From an uncultured Verrucomicrobiae bacterium (lineage in GTDB: Bacteria > Verrucomicrobiota > Verrucomicrobiia > Limisphaerales > Palsa-1400): a DNA stretch of 64,000 nucleotides. Every line of letters begins with the position of its first letter. Within the stretch, counting starts at the first letter, position 1. The DNA is taken from positions 64,001 through 128,000 of the forward strand of contig OY969763.1 in NCBI GenBank assembly GCA_963702845.1. Reading direction: 5' to 3'. Under the pieces are notes generated by a model that was not told where the DNA came from, made no database searches, and saw only the letters and a program-made list of their open reading frames with translations. The position numbers and the translations under genes were made by a program. This document shows positions 1-64,000 of this stretch, piece by piece.

Positions 1-2178
1 GCGTCGAATTTTCGCACGGGGTTGGCGACAAACTCAGCCTGGTTCGGTTGGCTGGATCTTGGTGGAAGCTGTTATTCGAGCCTTGCAGCCGGATATAATC
101 AGGACGGACGTATTCAGTTGCTGATGCGTGATAACAGTTACGTGATGCAGAGTTCGTGGCAAACCAATGCGAACTCTGGTTTCAGCGGTTGGTCTGCTTT
201 TGCCGGCGACGCGCCGGACGTCAGCATCGCGACGCAGCCAACAAGCAAAACGGTGACGCCCGGAGCGAATGCAACATTCAGTGTTGGTGCGGCAAACGCG
301 CTCACCTACCAGTGGCGGTTTAACGGAGCGAGTATTTCGGGAGCGACGGCGAGCAGCTACACCGTCGTCAGTGCGCAGACCTTGGACGACGGCAGTTACT
401 CAGTCGTCGTTGGCAACCGTGCCGGAAGTCTCACCAGCGCGAACGCGACGCTTACGGTTGGAGCGCCACCCACGATCACGACTCAACCGCAAAGTGTAAA
501 CGTCAATCAAACCGGTTCGAGCGCGACATTCTCTGTTACCGCGAATGGCACCACGTTGAGCTATCAATGGTACTTTGAGGGCGCAGCAATTTCAGGAGCG
601 ATGACGTCGAGTTACACGGATTCGAGTGTGCAAACCGTCGACATCGGCAATTACGCGTGCGTTGTGAGCAATCCGTTTGGATCAGTAACAAGTTCGGATG
701 CGAGTCTGACGGTTGGAAAGTTGTTCTTATCTGACAACCTCGATTCCAACACCTCGGCGAACTGGTTCATCGCAACGAACAAATCCGACAGCCGCGCCAC
801 GTGGGCTTTTGATTACTCATTGCGCGCCGACCGATCCGGCCCCGGCGTCCCGCAAAACCCGTTCTACACCGCTTCAACAAAGGCGCTCAAATTGGAAGCC
901 AACATCTCCAGCGGCACCGCCATCAACGTCATCACCCTGTCACCAAAATCGATTAACATCAGCGGAGATTTCCAGCTGCGCTTTGATGCCTGGCACAATT
1001 TCACCGGCCCCGCACCTGGCGGCGGCACAGGTTCCACAGAGTTCATGTCCGCGGGCATCTGTTCGCCTGGCAATGTTTTGACTTGGCCGACCAATTCGCT
1101 GAACTCGGGCGTCTTCGTCGCACAAGACAGCGATGGTGACGTCGCAGCGGTCAACGCCATCACCCCTGACTACGGCATGTATACGAACGTTAATGGAACC
1201 ACCGCCGCACTACTGATGACCACCAATACCCATTGTTACGCCGCGGTCAACGGCACCAATCCATCGACGTGGCACGGCAATTCTTATTACACCAATGTCT
1301 CCGGCGCGACCGCGCCATCCATTCCAAGCTCCGAAACAAACTCAATTATGTCCGGCGCCGCCAACCAGACCGGCACGGAAGTCGTCGGTGTATTTGCATT
1401 CAAATGGCACGAAGTCATCTTGAAGAAAACCGGTTCCGGTACTGGCACGACCAACATCAGTTGGTACATCGACGGTTTCAGGATCGCTTCAGTGACCAAC
1501 GCATTTACCCCAGCAAACGGAACGAACATTTCCATCGGCTATTTCGACGCATTCGGAAGCATCGCCGCGACGAACTTCGAGTTCGGACTGTTCTCCAATC
1601 TGAAAGTTGAAAGCTTCACCGGTGCGGGCGTCGCCCCGACGATTACGTCGCAGCCAACTAGTCAGACAGTAACGGCGGGTTCCACGGTAACATTTAGCGT
1701 CACCGCAACGAGCCCGACGACGCTCCGCTATCAATGGCAGAAGGACGGCGTCAAACTGGTGAACGGCGGGAATGTGAGTGGCGCTACCACGGGCACGTTG
1801 ACTTTGACGAGCGTCGCTGCCGGCGATGCGGCGTTCTATCGCTGCATCGTTTTGAACAGTTCGAGTTATACGATCAGTAGCACTGCGGGTTTGACAGTCG
1901 GCGGCACGTCGCCGTCGATTGCAACGCGGCCGACGTCCGCTCCATCCATCGCACCGCTGCAGCTCACGCAGAGTGGAACCGGGGTCGGGTCCGTTGCCTT
2001 CCAGTGCAGTTCGACATCAGGTAACAGCTATCGGGTGCAATTCACCAACGACCTGCTCTCACAGAACTGGACGAACCTCGGTGACCCAATCGTGGCCGAC
2101 AGCGATTCCATTACGATTAACGACGTGAGCCCTTCGCAAGCACAGCGGTTCTATCGGGTGATTGCTTTGCCCAGGTAG
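1..2178 (+). CDS. Large secreted immunoglobulin (Ig I-set) repeat protein, 5'-truncated by window edge
   Basis: Frame open from base 1. Three Ig-like repeats (TQPxSxTVxxGxxATFSV...YQW...DxGxYxxVV), an N-terminal lectin-propeller-like repeat (WxGWxDLGG...NQDGRIQL) and a C-terminal 'YRVQ..NDL..NW...QRFYRV' domain typical of verrucomicrobial exoproteins. Confidence 0.8.
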   Translation, partial: ASNFRTGLATNSAWFGWLDLGGSCYSSLAAGYNQDGRIQLLMRDNSYVMQSSWQTNANSGFSGWSAFAGDAPDVSIATQPTSKTVTPGANATFSVGAANALTYQWRFNGASISGATASSYTVVSAQTLDDGSYSVVVGNRAGSLTSANATLTVGAPPTITTQPQSVNVNQTGSSATFSVTANGTTLSYQWYFEGAAISGAMTSSYTDSSVQTVDIGNYACVVSNPFGSVTSSDASLTVGKLFLSDNLDSNTSANWFIATNKSDSRATWAFDYSLRADRSGPGVPQNPFYTASTKALKLEANISSGTAINVITLSPKSINISGDFQLRFDAWHNFTGPAPGGGTGSTEFMSAGICSPGNVLTWPTNSLNSGVFVAQDSDGDVAAVNAITPDYGMYTNVNGTTAALLMTTNTHCYAAVNGTNPSTWHGNSYYTNVSGATAPSIPSSETNSIMSGAANQTGTEVVGVFAFKWHEVILKKTGSGTGTTNISWYIDGFRIASVTNAFTPANGTNISIGYFDAFGSIAATNFEFGLFSNLKVESFTGAGVAPTITSQPTSQTVTAGSTVTFSVTATSPTTLRYQWQKDGVKLVNGGNVSGATTGTLTLTSVAAGDAAFYRCIVLNSSSYTISSTAGLTVGGTSPSIATRPTSAPSIAPLQLTQSGTGVGSVAFQCSSTSGNSYRVQFTNDLLSQNWTNLGDPIVADSDSITINDVSPSQAQRFYRVIALPR

Positions 2179-2224
2179 TTTTTCGAACTTTAAATACGAC
2201 GTCGGTTGAAGGTTCGCTGCTCGA

Positions 2225-4042
2225 CTAGCGCGCTTGAGAAGGTCGCGCTTGCCAGCGGACTGTATCACTGAGGAAAAGTTGGTCGGGTAGAAAGCCTACC
2301 GGCGCTTTTGTCAGCGGGAAGTTATTTGGGAGGCCTTCGTATTGGCCTTTGGTCAGGTACTGCGTCCACGCATCGGAAACAAAACGTTCCCAGCTTTTCT
2401 CCTCGATCACCATGTGAGATAGGAATTTTCGGTCGGTGGTGCGTTGGGTCAGGTAAATCGCGTGGACCTTTTTGACGTCATTCACTTTATAGAATTGCTC
2501 GTCGTAGTTAGGAGTAACCCATGCGCATTGACGGTCGCCATACCACGCCACGGCCCACGGAACATCGCTCATCAACAATTCATTTGGATTCATCCAGTGC
2601 GCAGTGCGTTGGATAAAATTTGGAAAATAGGGCGTGGTGACGGGATAGGTTGGCGGTGGCAGAAAGGTGAAAATGTAAGGCAGGCAGCGATCAGCACGAA
2701 GAACGCAGTCGAGACGAAACGCAGTTCCAGATTTGCAGCGCTGAGTTGTTCCAACAAGATGAAGAACAATGCGGCGCCGAACATAAAGACAAGTGGCGCA
2801 AAAACGACGAGCAAGTTTTCGGAGTTGATCACCGGTGAATCAGTGGTCAAGTGCGTACGTCCGAGGGCTTCAATACCAATAAACAACACCAGCGACAACA
2901 CGACGAAAAATCTAAGGCGCGACAGGCCGGGATTGCGGAACGGAAGGAGCAAACCGACCAGGAAAAAGGCGGTCACCCAACTGCCGCCGAGGCGAGGCAG
3001 TCCATCTTGCAAGATTTCGCGGCAATTGGTGAAGAATTTTTCGGCGAAGTCTTGTGGTTCCAGCAAATCCATTCCGATGGTTGGATCGACTGAACGTTCA
3101 ACACGGTCTTCAGGGAATGCACGGTGCCTTCGTAGATGGAAATCCGGCAGTGCCGAACAATTTGTCGCTGAGCTGATAGTTACGAGCCAACCATGGTGCA
3201 ACACAGCAAGAGAGACGACGGGAGTGATGGTTGTGATGAGGAGCGCCCGGAACGGGTTAGAAATGCGGCCAGCACGAATAGCGCTGGCGCGAGCAGAAGG
3301 ATAAACGAATAGCGCGTCAACCCTGCAACGCCGATGAGCAGGCCGAGAATAATCGCCAGGAAAAACATGCGTCTTTGTCCTCGCGGTTTCTTTGCGGTCT
3401 TCGTCGTCGATGAGCCAAGGGCCCATGCAATGCCAAGGACGATGGTGACGAGCAACATGGTGGAGAGCCGGAAACGCAGAAGTGCCAGAAGACTTCGGAC
3501 GCGCCGAACAGTCCGGCACTCAGCCATGCGACAGGCGGATCGAACATGCGTCGCGCTAATTTATATAGCAGCACGACGCTGATGAAAAACAGCGCCTGGT
3601 TAACAAGACAGATCCAGAGTTCCGGTTGATAACTGGCGAAGTTTTTTTGCCTGCGCAGCAAAATGGAATGGCAGAATTTTCATCATACCGGCCAGCAGCC
3701 GGATAGACGGGCGGGTTACTGATGTCGGGCATCGAGAGGCCCCATTTGGGATGGAATTTGTGTTGCCGTTTCAAACAGGTGAACGGCGAGCGGACGGATG
3801 AATTCCGTCGTGTAATCCGCGGCCATCGCGATATTGTGCGCCAACTGGCCAGCGTCCATCGCTTCTTGAGTATTGAAGTTGCGGTAGGCGCGCATGTCAT
3901 AACACATCGCCAACGCGCCGAAACCGAGGATGACAGCGAAGGTCTTGATCATGCGCGCGCCGGTGCCGGCTTCTAATGCGTGGATCGAATTCCTGGAGTC
4001 GCATGCGATCGGTCGCGGGCTTGCGCATTGTGTCATTACCAT
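2225..4042 (-). CDS. GT39/ArnT-like multi-pass membrane glycosyltransferase (frameshifted in assembly)
   Basis: Five overlapping hydrophobic ORF pieces (3716-4042, 3317-3661, 3180-3527, 2590-3519, 2225-2593) join into one polytopic protein with EAMDAGQLAHN, PPVYP, LTRYSF and MSDVPWAVAWY segments. Confidence 0.6.
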
Positions 4043-4099
4043 CCTTGGCGCAGAGACGTTAATAGAAGAGAACTCAGGTCCGCTATAAAAATGAAAGGC

Positions 4100-5481
4100 T
4101 CACAAATCCTGTAGATTGAATTCGATAAGTTTGCGATGAAGGGTGCGGCGGCTCATGCCGATTTTTTTCGCGGCGGCGGTGCGGTTGCCGTTGCATTCTT
4201 TTAACGCGCGGGCGATGAGCTGTTTTTCGGCTTCGCGACGGTCATATCGCGATGGCGCGATGAGTTTCGTGCTGGTCGGGACGGTGGCATTCGATGTGCG
4301 AACGGTTGAGCGGCAAATCGCGCAAAGCAATTTTGTCACTGCGACAAAGAACGACAGCGTGCTCAACCGCAGTGCGGAGTTCGCGGACGTTGCCGGGCCA
4401 TTGGTAACTAATCATGGCGTCCATTGCGTCCGGCGTAAATTCGGTGACTGTGTTTGCTGTTTTCCGTGGCGAATTCGTGCAGGAACGTTTTCGCGAGGAG
4501 CGGAACGTCGACGAGGCGTTCGCGCAAGGGAGGCAGCACGATTTCGACGACGCGCAGGCGGAAGAAAAGGTCTTCGCGGAATTTGCCGGCTTTGACTTCA
4601 TTGTTCGAGATTGCGGTTTGTCGCGGCGATGAGGCGGACGTCGGCGCTTTGTGTTTTGTTGGAGCCGACGCGTTCGAAGGTGCGTTCGCCCGAAAACCGG
4701 AAGAGCTTCACCTGAATGGAGGAATCGATTTCGCCGATTTCGTCGAGGAAGAGCGTGCCGCCTTGAGCGGCTTCGATGCGGCCGATGCGGCGTTCGTGCG
4801 CGCCGGTGAATGCGCCTTTTTCATGGCCGAAGAGTTCGCTTTCGAGGAGCGATGGCGCGAGGCCGGCGCAATGGATCGTGACCATCGTTTGCGTCGAACG
4901 TGGACTGAGTTGGTGAATGGCTTTGGCTATGAGTTCTTTGCCGGTGCCGCTTTCGCCGAGTAGTAAGACAGTCGCGCGAGTGGGGGCAACCTGGCGGACG
5001 ACGTCGAAAATTTCCTCCATCGCCGGCGATTGCCCGATGATGTTTTTCATGCCGAAACGCGTGTCGAGCTGTTGACGGAGCGAAACGTTTTCGGCTTCGA
5101 GTTTGCGCTGGCGCGATGGCGCGGCCGATGCGCATCTCGAGTTCGTCGATTTGCAGGCGGCCTTTGGCGATGTAATCGTCGGCACCGTTTTTCATCGCTT
5201 CGACGGCGAGTTCCTCGGAACCGTAGGCAGTCATTAAAATGCAGATCGGCGGTTTGCTCAGAGACTTGGCGCGCGCGATGAGCTTCATGCCGTCTTCTTT
5301 CGGGAGACGAAAATCGGTCAGGAGGACGGCGAAGTTTTCCTGCTCCAACAATTGCATGGCGGCGCCCGGCGTCTTCGGCGATCTAAACGTCATACGTGAT
5401 CTTCCAAGAGCGGCACGCAAGTCCTTCGCGCGTCGGCTTTTCATCGTCGACAATCAGCAATGTGGGTTTGAGGTCGGCCAT
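4100..5481 (-). CDS. Sigma-54-dependent (NtrC/AtoC-family) response regulator (frameshifted)
   Basis: Receiver ([18 protein letters not shown]), AAA+ ([40 protein letters not shown]) and Fis HTH ([21 protein letters not shown]) spread over four ORF pieces. Confidence 0.9.
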
Positions 5482-5482
5482 G

Positions 5483-6722
5483 TTAGTCGTGGTATTTGGC
5501 TTCGAGCAGGCGCGTGATGGCGTTCGTGCAATGGGAGCCAGATGCGGAATTTGGTGCCGTGGCCGACATTGCTTTCCACTTCGATACGCCCGCCGTGCTG
5601 GCGGACGATGCGTTGGACGATCATCAATCCGAGGCCGCTGCCTTTTTTCTTGGTCGTGTAAAACGGTTCGAAAATGTGATTGATTTGTTCCTGTGCGATT
5701 CCGCCACCGGTGTCGGCAATACTGAACCAAATGCGTCGGAGATTGGCCGCTTTCGATAGTCAATGTGCCGCCTTGCGTCATAGCCTGCATGGCGTTTTTA
5801 ATCAGGTTGACGAGAACTTGTTTGATTTGATTCGCATCGATCGGCGTCGCAGTCCATGCGGCGGCCGAGTTTTTCTTTTACTTGCAGGCCGCGATTTTCC
5901 AACTCGGGCCCGAGCAGCGTCAGCGTTTCGTGGATGACGTCGTTGATCGGTGTAAGTTTGAATTGCGGCGGTGACGGGCGGATTGCTTGCAGAAATTGCG
6001 TGACGATATAGTCGAGGCGTGTGATTTCGCCTTTTGCGACATCAAGATAGTTTTCGAGCTTTTGTGCGGTTTCCGTGCAGTCGACGTTCGTTTTGATTTT
6101 GCGCGCCCACGTCCGATCGGCGTGACGGATTGCTGACTTCAGCTTGCGCAGTTCGCGGCCCATCAATTGCAGATGAATATGCAATGCGTTGAAAGGATTG
6201 CCGATTTCGTGCGCGACGCTCGCGGCGAGTAACGTCAGCGAATGGATGCGTTCACTTTCGATCGCTTCAAACGTGGCCTGCCTCGCTTCGGTGGCATCGT
6301 GCAAAATCAACGCCAAACCGGTGCTGCCCTTTGGCTTCGCCATCGAGCGGCGCTGCGTAAAGCCGAAGGAAACGTGGAACAGGAAATGCGATTTCGAATT
6401 CATGATGCGTTGCGCGTTGACCGCCGTATTTGTCCAAAGCGAGCAGACTGGTCCAATCCAATTCGGGCAAAAATTTTGAGATCGGCTGGCCTTCGGCGGC
6501 TTCGGCGTTTAACCCAAGCAGGCGAGTGACGGCTTGATTGAAATAGAGGACTTTGCCTTTTTCATCCACGACGAGGACGCCGTCTTCAATCGCGTTGAAA
6601 AGTGTTTCGAGAAAATTGCGTTCGCGCGCGAGACGTTGGACGACGGTTTGCAGTCCTTCGGCGTCAAGTCGTCTAATTCGTCCGAAAACTTTATCCAGAA
6701 ATGTTGATTTTCCGGGTGGCAT
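5483..6722 (-). CDS. PAS sensor histidine kinase (NtrB-like, frameshifted)
   Basis: PAS (LFNAIEDGVLVVD...YFNQA), H-box (AASVAHEIGNP) and HATPase remnants; ends 2 bp before the start of the NtrC-type regulator. Confidence 0.85.
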
Positions 6723-6883
6723 AACTTTCGTCAACGCACACCGAGTCAATATGGCACAGTTTGTGAAACTGCGGAGGACGAATGCAAGACGGTGAGTTGA
6801 CAGCACGAAGTGGCTGAAAGGTAGAAAATAATGACCGGCAGAAGCGCCAAAAATGCCTAAATGGATCGGCGTAATTAAATTCG

Positions 6884-9800
6884 TTAACCCACCGTCTGGT
6901 CACCATTGAATCGGATGAAGTCTTTTTCTCCCATTTACGTTTTTCCCGCTCTGGCAGAGAAGTATCGACTTTGGGATAAAACGTGTTTCCGCCGAATTTT
7001 CGTCAATGGCGTGTTCGAATTCGCGCGACGGGCTGACACGATAACGCTCGTGAGTCTCGATAAAAATGCGTTCCCCGCCAGGTTCGCGCAGACACAGAAA
7101 CACAGGGATCTGCCCGGATAAGCGATGATCAGGTCGCGAGCGTTTTCAAGGTCTTGTGCCGTGAGTCGCTCAGCGTTGAGGCGCAGGTAACACTTGCTTC
7201 GTGTATTTCAAAGGCGCTTTTTCCAACTCCATGATTTCCTCGGAAAAATCTTCGGCTTGTCTTCGGAATTGTTTACTTCGCCCACGACCAGCAAAGGTTT
7301 ATTCGGAACGAGCAGCTGGGCAAATTTATCGTAGTTCTCGTTCATGCAGAGGATCTGCACGGTGCCTTCGAGATCTTCCAACGTGACCATCGCGTATGGT
7401 TTGTTCGATTTTTTCGAAATGCCTTTTTGCACATCGGAGACCATGCCGGCAATGCGCGTCATGCCGCGCGGGGGCAATTCCTGAAGTTGGTTGGTTTTGT
7501 GCAACCCGTAGCGATCGATCAGAGGCACAAGTGGCATCAGCGGGATGGCCGCTGAGATAAAAACCGAGCAATTCTTTTTCGTAACCGAGCAGTTCATTCT
7601 GCTCCCATTCTGGCAATTGCTTTTCTGGCTCAGGCGTTTTTGTCGGGCGATTTATCTTCCAACATCCCGAACAGAGTATTCTGCCCGCGTTGCCGTCTTG
7701 AACGATGCTGGCGGCGCGCGCGACGACACGATCAATCTTGGCGAACATCGTGGCGCGATTAGACCGAACGAATCGCACGCGCCGGATTTGATCAGCGCTT
7801 CCAAAACTTTGCGAGTGAGTGCGCGGCCATCGACGCGTTCGATGAATTCTTCGAGCGAATGGAATTGGCCGCCTTTTTTACGCCCATCGAGAATTGTTTG
7901 CACGGCGCCTTCGCCAATGCCCTTTGATGGCGGCCAAACCGAACCGGATGGCCTGAGAAATGTGCGGCGTGACCGTTTCCATCGGCAGCGTCGATTGCGG
8001 CCGCGGTCGTCTTTTTGGACGGTGCAGGCGTGAAGTGAACACCGCTTTCGTTGACATCCGGCCCGAGAACTTCAACCCCAAACAGTTTCGCTTCATTGAT
8101 GAGAATCGTGAGCTTCGACGTGTCGCTCATGTCGTTCGTCATCATTGCGCTGAGGAACTCGACCGTGTAATTGGCTTTAAGAAATGCGGTCTGATAGGCG
8201 ACGACGGCGTAAGCGGCGGCGTGTGATTTGTTGAAACCGTAACCAGCAAATTTTTCCAACAAATCGAAAATCTGATTCGCTTTCTGCGCGGGGATATTGT
8301 TCAACTTCGCCGCACCTTCGACGAAAAGCTTACGTTGGCTGGCCATTTCCGCGGCGTTCTTTTTGCCCATCGCGCGGCGTAGCAAATCTGCACTGCCGAG
8401 CGTGTAGCCGGCCAAGAGCTGCGTCGCCTGCATGACTTGTTCCTGGTAAATCAAAACGCCATAAGTCTCTTTGGCAATTGGTTCCAGCAACGGGTGTTCG
8501 TATTCGATCTTCACTTCGCCATGCCGGCGTTTGATGAAATCGGGAATAAGATCCATCGGCCCTGGACGATACAATGCGACAAGCGCCGTGATATGCTCGA
8601 CGGAGCTGATCTGGAATTTCCGACACAAATCCCGCATGCCGCCAGATTCCAATTGGAACACGCCCACCGTCAGACCTTTGTTCAACAACTCGTAAGTTTT
8701 CGCGTCGTCCAACGGCAGTTTTTCGACATCAAGGGTGATACCGCGGTTTTGTTTGACCAGTTCGACGGTATTACGAATAACCGTCAGTGTCTTCAGCCCA
8801 AGAAATCCATCTTCAGCAACCCAAGATCGCCGACGGGCTTCCATCGGGTATTGCGTCACGATCGTGCCGTCTTCGTCTTTCTTGAGCGGAAGCAAATTGA
8901 CCAGCGGTTGATCGCCAATGACAACACCGGCTGCGTGCACAGATGCATTTCGAACAAGATCTTCCAGGACAAACGCGGTATCGACCAACTCGCGCGTCAC
9001 TTCTTCCGTTTCGTAGGCGGTCTTGAAATCCGGCGATTGTTCGAGCGCTTTTTTGAGCGTCATCTCCAATTCAGCTCGGGATCATTTTCGCGAGACGATC
9101 GCACTCGCCGTAGCTCAAGCCCATCGACACGCCCGACGTCGCGCACACGGATTTCGCGCCCATCGTGCCGAACGTAATAATCTGTGCGACAGAGTCGCTG
9201 CCATATTTTTCCCGGACGTATTCGATGACGTCATCGCGGCGATCGTCGGCAAAGTCGATATCGATATCAGGAGGGTTAACACGTTCGGGATTGAGGAACC
9301 GTTCGAACAGCAGCCCGTAACGAATCGGGTCAACGTTCGAGATTTCCAAAAGATAAGTGACAATCGAGCCTGCAGCCGAACCGCGCGCCACGCACGCAAC
9401 GCCCATGCTGCGTCCATAACGAACAAAATCGCCGACGATAAGGAAATAGGAAATGAAACCGGTTTTCTCGATGACCTTTAGCTCCAATGTCGAAGCCGAT
9501 CGAAACCGCTTTGTTGCAGCTGCAGTGTCGCGTAACCGGGCGGCAAGAGAGTTGGATCGTCCACGCCCTCCACAATAAATTTGATCACCCTCAGCCCGTG
9601 CGCGCATGGAATAGCGAATTGCAAACCTTCTGCGACCAGGTCGCGCAACATCCCTTCACGCGTTTTCCCGGCCGGCGGATTCAAAAGCCGGATAGTGATA
9701 TTCCTTGTTGAGCCTGATCTCGAGATTGCATTGCTCGGCGACTCCAGCGTATTTTTTACTGCTTCAGGCACCTCGCTAAAGCGCGCCTGCCATCTCTTCA

Positions 9801-10557
9801 GCCGAACGCAAAAAGAATTGCTCCGGCTGATAGGCCATGCGCTTGGTGTCGGCGAACTGCGTTTGCGTGCCGATACAGATCAAACAATCATGCGCGTGCG
9901 AATCCGCTTTGTTCACGTAGTGAACATCATTGGTCGCAACAAGTTTAAGCCCGAATTCTTTGTGCCATCGAATCAGCTGCTTTGTGACCTTGGCTTGTTC
10001 GGCAATGCCGTGATTCTGGATTTCGAGATAAAAATTTTCGGGCCCAAGAATTTGTTGATACCAATCGATCGTTTCGCGCGCTTTCGGCAATTGATCCTGC
10101 CGAATCAAGCTGCGAAATTTCGCTGTTCATGCAGCCGGATAGGACGATCAGGCCATCTTTATACTGAGCGAGCAGTTCTTTATCGATGCGCGGCTTATAA
10201 TAAAAGCCATCGAGATGCGCGATCGTAACGAGCTTGACCAGGTTTTTATAACCCGTCTCGTTTTTCGCCAGAACTGTCAGGTGATTATAAACATCCTTGC
10301 CGCCCGCGGCCGTTTTGCGTTCGGTATGCTTACCTGGGTGCAACGTAAACTTCGCAGCCAATAATCGGCTTCAGGTCCTTCTTCTTCGCTGCCTTATAAA
10401 AATCAATCGCGCCATAAAGAACGCCGTGATCTGTCAGTGCGATATGGGAAAAATTCAAATCCTTCGCCCGATCCATCAATTGTCCACCCGGCACGCGCCA
10501 TCGAGCATGGAATACTCGCTGTGCAGGTGGAGATGGACAAATTCGGCGCGCGGCCAT
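6884..10557 (-). CDS. dnaE: DNA polymerase III alpha subunit (many assembly frameshifts; 3' end approximate)
   Basis: HLHLHSEYSMLDGA start, ALTDHG, KPIIGCE, FYYKPRID, VATNDVHY, RGSAAGS, FERFLNPERVNPPDIDIDF, HAAGVVI, GYGFNKSHAAAY and OB-fold EDLEGTV motifs occur in order across ORF fragments. Confidence 0.95.
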
Positions 10558-11129
10558 TGACTAAATTCCCATGTTGGAGAGCGTCGTCGCGATGCGGTTC
10601 ACGACCGCGACCAATTGCGGGTGTGTTTCCCCAATTCATCGACCGACGACGTGAGATCCTGCTGTGGAATATTTCAGCGTCTCGGGATTTTTGCTCTCGC
10701 GCATGGCCTCTTCGTGGATAACTCCGCAAAACTGGCGATGCTTTGTGCCTGTTCCCCGTGCGTTTTGGAAAGCGTCGAAACCTCGGCTTCAACTGACCGA
10801 GATGAATTGAATCAGTTCCGTGCGATTTTCATCGCGCGATTGTGCCGGCATTTTGGATTCGGGTTTCGAGTTTCGAGAGCGTGTCATCAAGCATAAGGTA
10901 CTAGAATAAACGTAACGGATTTGGGGGAAAAGGGAAGGGGTTTGAACCGTTGCAACTTTGCCCGAAATTTCCGCCACGTCCGACTCCAAGGCATTTGTAT
11001 CAATAGTTGGGACTGACCGAGGGACTGACCGCTTTTCGAATTATCATAATTCGTTGACACCTGCTCACGGTCAAATAGCATTCGAACCCGACCATTTTCA
11101 ACAACAACAGGCTAATTACGGCGCAAACA

Positions 11130-13070
11130 ATGAGGGGACAATTTAAACCACTACTTTCGTCAGCACTTTTATTCTTTACCGTCAGCCGACTGTTCGGTGG
11201 AGGAACGTTCTTGAGTTGGGGCGACCAAACCGTTCCTCACGTGGCTCCCGGGACATCATTCACGAAGATCGCTGGCGGCTGGGAACACAGCCTTGCGCTC
11301 AAAAACGATGGAACGGTCGTTGCGTGGGGCTATAACGCATATGGCTCCACCACAATTCCAAGCGGTTTGAGCGGCGTTGCTGCAATCTCTGCGTGCAGCA
11401 GCTTGAACGGCTGGACCAGTCTTGCGCTCAAAAGTAACGGAACTGTCGTCGCATGGGGACACGAAAGTTCTCCCATGCAAACGAACGTTCCCAGTGGACT
11501 GAGTAACGTCGTTTCAATCGCGGCAGGGCCACTTGGGCAGTTCGCATTGAAAGCCGATGGCACGGTCGTTGCGTGGGGTAACCCGAGCCCGCTGGCAGTG
11601 CCAAATGGACTAGTCGACGTTGTGGCAATCGCCGCGGGCGATTACTACTGTCTAGCTTTAAAGAATGACGGAACCGTGGTTGCGTGGGGCTACGCCCCGT
11701 CAAACTTTCCGACTGGGCTGAGTGGCGTCGTCGCCATCGCAGCAGGCGAGGGGCATTGCCTGGCATTAAAAAGCGATGGAACAGTTGTCGGTTGGGGCAA
11801 TAACTCGGCTGGTCAGGCCAGTGTCCCTACCGGACTTAGCGGAGTCACCGCAATTTCCGCAGGCTACGGTCACAGCATGGCGCTGAAGAGCGATGGAACA
11901 GTAATCGCATGGGGCGGCAACGGCCTCGGCCAGACGAACGTTCCAAACGGCCTTACAGGCGTATGGCGATCGCAGCAGGTGGCGATCATAGTCTCGCACT
12001 AAAGAATGATGGATCGATTATCGCGTGGGGACAGAACGCTTATAGTCAGACAATAGTTCCAAATTCCCTAACTAACGTCGTAGCGGTCGCCCCAGGATGG
12101 GACCATACCGTTGTCGCAAAAACCGATGGAACGGTTGTTGCTTGGGGGCCCAACAGCTACGGCGAGACCAACGTTCCTGCTGGATTGGCAAATGTGAAGG
12201 CTGTGGCGGCCGGGGATCGGCACAGCATGGCGCTTCAAAGCAACGGCACCGTGGTTTGCTGGGGCGATACGACCTACGGCGCGACTGCTGTCCCACCTGG
12301 ACTAAACAATGTCGTCGCTATCGCAGCGGGCGGCTTCCATAGTCTCGCGCTAACAAGCAACGCCACGGTCGTCGCTTGGGGCTACAATACTTATGGTCAA
12401 ACCAATGTTCCGGCCGGACTGAGTGGAGTTGCTGCAATTTCAGCAGGTTACTATCACAGTGCCGCGCTGAAGAGTAACGGTACGGTCGTAGTCTGGGGAT
12501 ACAATGTTGATGGACAAACAAATGTCACCGTCGGGGCTCAACGGTGTTGTGGCTATCGCCGCCGGACGATACCACACCGTAGCTTTAAAGAGCAATGGTA
12601 CAGTAATTTCATGGGGGTATACCAACGCCGGGGCAACAAACGTTCCGATTGGACTCAGCAATGTTGTTTCAATCGCAGCTGGCGGTTACTTCGGTCTCGC
12701 CGTGAAAAGCGACAAATCGATCGTTGGCTGGGGAGACAATCATTATGCCGAGTCCGCAACGCCTTGTCCTTGCGGACTGAATGGACTTTTGGCCATGGCG
12801 TCGGGCTCGGCCGCATCTCGGACTGGGGCCATTGTTGCCGACCAGACCACCAAGAGCTCCAGCATTGGCGTAAGTTTCGGCGCAAACAGTTTCCCAACGA
12901 TTCAACTGAGCGGATCTTCCAACCTCACCTACCAGATTCAAACCTCGAGCAATTTGTCAGACTGGACCGCGTCCGGTTGTTTGTATAATACCAACGGAAC
13001 TGCATCTTTCTCAGATGTGCAAGGAACAAATGGCGCCGCCCGCTTCTATCGCGCCCGCCTGCCTTATTAG
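11130..13070 (+). CDS. Secreted RCC1-repeat beta-propeller protein (frameshifted)
   Basis: Signal peptide, ~14 repeats of AIAAGxxHSLALKxDGTVVAWG...TNVPxGL over three ORF pieces, and a C-terminal 'IQTSSNLSDW...ARFYRA' domain. Confidence 0.9.
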
Positions 13071-13192
13071 CCCAGCGTACGGACGCGGATTTCGGGTAGG
13101 TCTCTCAACCCAACTGACCCGAAAACTTGTTTGACTACACGGTTTGTAAAACGCAGCCTCGATAAAAATGAGACATTGTCAGCCTGCATAGC

Positions 13193-13369
13193 GTGAAAGC
13201 CGTCACCGTCATCTCCCATCCGTTGGTGCAGCACAATCTCACCCGCTTGCGCGATAAGCGGACACGTCCCTAGAAATTCCGCCGTGTCCTCAGCGAGATG
13301 TTCGCGCTTATGTTGCACGAAGCCACCCGCTCCTTCACGCTGCGGTCAATAACCGTGCAAAAAGGGTGA
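13193..13369 (+). pseudogene. upp: 5' fragment of uracil phosphoribosyltransferase
   Basis: My translation VKAVTVISHPLVQHNLTRLRDKRTRP*KFRRVLSEMFALMLHEATR matches the Upp N-terminus (HPLxxHKLTxxRD..T...FR....E....xxxEATR). It has an in-frame TAG at 13271 and similarity ends after ~55 codons. Confidence 0.75.
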
Positions 13370-14204
13370 GTTAATGGTATTGTCACATCAAGGCTACTGC
13401 TTAAGTGGTTTATCTAATGCTGTTTGTGTCCTCAGTACGGGAATCAACTTTGCAAAACAGCGATGCCGACGTTCGTCGCGAACCCGCCATCTTTTGACTG
13501 CACACCGAATCTGCTTCTCGGTTGTCTCCGTTTCCTCCTGTAAAACATCTGTGTAAATCTGTGCTTATCCGTGGTTGAACTCTTCTCCCCTGCTTGACAA
13601 TACCGTAGCTTCACTACACACTATACAGAAGCAGCCGGTCGCTACCGGCATCCCCATAATTGGGGATCGTTCTTTGATATATGCGAGCCCGAGGTTCGGG
13701 TAGCCGCCGGATTGATGCGGATCAACTCAATGATGAGACATTTAGGAGAAACATTGGAGAAAACATTAACGTTAAAGAGTTTCTCATTTGTTTCTCCTAA
13801 GTGTCTCCATGTTTCTCAAAAGAGCCACAATGAGAAGGAATGAGCCACAATGAGCCACATTTTTGAATTTTTTTTTGGCGTCACACCGGCGAACGACCGT
13901 TTTACGCCCTTGCTGTCCGCTTAGTTGTTGAAAGAGAAAGGCTTGTGGAATTCGACCAATGGGGATGGAACTACAGTTTAGAACACCTGGATACAGCAAA
14001 ATACACCTAGATACACCTTTAGCAGAGTTTGGCGAAGGAGGTCGGGCCGGAAGGGGCGGACGCGAAACCAGCGGTGCATATCACCTTAAATCACTAAATA
14101 TCAGTAAATATCACCAAAGATTGTTTTAAAACCGAAGCAGCCGTGGTTGACGGGCGCATTCCATAATTGCGCAAACGCTCAATTCCACATAAATTTGAAC
14201 GTTT

Positions 14205-16022
14205 ATGGCTGAGCCGATTAACGAACCTGGAAAGAATAACGCGGAAGCACCGATGTCCGATTTCATTCGCGACATCGTGGCCGCGCACGTTGCGGAGAAA
14301 ACGTATCCGCAAATCCATACCCGGTTTCCGCCAGAGCCAAACGGTTATCTGCACATCGGCCACGCCAAATCGATTTGCTTGAATTTCGGCATCGCCCGCG
14401 AGTTTGGCGGCGTCTGCAATTTGCGCATGGACGACACCAATCCGACCAAGGAAGACGTCGAATATGTGGATTCCATCACGGCGGACGTGAAATGGCTCAT
14501 CAGCGGATGGGCGGACGATCAGTCTTGGGTTCAAGCCCAAGGGCAAAACGCCTGAAAAAATTTGTCCGAACGGCAAAGAAGATTATTACCTCGCGCCTGT
14601 CGTTCGTGAATCGATGGACGGTCTTGGAACCGTTTTATGCGTCAGACTATTTTCCGCAGATTTTCGACTATGCGGTGGCGATGATCAAAAAAGGCAAAGC
14701 CTACGTTTGCGACTTGTCACCTGAAGATACCGACAAATATCGTGGCTCACCCGATCATCCCGGCCAGGAAAGTCCGTTCCGCAATCGTTCTGTTGAAGAA
14801 AGTCTCGACCTTTTCACGCGAATGAAGGCCGGTGAATTCCCGAACGGCGCGCGCACGCTGAAGGCGAAGATCGACATGTCCTCGCCGAACATTTGGTTGC
14901 GTGACCCTGTTCTCTACCGCATTCGTCACACGGAGCACCATCATACCGGAAACGCATGGTGCATTTATCCGATGTATGATTTCGCCCATTGTTTGAGCGA
15001 CTATATCGAGGGCATCACGCACAGCATTTGCACGCTGGAGTTCGAAGTCCATCGTCCGCTTTACGATTGGATCCTGGAAAGCCTCGATTTGCCCCGCCCG
15101 TCAACCGCATCAATACGAATTCGCGCGCCTGAGCCTCACCTATACCGTGATGAGCAAGCGCAAGCTTTTGCAACTGGTGCAAGAAGGCCTTGTCACCGGC
15201 TGGGACGATCCGCGCATGCCAACAATCGCCGGATTTCGCCGTCGCGGTTACACGCCCGAAGCGCTGCGCAATTTCTGCCGCTCGATTGGCGTGACCAAAT
15301 ACAACGGCCTTACTGATGTCGCCGTCCTGGAACACGCGTTGCGCGAAGATTTAAACAAACGCGCCTCACGTGTGATGGGTGTGCTGCGCCCGATCAAAGT
15401 CGTTATCGAGAATTATCCCGAGGGCAAAGTCGAGGAACTCGACGCCGTCAATAATCCGGAAGACGCCACCGCCGGTTCGCGTAAAGTTCCGTTCTCGCGC
15501 GTTCTCTACATTGAGCGCGACGACTTCATGGAGAATCCGCCGAAGAAATTCTTCCGCCTGTCGCCCGGCAACGAAGTCCGGCTGCGCTACGCATATATTA
15601 TCAAGTGCAATGAAGTCATCAAAAACGCTGCCGGCGAAGTGACCGAATTGCGCTGCACGGCAGACCTGGACTCAAAACACGGCGGCGCAACTGCCGGTCG
15701 CAAAGTGAAGGCGACGATTCATTGGGTCTGCGCACAACATGCTGTCGACGCCGAAGTGCGCTTGTACGACCGTCTGTTCACGGTCGCAGAACCCGACGCT
15801 GGAGATGCCGATTTCAAAACATTTTTAAACCCGCATTCGTGCGATACGGTGACGGGCTGTAAGCTTGAACCAGGGTTGGCAAACGCGTCATCTGAGACGA
15901 AGTTTCAATTTGAACGGCTGGGTTATTTCCGCGTCGACTCGAAAGATTCAAAACCGGGCAAACTCGTGTTCAACAGAATCGTTTCATTACGCGACTCATG
16001 GGTCAAGGAACAAGGGAAATGA
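14205..16022 (+). CDS. glnS: Glutaminyl-tRNA synthetase (frameshifted)
   Basis: [66 protein letters not shown] motifs. Confidence 0.95.
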
Positions 16023-17182
16023 ACAATCAAAATCGGCGTGTGCGCAAGCGCCGCATCATCTGGCTCATCGCCAGCGTTGTGGTCATTGTGGGGGCAGTTT
16101 GCGGCTGTCAAAGTGTGAGTTTTTATCGCCAGGCGATTGGCGGCGAGTTGCATATTCTCACCCACCAAACGCCCATCAAAGAACTGCTCGCGGACACAAA
16201 CACGTCCGCGAGCTTAAAGCATAAATTTGAAGTGGTGCTGCAAGTCCGCCAGTTCGCACAAACGAACCTCCATCTTCCGGCTGACGACAGCTATCTCAAG
16301 TACGTTGACCTCCATCGTGAATTCGCAGTTTGGAACGTTAACGCGGCTCCGCCGCTGTCGCTCGAGCCGAAACGTTGGTGGTATCCGTTCGTCGGCAGTG
16401 CAAGCTATCGCGGCTATTTTGCCAAAGACGCGGCGACGAAATACGCGAACCAACTGAAGAAAAAAGGTTTCGAGGTTTACCTTGGCGCAGTCGAAACATA
16501 TTCGACGCTCGGCTGGTTCCACGACCCGGTCCTTAACACGTTCCTCGTTGAACCTGACGCTGATCTTGCCGAGATTTTGTTCCACGAGTTGGCCCACCGG
16601 CGCCTCTTCATCTCAGGCGATACTGACTTCAATGAAGCATTCGCCACCGCTGTCGGGGAAGAGGGTGTTCGCCGTTGGTTGCAACGAGATCCTGTCGTTT
16701 ATCAAAAGTTTCAGGTGGAGCGCGAACAGGAAGGTGATTTCATAAATCTCATTCTCGCGTCGCGCGATGAACTCGAAGCCGTTTACAACGACCCGCACCT
16801 GACCGACACGGTGAAGTTGCAGCGCAAAGCCCAAATCATTGCCGAGATGCGCAAAAAGCATGAACAATTAAAAGCGAAATGGGGCGGCAAGTCGTATTAT
16901 AACCGCTGGTTTTCCACGGAAATTAACAACGCCAAGCTCAACACCATCTCGGCTTACTACACTTTGGTGCCCGCCTTCCGCGCGTTGCTGCAGGCCAACG
17001 GCGGTGACATGGAGCGATTCTATAGTGCTGTGGAAAAACTTGGGAAAATGCCGAAACAACAACGCCACGAAGTGTTGAAGCAATCACTGCAAAAGACTGT
17101 TGGCAGCATCGACAACAGCGCTGACCTCGATGCTCTTCATGCACCGGAAGTCGATGGGGCACTCGCGGCGAAAGCACGGTGA
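16019..17182 (+). CDS. Secreted zinc aminopeptidase-like protein
   Basis: N-terminal TM/lipoprotein signal, YRGYF, YSTLGWF.DP, HELAH zinc motif, FNEAFAT. Confidence 0.85.
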
Positions 17183-18163
17183 GCAGCCCACGCTTGTCTG
17201 CACAATTTCTGCATTTCCAAAAATCGGCCCGGTGAGTTCTGAGGAGGTGCTTCCAAACGGGACGACGATCGGTGTGCCGACTGCATTGGCTAAATGCATC
17301 GGGCCAGTGTCATTGGTCAAAACGAGACGGGAGGTTTTTAAGAGAGCTGCCAGTTCTCGCAATGATGTTTGGCCCGCGACGTTGATTGGTTTTTTGTCGG
17401 GTGCGAACATCGCGATTTGTTCAGCAATCCAATCGCATATTTCTCGATCAGCCGCTCCGCCAAAAATCATCCAGCGGCCTTGATGCTTCACCTGTAGCTT
17501 CGCCGTGACTGCCGCGAAGCGATCCTTCAGCCAACGTTTGGCGGGACCGTATTCAGCGCCGGGATTTAGGCCGAACAACACCTCGTCTTTGCTGAGGTTG
17601 AGTTTTGCTCGCGCGGTGGCCACTTCAGTTTCGGTTACGACGATTTTGGGTGCCAGGGGTTCTGGTGACGCACCCACAGCAGCGACGATTCCGAGATAGT
17701 CGTAAATGTGATGCGCGCGTTTCGGCGGATCGAATTTCCTTGTGGAGTCGGCGTCGCGCTTGATTTCGGAGTCCGACTTCTTGTGCATCTGCACTGCGTC
17801 CGCACGGCGTGGAATAACTTTATTCAACAGCAGGTTTCGGAATCCAGCCGAGTACCCGACACGCCGTCGAATTCCGGCGAGGCGAAGCTCTAAACCGGAA
17901 CGAATCGAATTCGGGAATGCGATGCCGAGGTCAAATTTTTCAGCCCGCAATCGTTTTGCGATAGTCATCACGCTTTCATCCGGCGTGAAACTCATCACAG
18001 CGTTCGCGTAGGGTTGTTCCTTCCATAGCTCTGCAAGTTTGGCGTGCGACAACAGCGTGATGTGAGCGTCCGGTTTGGCTTCACGCAAACGGAGCAGGGC
18101 AGGGGTGCTCATGACGGCATCGCCGAGCCAGTTAACGCAACGGACGAGGATGCGTTCGTTCAT
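17084..18163 (-). CDS. waaF: Lipopolysaccharide heptosyltransferase II (GT9)
   Basis: [43 protein letters not shown]. Confidence 0.9.
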   Translation of the reverse strand: MNERILVRCVNWLGDAVMSTPALLRLREAKPDAHITLLSHAKLAELWKEQPYANAVMSFTPDESVMTIAKRLRAEKFDLGIAFPNSIRSGLELRLAGIRRRVGYSAGFRNLLLNKVIPRRADAVQMHKKSDSEIKRDADSTRKFDPPKRAHHIYDYLGIVAAVGASPEPLAPKIVVTETEVATARAKLNLSKDEVLFGLNPGAEYGPAKRWLKDRFAAVTAKLQVKHQGRWMIFGGAADREICDWIAEQIAMFAPDKKPINVAGQTSLRELAALLKTSRLVLTNDTGPMHLANAVGTPIVVPFGSTSSELTGPIFGNAEIVQTSVGCSPCFRRECPIDFRCMKSIEVSAVVDAANSLLQ

Positions 18164-19332
18164 CGGAAGCAAATTTTGCGGACGCAATCCTGAAAGTCTT
18201 CCGCGCCGTTAAGGATTTTGATCTCAACGCGCATGAAAAGAATCGGGATGTCGCGCCGATCGATTTTAGGGAAACGCACAGCATCTTTTTGCGTCGTGAG
18301 GATTGCGTCAGCCTGGCGCTTTTTGCTGCGGTTGATGACGTTGAGGATTTCCTGCTGTGTGAATCGATGGTGATCGGCGAATCGTTTGGAATAAACCAAC
18401 TCCGCGCCACCTTTAACGAGGCTTTGCTCAAAACTTTCCGGCTGCGCAATGCCGCTCAGGGACGCAATGCGCTTCCCTTTGACGTATTCCAACCCATGCC
18501 TTTCGCCGGTGAAGACATCTTCGAAATAGAGCGGGTGATGGACGCACTCGATGATCCCGGCAGTTGAATTGTAGTGGGCGATTCGTTTGCGCAGCTCAGC
18601 GGTGTTGCCATCGCTCTTGGTGATGAAGATCGTCGTGGCGCGGGCAAGATGCGACACCGGCTCGCGCAATGTGCCGCGCGGGAGAAGGTGCTCGTTACCG
18701 AACGGTTGCTGGCAATCGATGAGCACAACGTCATGACGTCGGCCGGCCAGCTTCCAATATTGGAAACCGTCGTCGAGCAAGAGCGTGTCACAACCAAAAT
18801 GCTCGATGGCGTATCGGCCGCTCTTCACGCGGTTTTTATCGACGAGCACGACGACGTCTTTCAAGTTCGAAGCCAGCATGTATGGCTCGTCGCCAGCGGT
18901 TTCAGAATCAAGCAGCAACGATTTGCCATCGGAAACGATTCGAGGCGGCGTGCTGTCACCCCGAAACAGCAGCGTGTTCCACATACGTTTTGGCAGGGGC
19001 GGTGGTTTAGAACGATAACCGCGCGAGAGAATGGCAACCGTGCGGCCCTGATTTTTCAGTTCGCGCGCAAATTTTTCCACGACGGGAGTTTTGCCCGTGC
19101 CGCCGACGGTGACGTTCCCGATCGCGATAACCTGGATGCCGAGAGTCGAGTCGCGAAGCAGCCGCATGTCATAAAGGAAGCGGCGCAGTTTGATGATGCC
19201 GGTGTATCCCTTCGAAAGGACGTGAAGACATGCGCGAATTACCGCAGCTTTTTTATCCCGCCGTTGCTCGAAGATAACTTCGAGCACGATCGTTTCGATC
19301 GCTTCTGCCCACGCTCGCAACGTTTCGCGCAT
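18160..19332 (-). CDS. lpxK: Tetraacyldisaccharide 4'-kinase
   Basis: [50 protein letters not shown]. Confidence 0.95.
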
Positions 19333-19354
19333 TTAAAAAATTACCGCGCTAGCG

Positions 19355-19924
19355 TCAGCGTCCCCACTCGGGATTCTCGATGAAGGCGTAGCAAAGCATG
19401 TGGCAAATGCCCATCTGCGCGTCTTCGACGCGGCCGTAGTGAGTGTCTTCGATCGCGATGACGTGGTCGGCAATTTTCGCCATGCAACCGCGTTTGCCGC
19501 CAACCAGCGCAATTGTTTCCAAATCGTTTTTCTTCGCCCATTCGAGGGCTTTGACGACGTTCGGCGAATCGCCGCTGACACTGATTGCGAGAACGACATC
19601 ACCTTTCCTGCCGAAATTTTCCAACTGCCGCAGGTAAACGTCGTCGTAGTGGTAATCGTTGCCGATTGCCGTCATCCAACTGACGTTGTCGTTCAGTGAA
19701 ATACAGCGGAAACGTTTGCCGACTTTGTCAGAAGCGCCTTTGCCGAGGTCGGTGACAAAGTGGGATGCGTTGGAGGCGCTTCCGCCGTTGCCGAAGACGA
19801 AAATATGGCGGTCATCTTTGAGCGCCGCTTTCAAGCGGTCGATGAGCTTCGCAACTGCGTCGACAGGAATAGAGTCGAGTGCAGCCTTTTGTGCCTTGAT
19901 GTAATCGGAAATCCACTGATTCAT
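19355..19924 (-). CDS. gmhA: SIS-domain phosphoheptose isomerase
   Basis: GNGGSASNASH, TAIGND, ISVSGDSPN; located in an LPS-core operon. Confidence 0.8.
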   Translation of the reverse strand: MNQWISDYIKAQKAALDSIPVDAVAKLIDRLKAALKDDRHIFVFGNGGSASNASHFVTDLGKGASDKVGKRFRCISLNDNVSWMTAIGNDYHYDDVYLRQLENFGRKGDVVLAISVSGDSPNVVKALEWAKKNDLETIALVGGKRGCMAKIADHVIAIEDTHYGRVEDAQMGICHMLCYAFIENPEWGR

Positions 19925-19936
19925 GGGGCGACTAGT

Positions 19937-20824
19937 CTAGGGAACTTCTAGAGACGCGGCAAGCGCCAACGCCCCAATTGGAACAGCATCTTCTTGCAAA
20001 GTGGTCAGCGCAATTTTCGGCCCGGGCGCGAACGCATGCATTGTATATTTACCGAGCGCTGCCTCGACTCCGCACCGCAAGGCTTCGCCAACGAGCGAGA
20101 GACCGCCCCCGAGCACGATAATTTCCGGGTGAAAGAGATGAACAACGTGCGACAGGCCAAAAGCGAGATCGTCGGCTGTTTCACTCAGAATTGTTTGTGC
20201 GGTGATATCACCGTTTTCGAGGAGTGTTTTCAAAAGCTTCGCTTCACCGCCATTGGTTCCGGCGATTTTTGCCTCACGAAGCTTTCGATCAACCGCCCAA
20301 CCCGAGCAGCGCGATTCGACCGTCGTTCCTGATTTATCCAGACGCACATGACCGATCTCGGATTCTCCGGGCTTTGCTCCATGATAAATTTTTTTGTCCA
20401 CAACCAAACCGCCACCGACTCCGCTCCCGAGAGTGACATAAAAAACGGCCTGGTGATTTCGCTCGGCACCATGCAACGCTTCGCCCAGCGCTGCGACATT
20501 CGCATCGTTATCGACACGAACGGGTAAGTCGCTTATCTCGTGCAACCAATTCTGCAATGGAAATTCAGACCACCCTTCAATCTGGTGCGAACAACAGATG
20601 TGGCCTGTACTCCAATCAACCGGGCCACCAAAGCCGACTCCGATCGCGTCAGTCTTCGCTTTCAGGAACTCAGGAAGTGCTCGTTCTATCTGCTGCCTGA
20701 TGCCCTCGCCTCCTGCGGTTGGTTCAACGGCAAAACGACGTCGTTCGGAAATGGTTCCGTACTCGTCGCCGGCAACAACTTGCAATTTCGTGCCGCCGAT
20801 CTCTATGCCGATAAAACGACGCAT
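19937..20824 (-). CDS. ROK family sugar kinase
   Basis: GIEIGGTK, DNDANVAALGEA, TLGSGVGGG, EIGH motifs. Confidence 0.9.
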   Translation of the reverse strand: MRRFIGIEIGGTKLQVVAGDEYGTISERRRFAVEPTAGGEGIRQQIERALPEFLKAKTDAIGVGFGGPVDWSTGHICCSHQIEGWSEFPLQNWLHEISDLPVRVDNDANVAALGEALHGAERNHQAVFYVTLGSGVGGGLVVDKKIYHGAKPGESEIGHVRLDKSGTTVESRCSGWAVDRKLREAKIAGTNGGEAKLLKTLLENGDITAQTILSETADDLAFGLSHVVHLFHPEIIVLGGGLSLVGEALRCGVEAALGKYTMHAFAPGPKIALTTLQEDAVPIGALALAASLEVP

Positions 20825-21020
20825 CTTTGGATTTTACAGTGGCATGGATCTAACGTGAAGTAATTGAAATTTTGAGAGCGGTCCAACATTTCTCTTGTCG
20901 TCCCGGACTTTCTTTGACACAACCCTGCGAGATATTGCCGAGGAGTGCCCGCCATTTTAACAGTCGCAGGCACGGGCTCTTTGGCTATAATGACAACGTG
21001 CAATCGGAAAACCAATAGCC

Positions 21021-22283
21021 ATGCCGTCTCCAGCTTCGGAAACAACGCCTAACCAACCAGCACCGTCAATACCGGCGAAGGTCAAGCCCAACCTGTTGGT
21101 CGTGGACGACGAAGAGGGGCCGCGCCAATCCTTGCGCGTTGTTTTCATGAACGATTACAACGTGCTGTTGGCCAACGACGGCATGCGCGCGCTCGAACTC
21201 GCGAAAGAAAATAAAATCAACGTCGCCGTAGTCGACCTTCGCATGCAGCACATGGACGGCATCGAGGTGATGGAGAAACTGAAGGCTGTTCAGCCGACGA
21301 TCGAGATCATCATGCTCACCGCCTATGAGACGATCGACACCATTCGCCAGGCGCTACGGTTGGGCGCTTGCGATTATTTGAACAAGCCCTTCGACATCGC
21401 CGCCATGCGCAAAGCGATCGCAAAGGCCAATGATCGTCACATCGTTGCGGAGCAGATTCGCGGGAATAACGACAGGTTGTCGCAGCTTCAATCCGAGTTG
21501 CACAATCAACGTTTGCAGGAAGAGGTCATGAAAGTGCGCGGCGAGATTTACGGGAGCATTTTGCACGATATCAATGGCCCGCTCACCATCATTTCTGGTT
21601 ACATTCAGCTCATCAACGTCAAGATCGGCGACGCGCAGCATCTTGAGGGTGAAGACCTCCAGGTCATCAAAGAGCGGTTGAACAAGATTACGCAACAGGT
21701 CGGCAACAGTATCGAAATTTCGCAGCGTTACTTGAGTTTCATTCGCCAGGAAGCCAGCCCGGCCAGTCGTGTCAGTGTCAATCAGGTGCTAAAAGACCTC
21801 GGCGAGTTGCTCGACGTGCATCCCGGCAAAGGCGACCATACGTTCAAGGTGCAACCTGTTGCCGAAGACATCGAACTGCAGATGAACGGCACGGACCTAA
21901 TTCAGATTCTGCTCAATCTCGCAATCAACGCGTTTCAAGCATCCCCAAAACCGCACACTGTCGAGGTGATAGGTAACATTTTGGATGGATCGCAGAATTT
22001 TTCTGCAGTCAATGACGGACCGAACGATCGCTTCTTGGAAGAGGATTTTAACGCCAACGCCAGGCTTTTGGCATTGACCGTTCGCGACAACGGCCCAGGC
22101 ATTCCTGCGGACGTGATCAGTAAAGTGTTCCAACCCTATTTCACGACCAAGCCGCTTGGGAAGGGGACTGGCCTGGGGCTTTCAATCGTGCAGCGTCTAT
22201 TGAAAGAGGCTAAAGGCGCTCTGCACCTGCACACGAAAGTTGGTGAGGGTACCACCTTCACGCTATATTTGCCGATTGCTTGA
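21021..22283 (+). CDS. Hybrid response regulator/histidine kinase
   Basis: N-terminal REC (LVVDDE..DLRM..DG), H-box ILHDINGPL, HATPase (NLAINA, DNGPGI, FTTK, GTGLGL). Confidence 0.9.
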   Translation: MPSPASETTPNQPAPSIPAKVKPNLLVVDDEEGPRQSLRVVFMNDYNVLLANDGMRALELAKENKINVAVVDLRMQHMDGIEVMEKLKAVQPTIEIIMLTAYETIDTIRQALRLGACDYLNKPFDIAAMRKAIAKANDRHIVAEQIRGNNDRLSQLQSELHNQRLQEEVMKVRGEIYGSILHDINGPLTIISGYIQLINVKIGDAQHLEGEDLQVIKERLNKITQQVGNSIEISQRYLSFIRQEASPASRVSVNQVLKDLGELLDVHPGKGDHTFKVQPVAEDIELQMNGTDLIQILLNLAINAFQASPKPHTVEVIGNILDGSQNFSAVNDGPNDRFLEEDFNANARLLALTVRDNGPGIPADVISKVFQPYFTTKPLGKGTGLGLSIVQRLLKEAKGALHLHTKVGEGTTFTLYLPIA

Positions 22284-22772
22284 TTACTCAACGGGTTGCA
22301 GTTCATGCGGCGGAATTGCTTCAACCGCAGCGGCGAATTGGTCGACGTGGATCCAATCGCGAAGCTTTTTCATTAAATCGATCAATTCGAGCAGATCCGC
22401 TGGTTTGACGAGAAACGCATTCGCGCCGAGATCAAACGAAGTCTCCACATCTTCTTTGCGCATAGAAGCGCTTAGAATTATCACGCACAGGCGATGAAAG
22501 CCGGGATTATCCCGCACCCACCGCAGCACTTCAAAGCCGCTCACCCCCGGCATGTTCAAGTCGAGTAGCAATACTGTTGGTATCGGGTGCTGCTCGCGGT
22601 CGCTAAACTCGCCCTCGCCGCACAAATATGCGATCGCCTGCTCACCTCCCGTGACTGTCTGATACGGCAAATCAAATTCCGCCTTCTTGAATGCGCGGCG
22701 CATCAAGAGAAGGTCGTTTTCGCTGTCGTCGACAATAAGAACAGCTGGCCCCAAGTTCATCCCTTCGGTCAC
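22284..22772 (-). CDS. Single-domain response regulator (Rcp1-like)
   Basis: LIVDDSEND, LLDLNMPGVSGFEVL, GANAFLVKP. Confidence 0.9.
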   Translation of the reverse strand: MTEGMNLGPAVLIVDDSENDLLLMRRAFKKAEFDLPYQTVTGGEQAIAYLCGEGEFSDREQHPIPTVLLLDLNMPGVSGFEVLRWVRDNPGFHRLCVIILSASMRKEDVETSFDLGANAFLVKPADLLELIDLMKKLRDWIHVDQFAAAVEAIPPHELQPVE

Positions 22773-22961
22773 GTTCGCTCACGTTGCAGTCCCTGCCAAC
22801 GCGGCAACCGGTGTTTTTCTCCGTGATGGAATTGATGAGTGATCATTCACGCACGTGCCTAGATTGCCTCTACGGCTTTAATTGACAATCCTCACCCCGG
22901 TTTCTAAACTCGCCGAATCTCGCCAGACATGCAGCTTGGCCTGACCCCTGATCCCAAACAT

Positions 22962-25190
22962 ATGAAAAAGCTTTGCCTTGGTGCTATCGCCGCCATCGTG
23001 CTGAACGTTTCTGCCTTCGCCACAGTTCAATTCAGTTCTGTTACGACCTATAGCCAGGAACAACCACTATCAACGACTTTCAGTCTCGGCCTCGTCACGC
23101 ATATTCAGGGCAACTTGCCGATGACTATCGACGTCGCCAATGTCAACGAGGCGACGTCATTTCGTATCAATGGAAATGCGATGTGGCAGGGCAACAACTT
23201 TCAGGTGCTGCTCGGTCAGGACCCCGCCTACAAGCCCGGTGCAACGAAAGCAAAGATCACTGTGCCCAGCGGTTCCGTGCAACTGAGTTGGACGGCGACG
23301 AACCTGACCTTCAGCGGGGTGCTCGTCGACAATTACTCTGCCCCTTCATTCCCGGGATTTCCGCTGATAACGCCAATCCCGTTGGATATCGCAGGTTCGT
23401 TCACGACCAACAGCAGCATCTCGGTTCACTTCCAGTATTACGATTATACGCACGTCGCGACAATCGTCGGAACCAACAAACTGGTGACCTACGCGACGAC
23501 CGGTCTTGTCTTCCCGGGATTGCCTCCGACCACGACATCCGTGACGGTGAATACTGGACAATTTCGCATCGGTGCGGACCTGCAACCGCCGATTATCAAA
23601 TTTAACTCCCCGGCGCAAAATACAGTCATCACCTCCAGCGATGTGAACATCAATGTGACGGTGTCGGACAATGTTGCTCTTGGATCAGGCCCAAGCTGGC
23701 TCGGTGGCGGTGCAGTATTGAGTTTTACGATTAATGGGTTGGCCACCTATGGTGACCCTGACACATCGCCTGGCGGCCCCACGACTCACGCGATTAACTT
23801 CAACAGTCTCTTAAATCCGGGAACGAACGTGATCACGTTTATTGCTGCTGATTCCTCGGGCAACCTGGGCACCAACACCATGGTTCTGTTCTTTTCCGAA
23901 AAATCGCCGATTACGTTGGCCACAGTGGGTGTCGGTTCGATCACAGGTGTGACCAACGGCCAGCAGTTATACACCGGGCGCAATTACACGGTGGTTGCGA
24001 AACCAGGCACGGGCAAAGTTTTTGCCGGTTGGACCGATGACACCGACACGTTGGTTTCGCTCAGTGCCACTTACACCTTCTCCATGCGACCGGGCTTAAC
24101 TCTCACCGGATCATTCGTTGATACACCTTTCGCGTCGGTTGCCGGTTCCTACTTCGGCTACTTTCAGGCACACGGATTTACGGCGACGCCGGGAACCATC
24201 GGTGGCGTGAAGTTAACCGTTACCTCGTCTGGGACGTTCAGTGGAACGCTCACGAGCGGGGCCGGTTCGGGGGCATTCACGGGGACGTTTGATTATTACA
24301 CCAATGGCATTCAGCAGGGGCAGGCGTCAGTTGTCACACCGTCATCAACCAACCGCGTCGATTTGCAAATTGTCACTGATCCAAACCAAGACAATTACGG
24401 TGTCGTGCAAGGGCAGGTTTTGTTCGGCAATACCATCGGAGTTAAAACCATTAGGCCAAACAGCCTGGGCTACTATGCAGATTTGAATGCGGGGCGTGCG
24501 ACCAATGCGTCGGTTTTACCCGGCGGCGCTGGCACATACCACTTCTTGGTCAACACCGCGACGAACGACGTTAATTTCCCCAGCGGGTATGGGTTCGGCA
24601 CGGTAACGGTCGCAGCAAACGGAACTGTGACTGGCTCGATTACTCTGCCAGACGGCGACGCGCCGATGGCCACATTCTCGTCGCAACTGGTTTACACTGG
24701 TTACCTACCGGTGTTTGTGCCGCTCTATAATAAAGGCGGCGGCTTTGTCATGGGCGCAAACCTTGGGCTCGTGCAGACCAATGGAGATTCGATCAACGTT
24801 GCCACCGCAGTATGGGTAAAGGCTGCAGGAAAGAAGTTTTATCCCAACGGATTCGTTACAAGCCCTGACGTATTTGCGGCACGGTTTATCAGTACGCCAA
24901 AAAACGTGCCTTTTGGTTATGATGAAGTATTTTCACCAGAAGTGAATTTCAGTACGTCGTTGGGCATGACGAACGGTGTGTTCGGCGAAAATGCGGGAGA
25001 CATAACGCACGTTAAAGGAACGATCGGGGTTTCCGGCGTGATCGCTGGCACTTTCCTCGATGCCGGGATTTCGCGATCATTCAAAGCGCTGGTGGTGCCG
25101 ACTTCATCCACTGGCTTGGACGGTTACGGGTTTTTCGTTCGGTCAAATCAAACCGGAGCCATTCACCTCGGCTTCTCTTCGGTGCCTTAA
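22962..25190 (+). CDS. Secreted beta-rich hypothetical protein with Ig-like and InlB-B-repeat-like segments
   Basis: Signal peptide MKKLCLGA..AFA, Thr/Gly-rich; LNPGTNVITFIAADSSGN and AKPGTGKVFAGW...YTFSM segments. Confidence 0.7.
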   Translation: MKKLCLGAIAAIVLNVSAFATVQFSSVTTYSQEQPLSTTFSLGLVTHIQGNLPMTIDVANVNEATSFRINGNAMWQGNNFQVLLGQDPAYKPGATKAKITVPSGSVQLSWTATNLTFSGVLVDNYSAPSFPGFPLITPIPLDIAGSFTTNSSISVHFQYYDYTHVATIVGTNKLVTYATTGLVFPGLPPTTTSVTVNTGQFRIGADLQPPIIKFNSPAQNTVITSSDVNINVTVSDNVALGSGPSWLGGGAVLSFTINGLATYGDPDTSPGGPTTHAINFNSLLNPGTNVITFIAADSSGNLGTNTMVLFFSEKSPITLATVGVGSITGVTNGQQLYTGRNYTVVAKPGTGKVFAGWTDDTDTLVSLSATYTFSMRPGLTLTGSFVDTPFASVAGSYFGYFQAHGFTATPGTIGGVKLTVTSSGTFSGTLTSGAGSGAFTGTFDYYTNGIQQGQASVVTPSSTNRVDLQIVTDPNQDNYGVVQGQVLFGNTIGVKTIRPNSLGYYADLNAGRATNASVLPGGAGTYHFLVNTATNDVNFPSGYGFGTVTVAANGTVTGSITLPDGDAPMATFSSQLVYTGYLPVFVPLYNKGGGFVMGANLGLVQTNGDSINVATAVWVKAAGKKFYPNGFVTSPDVFAARFISTPKNVPFGYDEVFSPEVNFSTSLGMTNGVFGENAGDITHVKGTIGVSGVIAGTFLDAGISRSFKALVVPTSSTGLDGYGFFVRSNQTGAIHLGFSSVP

Positions 25191-26083
25191 CCGACGAGAG
25201 CGTCAATCATGGGCTTGGCGCGTTCTCGAATACGTTGAAGCGTTGCTTCTTCGTCGCGGCAGATTGGCTGTCGGCTTTTGCCGAGGTCGAAACCACGCGT
25301 GCTCAACACGGCGCGGAAGCCATCGGGAAAATTCGACGCCGTGTGCATCAGGTTGATTAACTCGAGCAACCTGAAATGCAGCTCGCGAGCCGCATCCCAT
25401 TTTTTATCCAGGAACAAGCGATATAACTTGAACGAAGCTTCGGGAACGATGCCCGACACAGCAACGGTCCCGCCGTCTGCGCCCATGAACATGGCTGGCA
25501 ACAGGACTTCTTCGCATCCACTCATAATACTGAAGTCAGCTCGAACGGCTTTGACCTGTCGCAGCAACGTGAGGAACCGCGTGAAATCGCGCGAGCTATC
25601 TTTGATGCCCACGATACGCGGAAATTCCAACGCAAGACGTTTCACGCTGCCTAACGCAATTTCATTTGAGTGTTGCGGGATGTTGTAAAGGACGATGTCA
25701 ATTGGCGTCTTGGCGACCAGTTCGCGAAAGAACTGTTCAACGCTCTCAGCGCTGATGCGATGGTAATATGGCCCGGTCACGGAAATCGCGATGCAGCCCA
25801 GGTCCCGATACATTTTTGCCGCGTCAACAATCATATCGATATTTGGTTCCGCTGCGCCGGCCATAACCGGAACGCGACCGCGACATTCTTCGACGACAAC
25901 CTTCACGACGCGGCGGCGTTCTTCCGGGCTGAGCCGAATGAATTCGCCGGTGCTGCCATTTGGGTAAAGGCCATTGACACCGTTTTCGATGAGCCAATTG
26001 ATGAGACGGCGCAGTTCGGGTTCGTTGATCGCGCCGGTATCGGTGAACGGGACCAGGTGTGGGGTGAAAATGCCTTTGATCAT
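25187..26083 (-). CDS. Dihydrodipicolinate synthase (DapA) family protein
   Basis: GSTGEF, LYNIP, GIKDSS motifs. Confidence 0.9.
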   Translation of the reverse strand: MIKGIFTPHLVPFTDTGAINEPELRRLINWLIENGVNGLYPNGSTGEFIRLSPEERRRVVKVVVEECRGRVPVMAGAAEPNIDMIVDAAKMYRDLGCIAISVTGPYYHRISAESVEQFFRELVAKTPIDIVLYNIPQHSNEIALGSVKRLALEFPRIVGIKDSSRDFTRFLTLLRQVKAVRADFSIMSGCEEVLLPAMFMGADGGTVAVSGIVPEASFKLYRLFLDKKWDAARELHFRLLELINLMHTASNFPDGFRAVLSTRGFDLGKSRQPICRDEEATLQRIRERAKPMIDALVG

Positions 26084-26090
26084 AAAAAGT

Positions 26091-27557
26091 TCAGACGCGC
26101 TCGAAATCGATGAAGCCATTATTGGCATCGGCAAATTTGAGACTGACGCGCACTTTTTGCCCGACATCGAGGCCCTGTTCCCCGTGGATGACGCGGCCTT
26201 CGGCGGGAACGGTGAGCAGGCGCACAAACGTGCCCTTGGGCGTGGCACCTGTAACAATCGCGTCGAATTGTTCAGCAATGCGATTTCGCAGAAGCATCGC
26301 TGCAGCGACTTTCTTCATGAATCGTTCGACGTGACGCGCGGCGGTTTCGCGATCGTTGCAGTGCGCGGCAATTTTGCTCAGTTCCTCTTCACCGATGGGC
26401 GCGGCGGACCCACACGCCTGTTTAACCAGACGTTGCATGACGAGATCAGCGTAACGCCGATTCGGCGCTGTTGAATGGGTGTAGTCGTGGACTGCCAGAC
26501 CGAAGTGCCCTTCTTGTTCCTGGCCGGCTTTTTCGACGATGTATTCGCCGGGACCGAGTGACTTTAGAACTGCGAGTGACAACTCGGGAAAGCGAACCGG
26601 ATCTTCTTGTTTTTGTTTTGCGAGGAATGCGCTCAACGCGCCGGGATCAGGTGCGTCGGGCAGCTCCGTGCCTTTTTCTGCTGCGATAGCCTGAATTCGA
26701 TCCCACCGTTTCGGCGTGCGCACGACACGACGAATGGCAAGACAACCGCGTTCGCGCAGGTGACGGGCCATCGAGACATTTGCAGCCACCATGAAACTTT
26801 CGATAATGTCGCGCGCGGGGTTGGCTTCAACTTTTTCGAAGCCCGTAACTTCGTTGTTCACAACGAGCGGGATGTTTTCAACCCCGCCCAGCGTGAGGGC
26901 GCCGTGCGTTTTGCGGAAATCGATCAGGCGCTGGCTCGCTTCGCGTTGAAGCCGGAGTTGCGCAATGGTTTCATCGCCGACCGGAAAACTCGCCGGCGAA
27001 GGTGCGTTGCCATCGAGCCATTTGCCGACTTCGTCGTAGTTCAATTTCGCCCGGTTGCGGACCTGCGCGGGATAGACGTCCACCCCTTGCACATCGCCAT
27101 CGTTGCAGGTGTGAAACTCGATAATGACCGCGACCCGATCAGCGTCTTGCTTCAGCGACGTGAGATCGGTGGAAAGGTGCTCCGGCAGCATTGGGAAGGT
27201 TGGGCCGCCGGTGTAAACGGACGTTGCATTAAACGCAGCGTGTCCATCAAGTTTCGTGCCCCGTTGCACGACGGCATCTACGTCAGCAATTCCGACGAGC
27301 ACACGGATGGAACCGTCGCTCTGGCGTTCAGCCCATTCGATTTGGTCGAGATCGCGCGATTGTGTGTTGTCGATCGAAGACCAGGCGAGGGCACGAAGGT
27401 CTTTGCACGTCGGACAACTCGCGGCTTTGGCGCCATTGGCTTCAGCCGTGACCTCAGCAGGAAAATCAGGACGAAAACCGTCGTGGATCATCGCGTCATG
27501 CGCGCGACGTTGAAAATCAGGATTACTCACGCCGTGTAGGCTAAACGTTGGCTGCAA
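26091..27557 (-). CDS. RNB-domain (RNase II/R-like) ribonuclease
   Basis: SIDNTQSRDLDQ, GIADV, IESFMVAAN, HFGLA...YTHSTAPNRRYADL, C-terminal S1-like domain. Confidence 0.9.
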   Translation of the reverse strand: MQPTFSLHGVSNPDFQRRAHDAMIHDGFRPDFPAEVTAEANGAKAASCPTCKDLRALAWSSIDNTQSRDLDQIEWAERQSDGSIRVLVGIADVDAVVQRGTKLDGHAAFNATSVYTGGPTFPMLPEHLSTDLTSLKQDADRVAVIIEFHTCNDGDVQGVDVYPAQVRNRAKLNYDEVGKWLDGNAPSPASFPVGDETIAQLRLQREASQRLIDFRKTHGALTLGGVENIPLVVNNEVTGFEKVEANPARDIIESFMVAANVSMARHLRERGCLAIRRVVRTPKRWDRIQAIAAEKGTELPDAPDPGALSAFLAKQKQEDPVRFPELSLAVLKSLGPGEYIVEKAGQEQEGHFGLAVHDYTHSTAPNRRYADLVMQRLVKQACGSAAPIGEEELSKIAAHCNDRETAARHVERFMKKVAAAMLLRNRIAEQFDAIVTGATPKGTFVRLLTVPAEGRVIHGEQGLDVGQKVRVSLKFADANNGFIDFERV

Positions 27558-27609
27558 TTGGCTAAAGTGGAAAACGACGGAGAGATGAGCTCCACACTCA
27601 AGGCAGAAC

Positions 27610-27631
27610 TGGAGCCAGTTGCCGGACTTGA
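27610..27631 (-). repeat. att site copy 1: 3' end of a tRNA (probably tRNA-Thr)
   Basis: Reverse complement TCAAGTCCGGCAACTGGCTCCA reads as T-loop, T-stem, acceptor strand, U73 and CCA; 21 bp are identical at 37528-37548. Confidence 0.85.
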
Positions 27632-27738
27632 GGTGCCTTCACCGATTCAGTGTGAAGAGAATAACTGGTTTCCCTAGGAAAGTCAAAGAATATTTGACTA
27701 AACTCGGTCACTATTTTTCCAAATTTCGCATAACTTTT

Positions 27739-27939
27739 ACTGACAGTTTGACTGACACTTTTTTGAACTTTTTGCACCCCGGAATGGCCGGTTTCGAACA
27801 GGCGGCCTTCTTTTTGACCCCTTTTCACCCTCGAACTGATGCTTCCACTGACAATTGCACTGACAGTTTTTACACCTCTTGGAATGGCTGCTCTCAAACA
27901 GGCGGCCTTTCGAACACCCCTGTCAGTGAAAGTGTCAGT
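27739..27939. repeat. Paired ACTGACA heptamers (integrase arm-type-like sites)
   Basis: ACTGACA at 27739/27751 and 27847/27859; inverted TGTCAGT at 27921/27933; each pair has 12-bp periodicity. Confidence 0.7.
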
Positions 27940-27958
27940 TAGCATAGGTACCGATAAC

Positions 27959-28716
27959 TAAGTCCATCGCCAAGCCTGTGAGACGTTCGAGGTTAATCGG
28001 CCTCTTCCTCCTGCTCGGTTTCATCGTCCTCGTCCACAGTGAAGTCCCGCGTCGGAGTAGCGAGTGTCGGTTTAATCTCTAAATTTCGCTTATGTCCGCC
28101 CATAGTGGCTCAAGCTCGTAATCGCCCAGAGCCATCAGCCTGATTTCGGGACAGTCGCTCAAATCGATTGCCTTTTCGAGCCAATCAAACGCGGCTTTTA
28201 AGTTGCCGAGTTTGCACTCGCAACACGCGAGATTGTACCGCATCGACCAATCGTCGGGGAATCTATCCACAACAGGCAACAACATATCGCGCGCCTCTGC
28301 CGGGTGGTGCACGCGCAACCTATAAGCCGTCTGGATTGGATCACCATGAGCCATGTCGCGAGCAAGGCTTAATGCGTGACCCAATTTTTGCGTCTTCTCG
28401 TATATGCGGGCACGCATCATCAAAACTTCAGCCCCCGCACGCGACGCCGGAGAGATGCGGTCTAGTTCATCGTTCGCTTCGCTCCAGTTGCCTAAGCCAA
28501 TCCAGCCTTTGGCGGCTTCTAAATGTCGGCGGTCGTCTAAATCCACAGGCAGCGATTTTGACAGCGACACGCCTAAGCGAAAACAAAAAAGAGCGAGCCG
28601 GTTGCTAAGTATCTATTGGTAAGTCCATCGCCAATGTCGTGAGACGTTCGAATTTAAGCGGTGTCCTCCTCCTGCTCGGTGTCATCGTCCTCATCCACAG
28701 CGAAGTCGCGCGTTGG
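27959..28716. repeat. 97-bp imperfect direct repeat (27959-28055 and 28620-28716)
   Basis: Both copies start TAAGTCCATCGCCAA..GTGAGACGTTCGA and include the last ~20 codons of the 28654-29877 gene. Confidence 0.85.
28079..28570 (-). CDS. TPR-repeat protein
   Basis: HLEAAKGWIGLG..EA..EL, RYNLACCECKLG..KAAFDWLEKAI helical repeats. Confidence 0.75.
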   Translation of the reverse strand: MSLSKSLPVDLDDRRHLEAAKGWIGLGNWSEANDELDRISPASRAGAEVLMMRARIYEKTQKLGHALSLARDMAHGDPIQTAYRLRVHHPAEARDMLLPVVDRFPDDWSMRYNLACCECKLGNLKAAFDWLEKAIDLSDCPEIRLMALGDYELEPLWADISEI

Positions 28717-29877
28717 CGGATACGGTCCGCCAAACGGAACCGCAGCCGGATCGAAGGTGCCGTCAATTGCTGGGTCGGGATAACCGACGGTGAATGGCGA
28801 TTTTGCGGCGGCGATTTCCCTGGCCCACGTCATCCAAGCGGTCTGGTCTGACGAGAGTTCGGGCGATTGCGTTTTCCATCGGCGTCCGCACTCGTCAATG
28901 AATTGGAGCAAGGCGCAGCTTCGTCGCCAACGTTTTGCTGCATTGCGTAAAGTTACCTCGCGCGCGTGCGCAGTGTCGACAAGTGCCTCGGCGTGTTGGC
29001 GTTCTTTTTCTTTTTGCCGGCGGATTGCTTCTTCTATTTCCGCTTTCTTTCGGCGCTCCAACCATTCTGCATGCTCCTTGGCTCTCTGGATGGCTTCCTG
29101 TTCCTGGCGCACTTGAATATCTAAGTAGTATTGGCGGAGACCGGCGACGATTTGAGATAAACATTTTTCCAACGGGACCTTGGCGGTTTCAAACCATTCT
29201 TTGGTGCCCTGCGAGCCAAACCAACTTGGCTTGAATGAAAAGGTCAGGTATCCCGATGGTTTTGGGCCCCGCTCTGTCGAACGGTAGGACGGAACGCTCG
29301 CCCTCGTACCGTCGGGCAAGACAAGATACTCAGCGATTTCCAGATATAACCGGTCGCGACTCCTTTCAAAGTAGCCGCCTTGGTACATACCGTGATATTT
29401 CCGGAACCGAATACCGATTGGTTCGAATTCCTTGAGCAACACGTGGAACGCATGCGCAACACGCTCGGCTAGGTTTTTCGAGACTGTTACCTCCGGGAAT
29501 ATTGTTTCCTTAAGGTGCGCGCGCCTGTTGTCGTCAAGTTTGGCTTTGGTGATCGCCGTCATTAGCTCGGACGCCAAAGGAAGCAAGGGTTCGCCCGGTG
29601 CCGGCAAATTCAGAACCTTTGGAACACGACGCTGCGCCTGTTGTTTAAACAGCTCGTCTGGCATCGGCGGTAGCGGCGCCTTTCGTGGGTTCTTCCCCGC
29701 GGCGATTTTTGCCCAGTAGCCACGCGAGGGACGCGGGACATTCAGTCTCTTGCAGCGTTTGGCGATGGCGACGTCTGAGATCCCGAAGTCGGTGGAGAGA
29801 TTGCTGACGGGCGTGGACCAGACCAGATCGTAGAGTTCGGTTCGAGAATAGTCGTCGATTTTACGAGTGATACTCAT
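28654..29877 (-). CDS. Mobile-element-associated hypothetical protein (N-terminal HTH-like, coiled coil)
   Basis: RTELYDLVWSTP..LSTDFGISDVAIAKRCKRLNVPRPSRGYWAK motif, which I recognise from island/ICE hypothetical proteins; long charged helix. Confidence 0.7.
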   Translation of the reverse strand: MSITRKIDDYSRTELYDLVWSTPVSNLSTDFGISDVAIAKRCKRLNVPRPSRGYWAKIAAGKNPRKAPLPPMPDELFKQQAQRRVPKVLNLPAPGEPLLPLASELMTAITKAKLDDNRRAHLKETIFPEVTVSKNLAERVAHAFHVLLKEFEPIGIRFRKYHGMYQGGYFERSRDRLYLEIAEYLVLPDGTRASVPSYRSTERGPKPSGYLTFSFKPSWFGSQGTKEWFETAKVPLEKCLSQIVAGLRQYYLDIQVRQEQEAIQRAKEHAEWLERRKKAEIEEAIRRQKEKERQHAEALVDTAHAREVTLRNAAKRWRRSCALLQFIDECGRRWKTQSPELSSDQTAWMTWAREIAAAKSPFTVGYPDPAIDGTFDPAAVPFGGPYPPTRDFAVDEDDDTEQEEDTA

Positions 29878-29948
29878 TGTAGCCTCAACATACTCGCCAA
29901 CGACAAAGCGCCACAAACGTCACGTCCCGCACTTTTTTCTGCACACGC

Positions 29949-29990
29949 GCTGCCGGCGCTAGAGGCCAGATGCACGAAAAGGTAATACTC
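29949..29990 (+). repeat. Module-boundary motif copy 1
   Basis: GCTGCCGGCGCTAGAGGCCAGATGCACGAAAAGGTAATACTC; related copies at 32344, 40005, 46071, 48069, 59485. Confidence 0.8.
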
Positions 29991-30091
29991 TAGATGCTAT
30001 CTTCGTCGGTAGTCATTTCTAACGCTTTTAAGGGGTAAGCGCAGCCATTTGCATGCGGTAAGAGATCGCCCGGTCTATGATTGATCGATTA

Positions 30092-31258
30092 TTACCTCTC
30101 AAGATCAATACTCGCTCTGAGGTTTTCGATTTTGGCGCATGACCACAAGACCTTCGTAGATAGTACGTTGACCTGCGGCTTTAGGTCTTTAAGCTTTGCC
30201 TTCGATCGTTCAACGGCCTGGACGTTCCATTTGTACTCCGTTTGCGCACCCGCTAGCAGATGTTCAAGTTCGTTAGTATGGGCCAACGTTTTTGGTGCAA
30301 TCGGAGCGTTCTCGGTTACCGGCGGCCGCATTCTCAAGTTCTCGATTTCATCCGTAAGTGCTCGAATCGATTCTTTCAATTGGATAATGCGCTTTTCGGC
30401 AGCCTGTTTTTCGGCTTCCGTCAACTTCACCCTAGCGAGCAGGTTGGTCAATTCGTGCTGTTCCAGCGAGAGTTCCCGGGCCTGTTTCGACAGCTTTAGA
30501 AGATATTGGCGAAAGCTGTCGTCGATATGGAGCTTAGCGTAGCCGTAATAGAACGCGCTGGGATCTTGCAAAATGAATTCAGACGCACTGATCTTCTGAA
30601 ACTGCAATCCTGCGGATTTTGCTGCAATTTCAATTTCTGCAAAGTTGGAGAATGCGGTGTGGCTAGTTGCGCGGTAATCAACGCCCTGCAGTTGCAAAAC
30701 ACCCGACAGTGTAGATGTTTCTGGCGATGCCAAGTCGCTCAGGAGCTGAGTTTCATCGTGCTGAATTGGGTCGATTGATCGAAGCCTCTCGTTCATAGCC
30801 CCTTCTGGCTTCATAAAGAGCTTAGCTTTTTCCACCGACAGTGTGGTTTCGTCGTATGTTGCGTGTGCTATGCTCAGCAAGATCGACGCCACGCGTGGAT
30901 TGACCAACGGAGCCTTAATCGAGGCCAACGCGCTGAGACGAATGCCAGACACGATGCTGAGAGTTTCATGGGGAAGGCTTAATGGCTGGTCTTGAACATC
31001 TTTAAAGAGGCGATCGGCTGTGTATCTCAAGTGTTCGATTGTACCGTCCCGGGGGACGCGAAGAATGGTTCCAGCACCATAACCGTCGTTGTAGACACGA
31101 AAGGGAATGATGCGGAATTGCTGGCGCAGTGTAGTATTAAACTTTTCCACCGGTGACGAGCAACCGGACACCAAAACGCATGCAAGCATAGCGGTGGCGG
31201 CGCCGCTCCAGTGGAGAAAGGCGCGGATGATTTGGCGATTGCGAATAGTTTTCTTCAT
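30092..31258 (-). CDS. Putative lipoprotein with beta-rich domain and C-terminal coiled coil
   Basis: 388-aa ORF, lipobox-like LVSG|C, heptad-rich C-terminal third. Confidence 0.7.
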   Translation of the reverse strand: MKKTIRNRQIIRAFLHWSGAATAMLACVLVSGCSSPVEKFNTTLRQQFRIIPFRVYNDGYGAGTILRVPRDGTIEHLRYTADRLFKDVQDQPLSLPHETLSIVSGIRLSALASIKAPLVNPRVASILLSIAHATYDETTLSVEKAKLFMKPEGAMNERLRSIDPIQHDETQLLSDLASPETSTLSGVLQLQGVDYRATSHTAFSNFAEIEIAAKSAGLQFQKISASEFILQDPSAFYYGYAKLHIDDSFRQYLLKLSKQARELSLEQHELTNLLARVKLTEAEKQAAEKRIIQLKESIRALTDEIENLRMRPPVTENAPIAPKTLAHTNELEHLLAGAQTEYKWNVQAVERSKAKLKDLKPQVNVLSTKVLWSCAKIENLRASIDLER

Positions 31259-31412
31259 AAGCTCAACATTTAAAAACTTTCAACTAACATCATCGTGTAT
31301 GATGTAAACCTCATTTAGTGTCAAGTGAATCACGTTATGCAATAATGTTAATTGTGCGTAATGTCCTATGTATTAGAAAAATATAGATTGCATTTTTGAT
31401 GTAATATTTTTA

Positions 31413-32307
31413 TTGTCTCCCTCGCAATCTATGACGCTTGATTCTCATGAAGCTCTGCAAAAAGAACTCGACGAATTGCTAACCATTTGTCAGTTAAAGG
31501 AATGGGGAAACACTGAGCGGCAGCGGCTGAAGGATTTTCGCACGGCAATTGGTGCCGGCGTTCCAGAAATTGCACTGGCGCTCGACGTTACGCCGGCGAC
31601 TGTGAGGTGGTGGGAGCGCCAGACCGGTGATCAAGAGGAGCGCAGCGCGCCGCCGCCAATCGATAAGGTTAGGCGGTTTGGGGATTTGATTCTGGAGAGG
31701 AAGCTTCGTGCAATGTTACAACCAGGGAGGGGTGGTGCTGTCGTCGGCGCCGTATTGCAACAGGTTCGTAACTTGCAGTATGTAATGGATCGGGCGCGGG
31801 AAAGCAGCCGGTTTTGGGTATTTCGTTTCGGATGCGCTTTCAACTCCGGGATTGATGATGGAGTGTTCAAGACTACCGTCGACTATTGGTTGCAAGCCAA
31901 GGAAAATGCCCAGTTGATTTTTGTTTACGCCGAAGCCGGCAAAGACAATCCAGAGACCGAGGTTTACAAAGCCGAGCTATCGTACCGCGGCTTTGTTAAA
32001 AAGTGTCAACAATTGTCACAATCCGATCGAGAAAAACTATCTCAACATTGGCTGGGAGCCGCAGTCAACAAATCTGAAGCGAGTCAACTTGGGCTTGTCG
32101 ACCCTTGGGTCTCGTACGCAATGGCGGAGTACCGACGCAGATGCCTTTGTAAAGACCAGGCGGAGCCTAGATGTTTGGACTGAGATGGTTTTCGAAAATG
32201 GTCCGGCGTGGCTAGAACTACCCGAATTGGCAGCGCTTCAATGGAAGCAGCGGAGAGCACAGATTCTATCTTCTATCGTGCAACGCGCTACGCCACCCAC
32301 AGCGTAA
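31413..32307 (+). CDS. XRE-type HTH protein with unknown C-terminal domain (one frameshift near 32140)
   Basis: LKDFRTAIGAGVPEIALALDVTPATVRWWE HTH; the 31921-32307 frame supplies a plausible C-terminus; divergent from the lipoprotein across an AT-rich spacer. Confidence 0.65.
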
Positions 32308-32387
32308 GCAGCTGGAAGTTAGTTAAAGAAGTTGAGCACGTGTGCTGCCGGCGCTAGAAAGTATTACCTAGAGGTCGGACTGAATGG

Positions 32388-32648
32388 TTGCGGTTCGGAT
32401 CTTTTTCTTTCCAAGCATACTGCGTAATCGCCATCGCAATGTATGCAATGACCTTCCCGAACGTGCTCCCCCCAACATCGGTTTCATCGCCAATCTCCGC
32501 GTCATTTTTTGTTTCGTTCGTTGCGCTGCTTATCACCGCCCTAAACCAATTTGAATCGCGAGATCGACGCGGTGCAATACAAAGCCTGCTGTTTGCAGTC
32601 CTAGCTGTTGGTCTCGGGTGGCTGACATTTCCGATCTATGTCAAATAG
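32388..32648 (+). CDS. Small membrane protein
   Basis: Three hydrophobic stretches; start codon uncertain. Confidence 0.4.
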   Translation: MRFGSFSFQAYCVIAIAMYAMTFPNVLPPTSVSSPISASFFVSFVALLITALNQFESRDRRGAIQSLLFAVLAVGLGWLTFPIYVK

Positions 32649-32671
32649 CGGCTCTGGCTGAGCTGAGGTGT

Positions 32672-34461
32672 TGATATGGCTCTCTGATTGTCAAGTGGGC
32701 AATGCGATTCGGCTTCCGTTTTTTTACGGTTTTTCTTTCTGACATTGAGCAATGGACTGTTGAGTTGGCAGAAGCAGCAATCAACGACGGTTGATCCTGC
32801 TGATATGCGTGAGTTCATCGGGTCCGAAGACCTGACTTATCGACCTGACCACGGTTCGAGTCGCGGCGCTTCCTCTCTCTAGGCACGAGGGTTCGTTCGC
32901 AAGGAACTTCCTCTTAACACTCACGAGGGTTCGCCTAACCGAGCTGCTCTCTGCCAACTCATCAATCCACTGCAAAGTTAAAGTTTTTTTATTTGTTCGG
33001 TTTTGCCCAGCGATTCGACCGGGTGAGCGCAGCGGCAGCGTAGCGAGAGCTGGCGCGATAGCGCTTCGGCTCACGTGCTCATCAGCAGTTGGTTTGCTGA
33101 TAATCGGTTCGTGCCACTTCATTCTTAAATGTTATTTTTTATAAGTTCGGGTTGGATTCAGTTTGTAAACGCGGCCGCGGCAGGTCCGGATAATTTCCGG
33201 CGCAGCTGGTTTTTGCGGCGCTTTGATCTGGCAGGCGATGGCCCAGACAAAGCCGGTCAGTTCACGCGCAATGGCAGTGACCACCACGACGCTCTTTTTA
33301 CGAACCGATAGGAAGCGGAACCGTTTATGCAGTCGCTGTTGAGCTTTCCATGCGATCAAGCGGACTTCTTTGCTTTGTTTTTCCTGTCATTTTTGCATGA
33401 CCTCGCTGACCTGCGGTTTGAGACGGTAATGCCAGGACGCTTCGGTCAGGACGCGCCGGCAGTGGGTGTTGCCGCATTTAGTAATCCCACCTTGGCTGCG
33501 TTTTCCGCCGCTGCTGTGCTCGCAGGAAGTCAGTCCAAAAAAACTCATCAGCTGCCGCGGCTCAGTAAAGCGGGTCATGTCCCCAGCCTCAGCCACCAAA
33601 GTCATCCCGTTGAGCACTTGCACCCCACGCAAGCTCATCAGCCCGCGCACCACCGGTTCCCATTTCCAGCCCGACAAAGAGTTTTCCACTGCTTGAGTCA
33701 GTCGTTCCAGTCGCTGGCTGGCGTCGTCGATCGTATGAATGCATTCCTGAAAGACGATTTGCTGCGCCGGTTGCGGCATGAGCAAGCCGGAGAGATAACG
33801 CTTGTGCGCATCGTTCCAACTGGTCTTGCCGCTGTAACGAAAACCCAGTCGCAACAAAAAGCCTTTCAAACGATTTCGGGCCTGGCGCTGGTCACACACC
33901 GCCGCAGTGCGGGCCCGGATCAAATCGCGGATAGCTTCATCCTCCTGATCAGGCACGTAGATGGCCCTCAGTTCTCCCGCCCGATAAAGACGGGCCAGTT
34001 GCTCGGCATCACGCCGATCAGTCTTCACCCGGTCGGAAGCCTTTTTGGGAATGAGCGAAGGCGACACCACATCGCATTGGATGCCTTTGCTTTTAAGATA
34101 GCGATGAATGACAAAGCCGCAGGGACCCGCTTCGTAAACAAAACGCAGTTCAATGTTTTGTGCAGATAGTTTTTTGACGAGCTTTTCGACGGCTTCAAGG
34201 GCTCCGCCGATGATGCCGTAGGAACGGACCTCGGTGGTATCCTGCGGCGCGATGGCCACGGCAATAGTTTCTTTGTGGACGTCCAGACCGAGGTAATGCA
34301 CGATTTTATTCATGGGTGTTTGGTTTCTTTCATTGATGCTGAATCAGCCCCGACCCGCCGTCGGGACTCTCATATTGCGGATAGGTCGGCACACGCCGAT
34401 AACCCGCGTAACACCGAGATCAAACACCCATCTGACTTTCTCGTTAAGCCATATGGTCTAT
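32672..34461 (-). mobile_element. IS110-family (IS1111-like) insertion sequence
   Basis: Subterminal inverted repeats ATATGGCT/AGCCATAT at 32674 and ~34447-34454, outward -35 TTGACA at the right end (32689-32694), ~450-bp non-coding region downstream of the transposase; exact ends +/- a few bp. Confidence 0.85.
33132..34313 (-). CDS. IS110 family transposase/recombinase (frameshift near 33390)
   Basis: GLDVHKE, YEAGPCG, KTDRRDA (DEDD RuvC-like), GLTSCEHSSG..ITKCGN, AIARELTGFVWAI. Confidence 0.95.
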
Positions 34462-34484
34462 TCCAAGTAGCGGCATCCACTCTT

Positions 34485-35102
34485 ATGCCAAACGAGTTTG
34501 GAGTCTTTGCACCAGTATTCGAGTCAGCACACGGCTACCTCGCTCTGTTGCATCTATCTGCTGAGGACAGCACCGATGCAGTTCGATTGGTGCGCCAGTG
34601 TGCAGTAGCCGACATTGATCGCTCAGCCACCCTTGGATTGCTCAGAGACCTGAACTGGCGTCCGACGTTGGTGGCTGCAGTAGCAGCCGCGTTTCTGCCT
34701 CCAGACTCTCGCATCGCCGATGCGCTCTGGCACCGATTTGACTCAGGTAGCTGGGTTGTTCCGCAGATTGCCATTGTTCTTTCTGCAATTGATCCCGACT
34801 TTCAGACTCAGGCTCGTCGCCGACTTGAGGCTCACTGTCCGCTCGATTCCACCGATCTTCGGGCACTTACGATGATTGAGCGGCACTCCGCAGCCGGTCC
34901 TGCAGGCGGCACTGAGCGTTCAGCTAAGGCCGCAAGTGCTTTGGAGAACATTGTAGCTGCCATTTTCCCGCAGCCAGTTTGGCTTGCCCCGATTGTCGCC
35001 ACCTCGGAACATCAGGCATTGGTCGCCTCAGATATTGACGCCGGAGGTGGCATTGCCCAGCGTTGGGGAGAGCGATTCACACAGATCAGACAACTGTTGT
35101 AG
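34485..35102 (+). CDS. Hypothetical cassette-like protein
   Basis: ORF directly after the IS end; helical, Ala-rich; co-oriented with the array. Confidence 0.55.
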   Translation: MPNEFGVFAPVFESAHGYLALLHLSAEDSTDAVRLVRQCAVADIDRSATLGLLRDLNWRPTLVAAVAAAFLPPDSRIADALWHRFDSGSWVVPQIAIVLSAIDPDFQTQARRRLEAHCPLDSTDLRALTMIERHSAAGPAGGTERSAKAASALENIVAAIFPQPVWLAPIVATSEHQALVASDIDAGGGIAQRWGERFTQIRQLL

Positions 35103-35126
35103 GTATGAGTTAAGCCCTATTACACC

Positions 35127-35423
35127 ATGAGTTCGCAACGACTTTCAGACCAAGAGCAACGGGGACTTTGCGAGGTGCTGTATTACGCGTTTCTTGATTT
35201 GCGCAACATGGGTTTACCTGATCGGGCTCTTCAGGCATCCAAACTCGCCTATGCTTTGCACAACTTGCCGCACCTAATATTTGCGGATGATTTTACGTGG
35301 GAAAAAGTCGAAGGACCGTTGCGTTATTATCAGAGCCAGTTTTATCAGACCGAGGCGACGCGTGGATACGATTACGTGAAGATGATTGCGCAGATTCGGA
35401 ACGGAGATTCGGTTTCACCATGA
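35127..35423 (+). CDS. Hypothetical cassette-like protein
   Basis: 98 aa, ALHNLP motif, followed by a GCCTAAC R''-like box at 35434. Confidence 0.6.
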   Translation: MSSQRLSDQEQRGLCEVLYYAFLDLRNMGLPDRALQASKLAYALHNLPHLIFADDFTWEKVEGPLRYYQSQFYQTEATRGYDYVKMIAQIRNGDSVSP

Positions 35424-35496
35424 GAACCGTATGGCCTAACCAGAGTGCTCCGGCGGACGGCGGGATGATGCTGCGTTTGTTATGGGGCGTAACGCT

Positions 35497-36078
35497 ATGA
35501 AACATTGTTCCTATTGCGGAGCGGAATATCCAAACGACGTGACTGAGTGCCCGCTCGACCACCAACCTCTCGTCGAACAGCACGTTGCACCGTTTTCTGC
35601 GAAACCGCATCACGTCACGCGTATTGCGGATAGGCATAAGCTCTTGAGACGTTTCCTCGTAATTGTCGTCGCATTCGCGCTGGGTTGGCTGTTCTACATG
35701 GTGACAGTAGTTAGAAATGGGTCTGAACCGTTGGAGTTCCTGTTTGCGCCATTTATTGGACTGATGTGCAGCGCATTAACTCTGGGCCTTTCGCTACTGC
35801 TTGGATTGCTTTTCAAAATCCCTGTTTTGGGGCGATGGTGGAAGCGCATCCCGACCGCCGCTTTGATTTCGCTGCTGGCGATCTTGGCGATTGTGACCTG
35901 CTCCGCAACTCTTGAAACCCACACGGGAGGGACCGCATACCTCATCTTGGTTTTTACAGTCGCCAACTGGCCGCTTAAGGAACGACGCAAACCCGAAACC
36001 GTTACTCCACCGGATGGTGGCCCAGCGGCACCGCCCGTGATCTCGGAAGTCCCTGCGGGGCCGCCATCGGTGAGTTGA
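35497..36078 (+). CDS. Zinc-ribbon (CxxC..CP) membrane protein, cassette-like
   Basis: MKHCSYCGAEYP..CP, four TM segments; the C-terminal PPDGGPAA..GPPSVS tail is read-through into an attC hairpin. Confidence 0.65.
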   Translation: MKHCSYCGAEYPNDVTECPLDHQPLVEQHVAPFSAKPHHVTRIADRHKLLRRFLVIVVAFALGWLFYMVTVVRNGSEPLEFLFAPFIGLMCSALTLGLSLLLGLLFKIPVLGRWWKRIPTAALISLLAILAIVTCSATLETHTGGTAYLILVFTVANWPLKERRKPETVTPPDGGPAAPPVISEVPAGPPSVS

Positions 36079-36087
36079 TCTTTAGCC
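35992..36087 (+). repeat. Degenerate attC site
   Basis: CACCGGATGGTGGCCC pairs with GGGCCGCCATCGGTGAG; the R' box is degenerate (TTTAGCC). Confidence 0.6.
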
Positions 36088-36090
36088 AAT

Positions 36091-36420
36091 ATGGAACGGG
36101 TCGAATTACTTACAGTCGAGGATTGCTTCCAAATAGGTGGTCTCGTTGTACTGCGGCCCGACTTTTCTGTTCCAAACGGTCGCTGGACAGCTCGTGCTGA
36201 GACGGTGCTTATCGTGAGACCGAACGGCGAAAGGTTTGAGGCTGCAGCTCAGTTCAGCATGTCGCATTTCAACATTTCGGACCCGAGCGTTTCGATTGAC
36301 CTACGGTGGAGAGTTGTCATCTCACTTCCGAGCTGCACGAAGGATCAGGTTCCCATCGGCAGCAAAATTCTCGTTTCCCCACAGATGAGAGATGCGCTAC
36401 TCAACACCGCCCTCGGCTAA
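36091..36420 (+). CDS. Hypothetical cassette protein
   Basis: 109-aa ORF between two attC-like sites; its stop codon lies within the R'' box. Confidence 0.7.
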   Translation: MERVELLTVEDCFQIGGLVVLRPDFSVPNGRWTARAETVLIVRPNGERFEAAAQFSMSHFNISDPSVSIDLRWRVVISLPSCTKDQVPIGSKILVSPQMRDALLNTALG

Positions 36421-36540
36421 CCAGAACACTGCAGCCCAACAGCCGCCGCTCTTGGCATTTGCGAGCACTTGGGTATTCTGTTGTCACTGGCTTCGGCTAC
36501 GACCCGCTCCGGCGGCTTTGGCTGAGCTGAAACGTTAGGT
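36415..36540 (+). repeat. attC site (126 bp)
   Basis: GGCTAAC...ACTGCAGCCCAACAGCCGCCG ... CGGCGGCTTTGGCTGAGCTGAAAC-GTTAGGT: R''/L''/L'/R' layout with complementary arms. Confidence 0.85.
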
Positions 36541-36548
36541 CACTTCGC

Positions 36549-36788
36549 ATGGAGTTACACAAAATGGTTGAGCGAGTGAATTCCAAGGAAACATTCTTGG
36601 AGTTCGTTGCTGCACTTCGTGCGGATTGGGAATTGCGTGGCCGCGCTCCAGAGTGGGAGAATCCAGACTTAGGACGTTTTCTTGAGGCGATGCAGGCTTG
36701 GGCAGACGACATGGGAGAGAGAGTTCCGTCGTCGCCGAGTTGGCGCACATTTGCTGACATGCTGTACGCCGCCAAGATTTACGAATGA
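36549..36788 (+). CDS. Small immunity-like cassette protein
   Basis: VNSKETFLEFVAAL..WEN.DL.RFLEAM..W...PSWRTFADMLYAAKIYE resembles a widespread family found in toxin/immunity loci. Confidence 0.7.
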   Translation: MELHKMVERVNSKETFLEFVAALRADWELRGRAPEWENPDLGRFLEAMQAWADDMGERVPSSPSWRTFADMLYAAKIYE

Positions 36789-36828
36789 AATTCGACGATA
36801 TGGTTTCGTTAGGCTTCTTCACACGCGC

Positions 36829-37086
36829 ATGAAAGTTTCGAATCTTACGTTAGAGCAGTGGTGGGTGCTTCGGAATTTGGTATTTGAGGCAGATTCGCCC
36901 GATGATCGCCCCGTTGTCCCAGAGGCTTTACGCGACCATCCTGCCGTTGTGCTTGTGCGTCGCTACTTGGCTGAGGGGCAGCGGTCGGATCTTGATGAGG
37001 CAGCACGACTCGTTGCAGTGGCCAAGCCCAACGTTGACCGAGCGTTTGCCGAGAGACATTGTTGGTTAGTCCTCGACAAGTCATGA
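36829..37086 (+). CDS. Hypothetical cassette-like protein
   Basis: ATG 15 bp after a GTTAGGC R'-like box at 36808. Confidence 0.45.
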   Translation: MKVSNLTLEQWWVLRNLVFEADSPDDRPVVPEALRDHPAVVLVRRYLAEGQRSDLDEAARLVAVAKPNVDRAFAERHCWLVLDKS

Positions 37087-37394
37087 CGACCAAGCCTAAC
37101 GAATACCAACCGGCGCGTGCGATGAAACAATTCGAGCAATACGCATCCGAGAACGGCTTTGGCCTTCGATTAGGCCGATGGGATTTCGTTTACACAGAGG
37201 CGCAGAGGCATCTCACGTTACCCGTTGAGATGCTGATGCAGGGCGAGTTCCTCTGGCAGCTTTCACGGAGCAGTATTAAAACGTGGGATTCGCCGCATGA
37301 GCGAGAGAACATTGATGCTGCGACCGCCACGAGGATACTGGAGAGGATTGCACGTTTCGTGGAGTTGACCGGCAAGCAAATTCAAATCTGTTGA
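37083..37394 (+). CDS. Imm74-like immunity protein
   Basis: VYTE..RHLTLPVE...SSIKTWDSPHERENID....RILERI pattern resembles Imm74. Confidence 0.55.
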   Translation: MTTKPNEYQPARAMKQFEQYASENGFGLRLGRWDFVYTEAQRHLTLPVEMLMQGEFLWQLSRSSIKTWDSPHERENIDAATATRILERIARFVELTGKQIQIC

Positions 37395-37396
37395 CT

Positions 37397-37466
37397 ACTG
37401 CAATTTCACTGCAATTTGAAATGCTGCTCTGTGTTGCAGGAAGGCACTACTGCAATTTCACTGCAA
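37397..37466. repeat. Paired ACTGCAA heptamers (arm-type-like sites)
   Basis: ACTACTGCAATTTCACTGCAA occurs twice (heptamers at 37397/37408 and 37449/37460). Confidence 0.7.
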
Positions 37467-37527
37467 CACGGTTTTTTGAGGGTAGTTTTTCGATCCCGAA
37501 AATCGTTGGAAGTTGTTGATTCCAAAG

Positions 37528-37548
37528 TGGAGCCAGTTGCCGGACTTG
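37528..37548 (-). repeat. att site copy 2: 3' end of tRNA (probably tRNA-Thr)
   Basis: TGGAGCCAGTTGCCGGACTTG is identical to 27610-27630 and lies ~250 bp from the integrase stop. Confidence 0.85.
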
Positions 37549-37705
37549 TCCTGTCAGGTCCCAATTGGCTCGCATTCGGTGGTGTCACCAAATGAGGAGG
37601 TTACGAATAATTTCGCACCTTCTTTACGAGGGAAACTGTGCCTTTTGTTGACTAAAAATTCAAGAGGATTTGCGACAATTTTTTGTAACACTTCAAAAGG
37701 TATTT

Positions 37706-37844
37706 GATGTCCAGTTTGGTGTCCGAAATGGTGTCCGTTTTTCCGGATCGGAATTGTCGGTTCGCAACAGTTGGCTAAACGCGACGACTTTTTCTAACCG
37801 TTCACTTGCCGTTGAAGCCCGTTTTGGTGTCCAAAATGGTGTCC
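37706..37844. repeat. GGTGTCC heptamers at 12-bp spacing (arm-type-like sites)
   Basis: GATGTCC 37706; GGTGTCC at 37718, 37730, 37826 and 37838. Confidence 0.7.
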
Positions 37845-38966
37845 GCTTTTCACGGTTTCGGATGATGAAATTTCGCTTTCTGTATTCGTTGACGGGATCG
37901 CGGGCAATGATACCGATGGCAGCGCTTGCGCAAGTGTTGCTTGGCTTTTCTGCCAGTGTGCTTCCCAGTCCTCGAGTGATGGCACGATGACTTCGGCGTT
38001 GCGCGAATAGGCGTGATGAACTGCTTTTGAATTATGACCGAGGGCTTCTTGGGCAAACCGCAACGGGTAGCCGCATTTCAAGGCGCGCTCGGCCCACGAG
38101 TAGCGATAGGAATGGAGACTCACGCCTTCAATGTTAAGACCCTCGCAGCGTTGCCAGAATTCGGTCGCGCGGTCATTTGTCCGAACTGTGCAGAGGTATG
38201 GGAATAGCGGACCAGCCTGGGGACGACGACGGAGTAGTTGCGCAACTTCATCACCGAAACGGATCAGCGCTGGACGAACGGTTTGTGGGTTGTGCTGGTT
38301 AAGTTTGCGGCGTGTGTAAGAGATCGTTCGCGCCGACCAGTTGATGTCCTCGGCACGTAGACAAGCAGCGTCGGTTTGCGAAGCGCCGGTGTGCCAAAGG
38401 AGTTCATAATAATCGCGACGCTCGGGATTGCCTTCTCGAGCAATGATAGCGTTGTGCTCGGCGGCGGAGATGGCGCGCTTCTTTCTGAATATCGGTTTTG
38501 GCCAGAGCAATTTTGGGAGAACCGATCTTAACAACCAATCCATGCCGAGGGCGTAATTGTGGATGCGACGCAGATAGACGTTTGTCGAAGGTTTGCGATC
38601 GGCGAGAACCTCCATGAAGTGTTCGGGACGAGTTTCGACGACGCGCAAGTTGCGAATGCAATCGAAGTTGCTGTCCTGAATGGCGGTCTTCCATCGACGT
38701 GCAGTTTCGCCACCGCGCTGTTCAACTATATGATTCATGACGTGCTGCCATGTGCGGGTGTTGAGATTCGGATCGACGCCGGCAAGGTAAACACGAGCCA
38801 AGGCCGCATTGAACAACGATTGGTTAACGGCGTCGTTATAGGCTTGGGTGAGGCGTTGGGCCTCGGCTTTGTCGCGAGTCTTGAGAGACTTGTGCCTCAT
38901 CGTTTTCTTGTCGACGAGGTAATAAATCCCGGTCTTGCGGCGAAAGAATCGAAATTGAATTTGCAT
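37794..38966 (-). CDS. Tyrosine recombinase/integrase
   Basis: N-terminal KSLKTRDKAEA arm-like region; LHSYRY (HxxR), ALGHNS and distal Tyr (HHAY); adjacent to att. Confidence 0.9.
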   Translation of the reverse strand: MQIQFRFFRRKTGIYYLVDKKTMRHKSLKTRDKAEAQRLTQAYNDAVNQSLFNAALARVYLAGVDPNLNTRTWQHVMNHIVEQRGGETARRWKTAIQDSNFDCIRNLRVVETRPEHFMEVLADRKPSTNVYLRRIHNYALGMDWLLRSVLPKLLWPKPIFRKKRAISAAEHNAIIAREGNPERRDYYELLWHTGASQTDAACLRAEDINWSARTISYTRRKLNQHNPQTVRPALIRFGDEVAQLLRRRPQAGPLFPYLCTVRTNDRATEFWQRCEGLNIEGVSLHSYRYSWAERALKCGYPLRFAQEALGHNSKAVHHAYSRNAEVIVPSLEDWEAHWQKSQATLAQALPSVSLPAIPSTNTESEISSSETVKSGHHFGHQNGLQRQVNG

Positions 38967-39093
38967 CGGGCGCAAAAATGAAGATGGAATCGCGCTACTG
39001 CAAGAAAACGTAAGAGCTTGCGTGTTTGATGGGCCGAAACGTTGATGAACGTCGGCTTGCTTCATGACTATTGTTTAAGAAACACTCGATCCC

Positions 39094-39963
39094 ATGCATT
39101 TCGATCTGAACCTGCTATGTGCTGTGGTTCTTGTTTTTCTTCCAGGTGCGCTGGCGACGGCGATCATTTTCCGCAAGCGCAATGCCAAAAAGAAGTCGAG
39201 TCGCGCTCCGTTTGATGAACTACAGCGCCGTCCTGCGGGAGAGGCGATTCGGATTAAGCTGGAGGAGCTCGACGATCAAATTAACGATAAAATTTTGGGT
39301 CTGGCGATCACGCCGACATTTTTAGCTTTTGCGTTGCTAATTATGCCGCCCAAAGACTGGAAAATTCTGGTGTTCTTTTTTATTGTTTCGTGCGGCGTAT
39401 CTGCCTTCTTCGGCGGTAAACTTTATGAGCTGCTGACGTTGCGGGCGAATTACAGACTCGGTTTTGAAGGGGAGCGCTATGTCGGTGAGGAGTTGTCGCG
39501 TTTGAGAGTTCTGGGGTTCCATATCTACCACGATGTTCCCTTTAACGGTTTCAACATCGATCACGTTTTGGTGGGTTCGCGCGGTGTTTTTGTCGTCGAA
39601 ACAAAAACGCGTCGTAAACCGGTGGATGAAGCGGGCAGCAAGAAATATCGAGTTCATTACGATGGGAAGAATTTGCAATGGCCCTGGGGGACTGATGGCG
39701 ACGGGATTCAGCAGGCTAAAGATAATGCGAAAACACTGGCAACATGGTTGAGATCGGCCGCTGGCGAAAATGTTTGGGCTACCGCAATCTTGACCATGCC
39801 GGGATGGATGGTGGAACGACTGGCACCAAGCGGTGGTGTGCAAGTTCTGAATCCGAAAGAAATCTATGATGTGTGCGGATCGCAGCCCGAGACATTGAAC
39901 GAGCCACAAATCCGCCGCATTTGTTTTCAACTCGACCAAAAATGCCGGATTGCGGTGAGCTAA
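39094..39963 (+). CDS. Membrane-anchored NERD (nuclease-related) domain protein
   Basis: TM helices, then GFEGERYVGEEL...YHDV...NIDHVLVGSRGVFVVETK. Confidence 0.9.
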   Translation: MHFDLNLLCAVVLVFLPGALATAIIFRKRNAKKKSSRAPFDELQRRPAGEAIRIKLEELDDQINDKILGLAITPTFLAFALLIMPPKDWKILVFFFIVSCGVSAFFGGKLYELLTLRANYRLGFEGERYVGEELSRLRVLGFHIYHDVPFNGFNIDHVLVGSRGVFVVETKTRRKPVDEAGSKKYRVHYDGKNLQWPWGTDGDGIQQAKDNAKTLATWLRSAAGENVWATAILTMPGWMVERLAPSGGVQVLNPKEIYDVCGSQPETLNEPQIRRICFQLDQKCRIAVS

Positions 39964-40045
39964 ATTGACACGCGCGTTGGATGGTTGGTTTTGTTCGCAG
40001 ATGCGCTGCTGGCGCTAGAGGCTAGACGCTGGTAAAGGTCAAGCC

Positions 40046-42724
40046 CTAGACGCTGTTTGTGTTGTCGTCCACTTGAGCTCGGTAGTCGTTCCAGCTGGAC
40101 TGGAGCATGCTTCGCGAAATAGTCACCTCCTGAAGCAGGTCTGGATCTGGCGCCTGTTGAGATTCGAGAGCCTGAATCACGAGATCGAGTTGCCCCAGTT
40201 GCAGTTTCATTAATTCGGATGCTTTTGGATCTAGTTCGTCGCGGCGGCCCACGGAGTCCCACCACGAAACAAGGCGGCTGACGCCGGTGCGAACGAGCAA
40301 AGGACGCCTTACAAAGCATTTAAAGGCGTCCAAGAAAGCGAGCCAAACGTAAATATGTTGGTCTGGGGAAGAGTTTTGGCGTTCGGCCAATCGCACGTAG
40401 TTAAACATCAATTGTGCTCGCAGAGCCCTAAGGTCTGCGAACCGCAAATGCCCCATTTGATTTTTGATTACTGAATCAACGTCATGTCCACCTTCTGCAT
40501 ATGTTTTGGCTGCTTTATCGAGCAGGCCTGAGGCTTCAGCTGCTTCACCAATTGAAAGGAATGCTTGAGCTCGAATTACGGCGTTGTCGTATGATGGTGA
40601 GGCATGGTCAGCGAGCCTTGTAATTTCTATTACGCCCCGCCAATCGTGACGTTGCGTTCTTGACTCTATCCATAGGCCAAAAAGTTCAGGCCGCTGACAG
40701 CCAAGTTTATGGGCTTGTCTGAATGCAATACCTGCTTTCGTCGGGTCTGGCGTCGCAACCTGAAGGTACGCTCGACCTAGTAAGCACAGAGCATCCGGAC
40801 TATTCGGGTTTTTTGCAGCAGTGTATTGCGCGACCGAAAGAGCTTCATCGAACTGGCTGTCCCTCCAGAGCGCAAGTACGCGATTAATCATCGAACCTAT
40901 ATTGAGGTTGACCTTCGATGCGTTGCTACGTGCGATGGCACATTCTTTCTCTATTCGACTGGGGTCGGGTATCCGCTGTCGGATCACTTCTTGCATGAGC
41001 CTAATTGCACTTGGGACTTCCAAATGCGCGCCACCTGCACGGACGGTTCCGGTCATAGCGTATAGGTGGTATTTGCGAAGCTCGTCGAGGTCGTCGCGGA
41101 GACGTCCGTCAGTGCTGTCGAGGACTTGGCCTAATTCAAGTTGGGATGTAGTTCCAAGTATACACATGGCGTACAGTGTGCGCGTTTGTGATGACGTTAG
41201 TCTATCGAGCTCGCGGGAGAATGCGAACTGGCGGACCTCGTCGCCCTCTGATCCTTTCCATCTTTCGATAGCGGAATTGAAATTTTCCCCAGTGAGCATC
41301 AGACGAAGGATTGACGAGGCGAATGCTGGGGAACCGCTGGATGCGGAATGAAATTTCGCGAGTTGCGCGTTCGACAGGTTGGTTGGAATGTCGAGGGCAT
41401 TGGAGATAATAGTTACATATTCGTAAAACTCGGTCTGGGGAAGACCATTCACCTTAATCAGTTGAGCCGGAGCTGCGCCCAGCTGTAGACGAGAAGTTAG
41501 CAGTGCTCTGGATGGCGAGTGCACATGTGGTTGCGACATCGTGCGGCTTATGATTTGAATCATTGTCTGAAACACGTCGTGCTGTTGCTCTAGATCGAGA
41601 GAGTCGACATCGTCCACCACAATGAGAGCTGGGTAAATGGAAAGAGCCTGAATCACCTCATCAACTAACGATTCCCTTGTTGCGTCCGGGTCAATTTGTT
41701 CTTCTGGCAAACCTAGCGCGTGTAACAGAGCTCGAAGCAGTGACGGGAGGTCGAAAAAGTCCACCCTCGCGGCGGGTTCGTATTTGTTATCAAAGGAGGC
41801 GAAGAACTGACGCTTTGCGCTCAACCAAACGACGAGTTCAAGCTTGAGTGGAGAGTTTTTGGTGACGATTTCGGCAAACTGTCGAGCGATCGTTGTTTTC
41901 CCCAAGCCTCCGAGGCCTGATAGGAGCTTTACTGGACTGTAGGGATCGCAGAGCCATTTCCAGAGGTTTTGCAGGTAGTCCTCACGGCCAACAAACCGGA
42001 CCAATGACGGGTCTTTAGGGCCCAAATTGCTGAGTAAAACGGGTGGAGGGGTGGAAATGGAGTTTACAACCTCCCGACGGGAGGCGATGCATAGAAATGC
42101 GTAGTCATCGGATGTCACGGCTGGCCGCGACTGGTCACCGTCCCGCAAGTAGATGTCTTGTTGCTTATACGCCTGCTTTCCCGTGGTCGAGGTGGGGGCG
42201 GGTCTTAAAAACTGAGCTGGGGACGTCCCGCTGCCGGAACGCTGGGGAATCTGTAGAATTCCAATTGGATAACTTTTCCCGTCGCAAATGATGTTCTGAA
42301 TCGAGTAATGGCAGTCAATTTCTATGTTTGTTGCACCTTTGACCTTCTTCGCTAGGTCTCCGCAATCGAATTGTCCGTTGAATCCCACAACACGCCTCGG
42401 ACTATCTGCGACTCCCGCTATCAAATAGCCCCCGTGGGAGTTATAGAAAGCAACGACGTCTTTGACTATTTCAGCCATTTTAGCGGCGTGGGTCGCAGCT
42501 TGTTCAGTTGTCGGCTTGGGAATCGCGATGGGTAAGCTTTCTTTGTAATCCCAAAGGGCTTTTTCATAGAGTAGCGGTTGGCCGTGCGGGAGCAGTTCTG
42601 CCAACACCTCGTCGCCCAGGCAGCCTTTCTTTATAAGCGAGAAAATGCGCAGTCTAGCCGCAAATATGCTCTCGTGGTCATTTGACGTTTGCGCGAGCGC
42701 TTTTGTAATTCCGTGCTTGCTCAT
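40046..42724 (-). CDS. Schlafen/AlbA_2 + NB-ARC (STAND) + TPR protein, NLR-like
   Basis: WDYKE..EIVKDVVAFYNSHGGYLIAGV (AlbA_2); FVGRE, LSGLGGLGKTTIA, LIVVDDVD, LLTSR (NB-ARC); PDALCLLGRAYL..AFRQA (TPR). Confidence 0.85.
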   Translation of the reverse strand: MSKHGITKALAQTSNDHESIFAARLRIFSLIKKGCLGDEVLAELLPHGQPLLYEKALWDYKESLPIAIPKPTTEQAATHAAKMAEIVKDVVAFYNSHGGYLIAGVADSPRRVVGFNGQFDCGDLAKKVKGATNIEIDCHYSIQNIICDGKSYPIGILQIPQRSGSGTSPAQFLRPAPTSTTGKQAYKQQDIYLRDGDQSRPAVTSDDYAFLCIASRREVVNSISTPPPVLLSNLGPKDPSLVRFVGREDYLQNLWKWLCDPYSPVKLLSGLGGLGKTTIARQFAEIVTKNSPLKLELVVWLSAKRQFFASFDNKYEPAARVDFFDLPSLLRALLHALGLPEEQIDPDATRESLVDEVIQALSIYPALIVVDDVDSLDLEQQHDVFQTMIQIISRTMSQPHVHSPSRALLTSRLQLGAAPAQLIKVNGLPQTEFYEYVTIISNALDIPTNLSNAQLAKFHSASSGSPAFASSILRLMLTGENFNSAIERWKGSEGDEVRQFAFSRELDRLTSSQTRTLYAMCILGTTSQLELGQVLDSTDGRLRDDLDELRKYHLYAMTGTVRAGGAHLEVPSAIRLMQEVIRQRIPDPSRIEKECAIARSNASKVNLNIGSMINRVLALWRDSQFDEALSVAQYTAAKNPNSPDALCLLGRAYLQVATPDPTKAGIAFRQAHKLGCQRPELFGLWIESRTQRHDWRGVIEITRLADHASPSYDNAVIRAQAFLSIGEAAEASGLLDKAAKTYAEGGHDVDSVIKNQMGHLRFADLRALRAQLMFNYVRLAERQNSSPDQHIYVWLAFLDAFKCFVRRPLLVRTGVSRLVSWWDSVGRRDELDPKASELMKLQLGQLDLVIQALESQQAPDPDLLQEVTISRSMLQSSWNDYRAQVDDNTNSV

Positions 42725-42828
42725 ATTTTTGTTCGTTCGATGTTAGATTGCGAGTCCAGCTTCTTGTGTGGGCTTTGCAGAGTGATCTTCATTAATTCAA
42801 ACGAGCGTATGGTTGCTAGGTGTGTTTC

Positions 42829-43581
42829 TTAATGAGGATGTCGGAAGAGTTTGATAGAGATGCAAGCGTGTCGTGCGCCACGCCTTTGGTTTGTTCTGTT
42901 TTGTGGATTCCGTGCTGTGTGAGCGCGATCGGCGAGGTCTTTAATCAGCGAGGCCATTGGTGGTCTGGCAAATTCGTGGCGCCAGCCGACGATTGACGGG
43001 TCGGTGAGCCACTGAGGTATGGCAGGATAGCGTTTCTGTTCCAATTCGTGTTGGAGGTTGTCGGAGAGAAGTCGGACAATCCATGCAGCTTCACGCGTCT
43101 GCTTATTGGCTTCGTTGTCGCGGTTTAGTTTGTTGTGAATCAAGACACCGCCGAAGGCAAGAATGGCACCCAGTGCGGTTGAGAGCAAAGATACCACCCA
43201 GGCTGAAATCGGGCTTTGAGCAGGCATCATGCTGATAGTTTTAAAAAGCGCACAGTTTTTGTTTGATGCGGTGAGCATTACAGCAAGCTCCTCGTTCTCC
43301 GACAGTGGGGCCAATTCCAGATTTGTCAGAAGTGTTGTGAGTTGCAAGCTGCCGCTGGAGTAGGGCTGTAGGTTGGGTAAACGCAGCAAAGCCCATGATG
43401 TTGCGCTGGGAGTCTTCGCTGGTAGCAGTAATGTGATGCTCGTGCCACCCGATGCAGACCTCGCCGCCCAGGATTCAACGGTGGGAGGATTTGGGGCGAA
43501 GACTGGACTGGCGGTCGTCCGGTTGGCCAGAATGCAAGCGGCACAGAGGAACGTTGGAAGTAGTGCCCTAGGCGATGCCAT
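42829..43581 (-). CDS. Exported single-TM hypothetical protein
   Basis: Signal peptide, TM (WVVSLLSTALGAILAFGGVLI); start overlaps the upstream ATPase stop. Confidence 0.65.
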   Translation of the reverse strand: MASPRALLPTFLCAACILANRTTASPVFAPNPPTVESWAARSASGGTSITLLLPAKTPSATSWALLRLPNLQPYSSGSLQLTTLLTNLELAPLSENEELAVMLTASNKNCALFKTISMMPAQSPISAWVVSLLSTALGAILAFGGVLIHNKLNRDNEANKQTREAAWIVRLLSDNLQHELEQKRYPAIPQWLTDPSIVGWRHEFARPPMASLIKDLADRAHTARNPQNRTNQRRGARHACISIKLFRHPH

Positions 43582-45724
43582 AGATTAGTTTTAGTTGCGT
43601 CATTATTGCTTCGGTTTTGGATTGTGCTTCACTTGAATACTTGTTTACGTCGAGAAAGTTGTCGCTTGACGCGTTGATACGCACGAGTTCGTCCAAAATG
43701 GACTGCCGGATTTGGGAGACGTTTGGAATCGTTTCGGGGGCCACTTCTTTGAGGCGGGCAAATGCTTTTGAGTAGATTTCTTGTTCGATGGCGAGCGAAT
43801 GGCGGAGAATCTCCAAGAAGACGAGGACCTGCCGGGCTTTGTGTCTAATCATTTCCTTCGTGTGATTGATGTGCTCTCGCCCGCTTTCCACGAGATAGCC
43901 ATAGTGTTTGATTGTCGAAAACGGTATGGCAAATATGTCGGCGACCTCTCTAGGAACATAAAGGTGAAAGTCGTCGACTATCAGTTGGAGGTAAACAAAG
44001 GTGTCGAACACGCTTTTACAACAGTGTTCGCCACGTGGAGACAAAGAAATGGCACTAATCCGCAATTTGTGTTTGTGGTGGGGATGCAGTGACCTAGTGA
44101 CGGAAAGGGTGTTTGAGCAGTCTGCGTTGGAAAGGCTTCCGAGGAGAAGGCGGCATAGCTTAGGGCTATAAAATCCGACATCGTTGTCTGCCAAAATACG
44201 GAGGATGTTTTCGGTTGCACATGTCCCTTCTTTTGCAAGAAGTTCGCAAATGAGGCGCTTTAACCAGTAGCTGTGGTTCATCTCAACGTCTTTGGGATCC
44301 TGCGTTGCGGTTGGCAGGTGGCGCGCAAGGTAAATATTCGGAAACTTTGACGTGAACTGCGAATACAGCGCAAGCTCGCCGAGAATGAACGAGATGAGTG
44401 CGACGGGTTGGCGGTGCGTGAATTGTTCGAGCATGGAACTTGGGTCATTGTCGGTTCCGTGCTTACTCCATCCGTAACGTGAGAAATAATCCATCAGTTG
44501 GCGGTAACCGTGATTACATAGCTTGTACAAGGAATCCACAACGGAGTTCTGTTCGTCCAAAAGTTCGGAACTAATTCTCCTAGTGACGGCTGCGAAGTGC
44601 TTACGCCTTCCTTCGATCGTTTGGAGGCCGGAAGCAAATTCGAGGAGTGGAATACGAGACCGAACTACTGTTCTCAACGCCGCGGCTTTGAGCACGTAGG
44701 CGTCTCGCTGAAGGGGCTGCGCGATGGACGGCTGTAACGAGGTGCCGTTGGCGAGATCGCAGAGTATGTCATACGTATCCGTGCGCGAGACGAAAAGGAT
44801 ATTAGCACCGATGCTGCCGAGTGCCATGTCGTGTGAGAACACCAGAAGGCAGCGAATCATTTCCTCGATATACGCTTCATCTCCCGTGGTATCGTCGGAA
44901 TCAAATAAGTTACTGTCGCGATGATGAATGTACTTGTCGACATTGTCGATTATGACGGTGAGTCTGCGGCCAGTGTGCTGGTAGATTGAGCGAATTAGAG
45001 CTGTGAGGGCTTCGGTTCCTTGGGTTTTGATGACGGGGCGTGCGAAGCCGCTGCGCTCAGAAGCTGCAGGTGGAAATGCGAGCGGCATGTGTTTGACGAA
45101 CTCGTCATACAGGGGCTTTACCTCTTTATGTTCGACAAGGAACGAGTGCTTTTTGAATACGTCTCGGGCGTGGTCGGCCAAACGGGATACAAAATCTTCA
45201 GCTGTGACGTCGACTACAGATCCTTGACTGTAGTCTTCTATATCGGCTCGCAAGAACCACATTAACGCTTTTTCGATATGAGGTTTGAAGGTGTTCGTGA
45301 TGAGGTAGTTTACAAATGCGGTTTTGCCGATACCGACGTCGCCGAGAAGGTACCTTACTCGGTTTCTATATTCAAAAGGGCCGTGAATGAAAGTGTCGTT
45401 GACGAAGTCGCTGAGTGTTACTTCTGAACCGACATGAGTTTGAGAGTGGAGAACCCGCGGCGGAACATAACATTTTTCGTAAAAGAAATGTGCCATCTTC
45501 TGGGTGTCCGTCCATTCGGACGTCGGCTTATCTGTGTATACCCCGACTTGGTGGCCGAATACTTTTCGAGTGAGGGCGAGGTATTCTTTAAACGCGGGGT
45601 TGCTGTCAAGAGAAACCAGAGGCGTGCGGTGGTAAATTGACGCTGTGCGCTCTTTGAACAGGTGATACTGAGTTCTTGGAGTTTCGGTTGCGTTTTGCAT
45701 TTGGGGAGTTAGTGGTCGATTCAT
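43568..45724 (-). CDS. Large P-loop NTPase of unknown family
   Basis: Walker A LLGDVGIGKT, Walker B LTVIIDNVD, ILFVSR sensor; long helical C-terminus. Confidence 0.8.
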   Translation of the reverse strand: MNRPLTPQMQNATETPRTQYHLFKERTASIYHRTPLVSLDSNPAFKEYLALTRKVFGHQVGVYTDKPTSEWTDTQKMAHFFYEKCYVPPRVLHSQTHVGSEVTLSDFVNDTFIHGPFEYRNRVRYLLGDVGIGKTAFVNYLITNTFKPHIEKALMWFLRADIEDYSQGSVVDVTAEDFVSRLADHARDVFKKHSFLVEHKEVKPLYDEFVKHMPLAFPPAASERSGFARPVIKTQGTEALTALIRSIYQHTGRRLTVIIDNVDKYIHHRDSNLFDSDDTTGDEAYIEEMIRCLLVFSHDMALGSIGANILFVSRTDTYDILCDLANGTSLQPSIAQPLQRDAYVLKAAALRTVVRSRIPLLEFASGLQTIEGRRKHFAAVTRRISSELLDEQNSVVDSLYKLCNHGYRQLMDYFSRYGWSKHGTDNDPSSMLEQFTHRQPVALISFILGELALYSQFTSKFPNIYLARHLPTATQDPKDVEMNHSYWLKRLICELLAKEGTCATENILRILADNDVGFYSPKLCRLLLGSLSNADCSNTLSVTRSLHPHHKHKLRISAISLSPRGEHCCKSVFDTFVYLQLIVDDFHLYVPREVADIFAIPFSTIKHYGYLVESGREHINHTKEMIRHKARQVLVFLEILRHSLAIEQEIYSKAFARLKEVAPETIPNVSQIRQSILDELVRINASSDNFLDVNKYSSEAQSKTEAIMTQLKLIYGIA

Positions 45725-45978
45725 GCGGCGATGCAGACAGCGCCTTGTTTGATGGAGGCTATGCGCAGGCGAAACAGCGTTCGGTTGCGAGTTGGTTTGG
45801 TGCTTCTTCTAAAACCGCAGGTCATTTGCATAGGAGCCGTTTCCATGGGGCTCGTGGAAGTCCACTTATTACGAGCCGACGTCACATTTAGGGACAGCGT
45901 GATTATGAGTTTGTTTATGCTTCTGTCAACTGAACTTGATGAAATCGTAAAAGTCTGATTGGCGGGACTGTTATGCAT
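45721..45978 (-). CDS. Small basic hypothetical protein
   Basis: 85 aa; its stop overlaps the ATPase start (ATGA), suggesting translational coupling. Confidence 0.4.
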   Translation of the reverse strand: MHNSPANQTFTISSSSVDRSINKLIITLSLNVTSARNKWTSTSPMETAPMQMTCGFRRSTKPTRNRTLFRLRIASIKQGAVCIAA

Positions 45979-46200
45979 GGTAAGCCACGAAATTAGAACG
46001 AAGGCCGAAAAATCGATCGATGTGCGTGCATCCGTCACGCGTAATGCTTTTTGAGAGAGATGCAGCTGTACTGCCGGCGCTGGAGGCCACGTGCACGAAA
46101 AGGAAATAGCCGCCGCGCCGGTCGCACTTTGCAATGCAGAGAGCAACGGTGTTTCGAGAGTTGCAGGATGGCGGTGTTAGGCTCATCGTTTGTCGCGATT

Positions 46201-47517
46201 ATGGAAATCGTTTATTGCGTGATCTGCTTTGCGGCAGGAGCCGTGGTTGCGGGTTTTATGGTAGCGTCACGATACAGGGCGGAATTGCAGTTTATGCAGG
46301 AAAGGAAGACGACCTTGGAGGGCGAGCGGGATAAGGAAAAAGGCGACTTGGCGGCGGCTCAAAGTGAAGTCGTCAGACTGACGGGAGGATTAGCAGCAGC
46401 GAGTGCGAACCTGAGTAATGCGGAGAGCCGACTGAAGGATTACGGCAAGGAAGTGGAGCAGATGCAGGGAAGATTAAAGATCGAGTTTGAGAACCTAGCA
46501 AACCGAATTCTGGATGAGAAATCTTCAAAGTTCACAACACAAAACCAAACGAACCTAGACCTATTGCTGACGCCGCTCCGGCATCAGATAGCCGAGTTCA
46601 AATCCAAGGTGGAAACAGTCCATACTGAGGACCAGACCGATCGGGCGGTTTTACGGTCGCAAATCGAATTATTGAATACGGCAAGCGTTGAGATGACCGG
46701 CGAAGCGAAGAATTTGACATTGGCGCTGAAAGGGGATTCGAAGACTCAGGGAAACTGGGGCGAGCTGATCTTGGAGAAGGTGCTCGAGAGTTCCGGCCTG
46801 ACCAAGGGGGTGGAGTTCACTGTTCAGGGGTCCTTAAAGGACGAGGCTGGCGCGAATTTGCGTCCGGACATAGTTATCTGCTTGCCTGATGACAGACACT
46901 TTGTGGTGGATTCCAAGGTTTCACTGACGGCCTACGAGCGCTACTACAGCGAAGGTGACACTGAGCAGCGGCAGAGGATTCTCAAGGAACATGTGTTTTC
47001 AGTGCGGAAGCACGTTAAGGAACTGGCTGAAAAGAAATACCAGGACCTTTATCAAATCACGACGCCCGATTTCGTTTTCATGTTTGTTCCGATCGAGCCC
47101 GCGCTGAGTTGCGCCCTGCACGCGGACAGCGCCTTATTCAACGATACTTTTGAGCAGAAGGTGATCTTAGTGACGCCGTCGACCTTGCTGGCCACTCTCA
47201 GGACCGTGGCACATATTTGGAAACAGGAAAAACAGACACGTAATGCAAAGGAGATAGCCCGCAAAAGCGGTGCGTTGTATGACAAGTTCGTTGGTCTTTA
47301 TGATGATCTGTTGAAGATAGGTGCGCACCTCGAGGCAACAACCAAGGTTTACCACGATGCCCTCGGCAAGCTAAAGGATGGTCGCGGCAACCTGATTAAG
47401 AGTGCTGAAGACATCAGAATGCTCGGAGCAAAAGCGGACAAGAGGCTGCCGGACGCTTTGGTGCAGGAGGTAGGTGAAAGGGCCTTGGCCGCTGGAGATG
47501 ATCATGTCCGAGAATGA
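46201..47517 (+). CDS. rmuC: DNA recombination protein RmuC
   Basis: N-terminal TM, coiled coil, KTQGNWGE..LE..LE.SGL, RPD.VI.LP, VDSKVSL, PDFVFMFVPIE, TPSTLLATL. Confidence 0.95.
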   Translation: MEIVYCVICFAAGAVVAGFMVASRYRAELQFMQERKTTLEGERDKEKGDLAAAQSEVVRLTGGLAAASANLSNAESRLKDYGKEVEQMQGRLKIEFENLANRILDEKSSKFTTQNQTNLDLLLTPLRHQIAEFKSKVETVHTEDQTDRAVLRSQIELLNTASVEMTGEAKNLTLALKGDSKTQGNWGELILEKVLESSGLTKGVEFTVQGSLKDEAGANLRPDIVICLPDDRHFVVDSKVSLTAYERYYSEGDTEQRQRILKEHVFSVRKHVKELAEKKYQDLYQITTPDFVFMFVPIEPALSCALHADSALFNDTFEQKVILVTPSTLLATLRTVAHIWKQEKQTRNAKEIARKSGALYDKFVGLYDDLLKIGAHLEATTKVYHDALGKLKDGRGNLIKSAEDIRMLGAKADKRLPDALVQEVGERALAAGDDHVRE

Positions 47518-48039
47518 AAAAAGACAGGCACTCCTGTCTTTAGGGGAAAAGATCCGCTCACGTGAGAACTGGTGGCTTTATCCAGCCGAACCAGACGTCG
47601 AGGGTTTCTTGGGCACTGATCCAATTTTCATTGTAGGTGACCAACCATCTACCGCCGCGTGGGAGTATGAGCATCCGCATCGGCGTGCCTTTTATGATTG
47701 CTTGTCACATTGGGCGCTGGCGGTTCGCACTTAACAGACGTTTACAAACGCCGAGGGTTCTCGGGCGAACTGCGAAACGGGCTACCGGATGACTTTGATG
47801 AGCATCTGGAAATATTCCGTGAGGAAGTGAAACTCCTCAACCCAACAACAATCTTGGCATTGGGTCGGGACGCTTATGGACTTCTGCTGAAGCATACGCC
47901 TTACTTAACCAACCGGATCATGCGCGTATGGCATTTCGGAACTGTGCGGCACGGCAAGCTTGAGGAATTTCAGGCGAGACTGCGACACGGAATCGTTACC
48001 GCGCGGCGTAGAATGAAGCTTGGGAGAAACGGCGATTGA
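47504..48039 (+). CDS. Uracil-DNA-glycosylase-like protein (frameshift near 47700)
   Basis: IFIVGDQPS, HLTDVYK, EEVKLLNPTTILALGRDA, VWHF follow the UDG superfamily layout. Confidence 0.65.
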
Positions 48040-48121
48040 GTTGATCCAAGGCATGGTGTCGGTTATCCGCTGCCGGCGCTAGAGGCTGGGTGCATGAAAA
48101 TGTAATACCCTCGCTGCGGCC

Positions 48122-48658
48122 CTAGTCCGTTTTGGGTTGCACGGGAATTGGGTTCAGACGAACCTTCTTATATATCTTATCCCACTCGATTGGTTTTATC
48201 GGTTGTAGAAAGTTTTTAAAACAAATCTCGAGCGCAGTTTTCATCTCTGGCTCACGTTGCAATATCGCGAGACTGAATTCCGCTCTGATAGCAGAGTTTT
48301 TCGTCATAGCCAACCTCTGCAGGGCTTCCGCTCGAACCTCGTTAAAAATCCGAACAGCATTTGCAGAAGGTAGTTTGTTTACCGCCGCGAACTCTGTAGC
48401 TGACATGCGAAAACGGAATTCATATTTGCCGATGCGCACCAAGGTGCTCCTAAGGTGTCGTTCGATGAAGTTTGCTGCCTCGATTTTTACCTGCGCCGCA
48501 TACTTTTTCCCCAAACTCCCATTGAATATGTCAAACGATCTGATCCTGAGTTCGTAGGAACCACCGTTGGGATGCGGTTCGGAAAACGATTCTCGGTAGT
48601 GGGCCTTTTGGGTTTTGTCCTGACGATTGTGATCTTCGCGCTGGAACTTCCAATCCAT
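48122..48658 (-). CDS. Hypothetical protein
   Basis: 178-aa ATG ORF filling the gap; no motif recognised. Confidence 0.5.
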   Translation of the reverse strand: MDWKFQREDHNRQDKTQKAHYRESFSEPHPNGGSYELRIRSFDIFNGSLGKKYAAQVKIEAANFIERHLRSTLVRIGKYEFRFRMSATEFAAVNKLPSANAVRIFNEVRAEALQRLAMTKNSAIRAEFSLAILQREPEMKTALEICFKNFLQPIKPIEWDKIYKKVRLNPIPVQPKTD

Positions 48659-48778
48659 GTTGGGAGGCTAGTTGACACGAGAACAAAGAGTCGAGAGTTG
48701 AATTAGGCGGCTGCGGGCTCACTGCAAACGCGTGTTGCCCGATGCCCCAACAAGGCCTAGCATTCGGTGCAGATAACT

Positions 48779-49678
48779 ATGACTGCGGCAGAATTGTTGG
48801 AGAAATTGGGTAAGGTGACAGTCTGGAAACGCGGAGGTGAGCGTGCTCCGCACAAGCCGCTCTTGATCCTGTTGGCAGTCGGGCGGATTGCGCAAAACAA
48901 GCCCAGGTTGATGCGGTTCGCTGAGGTCGAGGAACCGCTCCGGCAGTTGTTGATAGAGTTTGGTCCCCGCAGAAAATCATATCACCCGGAATACCCGTTC
49001 TGGTATTTGCGCAATAATGGCATTTGGGAAATTCCTGATGCCGGAGATGTGGCCCTTAAAAAGAACCATCGAGACCCAAAGCTTGATGATATTCGAAGAT
49101 TCAGCGGCGGATTTTTACCCGAGGCCTACGAAGTTCTGCACAAACATCCAGGATTGCAAAGGGAGGCGGCCACGGAAATCTTGAAGGCGAATTTCCCAGA
49201 TTCTCTTCACGAGGAAATTCTCAGCGCCATCGGAATTAGTCGCGAAGATGCGGAAACGAAGCGCAAGAAGCGCAATCCAGAATTCCGCTTGCTGGTAATG
49301 CGTGCTTACCAGCACAAATGTGCGATATGCGGATTCGATATGCGATTAGGAGCGTCCGGTTTGGGTCTCGAAGCGGCCCACATTCAGTGGCATCAGGCAG
49401 GTGGCCCGGATAGCGTAGATAACGGCCTTTGTCTTTGGACCATGCATCATCATCTTTTTGACCGCGGGGCGTTCGGGCTCACGAATAGAGGACAAATTGT
49501 GGTCAGCGAAGAAGTCCATGGCTCCAGCGGGATTGATGAATGGTTGCTCCGCTTCGAAGGACAGCGACTAAAGAAGCCACAGCGGGAGAGCTATCTTCCT
49601 AAACAAGAGTTCATGGACTGGCACCGGACGGAAGTATTTAAATCACCAGCGCGCGAAACGCTTAAGGCCGGCGTTTAG
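48779..49678 (+). CDS. SBD-HNH (phosphorothioate-binding-domain) restriction endonuclease-like protein
   Basis: RAPHKPLLIL...PEYPFWYL....IWE (sulfur-binding domain pattern) plus FRLLVMRAY..KCAICG...EAAHI...NGLCL..MHH.LFDRG (HNH). Confidence 0.85.
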   Translation: MTAAELLEKLGKVTVWKRGGERAPHKPLLILLAVGRIAQNKPRLMRFAEVEEPLRQLLIEFGPRRKSYHPEYPFWYLRNNGIWEIPDAGDVALKKNHRDPKLDDIRRFSGGFLPEAYEVLHKHPGLQREAATEILKANFPDSLHEEILSAIGISREDAETKRKKRNPEFRLLVMRAYQHKCAICGFDMRLGASGLGLEAAHIQWHQAGGPDSVDNGLCLWTMHHHLFDRGAFGLTNRGQIVVSEEVHGSSGIDEWLLRFEGQRLKKPQRESYLPKQEFMDWHRTEVFKSPARETLKAGV

Positions 49679-49693
49679 GAAATTAAGAGAGTC

Positions 49694-50956
49694 ATGCAGG
49701 TTCATTTTCAACACTGGGATTACGAGATTCCGAGCGATTTACTCATGCGCTACGGCAGCCCGTTCTTTTCGAGGCCAGATGCGGGTGCGGCGTTAAGAGA
49801 GGCGCTAATACGCGGGGCTTCCCTCGTAGGGACTCACTCAATCCCAATTCGAGAGGCGCAGGTCATATGTTGCAACGAGGCTTTTCCGGAAGCCGCAGTG
49901 GCTGACCCTTTGGCTGATTTGCGCGTGTGGACTGAGTGGGAGAATGGGCATCGTGTGTTTCCATACCCCGGCCGTTTCAGCCGGCTCGGTCTAACCAAGC
50001 AGGAGGGAAAAACCTCCAGCCCATCGAGTGTCGGGGTCCTTGGCGAAATTCTTGCAGGTATATTCGCGCAATCGTTCATCGCGCCGCAGGTGTTGGTGCG
50101 TTGCATTCGTCATTGGCCGGACTTTATTTTTTATGCTGGCGGTGACATTTACTCATTCGTCGAATCGAAGGCGTTTACCGGTGCTTCTAAAGGGAACAAA
50201 TTGGTAGATCGCGTCCCTGATCCGCTGATTCGCGATGCGATGTGCGATGCAGTTCAGCAGTTAAATGCAGATCCACACCTGGAGATTTGGAGTTCTTTCA
50301 CTGGTGTCGTGGAAATTGACCCAGCTTTTTCGGTGACTGTAACAATGTTGCGGCTCTTTCCTTCGCAACAGCGCCGCAACGCAAACCCTCGGGCTATCTT
50401 ACCGCAACCGGTGGTGCGTGGAGTCGCTGAACGTGCGGTTGCGCTAGCGGCGCTCGGTCTTTCGGCAGAAGAGCTCCAGCTGCTCGGTAGCAAGGCTGGA
50501 AAGGGATTGTATTTCGTGCCGGGTACGAGAATTACGAAGGAAGATTTGCAGCGACTTGTACGCACGAATGCGTTAAAACAGGCCGAAATCGTGTTGGCAG
50601 AAATGGCTCAAGACGCAGCCGTCAGTGGATCGCGTCGGGACATCGAATCTGAGATCGAGCTTTTGATCCGAAACTATCGAGTGAATGAGTCATCTGTCGG
50701 AAAGCGATTTTTTGAGATTAAGCAAGGGGGCGAATTATCAGTCCTCCAGCGGGTGAGGAGAGCCGCTGATGAGTGGATATTCATGGCAAACTTAGCGGGA
50801 ACTGACCTCGCCCGCTTTGAAGCAAAGTGGCACGCGGATTGGAGTAAAGCGGGTGAGCCTGCGACGACCATTGATGGCCATGGCGCGTGGCGAGCTGGCG
50901 GCGCGGCGTACGTGTTAGGGCCAGCGAATATTGAAGGTTCCCCCGTTTTGCTTTGA
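49694..50956 (+). CDS. Putative PD-(D/E)xK nuclease
   Basis: GVLGEILA ... WPDFIF ... FVESKA spacing fits a PD-(D/E)xK active site; the rest is unrecognised. Confidence 0.6.
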   Translation: MQVHFQHWDYEIPSDLLMRYGSPFFSRPDAGAALREALIRGASLVGTHSIPIREAQVICCNEAFPEAAVADPLADLRVWTEWENGHRVFPYPGRFSRLGLTKQEGKTSSPSSVGVLGEILAGIFAQSFIAPQVLVRCIRHWPDFIFYAGGDIYSFVESKAFTGASKGNKLVDRVPDPLIRDAMCDAVQQLNADPHLEIWSSFTGVVEIDPAFSVTVTMLRLFPSQQRRNANPRAILPQPVVRGVAERAVALAALGLSAEELQLLGSKAGKGLYFVPGTRITKEDLQRLVRTNALKQAEIVLAEMAQDAAVSGSRRDIESEIELLIRNYRVNESSVGKRFFEIKQGGELSVLQRVRRAADEWIFMANLAGTDLARFEAKWHADWSKAGEPATTIDGHGAWRAGGAAYVLGPANIEGSPVLL

Positions 50957-50967
50957 TCATATCTAAG

Positions 50968-52098
50968 ATGATTTACCTCGATCACAATGCCACGACGCCT
51001 GTAGCACCGGAAGTTGTCGAAGCAATGATGCCGTATCTGACGGCTGAATGGGGCAATCCGTCGAGTAGCTACAAATTTGGAGCAAAGTTAAAATCAGTTG
51101 TCGAGGCAGCGCGGGGCCAGGTAGCTGAACTGCTGGGCGCGAACCCGGGCGAAGTGCTTTTCACGTCTTGCGCGACGGAAAGTAACAATGCTGCGATTCA
51201 CGCCGCGCTCAAGGCAAACCCTGGGAAGCGGCATATTATAACGTCGGCGGTCGAGCATTCATCCGTGCTTAATTACTGCATTGCGCTGGAAAAGGAGGGT
51301 GTCAAGGTCACCTACTTGCCTGTGGATCGCGAAGGTTTGCTCAAGATCGCAGACCTGGAAGCGGCGATCTCCGATGAAACGGCTGTGGTGTCGCTGATGT
51401 GGGCAAATAACGAAACTGGCGTCTTATTCCCATTACCGGCAATTGCTGATGTGTGTAAAGCGCGAGGCGTATCATTCCACTGCGATGCGGTTCAGGCTGC
51501 GGGCAAGGTGGAGATCAATTTGCAGAAGGTCCCAGTCGATTACCTATCGGTGACTGGACACAAATTCGGCGCGCCTAAAGGAATCGGGGCGCTATTTGTG
51601 CGTCGCAAAGTGCCATTCTCGCCGCTAATCCACGGCGGACATCAAGAGCGAGGACGTCGCGGAGGCACGGAAGCGATGCCGTTGCTGGTCGGCTTGGGCA
51701 AGGCGGCAGAACTGGCGCGCAAGAAACTGTCTGATTATAACGGGCTGGTCCGCCCGCTCCGAGACGCATTGGAGTGCGGGATTCTGTCTTCGGTTCCCTA
51801 CACAGAGTTAAATGGTCACAAGATCCATCGCCTTGCGAATACCACAAATATTACCTTCCAAGGCATAGAATCTGAGGCGTTATTAATGTTATTAGATCAG
51901 GAAGGAATTTGTGCTTCGTCGGGTTCAGCGTGCTTAGCTGATTCGAGCGAGGCGTCCCATGTTATCAAAGCCATGAAGCCCGACACACGCTCTTCACGTC
52001 AGATGGTTCGATTTTCTTTCGGGTGTCAGCATTCAGAATTGGACGTGGAACAAACCCTCGCTAAAATAAATACCGCCGTAAGCGCCTTGCGCCCATGA
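50968..52098 (+). CDS. iscS: Cysteine desulfurase (IscS/NifS type; probable DndA role)
   Basis: IYLDHNATT, GNPSS, ANNETG, HCDAVQ, GHKFGAPKG, SSGSAC. Confidence 0.9.
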   Translation: MIYLDHNATTPVAPEVVEAMMPYLTAEWGNPSSSYKFGAKLKSVVEAARGQVAELLGANPGEVLFTSCATESNNAAIHAALKANPGKRHIITSAVEHSSVLNYCIALEKEGVKVTYLPVDREGLLKIADLEAAISDETAVVSLMWANNETGVLFPLPAIADVCKARGVSFHCDAVQAAGKVEINLQKVPVDYLSVTGHKFGAPKGIGALFVRRKVPFSPLIHGGHQERGRRGGTEAMPLLVGLGKAAELARKKLSDYNGLVRPLRDALECGILSSVPYTELNGHKIHRLANTTNITFQGIESEALLMLLDQEGICASSGSACLADSSEASHVIKAMKPDTRSSRQMVRFSFGCQHSELDVEQTLAKINTAVSALRP

Positions 52099-52117
52099 GC
52101 TTTGCTGGTGGAGTGCA

Positions 52118-53395
52118 TCATGTTATTAAGCCACCCATGCCAATCAATTTCTCTTTCAGTGTATTTTGCATCACGCCAAGCTTTTCGATCTCCTTGGGGG
52201 TGAACATCTCCGCTCTAAATTTCGCGTATAGGTCGTTTTGAATTCCGCCACCACCGGTTTTCGGCGGGTTTGCCACGTCGTCGGGCGGAGCCTTGCGCCA
52301 TCTTTCCACTACAAGCTTATAGCTGTCCATCAACTGTTCGGGTCCGCCTGCCAAGAGGATGTCGTCGTGCAAGATCCGCATGATTACGGCAACCCCATTA
52401 TTTTTCCACAGGAGGGATCTTGAATTTGCAAATTGATCAACCAATGCAGCCTGAATAGCGCGAATGTACAGAATAAGTAGCGACGCGCATCCTGCTGGAT
52501 CAGATTCTTTGAAAAAGCTGTAGAGTAGTGGCAAAACTTTTAAACGGCGTGTGAAGGTTTTGGGTTCAACTAGGGCTGCTAAGTATTCGACGACTGCTGC
52601 CTGCGAGATGAGGCCGACATCTCCGGGCCCTCGCATCTTGATCTTGGCCTGCCACGGGGACTCCTCGAAGCGATTGAGGATGCGCGCCACGTGACTGCAG
52701 AACCGTGAAACTGCCATTAGTCCTTCGTAAAGTTTTTCGTCTTTCGTCCCGCCGAGTGGAGCATACCCAAACAGGTCAAAGATAATCGATCTGTTAACCG
52801 GCTTCTGCCGGCCGTTGATAACGGCAAAGATCTCGGCCTGTTGGTAGAATGGTATTTCCACGAGGAATGTCACGACAACGCTCATTCGGCTGCGGATTTC
52901 ATTTTTCAGGTATCGAAATCCTTCAACCCGATGTTGTCCGTCTAGAATAACCGCTGATTTCTCCTCTCTCGGCAACACGATCGTTAGGTGGCCGTTGGCA
53001 CCGGATTTGATGATTTCGGGCTCATCAAAGCCAAGGTCAACGGCCAGAATTATCGAATTGGGGAGAAGGGCATCCGGTTGTTCAAGATACTCAGCAATCT
53101 TTTGCGCTCTCTTAGCATCGACGAAGCGCTGGTATTGTTGTCGGGGTTCTTCGCTCAAGAGTTCCTCGGCTCGGCGTTGAAATTTTGGCGAATCGAGCGC
53201 GCTAATCAGCTTATCTAGTTGGTCCTCTTTCAGTTCAACCGGTTGGAACGATTCACGCGCGAATACGCCCGTTTCGACTGGCTTATAGAGCGGGCGGCAA
53301 ATGCATAGCAGATCGTTTACGGGGACGGTTGCCACGTAGAATGTTGCCGCAGGCTGAGAAACGCGAAGAATAGGTGCTCGGAATGGTATTTTCAT
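52118..53395 (-). CDS. DGQHR-domain (DndB-like/ParB-fold) protein
   Basis: YQRFVD.KR..KIAEYL, LPNSIILA, ILDGQHR, F..IN..QKPV..S. Confidence 0.9.
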   Translation of the reverse strand: MKIPFRAPILRVSQPAATFYVATVPVNDLLCICRPLYKPVETGVFARESFQPVELKEDQLDKLISALDSPKFQRRAEELLSEEPRQQYQRFVDAKRAQKIAEYLEQPDALLPNSIILAVDLGFDEPEIIKSGANGHLTIVLPREEKSAVILDGQHRVEGFRYLKNEIRSRMSVVVTFLVEIPFYQQAEIFAVINGRQKPVNRSIIFDLFGYAPLGGTKDEKLYEGLMAVSRFCSHVARILNRFEESPWQAKIKMRGPGDVGLISQAAVVEYLAALVEPKTFTRRLKVLPLLYSFFKESDPAGCASLLILYIRAIQAALVDQFANSRSLLWKNNGVAVIMRILHDDILLAGGPEQLMDSYKLVVERWRKAPPDDVANPPKTGGGGIQNDLYAKFRAEMFTPKEIEKLGVMQNTLKEKLIGMGGLIT

Positions 53396-54225
53396 AACGT
53401 GCCAGCCCTTTTTTCTCCGTTTCCGAGCTTTCCTTTCAGCCTTTCCTTTACTTCGTCCGTATCTTCTCTCGAAAGAGCGTCACCCAGTGGTGCTGGGCCG
53501 CTTGCTTCAGTAGTAATAGCCACTTCTGGACCAGGCGGAGCCGTTTCTTCACCAAGTTTTGTCCGTAACTTCGCCTGAAGCTGGTCAATGTCAGTTAGCG
53601 CTTTCTCGAGAACAGCTCGGGTGCTGTCAATTTCTGATTCATGCTGGCCCGCTCGCCGCGCACTTTTTTCCGCGTCGTCAGCTTGCTCTTTAGCTTGCGT
53701 CCGAATCTTCTCGAGCTCCTTAACGGCTTTATCTCGGAAGTCTTCCCATTCCGCACGCCATTGCGCGTCGGCCCTAGCAATACGTTTGCGATACTCATCA
53801 TTGAAGTCGCGGAGACTTTTGAATGCAAACCAACCGACGACGCCTGCTCCCAGACTCACGATGCTTGCCAGAATTCCGATCCACCAGCCAAAGCCTTGAA
53901 AGACGCTCGCTACTTTATCGACGGTCTTATTATTCGCTTCGACCGCATCCTTAAATAAAAGGTGCGTGTCTTCTTTTTTTGGAGCCAACTCGCTGGCAAT
54001 CGTTGCGGTAGTTTGTGTGGTCTGTTTTTCCAGCATAGCCAACCGGGCTAGCAGTTGCTTCCAATCTGCTTCAGTAGAGGGACTGCTGGCCTTCGTCGGT
54101 GGTAATGCAGCAGGCGATATTTGTGGCTTCAGTGGTGGCGCGGCCGCAGGGTTCGTCGGTTGAGCAACAAGGAAATGACAATTCAATCCTATGGCTACAA
54201 CCGCTAAAGATTTTAACAATTTCAT
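53392..54225 (-). CDS. Exported/TM coiled-coil protein
   Basis: Signal peptide, Pro-rich linker, one TM (WWIGILASIVSLGAGVVGWF), long coiled coil; 4-bp overlap with the DGQHR gene. Confidence 0.7.
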   Translation of the reverse strand: MKLLKSLAVVAIGLNCHFLVAQPTNPAAAPPLKPQISPAALPPTKASSPSTEADWKQLLARLAMLEKQTTQTTATIASELAPKKEDTHLLFKDAVEANNKTVDKVASVFQGFGWWIGILASIVSLGAGVVGWFAFKSLRDFNDEYRKRIARADAQWRAEWEDFRDKAVKELEKIRTQAKEQADDAEKSARRAGQHESEIDSTRAVLEKALTDIDQLQAKLRTKLGEETAPPGPEVAITTEASGPAPLGDALSREDTDEVKERLKGKLGNGEKRAGTL

Positions 54226-54271
54226 TGTTTCCCAAATTTGTTTTTCGTTTACGAATTCTGAAGCCGTCAGC

Positions 54272-55831
54272 TCATTTTCCTATGCTGTCGGGCTTCCAAC
54301 ACTTTATTCGCATAGCCTGCCTGCCAGGCAATTTGGCGAAAGCAACGCCGGTTTCCAAATATGCGTCACCGAACTCTTCTGCCTGCAATTTCCTTCCATA
54401 CACACCCTGTAGTGAACGCAAGCCACGTTGGGTTTGGTTACAATAAAATGAAATGACCGCGCCAAGTTGGGTGGTGAAGTCGTAACTCTGGCCTTCAAAA
54501 TCGCTTGGGTCTTGAGACAGCAGCATCACAGATAAACCCTTGGCGGCGCTTCGTGTAACTAACTGGACAATCGATTCCGATTTTTTTTCCTGCAATATTT
54601 TGCGGGCTTCATCAATAACCACAACTTGTCGCATTTGTCGAAAACCACCGCGTAATGGCGCTTCAGACAAGGCGAGAAAGTGCATCGCCGTGGCATCCAG
54701 CAATAACAACATGACCAAGCGCTTCAATTCTTCAGATTTTATATGCTGTAGGCTGACAACCCACGAGCGGGAGAAGAAGTCTGCAGCCGTCATGGTTGGT
54801 GCGAAACAGCGAAGACGTGTAAGCTCGTCCAACCGCGCGGCAATGCTGTCAATCACTTCACCGTCAATTTGTAAGCGCTGTTCGTATGTTTCCTTAATTG
54901 AGGAGAGGCTGCGATCATCACCCGTGGTAATCACTTGTTCGATAGACTGCAGGAGTCGAGACTGCATTAAATTGCCAGGAGATTTACAGCAAAGGCAAAT
55001 GCTGTCGCGCAGAGTCATTGATGCATTTTGAACGGCTACATGGCCAACGTGAGGACTGGGCAAGAAGTCTAAAGGGATTGGGTGCAGCCCAACCTCTATT
55101 GGCTGTATCTCGACTGGCCAGGCGGGAAATTTATCATTTAATTTTCCGTCAGTGATAAAGGTGCCTTGGGGATCAATCAGCAACATCGGCGCGCGTGATT
55201 GCTCAACAATGCTTTGCGCCATCTGGATGCCGGTTGTGGTTTTACCGCTTCGGGTTCTTCCCATTAGTGCCAGGTGGGGAGAATTGCCCGGGCCGTTTAA
55301 ACAAAAGTCAACGGGCTCCTTGCTGTCGAATGTTTGACTGACAGGGCCGATTTTCACCCTTATTTCGCCGGGGTGCGCACTGCCAGTAACGTGAGGCGCA
55401 GTTCCTCCTCCGCTAACTTCAGGAAGGAATTCAGCCAATTTAGTAATGAGCCGTGCTTCGTCGCCGCCACAATCGTCCCAATCCTGCTTTATCAGTTTTG
55501 CGCCCCGGGCCCAGTGCGCTTCAATGTGCGGACGCAAATGTTCAACGGCCGCGCCTTCGCTGATATTCGCATCAAGAATTAGAGCGCACAACCAGAGGTC
55601 AAGATCGTCGCCAAAAAGGAGCTCACCAGGCAACGGTTTGGCATATTGGGTTTCCGACGACAATGCTGGCGGCGGGGTTGGGTCGGCAAGCGATCGGCCG
55701 ATTAGTAAACGAGCGGCATCATAACGATGGGAAAGGCCAAATTTTGTGCGAAGCTTTTCCTCAACCTCGAACGCCTCCTGGCTCGGTTTGAACAACCCTT
55801 TCCAAACTGCTTCTTTGAATTCAATATTCAT
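54272..55831 (-). CDS. DndE-like domain fused to HerA/FtsK-type ATPase
   Basis: N-terminal ~130 aa with ARLLIGRSL...GELLFG...EAHWARG (DndE-like), in the dndE position after dndD; C-terminal HLALMGRTRSGKT, VVVIDEA, LLSQ.PSDF. Confidence 0.8.
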   Translation of the reverse strand: MNIEFKEAVWKGLFKPSQEAFEVEEKLRTKFGLSHRYDAARLLIGRSLADPTPPPALSSETQYAKPLPGELLFGDDLDLWLCALILDANISEGAAVEHLRPHIEAHWARGAKLIKQDWDDCGGDEARLITKLAEFLPEVSGGGTAPHVTGSAHPGEIRVKIGPVSQTFDSKEPVDFCLNGPGNSPHLALMGRTRSGKTTTGIQMAQSIVEQSRAPMLLIDPQGTFITDGKLNDKFPAWPVEIQPIEVGLHPIPLDFLPSPHVGHVAVQNASMTLRDSICLCCKSPGNLMQSRLLQSIEQVITTGDDRSLSSIKETYEQRLQIDGEVIDSIAARLDELTRLRCFAPTMTAADFFSRSWVVSLQHIKSEELKRLVMLLLLDATAMHFLALSEAPLRGGFRQMRQVVVIDEARKILQEKKSESIVQLVTRSAAKGLSVMLLSQDPSDFEGQSYDFTTQLGAVISFYCNQTQRGLRSLQGVYGRKLQAEEFGDAYLETGVAFAKLPGRQAMRIKCWKPDSIGK

Positions 55832-55837
55832 GGCTTC

Positions 55838-57907
55838 TCAAAAAAAGAAACGATTCGGGTGAACAATGGACCGCTTGTCGGATTCAACGAATTCAACAAG
55901 GAACTTCTGGCAAACGTGTTCTTCAATGTGTTCGAGCAGGTCATGGGTTACTTCGCGATCGTGAGTCAGAACGATAACCTGATCGCAGTCGAAACGGCGC
56001 AGGGCATCAAGTGTGCGCGGACGGTATTTGGAATCTGCGTTGCCCAAGGGAGTATCAATCACCAACGGCACGCGTCGGCGAGTGATTTCCGCCAGCGCTA
56101 ATGAAAACGCAATTCCAAATGATCGCCGTTCGAATCCGCTCATGGAACTTAGCAATGCTTTAGGGCTGCGGCCGTCAAAATGCAGATGCGGCTCACCGTC
56201 GTGGGTAAATGCGACGCGTCCGCCTTTGAATCGCTGGTCAGCGATAGCGAGGAAATGTTTTGTCACATGCTCTTCTAGTCGCTGTGTTGTCACTGGCTTG
56301 AGTTGTTCGGTAAGCGCTTCGACAGCGCGCGCTACACGGTCAGCCACAGCAATTCGCCGCTGTTCGGGCTCAAGTCGTGCCAGTTCTTCGCGCAACCGAC
56401 CAATCTCAGCAGATAAATCCTGATAATCGGCTTTCCATTTCTTGATTTCATTTTCCGCGGTAGAAATGCGGCGGATGGCTTCGTCCATCTGCTCGTCGAG
56501 GCGTTTGATACGCTCTGTTAAAGTCTTAGTTTCTTCAGATTGATTACCAAGCCGAACATGCCGCGCCTTGGCATCTTCAAAGCTTTCACGAGCGTCGCGT
56601 AACGTTTTTGCCACAGCGCGAACGTGATCAAAGGCGAAACTTTTGGTTTCATTAAGGCGGTTGAGCAATCGCGCACGTTGTTGACCGCGAATATGACCAA
56701 GCACAAAATGCTCTGCGGTATCAGGATCTGGTGGTTCGTAAATAGCCTGTAATGCAGTCAAAATCCTTTGCTTAACTTTTTCGCGCGTGTCTGCGGAGAT
56801 GTTGCCAAGCAACGGATCTCGATCTGGTGGCTCAGGCATGGCCTCCGCCAAAACCCTCTCCCGCTTGTCGAGCGTTCCCTGCCGCAGGTTTTCGTATTCT
56901 TCGCGCAGTTGTTCTTTGCGCAAACGCCGCCTAATTGAAGGATCCAGTCGGCTCACTGCGAGCACCAACCCGATTTGATTTGCAAGCTCGGTAACTGCTG
57001 CTTCGGCAGAGATTTTTTTGGCTTCGGCATCCTTGAACGCTTTATTGACGCGTTCAGTATCAGCAGCCCCGCCACCACCGGCGCGAACTAAATCATCACG
57101 ACGTTGGTTGCGTTCTCGATCCAACTCGTCTCGTTGCTGGTTTAATTCTTCCAGCTCACCTTCACGCCGGCCAATAAGTTTGTTGAGTTCGGTTTGACGG
57201 CTGATTTTTTGATTTAGAATTTCCTGTTTCTCGGAAGTTTTTTGCTTTCCGCCCAATGCCCCGTGAGATCGGGTGAGGTAGGTTCGAACTTGACTCTGTA
57301 ATTCCGATAATATGCTTGCGCCGAACATGGTGTTGACTGCCTTGCGGATACCCTCTTCCCCAGCGCCTTCAATCAGCGCTTGTGCTTGTTCGCCATCAAA
57401 GAAGAATGCCGGGCACACATGGGCAGGAAATAGTTCTTTCTCGATACGCTCGTTAGCAAGAATTGCTTCCATACGCCGAACGATTCGATCGCCAACATGG
57501 ATTTCCAATTCTTCAAATCCATCACCTATGCGGGGGGTATTTGCGCTTGTAAAATACCACCGGCGGATAATTCGCACCTCCTGCTCATCCCGATCATTCA
57601 AGGTTGGCGTAAAAGTGATATCAATCACGGTCGGCTCATCAGGGTCGGCGGTAGAGCGCCGGAATTTGGCGATAGCCTTACGGTAGGAGTTGATGTCGTT
57701 TTCGGCGATGGTACGAAAGCCTTCACAATGCCGTAGTCCGAAAGAGCCAAACAGGCCGAGATACAGTGAGATTAGGAAGCTGGTTTTGCCATGGCCATTC
57801 ATCGCCCCGATCAAAACAACGGGGCGTCTTTCCGTCGGACGTTTGAAGTCAAAATTCGCGTCTGAGTAACTACGCCAGTTGGTCAAATGAAGTTTCGATA
57901 AATACAT
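55838..57907 (-). CDS. dndD: DNA sulfur modification protein DndD (SMC/ABC ATPase)
   Basis: LIGAMNGHGKTS, FFFDGEQ, long coiled coil, MSGFE signature, LVIDTPLG. Confidence 0.9.
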   Translation of the reverse strand: MYLSKLHLTNWRSYSDANFDFKRPTERRPVVLIGAMNGHGKTSFLISLYLGLFGSFGLRHCEGFRTIAENDINSYRKAIAKFRRSTADPDEPTVIDITFTPTLNDRDEQEVRIIRRWYFTSANTPRIGDGFEELEIHVGDRIVRRMEAILANERIEKELFPAHVCPAFFFDGEQAQALIEGAGEEGIRKAVNTMFGASILSELQSQVRTYLTRSHGALGGKQKTSEKQEILNQKISRQTELNKLIGRREGELEELNQQRDELDRERNQRRDDLVRAGGGGAADTERVNKAFKDAEAKKISAEAAVTELANQIGLVLAVSRLDPSIRRRLRKEQLREEYENLRQGTLDKRERVLAEAMPEPPDRDPLLGNISADTREKVKQRILTALQAIYEPPDPDTAEHFVLGHIRGQQRARLLNRLNETKSFAFDHVRAVAKTLRDARESFEDAKARHVRLGNQSEETKTLTERIKRLDEQMDEAIRRISTAENEIKKWKADYQDLSAEIGRLREELARLEPEQRRIAVADRVARAVEALTEQLKPVTTQRLEEHVTKHFLAIADQRFKGGRVAFTHDGEPHLHFDGRSPKALLSSMSGFERRSFGIAFSLALAEITRRRVPLVIDTPLGNADSKYRPRTLDALRRFDCDQVIVLTHDREVTHDLLEHIEEHVCQKFLVEFVESDKRSIVHPNRFFF

Positions 57908-57910
57908 AGA

Positions 57911-58126
57911 TCACAGGTTTGGTCTGCGTTCCAGGAAACGGTCAATACAACCAGCAATATCGGCATCCACACCGTCTTTGCGTCCGGCGCCTGAATGCGC
58001 TTGCATGACTTCGCAGAGGTCTTTTAAGAGAGCCATATCTATTTGCGTCTCACGGCAAAGATTCTGGATAAGCTTTTTTGTTTCCTGATCTTCAAAGGCT
58101 GGTAATGGTCTCATTCGATTTATCAC
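57911..58126 (-). CDS. Small Dnd-associated protein
   Basis: 71 aa, tightly packed between dndC and dndD (8- and 3-bp gaps). Confidence 0.7.
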   Translation of the reverse strand: MINRMRPLPAFEDQETKKLIQNLCRETQIDMALLKDLCEVMQAHSGAGRKDGVDADIAGCIDRFLERRPNL

Positions 58127-58134
58127 TTCTTTTT

Positions 58135-59247
58135 TTAAGCGTTCATTTCACGCAGAATGTCCTGTGTCTGGTCCTTCTCCCACTGTTCCCGGATTAGACG
58201 CACTTCATGCTCAGTAATTAACGGTTCGTTGGTTTGTTCGCGAAGAGCGATTAGCTCACCAAGGAGCATCTGGCGAACTTCTATCGTTAATGGGCCAAGG
58301 CCAGGCTGCCCATTGCGCCGGATTTTGCTGCGACAATCAGGCGTTTCCGAAAGTTTCTTTAATCGGTCTCGAAATTTGGCAAGAGGCTCAAGATATTCGT
58401 GCCCATTGTCTATGAGAGCATCGAGCGAACGGTCTTTTTCGATCACAGTGCATGTCCAACAACCAAACCGAGCCGAGGAAGTTCCGCAGGACGGTGCATC
58501 GCCGGTTGTCATGACAAACGGACATTCGCCGCCACTGGCATCTTTGTAGAGTGATATCAGTTCCTGATATGTCCCCCCCCAAGGCGGACGATTTTGTTTG
58601 AGCGTAATCCAAACGTCATCATTCGTGAGTTCTTTAAGTGGCGAAAACACCCAAACACCCTTGTGATCGGGGTGCGGGGCTAAGCGGTCTCCGGAACCAC
58701 CTTCATTTCTGGATATGCTGCCTGCACGGGCTGCCGACTCAGACCGCCTTACTCCGAGCAGCAAAACAGCTTCGTCATTTTCGCTTACGATCTCACGGAT
58801 GAATCGCGAAGTAGGACGAATCTTCATCCGGTCGGTGCACCATCGAAAGGTCCGATTCGGTGCTGGGTACCCCTTGCCCAGCAAATTCACCCAAAAGCTT
58901 TCCTCTGGAAGTGGATTTGTCCGAATAATTTTGACCGGCACGTTTAACGGTTCGAGGTTGTCTTCCAGTTGAGAAAGCAGCCGATCAACGAAATTTTGAA
59001 ATACAGGCGACTCAACAAGGGTGTTATTGCTTACAACATAGACGGCGCGCTTGCGGTCATCCGGAGCAACCTGCCTGATGGCCTCCATCACAAGATGCAA
59101 TAGGAGTGTTGAATCTTTCCCCCCGGAAAACCCAATAATCCACGGCTTACCGTGCGGCTGGAGATACTCGTCTCTTAGCTCACGGCGGATGGCTTTAAGC
59201 TTTTCAGCGTATACTGTGCTCGGTGATTCTAGCAGTTCTGTTTGCAT
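58135..59247 (-). CDS. dndC: DNA phosphorothioation sulfurtransferase DndC
   Basis: PWIIGFSGGKDS, GKGYPAP..FRWCTDRMKI, LGVRRSES, GECP, SCG..RFGCWTCTV. Confidence 0.95.
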   Translation of the reverse strand: MQTELLESPSTVYAEKLKAIRRELRDEYLQPHGKPWIIGFSGGKDSTLLLHLVMEAIRQVAPDDRKRAVYVVSNNTLVESPVFQNFVDRLLSQLEDNLEPLNVPVKIIRTNPLPEESFWVNLLGKGYPAPNRTFRWCTDRMKIRPTSRFIREIVSENDEAVLLLGVRRSESAARAGSISRNEGGSGDRLAPHPDHKGVWVFSPLKELTNDDVWITLKQNRPPWGGTYQELISLYKDASGGECPFVMTTGDAPSCGTSSARFGCWTCTVIEKDRSLDALIDNGHEYLEPLAKFRDRLKKLSETPDCRSKIRRNGQPGLGPLTIEVRQMLLGELIALREQTNEPLITEHEVRLIREQWEKDQTQDILREMNA

Positions 59248-59544
59248 TGTTCAGACTACTGCCGAGTAGGAAAACAGACTATCGAGCATGCCATTGTTTG
59301 CCGAGGCTCAGTTAAGGTGCAAATCATAGGGTGAGGCTACCGAGAAAAGGGTGGGATGGGCAAGAGGCATGGTTGATAAATGCAAATCGTAGTCGCATCT
59401 TCCTCCTTGTCTTTTTTTGCCCTCGTGTTGCCGAGATCCAGTTGCGATGACTTTTTTCAAAAGTGAGATGCTTAAGATTGGCGGTGCCGGCGCTAATGGC
59501 AAGCGTTTGCTATTCCGACGTGTTCGCACAGCGCGATACGAGTA

Positions 59545-60621
59545 CTAATATGCGACCTCATAGCGTCGAGCGAGGCTAGTGGCCGTTTTCTGAACGTTGG
59601 CGGCCAATTCTGCGGGCCGCACAACATAGGCGTGGGTGCCCCAGCTTAGGATCCAGCGTTCGATTTCTTCGAGGCCGCTGAGGCGCATGCGCATTTGGGA
59701 ACCGCCGCATGGCAGCTCGGTCACGACCTGGGTTGGATGCCATTTTCGGCCGCGGAGTTGGTCGGTTGCAAAGGCGTCGAATTCGATCACGACTTCGTAA
59801 TCACCGGTGCCCTTCATAACACCGAAACTGCCGTCGAGATATTTGTCTGGATCGAAGTCCTTTGGTTTGGTGAACGGGTCACCGAGGCGCGGATTGGTTA
59901 TTCTGCCCAAGACGAAGGTGCGGACGTCGGACCGATCGATGTCGTATGCGATCAGATACCAACGGTTGTCGATGCAGGGCAAGTGATACGGATGGACGTG
60001 ACGCGACTCGGCGGTTTTTTGTCCAGGTTTGCGGTATTCGAATTTGAGCGCGCGATGATCCTGCAGCGCGCGCGTCACGATCTGGAAGATTTCGATGTCT
60101 GTGTCTTCTGGTGCGAACGGACGGAACGAAAGCGCCTCCTGCATGTTTTCCGCCGTGTATCGTTCCTTTCGATCCAATTGGCCGGTTAGCTTTGCGAACG
60201 CCATCAGCAGCGGTTGGTAAAATGGCGTGCCTTTGTATTGTTCGATTGCCTTGTGCGCGACGAGGAGCGCGAAGAGTTCGGATTCAGTGACCTTTACAGA
60301 GCCGGGGAATTTGTCGACGGGTTTGGAATAATAAAAGCCGTGGCGGTTGCGGTCGTATTCAATGGGCAAGTCAAAGTGGTCGCGCATGAATTGGAGGTCG
60401 CGTGCAACGGTCTTGTTTGAAACTCCCAGGTCAAACGCGATGCTTTGCGCGTTCGGAAGTTTGCCTGCTGCGATCAGTTCGTGAATGCGGAGAATTCGCT
60501 CCATGGGTTCTCTTCGGAGTTTTACAGGGCGCATGCTGCGATGGCCCGCGCGTGTGAGGGAGTGTTCACGAATTTCGGAGACTGCGGGTTTGTTATTTTC
60601 GTATTCTTTTTGAATTTTCAT
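59545..60621 (-). CDS. wHTH-WYL-WCX transcriptional regulator
   Basis: LGVSNKTVARDL HTH; FEYRK...RHVHPY.L....RWYLIAYD..R.DVRTFVLGRI WYL; WILSWG..AYVVRP WCX. Confidence 0.95.
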   Translation of the reverse strand: MKIQKEYENNKPAVSEIREHSLTRAGHRSMRPVKLRREPMERILRIHELIAAGKLPNAQSIAFDLGVSNKTVARDLQFMRDHFDLPIEYDRNRHGFYYSKPVDKFPGSVKVTESELFALLVAHKAIEQYKGTPFYQPLLMAFAKLTGQLDRKERYTAENMQEALSFRPFAPEDTDIEIFQIVTRALQDHRALKFEYRKPGQKTAESRHVHPYHLPCIDNRWYLIAYDIDRSDVRTFVLGRITNPRLGDPFTKPKDFDPDKYLDGSFGVMKGTGDYEVVIEFDAFATDQLRGRKWHPTQVVTELPCGGSQMRMRLSGLEEIERWILSWGTHAYVVRPAELAANVQKTATSLARRYEVAY

Positions 60622-60639
60622 ACCGCAAGCGTAGCAAAG

Positions 60640-60666
60640 TCACTTGGACAAAGGCTGTCCAAGTGA
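60640..60666. promoter_or_regulatory. Perfect palindrome, probable WYL-regulator operator
   Basis: TCACTTGGACA-N5-TGTCCAAGTGA, 18 bp upstream of the WYL start codon. Confidence 0.7.
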
Positions 60667-60794
60667 AACTTATCCAAAAAAGGGGTGGTTAAGGCCTAAG
60701 GGCACTGAGCGAAAAGGAGTTACACATGATGTTGAATATTGTAACTGTCAAATATTCTGTGCAAAATGACAGACGAAGTAAGTGATTCCAAATT

Positions 60795-61604
60795 TTGAAA
60801 ACGAAATCTGCAAAAGCCGAATTGGAGCGACTCATTTGCGAAAATGCGGAACTAAAAGATAAAGTGGGTCGGTTGGAGTCTGCACTGTCAGGTACTGGAG
60901 GTAACCCCGCAAGGTACGATTTTGAACAGGCCCTGGCTCACAGGCTTCGCACACGAATGTTGGCGCTGGAATGCTTAATCTATGCAATCGGCATTCCAGA
61001 AGATGAACGAAGCACCGTTTTTGATACTGTACACGATTTAAGGCGCATTACAGACAACTTCATGAATCTTACCTTGGCAAACGAGATGAGATTTGAGGAA
61101 ACGACACTGATTGGTATTTTGCGGCGTGCGCTAAAACCACTCACAAGGCCGGACGCTCGGATTACTGTTAACGGCTTCTCTTTGGAGACTTATCCTGAGA
61201 AAAAGGATCAATACGAATTAGTGGCGGACAAGGCAAAACTCGCCGATGTGTTTTTTGAACTGGGCACCAACTCACTGAAATGGGCGCGAAAGTCTCCACA
61301 TGAAATCAAAATATCAGTTGACCAGGTCACAAACGGGTCTGCGGCTGACCGTCCGAAACGAGATGCTTCGCGGAGGTTTAGGATAGTTTTCGAAGACTCT
61401 GGTCGTGGTGTAACTGCTTCAATTAAACCAAAGCTGTTTCAGCCATTCGTCTCTGGTGCACAAGGCGGAACAGGGCTCGGACTCGCGATCGTAAATGAAA
61501 TTATTCGGTCTCACCATGGGGCGATTAAGGAGACTGGAGCCCCAGATCAGGGCGCGCGTTTCGAGATAATTCTCCCGATCGACCCCAGAAAACCTTCGAT
61601 GTAA
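60795..61604 (+). CDS. Sensor-less cytoplasmic histidine kinase
   Basis: Short coiled coil, H-box ALAHRLRT, ELGTNS, EDSGRG, LFQPF, GTGLGL. Confidence 0.85.
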   Translation: MKTKSAKAELERLICENAELKDKVGRLESALSGTGGNPARYDFEQALAHRLRTRMLALECLIYAIGIPEDERSTVFDTVHDLRRITDNFMNLTLANEMRFEETTLIGILRRALKPLTRPDARITVNGFSLETYPEKKDQYELVADKAKLADVFFELGTNSLKWARKSPHEIKISVDQVTNGSAADRPKRDASRRFRIVFEDSGRGVTASIKPKLFQPFVSGAQGGTGLGLAIVNEIIRSHHGAIKETGAPDQGARFEIILPIDPRKPSM

Positions 61605-61606
61605 CT

Positions 61607-62740
61607 ATGGCTGACCGACATCTTATCTTGGTAGTAGATGATCATCGTCCAACCGCGATTGCGCTCAAGAAGGTGCTTAACAACCGCAAGCCTAGCTGGG
61701 AGATTCTATTGGCTCACAGTGTCGAAGATGCGAAGCAGACAATCGAAACTCACCATTTAGATGCAGTCGTCACCGACTGGAGGTTAAATGAGCAGGACCA
61801 AGGTCAAACTGGCTTTCAAGTTGTTGAAGCTATGCATAGGAGGGATCCATGGTGTGTCAGTATCCTGATAACTGGGTATCCAGAAGCTTTGACCGGGTAC
61901 GAAAAAGCATTCCCGATGTCCGTTTATGATTGCATATCAAAGAACGCAAGAGGCGTAGTAGTTGTTGACGAACTTTGCATAAAATTGGACGCCGCTCTTA
62001 AGAGAAGAAGAGCACACCAAGATGCCAATTTTTACGCCAGGCACATCGATCACAGGCTTCGTCTGTCCTTTGGAACCACGTTGGACAAATCGCGGATAAC
62101 GTCGCGATGGCTGACTATCATGTTTACCGATATCAGGGGATTCTCCGCGGTTGCCAATCAATTGCGGACCGAAAAGGAGATGATTGCCGATTTCCTCCAG
62201 CAACTCTACGCCGCCACTGTGGATTGTGCGCACAAGCACGACGGCATAGTTGATAAGTTTATGGGCGATGGGGCCATGCTGTTATTTGGTGTTGATGATG
62301 ATGATAATAGTTCCAAAAATCGACGTCATACGAAGAATGCAGTGCGAGCAGCGCTTGATTTGAGGAAACGTTGTGGGCCGATTATTGAAAGTTTTAGAGA
62401 GCAGGCCGCTGGAATGCATGCTGCACAAATCGCAGGCTTAGATTTGGGAATTGGAATCAATACTGCGGAGGTGTTAGTCGGTATAATAAAGACCGAACTT
62501 CGGGATCAGTTTACGGCTTTAGGACATGGCGTGAATCTCGCGCAACGTTTTGAAAGCATCGCTGGAAAGTCCAGCAGTCCAAACGCAAAACACCGTTATG
62601 GCAATATTCTAATCACGTCAATGGTAGAGAGCCGTATCCGTGGCGATTTTGTAATTAAGGTAGAACCTTCGCTTGCAAATCTGCGCAATATAAATGAGCC
62701 CCATGATGTTTGGAGTGTGGTGCGCGAAGTCGAACGGTAA
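61607..62740 (+). CDS. Response regulator fused to class III nucleotide cyclase
   Basis: REC (ILVVDDH..VVTDW); cyclase FTDIRGFS, DKFMGDG, GINT, FTALGHGVNLAQRFE. Confidence 0.9.
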   Translation: MADRHLILVVDDHRPTAIALKKVLNNRKPSWEILLAHSVEDAKQTIETHHLDAVVTDWRLNEQDQGQTGFQVVEAMHRRDPWCVSILITGYPEALTGYEKAFPMSVYDCISKNARGVVVVDELCIKLDAALKRRRAHQDANFYARHIDHRLRLSFGTTLDKSRITSRWLTIMFTDIRGFSAVANQLRTEKEMIADFLQQLYAATVDCAHKHDGIVDKFMGDGAMLLFGVDDDDNSSKNRRHTKNAVRAALDLRKRCGPIIESFREQAAGMHAAQIAGLDLGIGINTAEVLVGIIKTELRDQFTALGHGVNLAQRFESIAGKSSSPNAKHRYGNILITSMVESRIRGDFVIKVEPSLANLRNINEPHDVWSVVREVER

Positions 62741-63150
62741 ACGATTGAGATTCTGGCTCTTCTGATGGCTTAACTTCGAGGCGTGTCCGCCTTGGCCCAA
62801 TTTGTGAATAAGTTTTTTGAAAAATCTTTGGGTATACCCCCGTAACTGTCCTAGTGCCTCATTTATTATATGCGGCATGAAAGCAAATAACACTGAGAAA
62901 AATGGTTCTAAGCCCGCCGTCGCTGAGGCTATGGCGCGGCCATCCGGCTCGAAGCCGGATTGGTGGGTGGCAGTGCCTGAATCAGAAAAAATAGTTTTGC
63001 GGAATGCGATCGGTGCAATTCGGCTGCAGAAGAAAAGCCGGTCTCCTCAGATTGCCAGTGCGGCGCAGAAATGGGATGCGACCATTTCGTGTTTTATTCG
63101 AGCGCGGCTGATGAATCGCAAAGTGCGACTCTCAACTGGCAACGTGCGGT

Positions 63151-63603
63151 CTATTTCCCGCGCAACAAACGGGCGTAACCAACAAGGTGGCGCTGGAGCT
63201 CGGGGTTAACCGGACACTGACTGCGTAACCATTCAATCGCGTCCTCAACTTCTTTTGTAAGATGAAATTTTTCGCTCCTGTTCGTCAGATCGATTTCGCC
63301 CTTCTCGGCCTTTCCGGTGGGTTTGATTGTGATTTCAATCAAAGCGGCGCCGGCGATGTCGGCGGCTTCTGCTGGATGCCGGGCATCGGTGCAACGTGCT
63401 GCGATGATTGCAGCCTGGGACTTGGGATCGGCTGCGAAGACTTTGAGTATCGCGACGAAATGTTGGTCACTGAAGTCGCGGGATTCGCCGGCGCACACAC
63501 GGCTGATGAAGCTACGGGACACGCCGGATTGGCGGGAAATTTCGGAATGGGTGATCCCACGTTCGTCGCAGATACGTTGCAGCGCGGTGCCGAGAAAGCT
63601 CAT
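63151..63603 (-). CDS. XRE-family repressor
   Basis: LQRICDERGITHSEISRQSGVSRSFISRVCAG HTH. Confidence 0.85.
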   Translation of the reverse strand: MSFLGTALQRICDERGITHSEISRQSGVSRSFISRVCAGESRDFSDQHFVAILKVFAADPKSQAAIIAARCTDARHPAEAADIAGAALIEITIKPTGKAEKGEIDLTNRSEKFHLTKEVEDAIEWLRSQCPVNPELQRHLVGYARLLRGK

Positions 63604-63906
63604 AAAATTTTTTACCTTTGCGTGCGCAGTTTATGCGCCTGCTACGCGATTGCAACCCGAGGTTATGCAACGGTTTGCGCGAAACGACCGCTGTTCCAGC
63701 GAAAAAAGCCGAAAAACAGCGTCAACAATTTTCTCACAAAAATTTGCTGCGCGAAAACAGCGCTAGTTGTCGCTTCATTACGGGAGGTGTCGCAAGTAGA
63801 CACCACACGGGTTCACACAAAAGAGGTCACGCAAAAAACCAGAGGTATAAACGTTTGCACGCGGCCACGGTGCTGCGCGTAACGCTTCGCAATAGAAAAC
63901 AAAGTT

Positions 63907-64000
63907 ATGGAAACAGTACAACAAACCATCGTCACCCTGAAAGAGGGTTACATCACCAAAGATGAAGTCGCGCGGCGTATGAAGAAATCCGAGCGCACTG
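63907..64000 (+). CDS. Excisionase/AlpA-like HTH protein (truncated by window end)
   Basis: My translation METVQQTIVTLKEGYITKDEVARRMKKSERT; divergent from the XRE repressor. Confidence 0.65.
   Translation, partial: METVQQTIVTLKEGYITKDEVARRMKKSERT

What the first reader, a model, noticed from the sequence alone, without database searches (positions are those of the whole stretch)
29949..59500. A ~40-bp same-orientation motif punctuates both islands at gene-module boundaries: candidate undescribed cassette-accretion system
Seen: related copies at 29949 (GCTGCCGGCGCTAGAGGCCAGATGCACGAAAAGGTAATAC), 32344 (GCTGCCGGCGCTAGA, truncated), 40005 (GCTGCTGGCGCTAGAGGC..GC...AAAGG), 46071 (CTGCCGGCGCTGGAGGCCACGTGCACGAAAAGGAAATA), 48069 (GCTGCCGGCGCTAGAGGCTGGGTGCATGAAAATGTAATAC) and 59485 (TGCCGGCGCTAATGGC), with a possible degenerate copy near 60692-60723. 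All are on the same strand and intergenic, and I saw none in the 27-kb core region. Two sit between convergent genes (40005, 48069), one between divergent genes (46071), and the others between tandem genes, so an ordinary promoter, RBS or terminator does not fit. The copies bracket coherent units: lipoprotein+XRE; the NLR/ATPase operon; rmuC+UDG; the whole Dnd+nuclease locus. The motif does not resemble attC (no GTTRRRY hairpin) or dif. Inference: it is a recombination site or insertion scar through which defence modules are stacked into the island, analogous to integron attC or pdif modules.
Basis: partly seen in the sequence, partly recalled or inferred. Interest (0 to 1): 0.88.

Follow-up and report, generated by a model that had tools for sequence, protein, structure and literature searches.

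The report
Repeat marking cargo-module junctions in islands
A conserved 60-base DNA repeat sits exactly at the joints between unrelated accessory and defence gene modules inside several phage-like islands of one verrucomicrobial genus, and it probably marks where modules are swapped, though the enzyme and mechanism are unknown.

Summary
The repeat is real. The window has four full copies of about 60 bp (29939, 39995, 46060, 48059) and one truncated copy (32336), all on the + strand and all intergenic. The 59483 copy is marginal and the 60692 copy is noise.

It is not a genome-wide REP. The 6-Mb genome holds only 10 full copies, all inside tRNA- or tmRNA-integrated phage-like islands. Elsewhere it was found only in one same-genus MAG and one metagenome contig.

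The window's "two islands" are one composite 58.5-kb insertion at tRNA-Thr. It is bounded by 21-22-bp tRNA repeats, and the site is empty in the relative. So the integrases use tRNA ends, not this motif.

The motif lies in the cargo region between the integrase module and the conserved backbone. In three independent comparisons, sequence homology stops exactly at a motif edge.

It has no hairpin, attC boxes, promoter, terminator or Rfam match, and no IntI gene is present.

Best reading: a module-junction recombination element, closest in function to the PeSLs of T4-type phages. The cassette idea is partly supported; the mechanism is unproven.

The parts
27610..27631 (-). 22-bp direct repeat of the 3' end of tRNA-Thr. 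It is the left border of the composite island. Homology with the relative's empty site ends here.
29939..30000 (+). Motif copy 1 (full). It lies between two tandem minus-strand genes, 28654-29916 and 30092-31258.
   Evidence: E 7.5e-20
32336..32358 (+). Truncated motif copy; only the left 23 positions remain.
   Evidence: E 9.5e-4
32738..34460 (-). IS110-family insertion sequence with two further copies in the genome. It is not adjacent to the truncated motif and is not part of the motif system.
37528..37548 (-). 21-bp direct repeat of the tRNA-Thr 3' end. It is the internal junction of the two stacked elements.
37794..39065 (-). Tyrosine integrase, with a 50% identical paralogue next to tRNA-Thr at genome 149.0-150.0 kb. 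It is only about 20% identical to the integrases beside the other motif arrays.
39995..40056 (+). Motif copy 2 (full). It lies between the convergent NERD-domain gene and a Schlafen/AAA/TPR NTPase gene and overlaps the latter's stop codon.
   Evidence: E 2.1e-16
40046..45724 (-). Module: a three-gene operon of STAND-like NTPases (Schlafen-AAA_16-NB-ARC-TPR protein, a 250-aa protein and an AAA_16 protein).
46060..46121 (+). Motif copy 3 (full). It lies between divergent genes, and its 3' end is degenerate.
   Evidence: E 7.8e-15
46122..48039 (+). Module: an RmuC-family gene (PADLOC RTasRmuC, E 1e-145) and two small ORFs.
48059..48120 (+). Motif copy 4 (full). It fills the 82-bp gap between convergent genes.
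   Evidence: E 3.6e-17
48122..59247 (.). Module: a 178-aa ORF, an HNH endonuclease and a Dnd/Pbe-type phosphorothioation cluster (DndA, DndB-like, DndE/HerA-like, DndD/PbeC, DndC).
59481..59503 (+). Marginal partial match to the motif (23 positions), 42 bp from the stop of the WYL gene. It may be a decayed last copy or a chance match.
   Evidence: (E 0.059)
59545..60621 (-). WYL/WCX regulator gene. It is the first gene of the part conserved with the paralogous islands and with the relative's island.

Best explanation
The motif is a sequence-conserved, non-hairpin, double-stranded junction element of about 60 bp. It belongs to the accessory (cargo) region of integrase-borne, phage-like capsid islands in one verrucomicrobial genus. 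Each island integrates at a tRNA or tmRNA gene through its own integrase. Between the integrase module and the conserved backbone (WYL regulator, replication, terminase, portal and capsid genes) lies a variable region made of unrelated gene modules, and a motif copy in the backbone's orientation sits at the joints. I infer that modules are gained, lost and exchanged between co-resident islands by recombination at these copies. A circle or a donor island carrying one copy recombines with a resident copy and leaves the module flanked by two copies. Recombination between two direct copies deletes the module or releases it as a circle.

Shown: the copies, their restriction to island cargo regions, their orientation, and homology breakpoints at motif edges.

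Inferred: that the recombination happens at the motif rather than merely next to it, and which enzyme does it. That could be short-homology recombination helped by the island's own exonuclease and RusA-type resolvase, or an unidentified site-specific recombinase that recognises the two invariant blocks.
For: (1) Distribution. There are only 10 full copies in the 6.03-Mb genome (nhmmer E up to 6e-13). All lie in five island loci: the tRNA-Thr composite island of the window, a 55-kb tmRNA island, a 47-kb tRNA-Asp island, and an island relic at 3.33 Mb with an integrase C-terminal remnant, plus a partial copy 9 bp after an integrase stop at 4.816 Mb.

(2) Position. In the tmRNA and tRNA-Asp islands the arrays sit between the integrase and an 87% identical DUF2071 gene, with entirely different cargo in between. 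In the metagenome contig the single copy follows a serine-recombinase/ParB-like module.

(3) Breakpoints. Homology between the tmRNA and tRNA-Asp islands starts exactly at the 5' edge of the DUF2071-proximal copy. In the related MAG, L005 and L007 share 134 bp plus the motif and diverge at its 3' edge. L005 and L006 share the motif plus 88 bp and diverge at its 5' edge. Among 190 pairs of +/-3-kb regions, no alignment extends beyond the motif on both sides.

(4) Tight packing. Copies lie 0-90 bp from the ends of flanking ORFs, and single-gene modules in L005 are bracketed precisely.

(5) Constraint. Copies are 75% identical between the two genomes and 76% within them, while the flanks are at 30%. 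Two blocks are nearly invariant. Orthologous DNA of the two genomes is 74-84% identical.

(6) Orientation. The motif follows the island backbone in 4 of 4 islands.

(7) The islands encode a PD-(D/E)XK exonuclease and a RusA-like resolvase.

(8) A published precedent exists for repeat-mediated module shuffling in phage hyperplastic regions (PeSLs; PMC2839356, abstract and section 13 read).
Against: No recombination product (circle, deletion variant or empty site) was observed, and no sequencing run could be listed. No dedicated recombinase was found. The neighbouring integrases are of three unrelated kinds, and the commonest kind occurs in 26 of 31 family genomes although only 2 of 31 carry the motif.

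The copies share only about 15-bp runs of perfect identity and average 76% identity. That is poor substrate for RecA-type homologous recombination. The motif also shows no dyad symmetry of the kind seen in the core sites of tyrosine recombinases.

A test for chimeric copies was confounded by faster change at the 3' end and is inconclusive.

Breakpoints at motif edges would also arise if the motif were simply the only conserved, selected sequence between fast-turning-over modules. Some joints between functionally distinct genes have no motif, for example integrase|NERD and 48658|48767. The whole data set is two genomes and one contig.
Confidence: 0.5

Rival explanations
1. The motif is a protein-binding regulatory or insulating site, for example an operator-like site for an island or host factor that silences or separates cargo transcription. 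It is kept at module joints by selection and has no role in recombination.
For: Conservation is block-wise: two nearly invariant blocks of about 15 and 10-20 bp are separated by variable positions. That pattern looks like sequence-specific protein recognition rather than mere homology. Identity between genomes equals identity within genomes. Orientation is fixed relative to the backbone.
Against: The flanking genes lie in every orientation relative to the motif, so there is no consistent promoter- or operator-to-gene geometry. No sigma-70 promoter or terminator pattern overlaps any of the four copies within 29000-48999. This reading does not by itself explain why homology between loci ends precisely at motif edges, nor why the motif is confined to the variable region.
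Confidence: 0.2
2. The copies are ends or relics of a small non-autonomous mobile element, MITE-like or produced by one-ended transposition. The element inserts into intergenic DNA of islands, and the modules are bystanders.
For: The edges are sharp and the flanks unrelated. Copy number is low and lineage-restricted. Truncated and internally deleted copies exist. Some copies share 88-134 bp of one flank.
Against: The motif has no terminal inverted repeats, and I saw no target-site duplication when reading the aligned copies and their flanks. No transposase is associated with it; the IS110 copy at 32738-34460 is about 380 bp from the nearest motif remnant. Random insertion would not give one orientation in all arrays or confine copies to the integrase-to-backbone interval.
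Confidence: 0.12
3. The motif is the attachment-site core of the neighbouring integrases, and the array results from tandem site-specific integration of small elements by those integrases.
For: Arrays of same-orientation direct repeats with unrelated DNA between them are what tandem integration produces. A copy follows the integrase stop by 87 bp in the tmRNA island and by 9 bp (partial copy) at 4.816 Mb.
Against: The integrases have clear att repeats of their own. These are the 3' ends of tRNA-Thr (22 and 21 bp), tmRNA (24 bp) and tRNA-Asp (29 bp), and they bound islands of 47-58 kb. The window integrase is about 20% identical to those at the other arrays. The metagenome copy lies beside a serine recombinase. 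The integrase family is in 26 of 31 family genomes, but it was not found in the motif-bearing MAG, and the motif is absent from the other genomes that have the integrase.
Confidence: 0.05
4. The motif is a folded single-strand site or structured RNA, such as an attC-like hairpin, a terminator or a small RNA.
For: A short stem (CTAGAG/CTCTAG type) can form in some copies. Three of 20 strand folds reach z of -2 or lower. Many copies are followed by T-rich DNA.
Against: The mean folding z-score is -0.22 for the top strand and -0.74 for the bottom strand over 10 copies each. RNAalifold gives no consensus structure on either strand with RNA or DNA parameters. The window has no Rfam match at gathering scores, and none up to E 5 around three copies. 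A scan for R''/R' box pairs found 0 in the window. No terminator-like site overlaps a copy. No integron integrase scores above the family cut-off in G000, G001 or G002.
Confidence: 0.03

Closest known systems
PeSLs (promoter-early stem-loop cassettes) of T4-type phages (Arbiol et al. 2010, PMC2839356; Comeau et al. 2014, PMC4122927, seen in the search listing only)
   Same: Both are short repeated intergenic motifs concentrated in the hyperplastic, accessory part of a phage-type genome. Both sit at the borders of variable genes, and insertions, deletions and replacements between relatives break at them. PeSLs have been shown to form mini-circles by recombination between neighbouring copies.
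   Different: PeSLs are a sigma-70 promoter plus a stem-loop terminator and are oriented with the downstream gene. This motif has neither feature, and its flanking genes lie in all orientations. It occurs in integrated islands of a verrucomicrobium, not in a lytic phage. Circles are untested here.
Integron attC sites and CALIN arrays
   Same: Both form arrays of same-orientation sites of about 60 bp that tightly bracket single genes or small operons of unrelated function. In both cases arrays can stand without a nearby integrase.
   Different: The motif has no R''/L''-L'/R' inverted-repeat hairpin and no GTTRRRY or RYYYAAC boxes, and the three genomes of the genus lack IntI. Conservation is in primary sequence. 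Modules reach 11 kb.
pdif modules of Acinetobacter plasmids (XerC/XerD-dependent; recalled, not read here)
   Same: Both involve accessory modules bounded by copies of a short conserved site and no recombinase gene inside the module. A host enzyme would act in trans.
   Different: pdif sites are 28-bp dyads of XerC and XerD arms, and they alternate in orientation around modules. Here there is no dyad and all copies point the same way. I could not identify a chromosomal dif site to compare.
Tandem accretion of integrative elements at one att site (ICE/CIME accretion; recalled, not read here)
   Same: This process does occur in the window at a higher level. Three copies of the tRNA-Thr 3' end bound two stacked elements.
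   Different: The 60-bp motif is not the repeat produced by those integrases. It lies inside the elements.
[quoted passage not shown] 2022, PMC9122126, search listing only; PMC13586616, passages read)
   Same: Both are a fixed position in a phage-like element, next to the integrase and regulator, that holds rapidly swapped defence systems. The 2026 paper states that the swapping mechanism is unresolved.
   Different: The passages I read from that paper mention no repeated boundary motif, and I did not read the Rousset paper. Here a conserved repeat marks the joints.

Membership tests
Integron attC site | Imperfect inverted repeats (R''-L''...L'-R') that fold into a hairpin on one strand | tested here: not met
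   No consensus structure on either strand. Folding z-scores average -0.22 (top) and -0.74 (bottom), and 3 of 20 folds reach -2 or lower. No dyad appears in the position matrix.
Integron attC site | R'' RYYYAAC and R' GTTRRRY boxes at the two ends (box consensus recalled) | tested here: not met
   A scan for paired boxes 45-150 bp apart with a closing stem gave 0 sites in the window. The position where GTT would fall is variable among the 19 copies.
Integron attC site | An integron integrase (IntI) in the genome or lineage | tested here: not met
   TIGR02249 gave no match over the cut-off in 3 of 3 genomes of the genus. The best hits are Xer-like ORFs of 308-336 aa.
Integron attC site | Same-orientation sites bracketing unrelated cassettes | tested here: met
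PeSL-type regulatory cassette | Sigma-70-like promoter inside the repeat | tested here: not met
   None of the 12 promoter-like sites in 29000-48999 overlaps a copy; 13.1 are expected by chance.
PeSL-type regulatory cassette | Stable stem-loop terminator inside the repeat | tested here: not met
PeSL-type regulatory cassette | Located in the variable region, with indels and replacements between relatives breaking at the repeat | tested here: met
PeSL-type regulatory cassette | Mini-circles formed by recombination between neighbouring copies | not testable with these tools
   No sequencing run was listed for this DNA.
dif/pdif (Xer) site | 28-bp site with two 11-bp inverted arms around a 6-bp spacer (recalled) | tested here: not met
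   No dyad symmetry in the matrix of 19 copies. The unit is about 60 bp.
dif/pdif (Xer) site | Sites alternate in orientation around modules (recalled) | tested here: not met
   All copies of each array are on one strand.
Integrase att core (direct repeat left by the adjacent integrase) | The repeat equals the 3' end of the target gene and bounds the whole element next to the integrase | tested here: not met
   The repeats of tRNA-Thr, tmRNA and tRNA-Asp play that role. The motif lies inside the elements.
REP/BIME-type genome-wide intergenic repeat | Many copies scattered through core intergenic regions; palindromic | tested here: not met
   10 full copies in 6.03 Mb, all in islands. Not palindromic.

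The most novel reading that the evidence does not exclude
The motif is the site of a previously undescribed cassette system. It would be a double-stranded, non-hairpin site of about 60 bp with two invariant blocks, recognised by a trans-acting recombinase encoded elsewhere in the host or island. Defence and other accessory modules would be excised as circles and inserted through it into the cargo region of phage-like satellites. That would make it an integron-like gene-capture device with different site chemistry, shared among islands that use unrelated integrases.
Probability: 0.2. Interest if true: 0.85.

Novelty: new variant of a known kind. Interest (0 to 1): 0.55.

Why it matters
How defence systems are swapped so quickly in the hotspots of prophages and satellites is an open question. 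A 2026 survey of P2/P4 hotspots found neither transposons nor adequate flanking homology to explain it (PMC13586616, passages read). This case offers a concrete, testable candidate. A conserved 60-bp junction repeat is shared by several co-resident islands that have different integrases, and mosaic breakpoints fall at its edges. If recombination at the repeat is demonstrated, it would show one way cargo moves between mobile elements without transposases or integron machinery. The caveat is scope: the repeat was found in only two genomes of one genus and one metagenome contig.

Tried and rejected
- Generic REP: rejected.
- tRNA fragment or Rfam family: none found.
- Orphan right halves of the motif: none.
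- attC: rejected.
- Promoter or terminator: rejected.
- Chi- or KOPS-like skewed word inside the motif: none. The only skewed 8-mers are rare and are explained by the copies themselves.
- dif-like site: I could not identify a chromosomal dif near the skew maximum with short recalled arm patterns, so no comparison was possible.
- IS110 as the cause of the truncated copy: rejected. The IS ends about 380 bp away.
- Coupling to the integrase family next to the arrays: rejected.
- Analogous boundary repeats next to the same integrase family in four other genera: none. The one 56-nt repeat found (L044) is the coding sequence of a zinc-ribbon N-terminus.
- Chimerism (maximum chi-square) test for a crossover point inside the motif: 15 of 169 pairs reached p<0.01, but the result is driven by faster change at the 3' end and by two decayed copies, so it is inconclusive.
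- Wider occurrence: 0 matches in IMG/VR with two patterns; 1 metagenome contig; one species-representative MAG only.
- Sequencing runs to look for circles, deletions or expression: none was listed and no RNA holder was listed.
- Identity with the 'attI-like 58-base unit' of earlier notes on this genome: rejected.

Full report
**Observation.** The 18-base core of the reported motif occurs six times in the window with up to 3 mismatches, always on the + strand. Shuffles give 0.07 expected matches, and 0 of 100 reached six. Aligning the copies with wide flanks shows a unit of about 58-62 bp with sharp borders and unrelated DNA on both sides. The consensus printed is nTGTAnnTGCGCTGCCGGCGCTnGAGGCTAGnTGCACGAAAAGGTAAnACCCTAGATGCGnn. 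A sequence-only profile of 19 copies, run over the window with filters off, gives these results:
- four full copies: 29940-29998, 39996-40055, 46061-46117 and 48063-48119 (E 7.5e-20 to 7.8e-15);
- one truncated copy keeping the left 23 positions: 32336-32358 (E 9.5e-4);
- a marginal 23-position match: 59481-59503 (E 0.059);
- only noise at the suggested 60692 site: 60709-60731 (E 8.2).

No copy lies left of 27.6 kb. The copies nearly fill the intergenic gaps; for example, the 82-bp gap between the convergent ORFs ending at 48039 and 48122.

**Not a genome-wide repeat.** The window is bases 64001-128000 of a single 6.03-Mb contig. An nhmmer profile finds 10 full copies in the whole genome (E up to 6e-13). 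Four are in the window, three at 1.6876-1.6924 Mb (+), one at 3.3304 Mb (-) and two at 4.3200-4.3212 Mb (-). There are also partial copies at 4.8163 Mb and at the two window sites. No isolated right halves exist. The refutation condition "scattered through core intergenic regions" is therefore not met.

**What the loci are.**
- The 1.69-Mb copies follow a tmRNA gene and a tyrosine integrase. The last 24 bases of the tmRNA recur 55 kb downstream.
- The 4.32-Mb copies lie beside tRNA-Asp and a 44% identical integrase. A 29-bp tRNA repeat lies 47 kb away.
- The 3.33-Mb copy is 0.6 kb from a 55-residue C-terminal remnant of the same integrase family.
- The partial copy at 4.816 Mb begins 9 bp after the stop of a third kind of integrase.

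For the window itself, tRNA-Thr lies at genome 150163-150238. Its last 22 and 21 bases recur at window 27610-27631 and 37528-37548. In the same-genus MAG G002, DNA homologous to genome 150.5-151.1 kb is joined within about 250 bp to DNA homologous to genome 90.1-91.6 kb, and the homology ends at base 91631. So window 27632 onward, up to genome 150.2 kb, is a 58.5-kb insertion made of two stacked elements. It is not two separate islands next to a 27-kb core.

To the right of the WYL gene the insertion carries:
- a RusA-like resolvase;
- a PD-(D/E)XK exonuclease;
- a primase-helicase;
- small and large terminase subunits;
- portal, scaffold and major head proteins;
- a head-tail adaptor;
- a second integrase next to the tRNA.

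I recognised no tail genes in the stretch I annotated. This backbone has paralogues in the tmRNA and tRNA-Asp islands and at 2.24 and 4.83 Mb.

**Where the motif sits.** In every island the copies lie in the variable interval between the integrase module and the conserved part (a DUF2071 gene, the WYL regulator and the backbone). They have the orientation of the backbone in 4 of 4 islands. With the origin near 4.75 Mb and the terminus near 2.21 Mb by cumulative GC skew, the top strand of the motif is the leading strand at all 5 loci. With five loci, and backbones that are themselves co-oriented, this is weak evidence.

The cargo between copies is unrelated from array to array. An all-against-all BLASTP of ORFs from 11 regions returned only four pairs, and none of them joins cargo modules of different arrays.

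The cargo in the window includes:
- a STAND-like NTPase operon;
- an RmuC-family gene;
- an HNH endonuclease;
- a Dnd/Pbe phosphorothioation cluster.

In the tmRNA island it includes a zeta-toxin-domain pair and an AAA_16/pentapeptide protein. In G002 it includes an SRAP gene and a CBM96/collagen-repeat gene, each bracketed singly, as well as a type I/IIG methylase block and a znuABC-like operon. The modules are therefore not only defence genes.

**Breakpoints.** Three independent comparisons place the end of homology at a motif edge.
1. The tmRNA and tRNA-Asp islands share the DUF2071 gene (87% amino-acid identity) and the DNA up to and including the adjacent motif copy. Homology begins exactly at the 5' edge of the motif. 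In the tmRNA island this copy carries a 12-bp internal deletion.
2. In G002, L005 and L007 share 134 bp (the first codons and leader of the SRAP gene) plus the motif, and they diverge at its 3' edge.
3. L005 and L006 share the motif plus 88 bp to its right, and they diverge at its 5' edge.

Among 190 pairs of +/-3-kb regions, only cases 2 and 3 extend more than 25 bp beyond the motif, each on one side only. None extends on both sides.

**Constraint.** Over the 60 core columns, the copies are on average 76% identical within a genome set and 75% between sets, while the flanks are at 30%. Two blocks, TGCGCTGCCGGCGCT and GAAAAGGTAA with its neighbours, are nearly invariant. Orthologous DNA of G000 and G002 is 74-84% identical. 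A 60-bp non-coding unit that keeps this level of identity across dispersed copies is probably under selection for its sequence.

**What it is not.**
- Rfam gives nothing at gathering scores for the window and five loci, and nothing up to E 5 around three copies.
- There is no tRNA in the window.
- RNAalifold finds no consensus fold on either strand with RNA or DNA parameters.
- Folding z-scores of 10 copies average -0.22 (top strand) and -0.74 (bottom strand), and only 3 of 20 folds reach -2.
- A scan for attC-type box pairs found none in the window.
- No integron integrase passes the family cut-off in G000, G001 or G002.
- No promoter-like or terminator-like pattern overlaps a copy.
- The position matrix has no dyad symmetry.
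- No word of the motif behaves like Chi or KOPS.

The integrases are not its partners. They have their own tRNA-derived att repeats, and three unrelated recombinase types flank arrays. The commonest type occurs in 26 of 31 family genomes, yet it was not found in G002, which has the motif. The motif is absent from the other 29 family genomes searched. G002 is only 67% complete, so its lack of that integrase is weak evidence.

**Range.** The profile matches 2 of 31 genomes of the family: G000 with 11 matches and G002 with 11. G001, of the same genus and 73% complete, has none. A BLAST of one copy against 41 relatives gave only 19-26-base matches outside these two genomes. An exact degenerate pattern found one species-representative genome among about 185,000, a Verrucomicrobiales MAG. 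It also found one metagenome contig (a single copy between a bPH-domain gene and a ParB/RepB-serine-recombinase module). It found nothing in IMG/VR.

**Mechanism.** I commit to this reading: the motif is the junction element of a cargo hotspot, and modules are exchanged by recombination at its copies (confidence 0.5). Two routes remain open.
- Short-homology recombination, as shown for PeSLs in T4-type phages (PMC2839356, abstract and section 13 read). The islands' exonuclease and RusA-like resolvase could help. Against this route, the copies share only about 15-bp perfect runs.
- A trans-acting site-specific recombinase recognising the two invariant blocks. Against this route, no candidate enzyme was found and the site has no dyad.

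The main rival is a binding site for a regulatory or insulating protein (0.2). Smaller rivals are relics of a small mobile element (0.12), the att core of the neighbouring integrases (0.05) and a folded site or RNA (0.03). I could not test for circles or deletion alleles because no sequencing run was listed.

**Earlier notes of this scan.** Notes on other windows of the same genome describe integron-type cassette arrays and an 'attI-like 58-base unit' inside the tmRNA island. I checked that unit: it has a different sequence from this motif. So the same islands seem to hold two different kinds of repeat-punctuated cargo. I did not verify the integron reading of the other repeat.

**Limits.** ORFs are longest-ORF calls, not curated genes. 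G002 is fragmented, with contigs of 5-20 kb. All comparative evidence rests on two genomes and one contig. Papers cited as 'recalled' were not read.

Noticed in passing
window 27610-27631 and 37528-37548; tRNA-Thr at genome 150163-150238 (outside the window): Three copies of the tRNA-Thr 3' end bound two stacked elements of 9.9 kb and 48.6 kb. The larger element has paralogous integrases (50% identical) at both ends, so in a circular form they would flank attP in tandem.
   Followed up: partly
window about 60628-60672, upstream of the WYL gene: A different repeat with a perfect palindrome (CACTTGGACA-N5-TGTCCAAGTG). It has 27 further BLAST matches around the genome and many in G002, yet the genome has only 4 WYL genes. 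It is therefore not simply a WYL operator and may be a separate dispersed palindromic element.
   Followed up: partly
window 60795-62740: The histidine kinase and the response-regulator/cyclase genes between the WYL gene and the backbone are absent from the orthologous island of G002 (L014), where the WYL homologue is followed within about 400 bp by the homologue of window 62802 onward.
   Followed up: partly
window 32738-34460: An IS110-family element. A 99.9% identical copy lies at genome 1599761-1601483 and a 98% identical copy at 2834462-2836285. Part of it and the neighbouring ORF match G001 at 86-88%.
   Followed up: partly
L001:9616-10015 (genome 1687616-1688015): Two motif copies lie only 334 bp apart with no ORF of 70 aa or more between them. 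This may be the scar of a lost module.
   Followed up: no
L004:10299-10345 (genome about 4816299-4816345): Immediately after an integrase stop codon, the left part of the motif is followed by a second, shorter left part in tandem. This looks like an out-of-register junction between two copies.
   Followed up: no
L001:16673-17395 and L003:9213-10013: The DUF2071 genes of the tmRNA and tRNA-Asp islands are 87% identical in protein, while the integrases of the same islands are 44% identical. The islands are therefore mosaics.
   Followed up: partly
genome 1700007-1731167 (tmRNA island, outside the window): Ten copies of another repeat of about 75 bases, the 'attI-like unit' of earlier notes. Its sequence is unrelated to the motif studied here.
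   Followed up: partly
L014:177-4657 (G002:C119): In the orthologous island of G002 the genes next to the WYL regulator are a DUF4007 protein and a 1160-aa protein with no Pfam match. No motif copy is present there.
   Followed up: no

Follow-up and report, generated by a model that had tools for sequence, protein, structure and literature searches.

Positions 48779 to 59247 of the analyzed window (the whole 64,000-nucleotide stretch of DNA) encode a modification half assigned to the DndE::HerA/FtsK-fusion subtype of Dnd phosphorothioation, facing a 420-aa protein, here called X, that is predicted to be a PD-(D/E)xK nuclease and a recurrent partner of DndE::HerA-type Dnd (Table 1). X and its small, unnamed family are the new part of the locus. 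In the reading that we favor, and to which we give about an even chance, the DndE::HerA-type Dnd marks host DNA with phosphorothioate (PT), X is an optional arm for restriction or abortive defense, and the SBD-HNH gene is a disabled passenger.

Table 1. Features of the PT locus and its surroundings, in positions of the window
Feature	Position	Strand	Length and basis
att-like copy of tRNA-Thr 3' end	37528..37548	+	probable left boundary of the island
~55-nt dispersed island repeat, one copy	48067..48120	+	outside the PT system
SBD-HNH, EcoWI-like PT-dependent endonuclease	48779..49678	+	299 aa from ATG; NF045808
Protein X, predicted PD-(D/E)xK nuclease without a family name	49694..50956	+	420 aa; motif, fold search, linkage
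Cysteine desulfurase, predicted functional DndA	50953..52098	+	PADLOC DndA; ATG at 50968 likely
DGQHR/DndB-family (ParB-like) protein	52118..53395	-	425 aa; TIGR03187
Membrane coiled-coil orphan (TM)	53392..54225	-	277 aa; hydropathy
dndE::herA fusion	54272..55831	-	519 aa; DndE N-terminal, then HerA/FtsK ATPase
dndD ABC ATPase, DndD clade	55838..57907	-	689 aa; TIGR03185, PADLOC
Sp-DndD small gene	57911..58126	-	66-71 aa; PF20306, PADLOC DndC positions 405-455
dndC, PP-loop sulfurtransferase without C-terminal domain	58135..59247	-	370 aa; TIGR03183
HTH-WYL-WCX regulator, upstream of dndC	59545..60621	-	island gene; paralogues elsewhere in genome

Strands and order of the nine open reading frames (ORFs) were checked against the sequence, and all nine were recovered as given in a preliminary description of this DNA, whose family labels were also borne out by profile scans of the ORFs (TIGR03183, NF045808, TIGR03187, PF08870 and HerA). 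The gaps of about 10 to 15 bp reported there need correction, as the actual values range from -4 to 46 bp (15, -4 or 11, 19, -4, 46, 6, 3 and 8). A promoter and terminator scan of the locus gave signal at or below chance, and an HTH-WYL-WCX regulator was found near X in 1 of 73 X loci.

The Dnd modification set was present in full with catalytic motifs intact: it comprises a desulfurase, DndC with its C-terminal part on a separate gene, DndD and DndE. DndC passed TIGR03183 as a PP-loop/PAPS-reductase-type sulfurtransferase (341.5 bits against a cutoff of 290.4), with the motifs SGGKDS, RWC and CWTC and a specificity loop of N-R-T. The product of the 71-aa gene (Sp) matched PF20306 (E = 0.0017) and aligned to the PADLOC DndC positions listed in Table 1; direct BLAST of Sp against one unsplit DndC gave no match, whereas a profile of five Sp proteins did match the C termini of unsplit DndC proteins in loci L023 (E = 1.5e-5) and L012 (E = 0.003). 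Judged by these profiles, the gene is the C-terminal domain of DndC, split off, and likely its DndD-binding domain. DndD matched TIGR03185 over its full length at 224.9 bits, below the cutoff of 245.85, and scored 273 bits on the PADLOC model of PbeC and 238 bits on that of DndD. Identity as a PbeC/CxC ATPase was ruled out, since none of its four cysteines is arranged as C-x-C and the CxC hook is absent. The desulfurase (PADLOC DndA, 472.8 bits; TIGR03235, 370 bits, below the cutoff of 480) retains the motifs HKF and SSGSAC and clustered with other dnd-locus desulfurases, separate from three chromosomal paralogues, in an unrooted FastTree phylogeny. This grouping rules out a housekeeping IscS, and the enzyme is probably a dedicated, functional DndA. 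Its place outside the dndC operon had been presented as unusual, but transcription of dndA as a separate unit is normal, as in S. lividans.

Within the fusion protein, the DndE part matched PF08870 at residues 16 to 117 (E = 5.6e-5, just below the cutoff) and HerA was matched at residues 174 to 264; the gene adjoins that of a DndD-related ATPase. Walker A, Walker B and the sensor Gln of the HerA part are intact, and G196, K197, D407, E408 and Q440 were invariant across 109 aligned rows. Position 429 was Arg in 99 of these rows and Ala in eight, comprising this locus and seven relatives; with the putative arginine finger thus replaced by Ala in the subclade, the HerA motor may be weak here, and the Arg two residues before Ala429 might stand in for it. 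DndE fused to HerA/FtsK beside a DndD-type ATPase has already been described, according to the text of Rakesh 2024 (PMC10853773), as clade 3 of HerA-FtsK capture, and the best PDB sequence match of the HerA part, DptH (7es4, E = 4.6e-12), agrees with that clade as its best solved relative. Five samples of 250 to 400 genomes yielded DndE::HerA in only nine other genomes, and nothing was found in GTDB contigs (single-protein scan) or viral contigs (profile scan). A literature search returned no paper on Sp-DndD, DndE-HerA or split DndC and no experimental study of the subtype. The DndE::HerA type is a rare form of Dnd, apparently known from computational description only, from which the DndH motor could plausibly have evolved.

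That dndFGH and pbe genes are not recognizable, as the preliminary description had it, was supported by searches of the genome (89.8% complete): DndH (REase plus HerA, about 1,700 aa) gave no match, with the control matched in 4 of 14, and no PbeA-like gene scored above the cutoff (best TIGR04095 match E = 2e-6, far below the cutoff and distant from the locus). The other dnd-associated families TIGR03236 and TIGR03237 also had no matches in the genome, the controls being blank too. Neither this absence nor the fusion makes the architecture undefined, since the text of Rakesh 2024 (PMC10853773) covers DndE::HerA/FtsK beside a DndD-type ATPase and reports that most dnd modification loci are without dndFGH. 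What restricts invaders in such cells is treated there as an open question, to which the locus contributes a compact candidate answer, six modification genes plus X.

No match to the X family was found in Pfam, NCBIfam, PADLOC or PHROG. Its motif, E-PD-ExK, is nearly invariant (E118, P142 and D143 in 105 of 105 rows; E157 and K159 in 104 of 105), and the positions of E118 on helix 110-128, PD142-143 ahead of strand 144-149, and E157-x-K159 on strand 152-162 provide the helix Glu, PD and (D/E)xK on a helix-strand-strand core that form the PD-(D/E)xK signature. Nucleases recovered by fold search were LHK-Exo (Z 7.2, rmsd 4.7, 109 aligned) and Hjc (Z 6.8, rmsd 3.2, 94 aligned); the best Z, 7.9, belonged to a non-nuclease, and no row reached Z 8. 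Foldseek with whole X or the nuclease domain alone gave nothing at E ≤ 0.001, and the X profile found nothing below E = 0.1 among PDB sequences. A whole-protein VIA search returned PspGI (Z 6.7) and EcoRII (Z 5.5), driven by a helical region, and was not relied on.

The order X-dndA facing dndE::herA-dndD-dndC was seen in seven other loci (L012, L014, L018, L020/21, L022, L023/25 and G200), the X-first counts being skewed toward close relatives of the query X, and X occurred with Dnd genes in different orders in L028, L035, L038 and L053. A dnd core gene was present in 10 of 62 non-redundant X groups and in 7 of the 18 groups with at least 4 kb downstream. In the X tree, the protein of this locus falls in a starred clade; of its 12 rows, 11 show linkage to dnd, iscS or TIGR04096. 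X is not an obligate Dnd partner: it was found in one of nine other genomes (1 of 10 loci) picked by DndE::HerA, these being drafts with several loci at contig ends, and was absent from a 25.5-kb M. extorquens locus. X also lies inside BREX between pglX and pglZ (L008, L010, L041, L052 and L058), inside type I R-M clusters (L005, L057 and L070) and in Z1/helicase clusters; the presence in BREX and type I R-M means that the X family is not strictly PT-dependent throughout. These neighborhoods, together with DndE::HerA loci that mostly lack X, are what would be expected if the Dnd genes formed a solitary modification unit and X were an autonomous nuclease, modification-dependent or abortive, that hitch-hikes in defense clusters and does not read PT, and stand-alone REases do appear as backup effectors in Rakesh 2024 (PMC10853773) and in a 2026 BREX survey. 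We consider this possible but on the unlikely side, as the close coupling of X to the desulfurase, or to dndC or dndE::herA, holds in four gene orders and on several branches of its tree.

Under the favored reading, the known pathway suggests that the desulfurase would hand sulfur to DndC, that Sp would link DndC to DndD, and that DndD and DndE would scan DNA, with GAAC/GTTC or GATC, and not GGCC, as the probable type of PT target. X would cut unmarked incoming DNA or, as a backup, host DNA, and the HerA domain tethered to DndE would fill the role of the related HerA inside DndH. A more specific proposal, which we advance tentatively and think rather improbable, is that X is a new PT-coupled arm of a split DndH-like machine, with the HerA motor on DndE and a separate PD-(D/E)xK nuclease. 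In that case a single DndD-DndE scanner would place the sulfur mark as well as permit cutting, and the X family would be a plug-in arm also recruited by BREX and type I R-M.

The SBD-HNH protein passes NF045808 (341.2 against a cutoff of 180), and its SBD part matches ScoMcrA and SprMcrA-type structures; the HNH domain is present. The homologues compared all (119 of 119) carry Cys at residue 224, presumably as a Zn ligand of the HNH zinc finger, but Trp is encoded here (codon 49436-49438), and in a second assembly a frameshift at this point breaks the gene into two. The SBD-HNH protein is therefore likely disabled at this codon. Its nuclease function may have been lost after it and PT modification met on one island, because an SBD-HNH that cleaves PT DNA would turn on the host's own marked genome; host killing has been reported when dndA-E and ScoMcrA are expressed together, and dnd clusters adjoin <3.6% of SBD-HNH homologues. 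The damaged gene would then illustrate, in nature, that PT modification and PT-dependent restriction are incompatible, as predicted. It is doubtful that the protein still works, either as an active nuclease on foreign PT of another sequence or as a nuclease-dead PT reader regulating X. The motifs HKP and YPFW are intact, 15 bp separate the gene from X downstream, G1560 has an SBD-only 153-aa ORF after dndE::herA, and wHTH+SAD+HNH genes are reported from 698 dnd taxa in the text of Rakesh 2024 (PMC10853773), but besides the lesion itself, none of the 10 dnd- or iscS-linked X groups whose upstream sequence extends for at least 1.2 kb had an SBD-HNH. The slot upstream of X in dnd- or iscS-linked groups is often taken by a TIGR04096 methyltransferase.

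The TM protein (hydrophobic over residues 2-21 and roughly 105-136) formed a singleton cluster, had Atlas matches all <0.9 and gave no tblastn match in 73 X loci. The DGQHR protein passes the TIGR03187 cutoff, and DndB/DGQHR genes lie at this place or next to it in L018, L022, G646, G1590 and G1560, making this gene a recurrent, exchangeable accessory. We regard the SBD-HNH, TM and DGQHR genes as variable cargo, and the survey of X loci ruled them out as fixed partners. The proposal of a variant PT system with a different restriction arm accordingly stands in part: the PT variant without dndFGH/pbe and the linkage of X to dnd were upheld, but the linkage of SBD-HNH was not, and the view of SBD-HNH, TM and DGQHR as a conserved arm fails, with homologues of SBD-HNH or TM in 0 of 13 dnd- or iscS-linked X groups (tblastn).

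The same description had placed the unit between motifs at 48069 and 59485. These have one 11-mer in common (48071 and 59485), and random segment pairs of the tested sizes shared an 11-mer in 4 to 31% of cases. At 48067 lies a dispersed repeat of ~55 nt that is present in 10 full copies, four of them within the window; the repeat profile did not recover the 59485 site at E ≤ 10 and had no significant match in 95 related loci. The motifs were ruled out as unit ends, and att-like repeats of the tRNA-Thr 3' end (a second copy lies at 27610-27630, and an integrase at 37794-39065 is near the copy in Table 1) mark a larger island; what moves is probably this phage-like island at tRNA-Thr, which extends beyond 48069-59485. 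That the cluster is decaying cargo of this phage-like island with no present defense function, as the damaged SBD-HNH gene, the replaced putative Arg finger and the orphan TM gene could suggest, is improbable, because the core genes are all full length, the Arg-to-Ala change is common to seven relatives, X departs from no family column conserved at ≥90%, and X orthologues have pN (0.07-0.31) well below pS (0.44-0.72).

Among known systems, the DndE::HerA subset of Rakesh 2024 (PMC10853773) has, in the text of that paper, the same DndD-related ATPase beside the fusion, no dndFGH, and nucleases nearby; its main text makes no mention of the X family, of a convergent X-dndA pair or of a split DndC, all of which its figures or supplement may show. 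EcoWI/SprMcrA-type SBD-HNH enzymes (PMC7461809) include the protein at 48779-49678 by NF045808 and its kept SBD motifs; they cut PT-modified DNA and seldom adjoin dnd, and the copy here has lost the invariant Cys. PbeABCD/CxC resembles the locus in an ATPase that scores well on PbeC models and in a small gene next to it, but here the CxC hook and an HKD-SF2 helicase are lacking and the small gene is a predicted DndC fragment. IscS-DndBCDE-DndI (PMC11662687) is alike in having a single-gene, PT-coupled restriction arm that functions without DndFGH, according to that report; DndI is a PT-sensing ATPase-nickase, whereas none of the libraries scanned matched a P-loop in X, and the same scans pointed to no candidate DndI among the ORFs of the locus. 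DndABCDE-DndFGH shares the modification chemistry, and its DndH carries a HerA domain related to the one here; DndH unites REase and HerA, whereas in this locus the two lie on separate genes, with HerA fused to DndE.

All nine ORFs of the preliminary description are present with the strands and order it gave, the minus-strand run converging on plus-strand genes for SBD-HNH (sulfur-binding and HNH endonuclease domains), X (a 420-aa predicted PD-(D/E)xK nuclease) and a desulfurase; the gaps, put there at ∼10 to 15 bp, measure −4 to 46 bp. The source genome is a single contig of 6.03 Mb (89.8% complete), and close homologues bearing names belong to Verrucomicrobia.

Features of the locus and its surroundings (window positions unless marked as genome positions; L and G numbers in the text denote loci and genomes of the comparison set)
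Feature	Position	Strand
dndC	59247-58135	minus
71-aa gene (first after dndC)		minus
dndD (second)		minus
dndE::ATPase (third)		minus
TM coiled-coil gene (fourth)		minus
DGQHR gene (fifth)		minus
SBD-HNH	48779-49678	plus
X	49694-50956	plus
Desulfurase	end at 52098	plus
∼55-nt repeat, full copies	29947, 40003, 46068, 48067	
∼55-nt repeat, partial copies	32342, 59481	
∼55-nt repeat, full copies near WYL-gene paralogues (genome)	1687626, 1687960, 1692432, 3330450, 4320078, 4321176	
21-nt copies of tRNA-Thr 3' end	37528-37548, 27610-27630	
tRNA-Thr (genome)	150163-150238	
IS110-family transposase (outer island)	33387-34313	
Defence-like cargo: NERD nuclease, Schlafen AlbA_2-STAND-TPR (892 aa), Sll1717-like ATPase (718 aa), RmuC	39094-47517	
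Further defence-like cargo: UDG-like pair, split	47474-48039	
HATPase protein beside receiver-adenylate/guanylate cyclase with PADLOC PycC matches	60795-62740	

DndC (370 aa) scored above the TIGR03183 cutoff and retains SGGKDS and CWTC. Because the 71-aa gene matched Pfam Sp-DndD (E = 0.0017) and positions 405 to 455 of the PADLOC DndC model, and a profile of five such proteins matched the C-termini of unsplit DndC (431 to 449 aa) in L023 and L012, it is a split DndC domain. Predicted structures, backed by pull-downs, place DndD binding at residues 433 to 482 of E. coli DndC (PMC12193691, in part). The specificity loop of the DndC encoded here, N-R-T, is intermediate between T-R-S (GAAC/GTTC) and N-Q-T (GATC) and unlike R-x-K/R (GGCC), an assignment that we infer from loop-to-target classes taken from a prediction paper. 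DndD scored higher against the PbeC model than against the DndD models (PADLOC), and no CxC, described as the mark of the PbeC clade (Rakesh 2024; PMC10853773, in part), was found in it. The 519-aa protein joins DndE to HerA/FtsK, with DptH as its closest solved relative; 99 of 109 rows carry Arg at position 429, taken to be a putative arginine finger, where this protein and seven relatives carry Ala. The desulfurase clusters with those of other dnd loci, apart from three chromosomal paralogues; in S. lividans, dndA is normally transcribed on its own (PMC2653506, in part).

Pfam, PADLOC, NCBIfam and PHROGs yielded no match to X, whose family is small (125 matches at 90% clustering; 189 among 1.84 billion 50% representatives). 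E118, P142 and D143 are kept in all 105 aligned rows, E157 and K159 in 104, and the motif sits on a helix-strand-strand core in the predicted model (pLDDT 91). Structural alignment of the isolated domain returned LHK-Exo (Z 7.2), Hjc (Z 6.8), a phage exonuclease (Z 6.6) and many restriction-fold proteins; all rows fell below Z 8, and the best (Z 7.9) is a non-nuclease. Going by title or known function, we take ∼45 of the 50 rows to be nucleases. Four pairwise comparisons of orthologues gave pN of 0.07 to 0.31 versus pS of 0.44 to 0.72.

Linkage was surveyed in 73 X loci (62 groups), with neighbor scans covering 80 and 89 proteins selected from 251 ORFs. A dnd core gene accompanied X in 10 of 62 groups, a dnd gene or desulfurase in 13, and dnd genes in 7 of the 18 groups whose downstream sequence extends 4 kb or more, the others being mostly short contigs. 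The arrangement in which X-desulfurase faces dndE::herA is shared by L012, L014, L018, L020/21, L022, L023/25 and G200; L028 has dndE::herA then X, L035 and L038 X then dndC, and L053 is divergent. A tree built from 37 X proteins, selected for having context, places this X in a starred clade whose 12 rows include 11 that are dnd-, iscS- or TIGR04096-linked, and other branches hold further dnd-linked X. A dnd-associated methyltransferase (TIGR04096) is frequent upstream of X in relatives. The main rival reading, which we consider rather unlikely, is that X is a PT-independent hitch-hiker. X also lies between pglX and pglZ of BREX (L008, L010, L041) or beside one of them (L052, L058). Other members are found in clusters of type I R-M genes (L005, L057, L070) and facing a Z1 gene. 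Four of the five BREX-associated proteins form a starred clade. Searching from DndE::HerA (five samples of 401, 401, 351, 401 and 251 genomes, with overlap between the first two) gave matches in nine other genomes, several partial or at contig ends; X accompanied one (G200) and was not found at the locus on the AM1 megaplasmid of M. extorquens. This makes X an optional partner, fixed mainly in one lineage. A desulfurase lay nearby in 4 of 10 DndE::HerA loci and a DGQHR gene in 3. A HATPase_c_3 and Methyltransf_35 pair follows dndE::herA at two distant loci (L012:13795-16181, L053:4858-7174).

The other neighbors are less constant. The 73 X loci held no TM homologue and, at tblastn level, no DGQHR homologue, with more distant DndB-family genes occupying the slot in L018 and L022; SBD-HNH matched in L056 only, without dnd in view. 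By family, SBD-HNH belongs to the EcoWI-type PT-cleaving enzymes. Such enzymes cut GpsAAC/GpsTTC DNA, and dnd clusters lie near their genes in <3.6% of cases, exceptions for which the authors suggest inactivating mutations (PMC7461809, in part); ScoMcrA together with dndA-E is lethal (PMC3009677, in part). Here residue 224 (counted from GTG) is Trp, against Cys in 119/119 homologues. In a Logan assembly this protein shows no difference as far as that site but is broken into pieces of 227 and 78 aa; each version would damage the HNH domain. An SBD-only 153-aa ORF directly follows dndE::herA in G1560 (L096:2384-2842), a second nuclease-less sulfur-binding protein beside a DndE::HerA-type Dnd.

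The proposed unit boundaries did not hold. Site 48069 is a full copy of a ∼55-nt repeat, which has 10 such copies, rather than a unit end, and 59485 shares only the left core of the repeat. The repeat, possibly a recombination or regulator site, occurs at gene-module junctions of integrated islands, and a search with its profile across 95 other loci gave nothing below E = 0.3. From the inner tRNA-Thr copy to the tRNA lie two integrases and repressor, primase, terminase, portal, capsid and head-tail adaptor genes; the 13 ORFs scanned beyond the window (genome 128000-150238) included no tail gene. The mobile unit is likely this ∼48.6-kb phage-like island, and the two att-like copies suggest tandem islands.

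The reading that we consider most likely, with about even credence, is a system in which the split-DndC, DndE::HerA module would install PT self-marks, the optional nuclease X would serve for restriction or abortive defence, and SBD-HNH would ride along as a disabled passenger. The full set of eight dnd genes is reported in only 316 taxa, and a DndE-HerA/FtsK fusion beside a DndD-related ATPase is reported as a clade with HerA common to one DndH group (Rakesh et al., PMC10853773, in part). Descriptions of an X-dnd pairing were not found in the available portions of PMC10853773 (text), PMC12914056, PMC12839542, PMC3226654, PMC12707154 and PMC11662687; Krishnan 2020 or the PMC10853773 supplement may list it. 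The modification module belongs to an already described subtype, and as far as these sources extend, its pairing with X is the new part.
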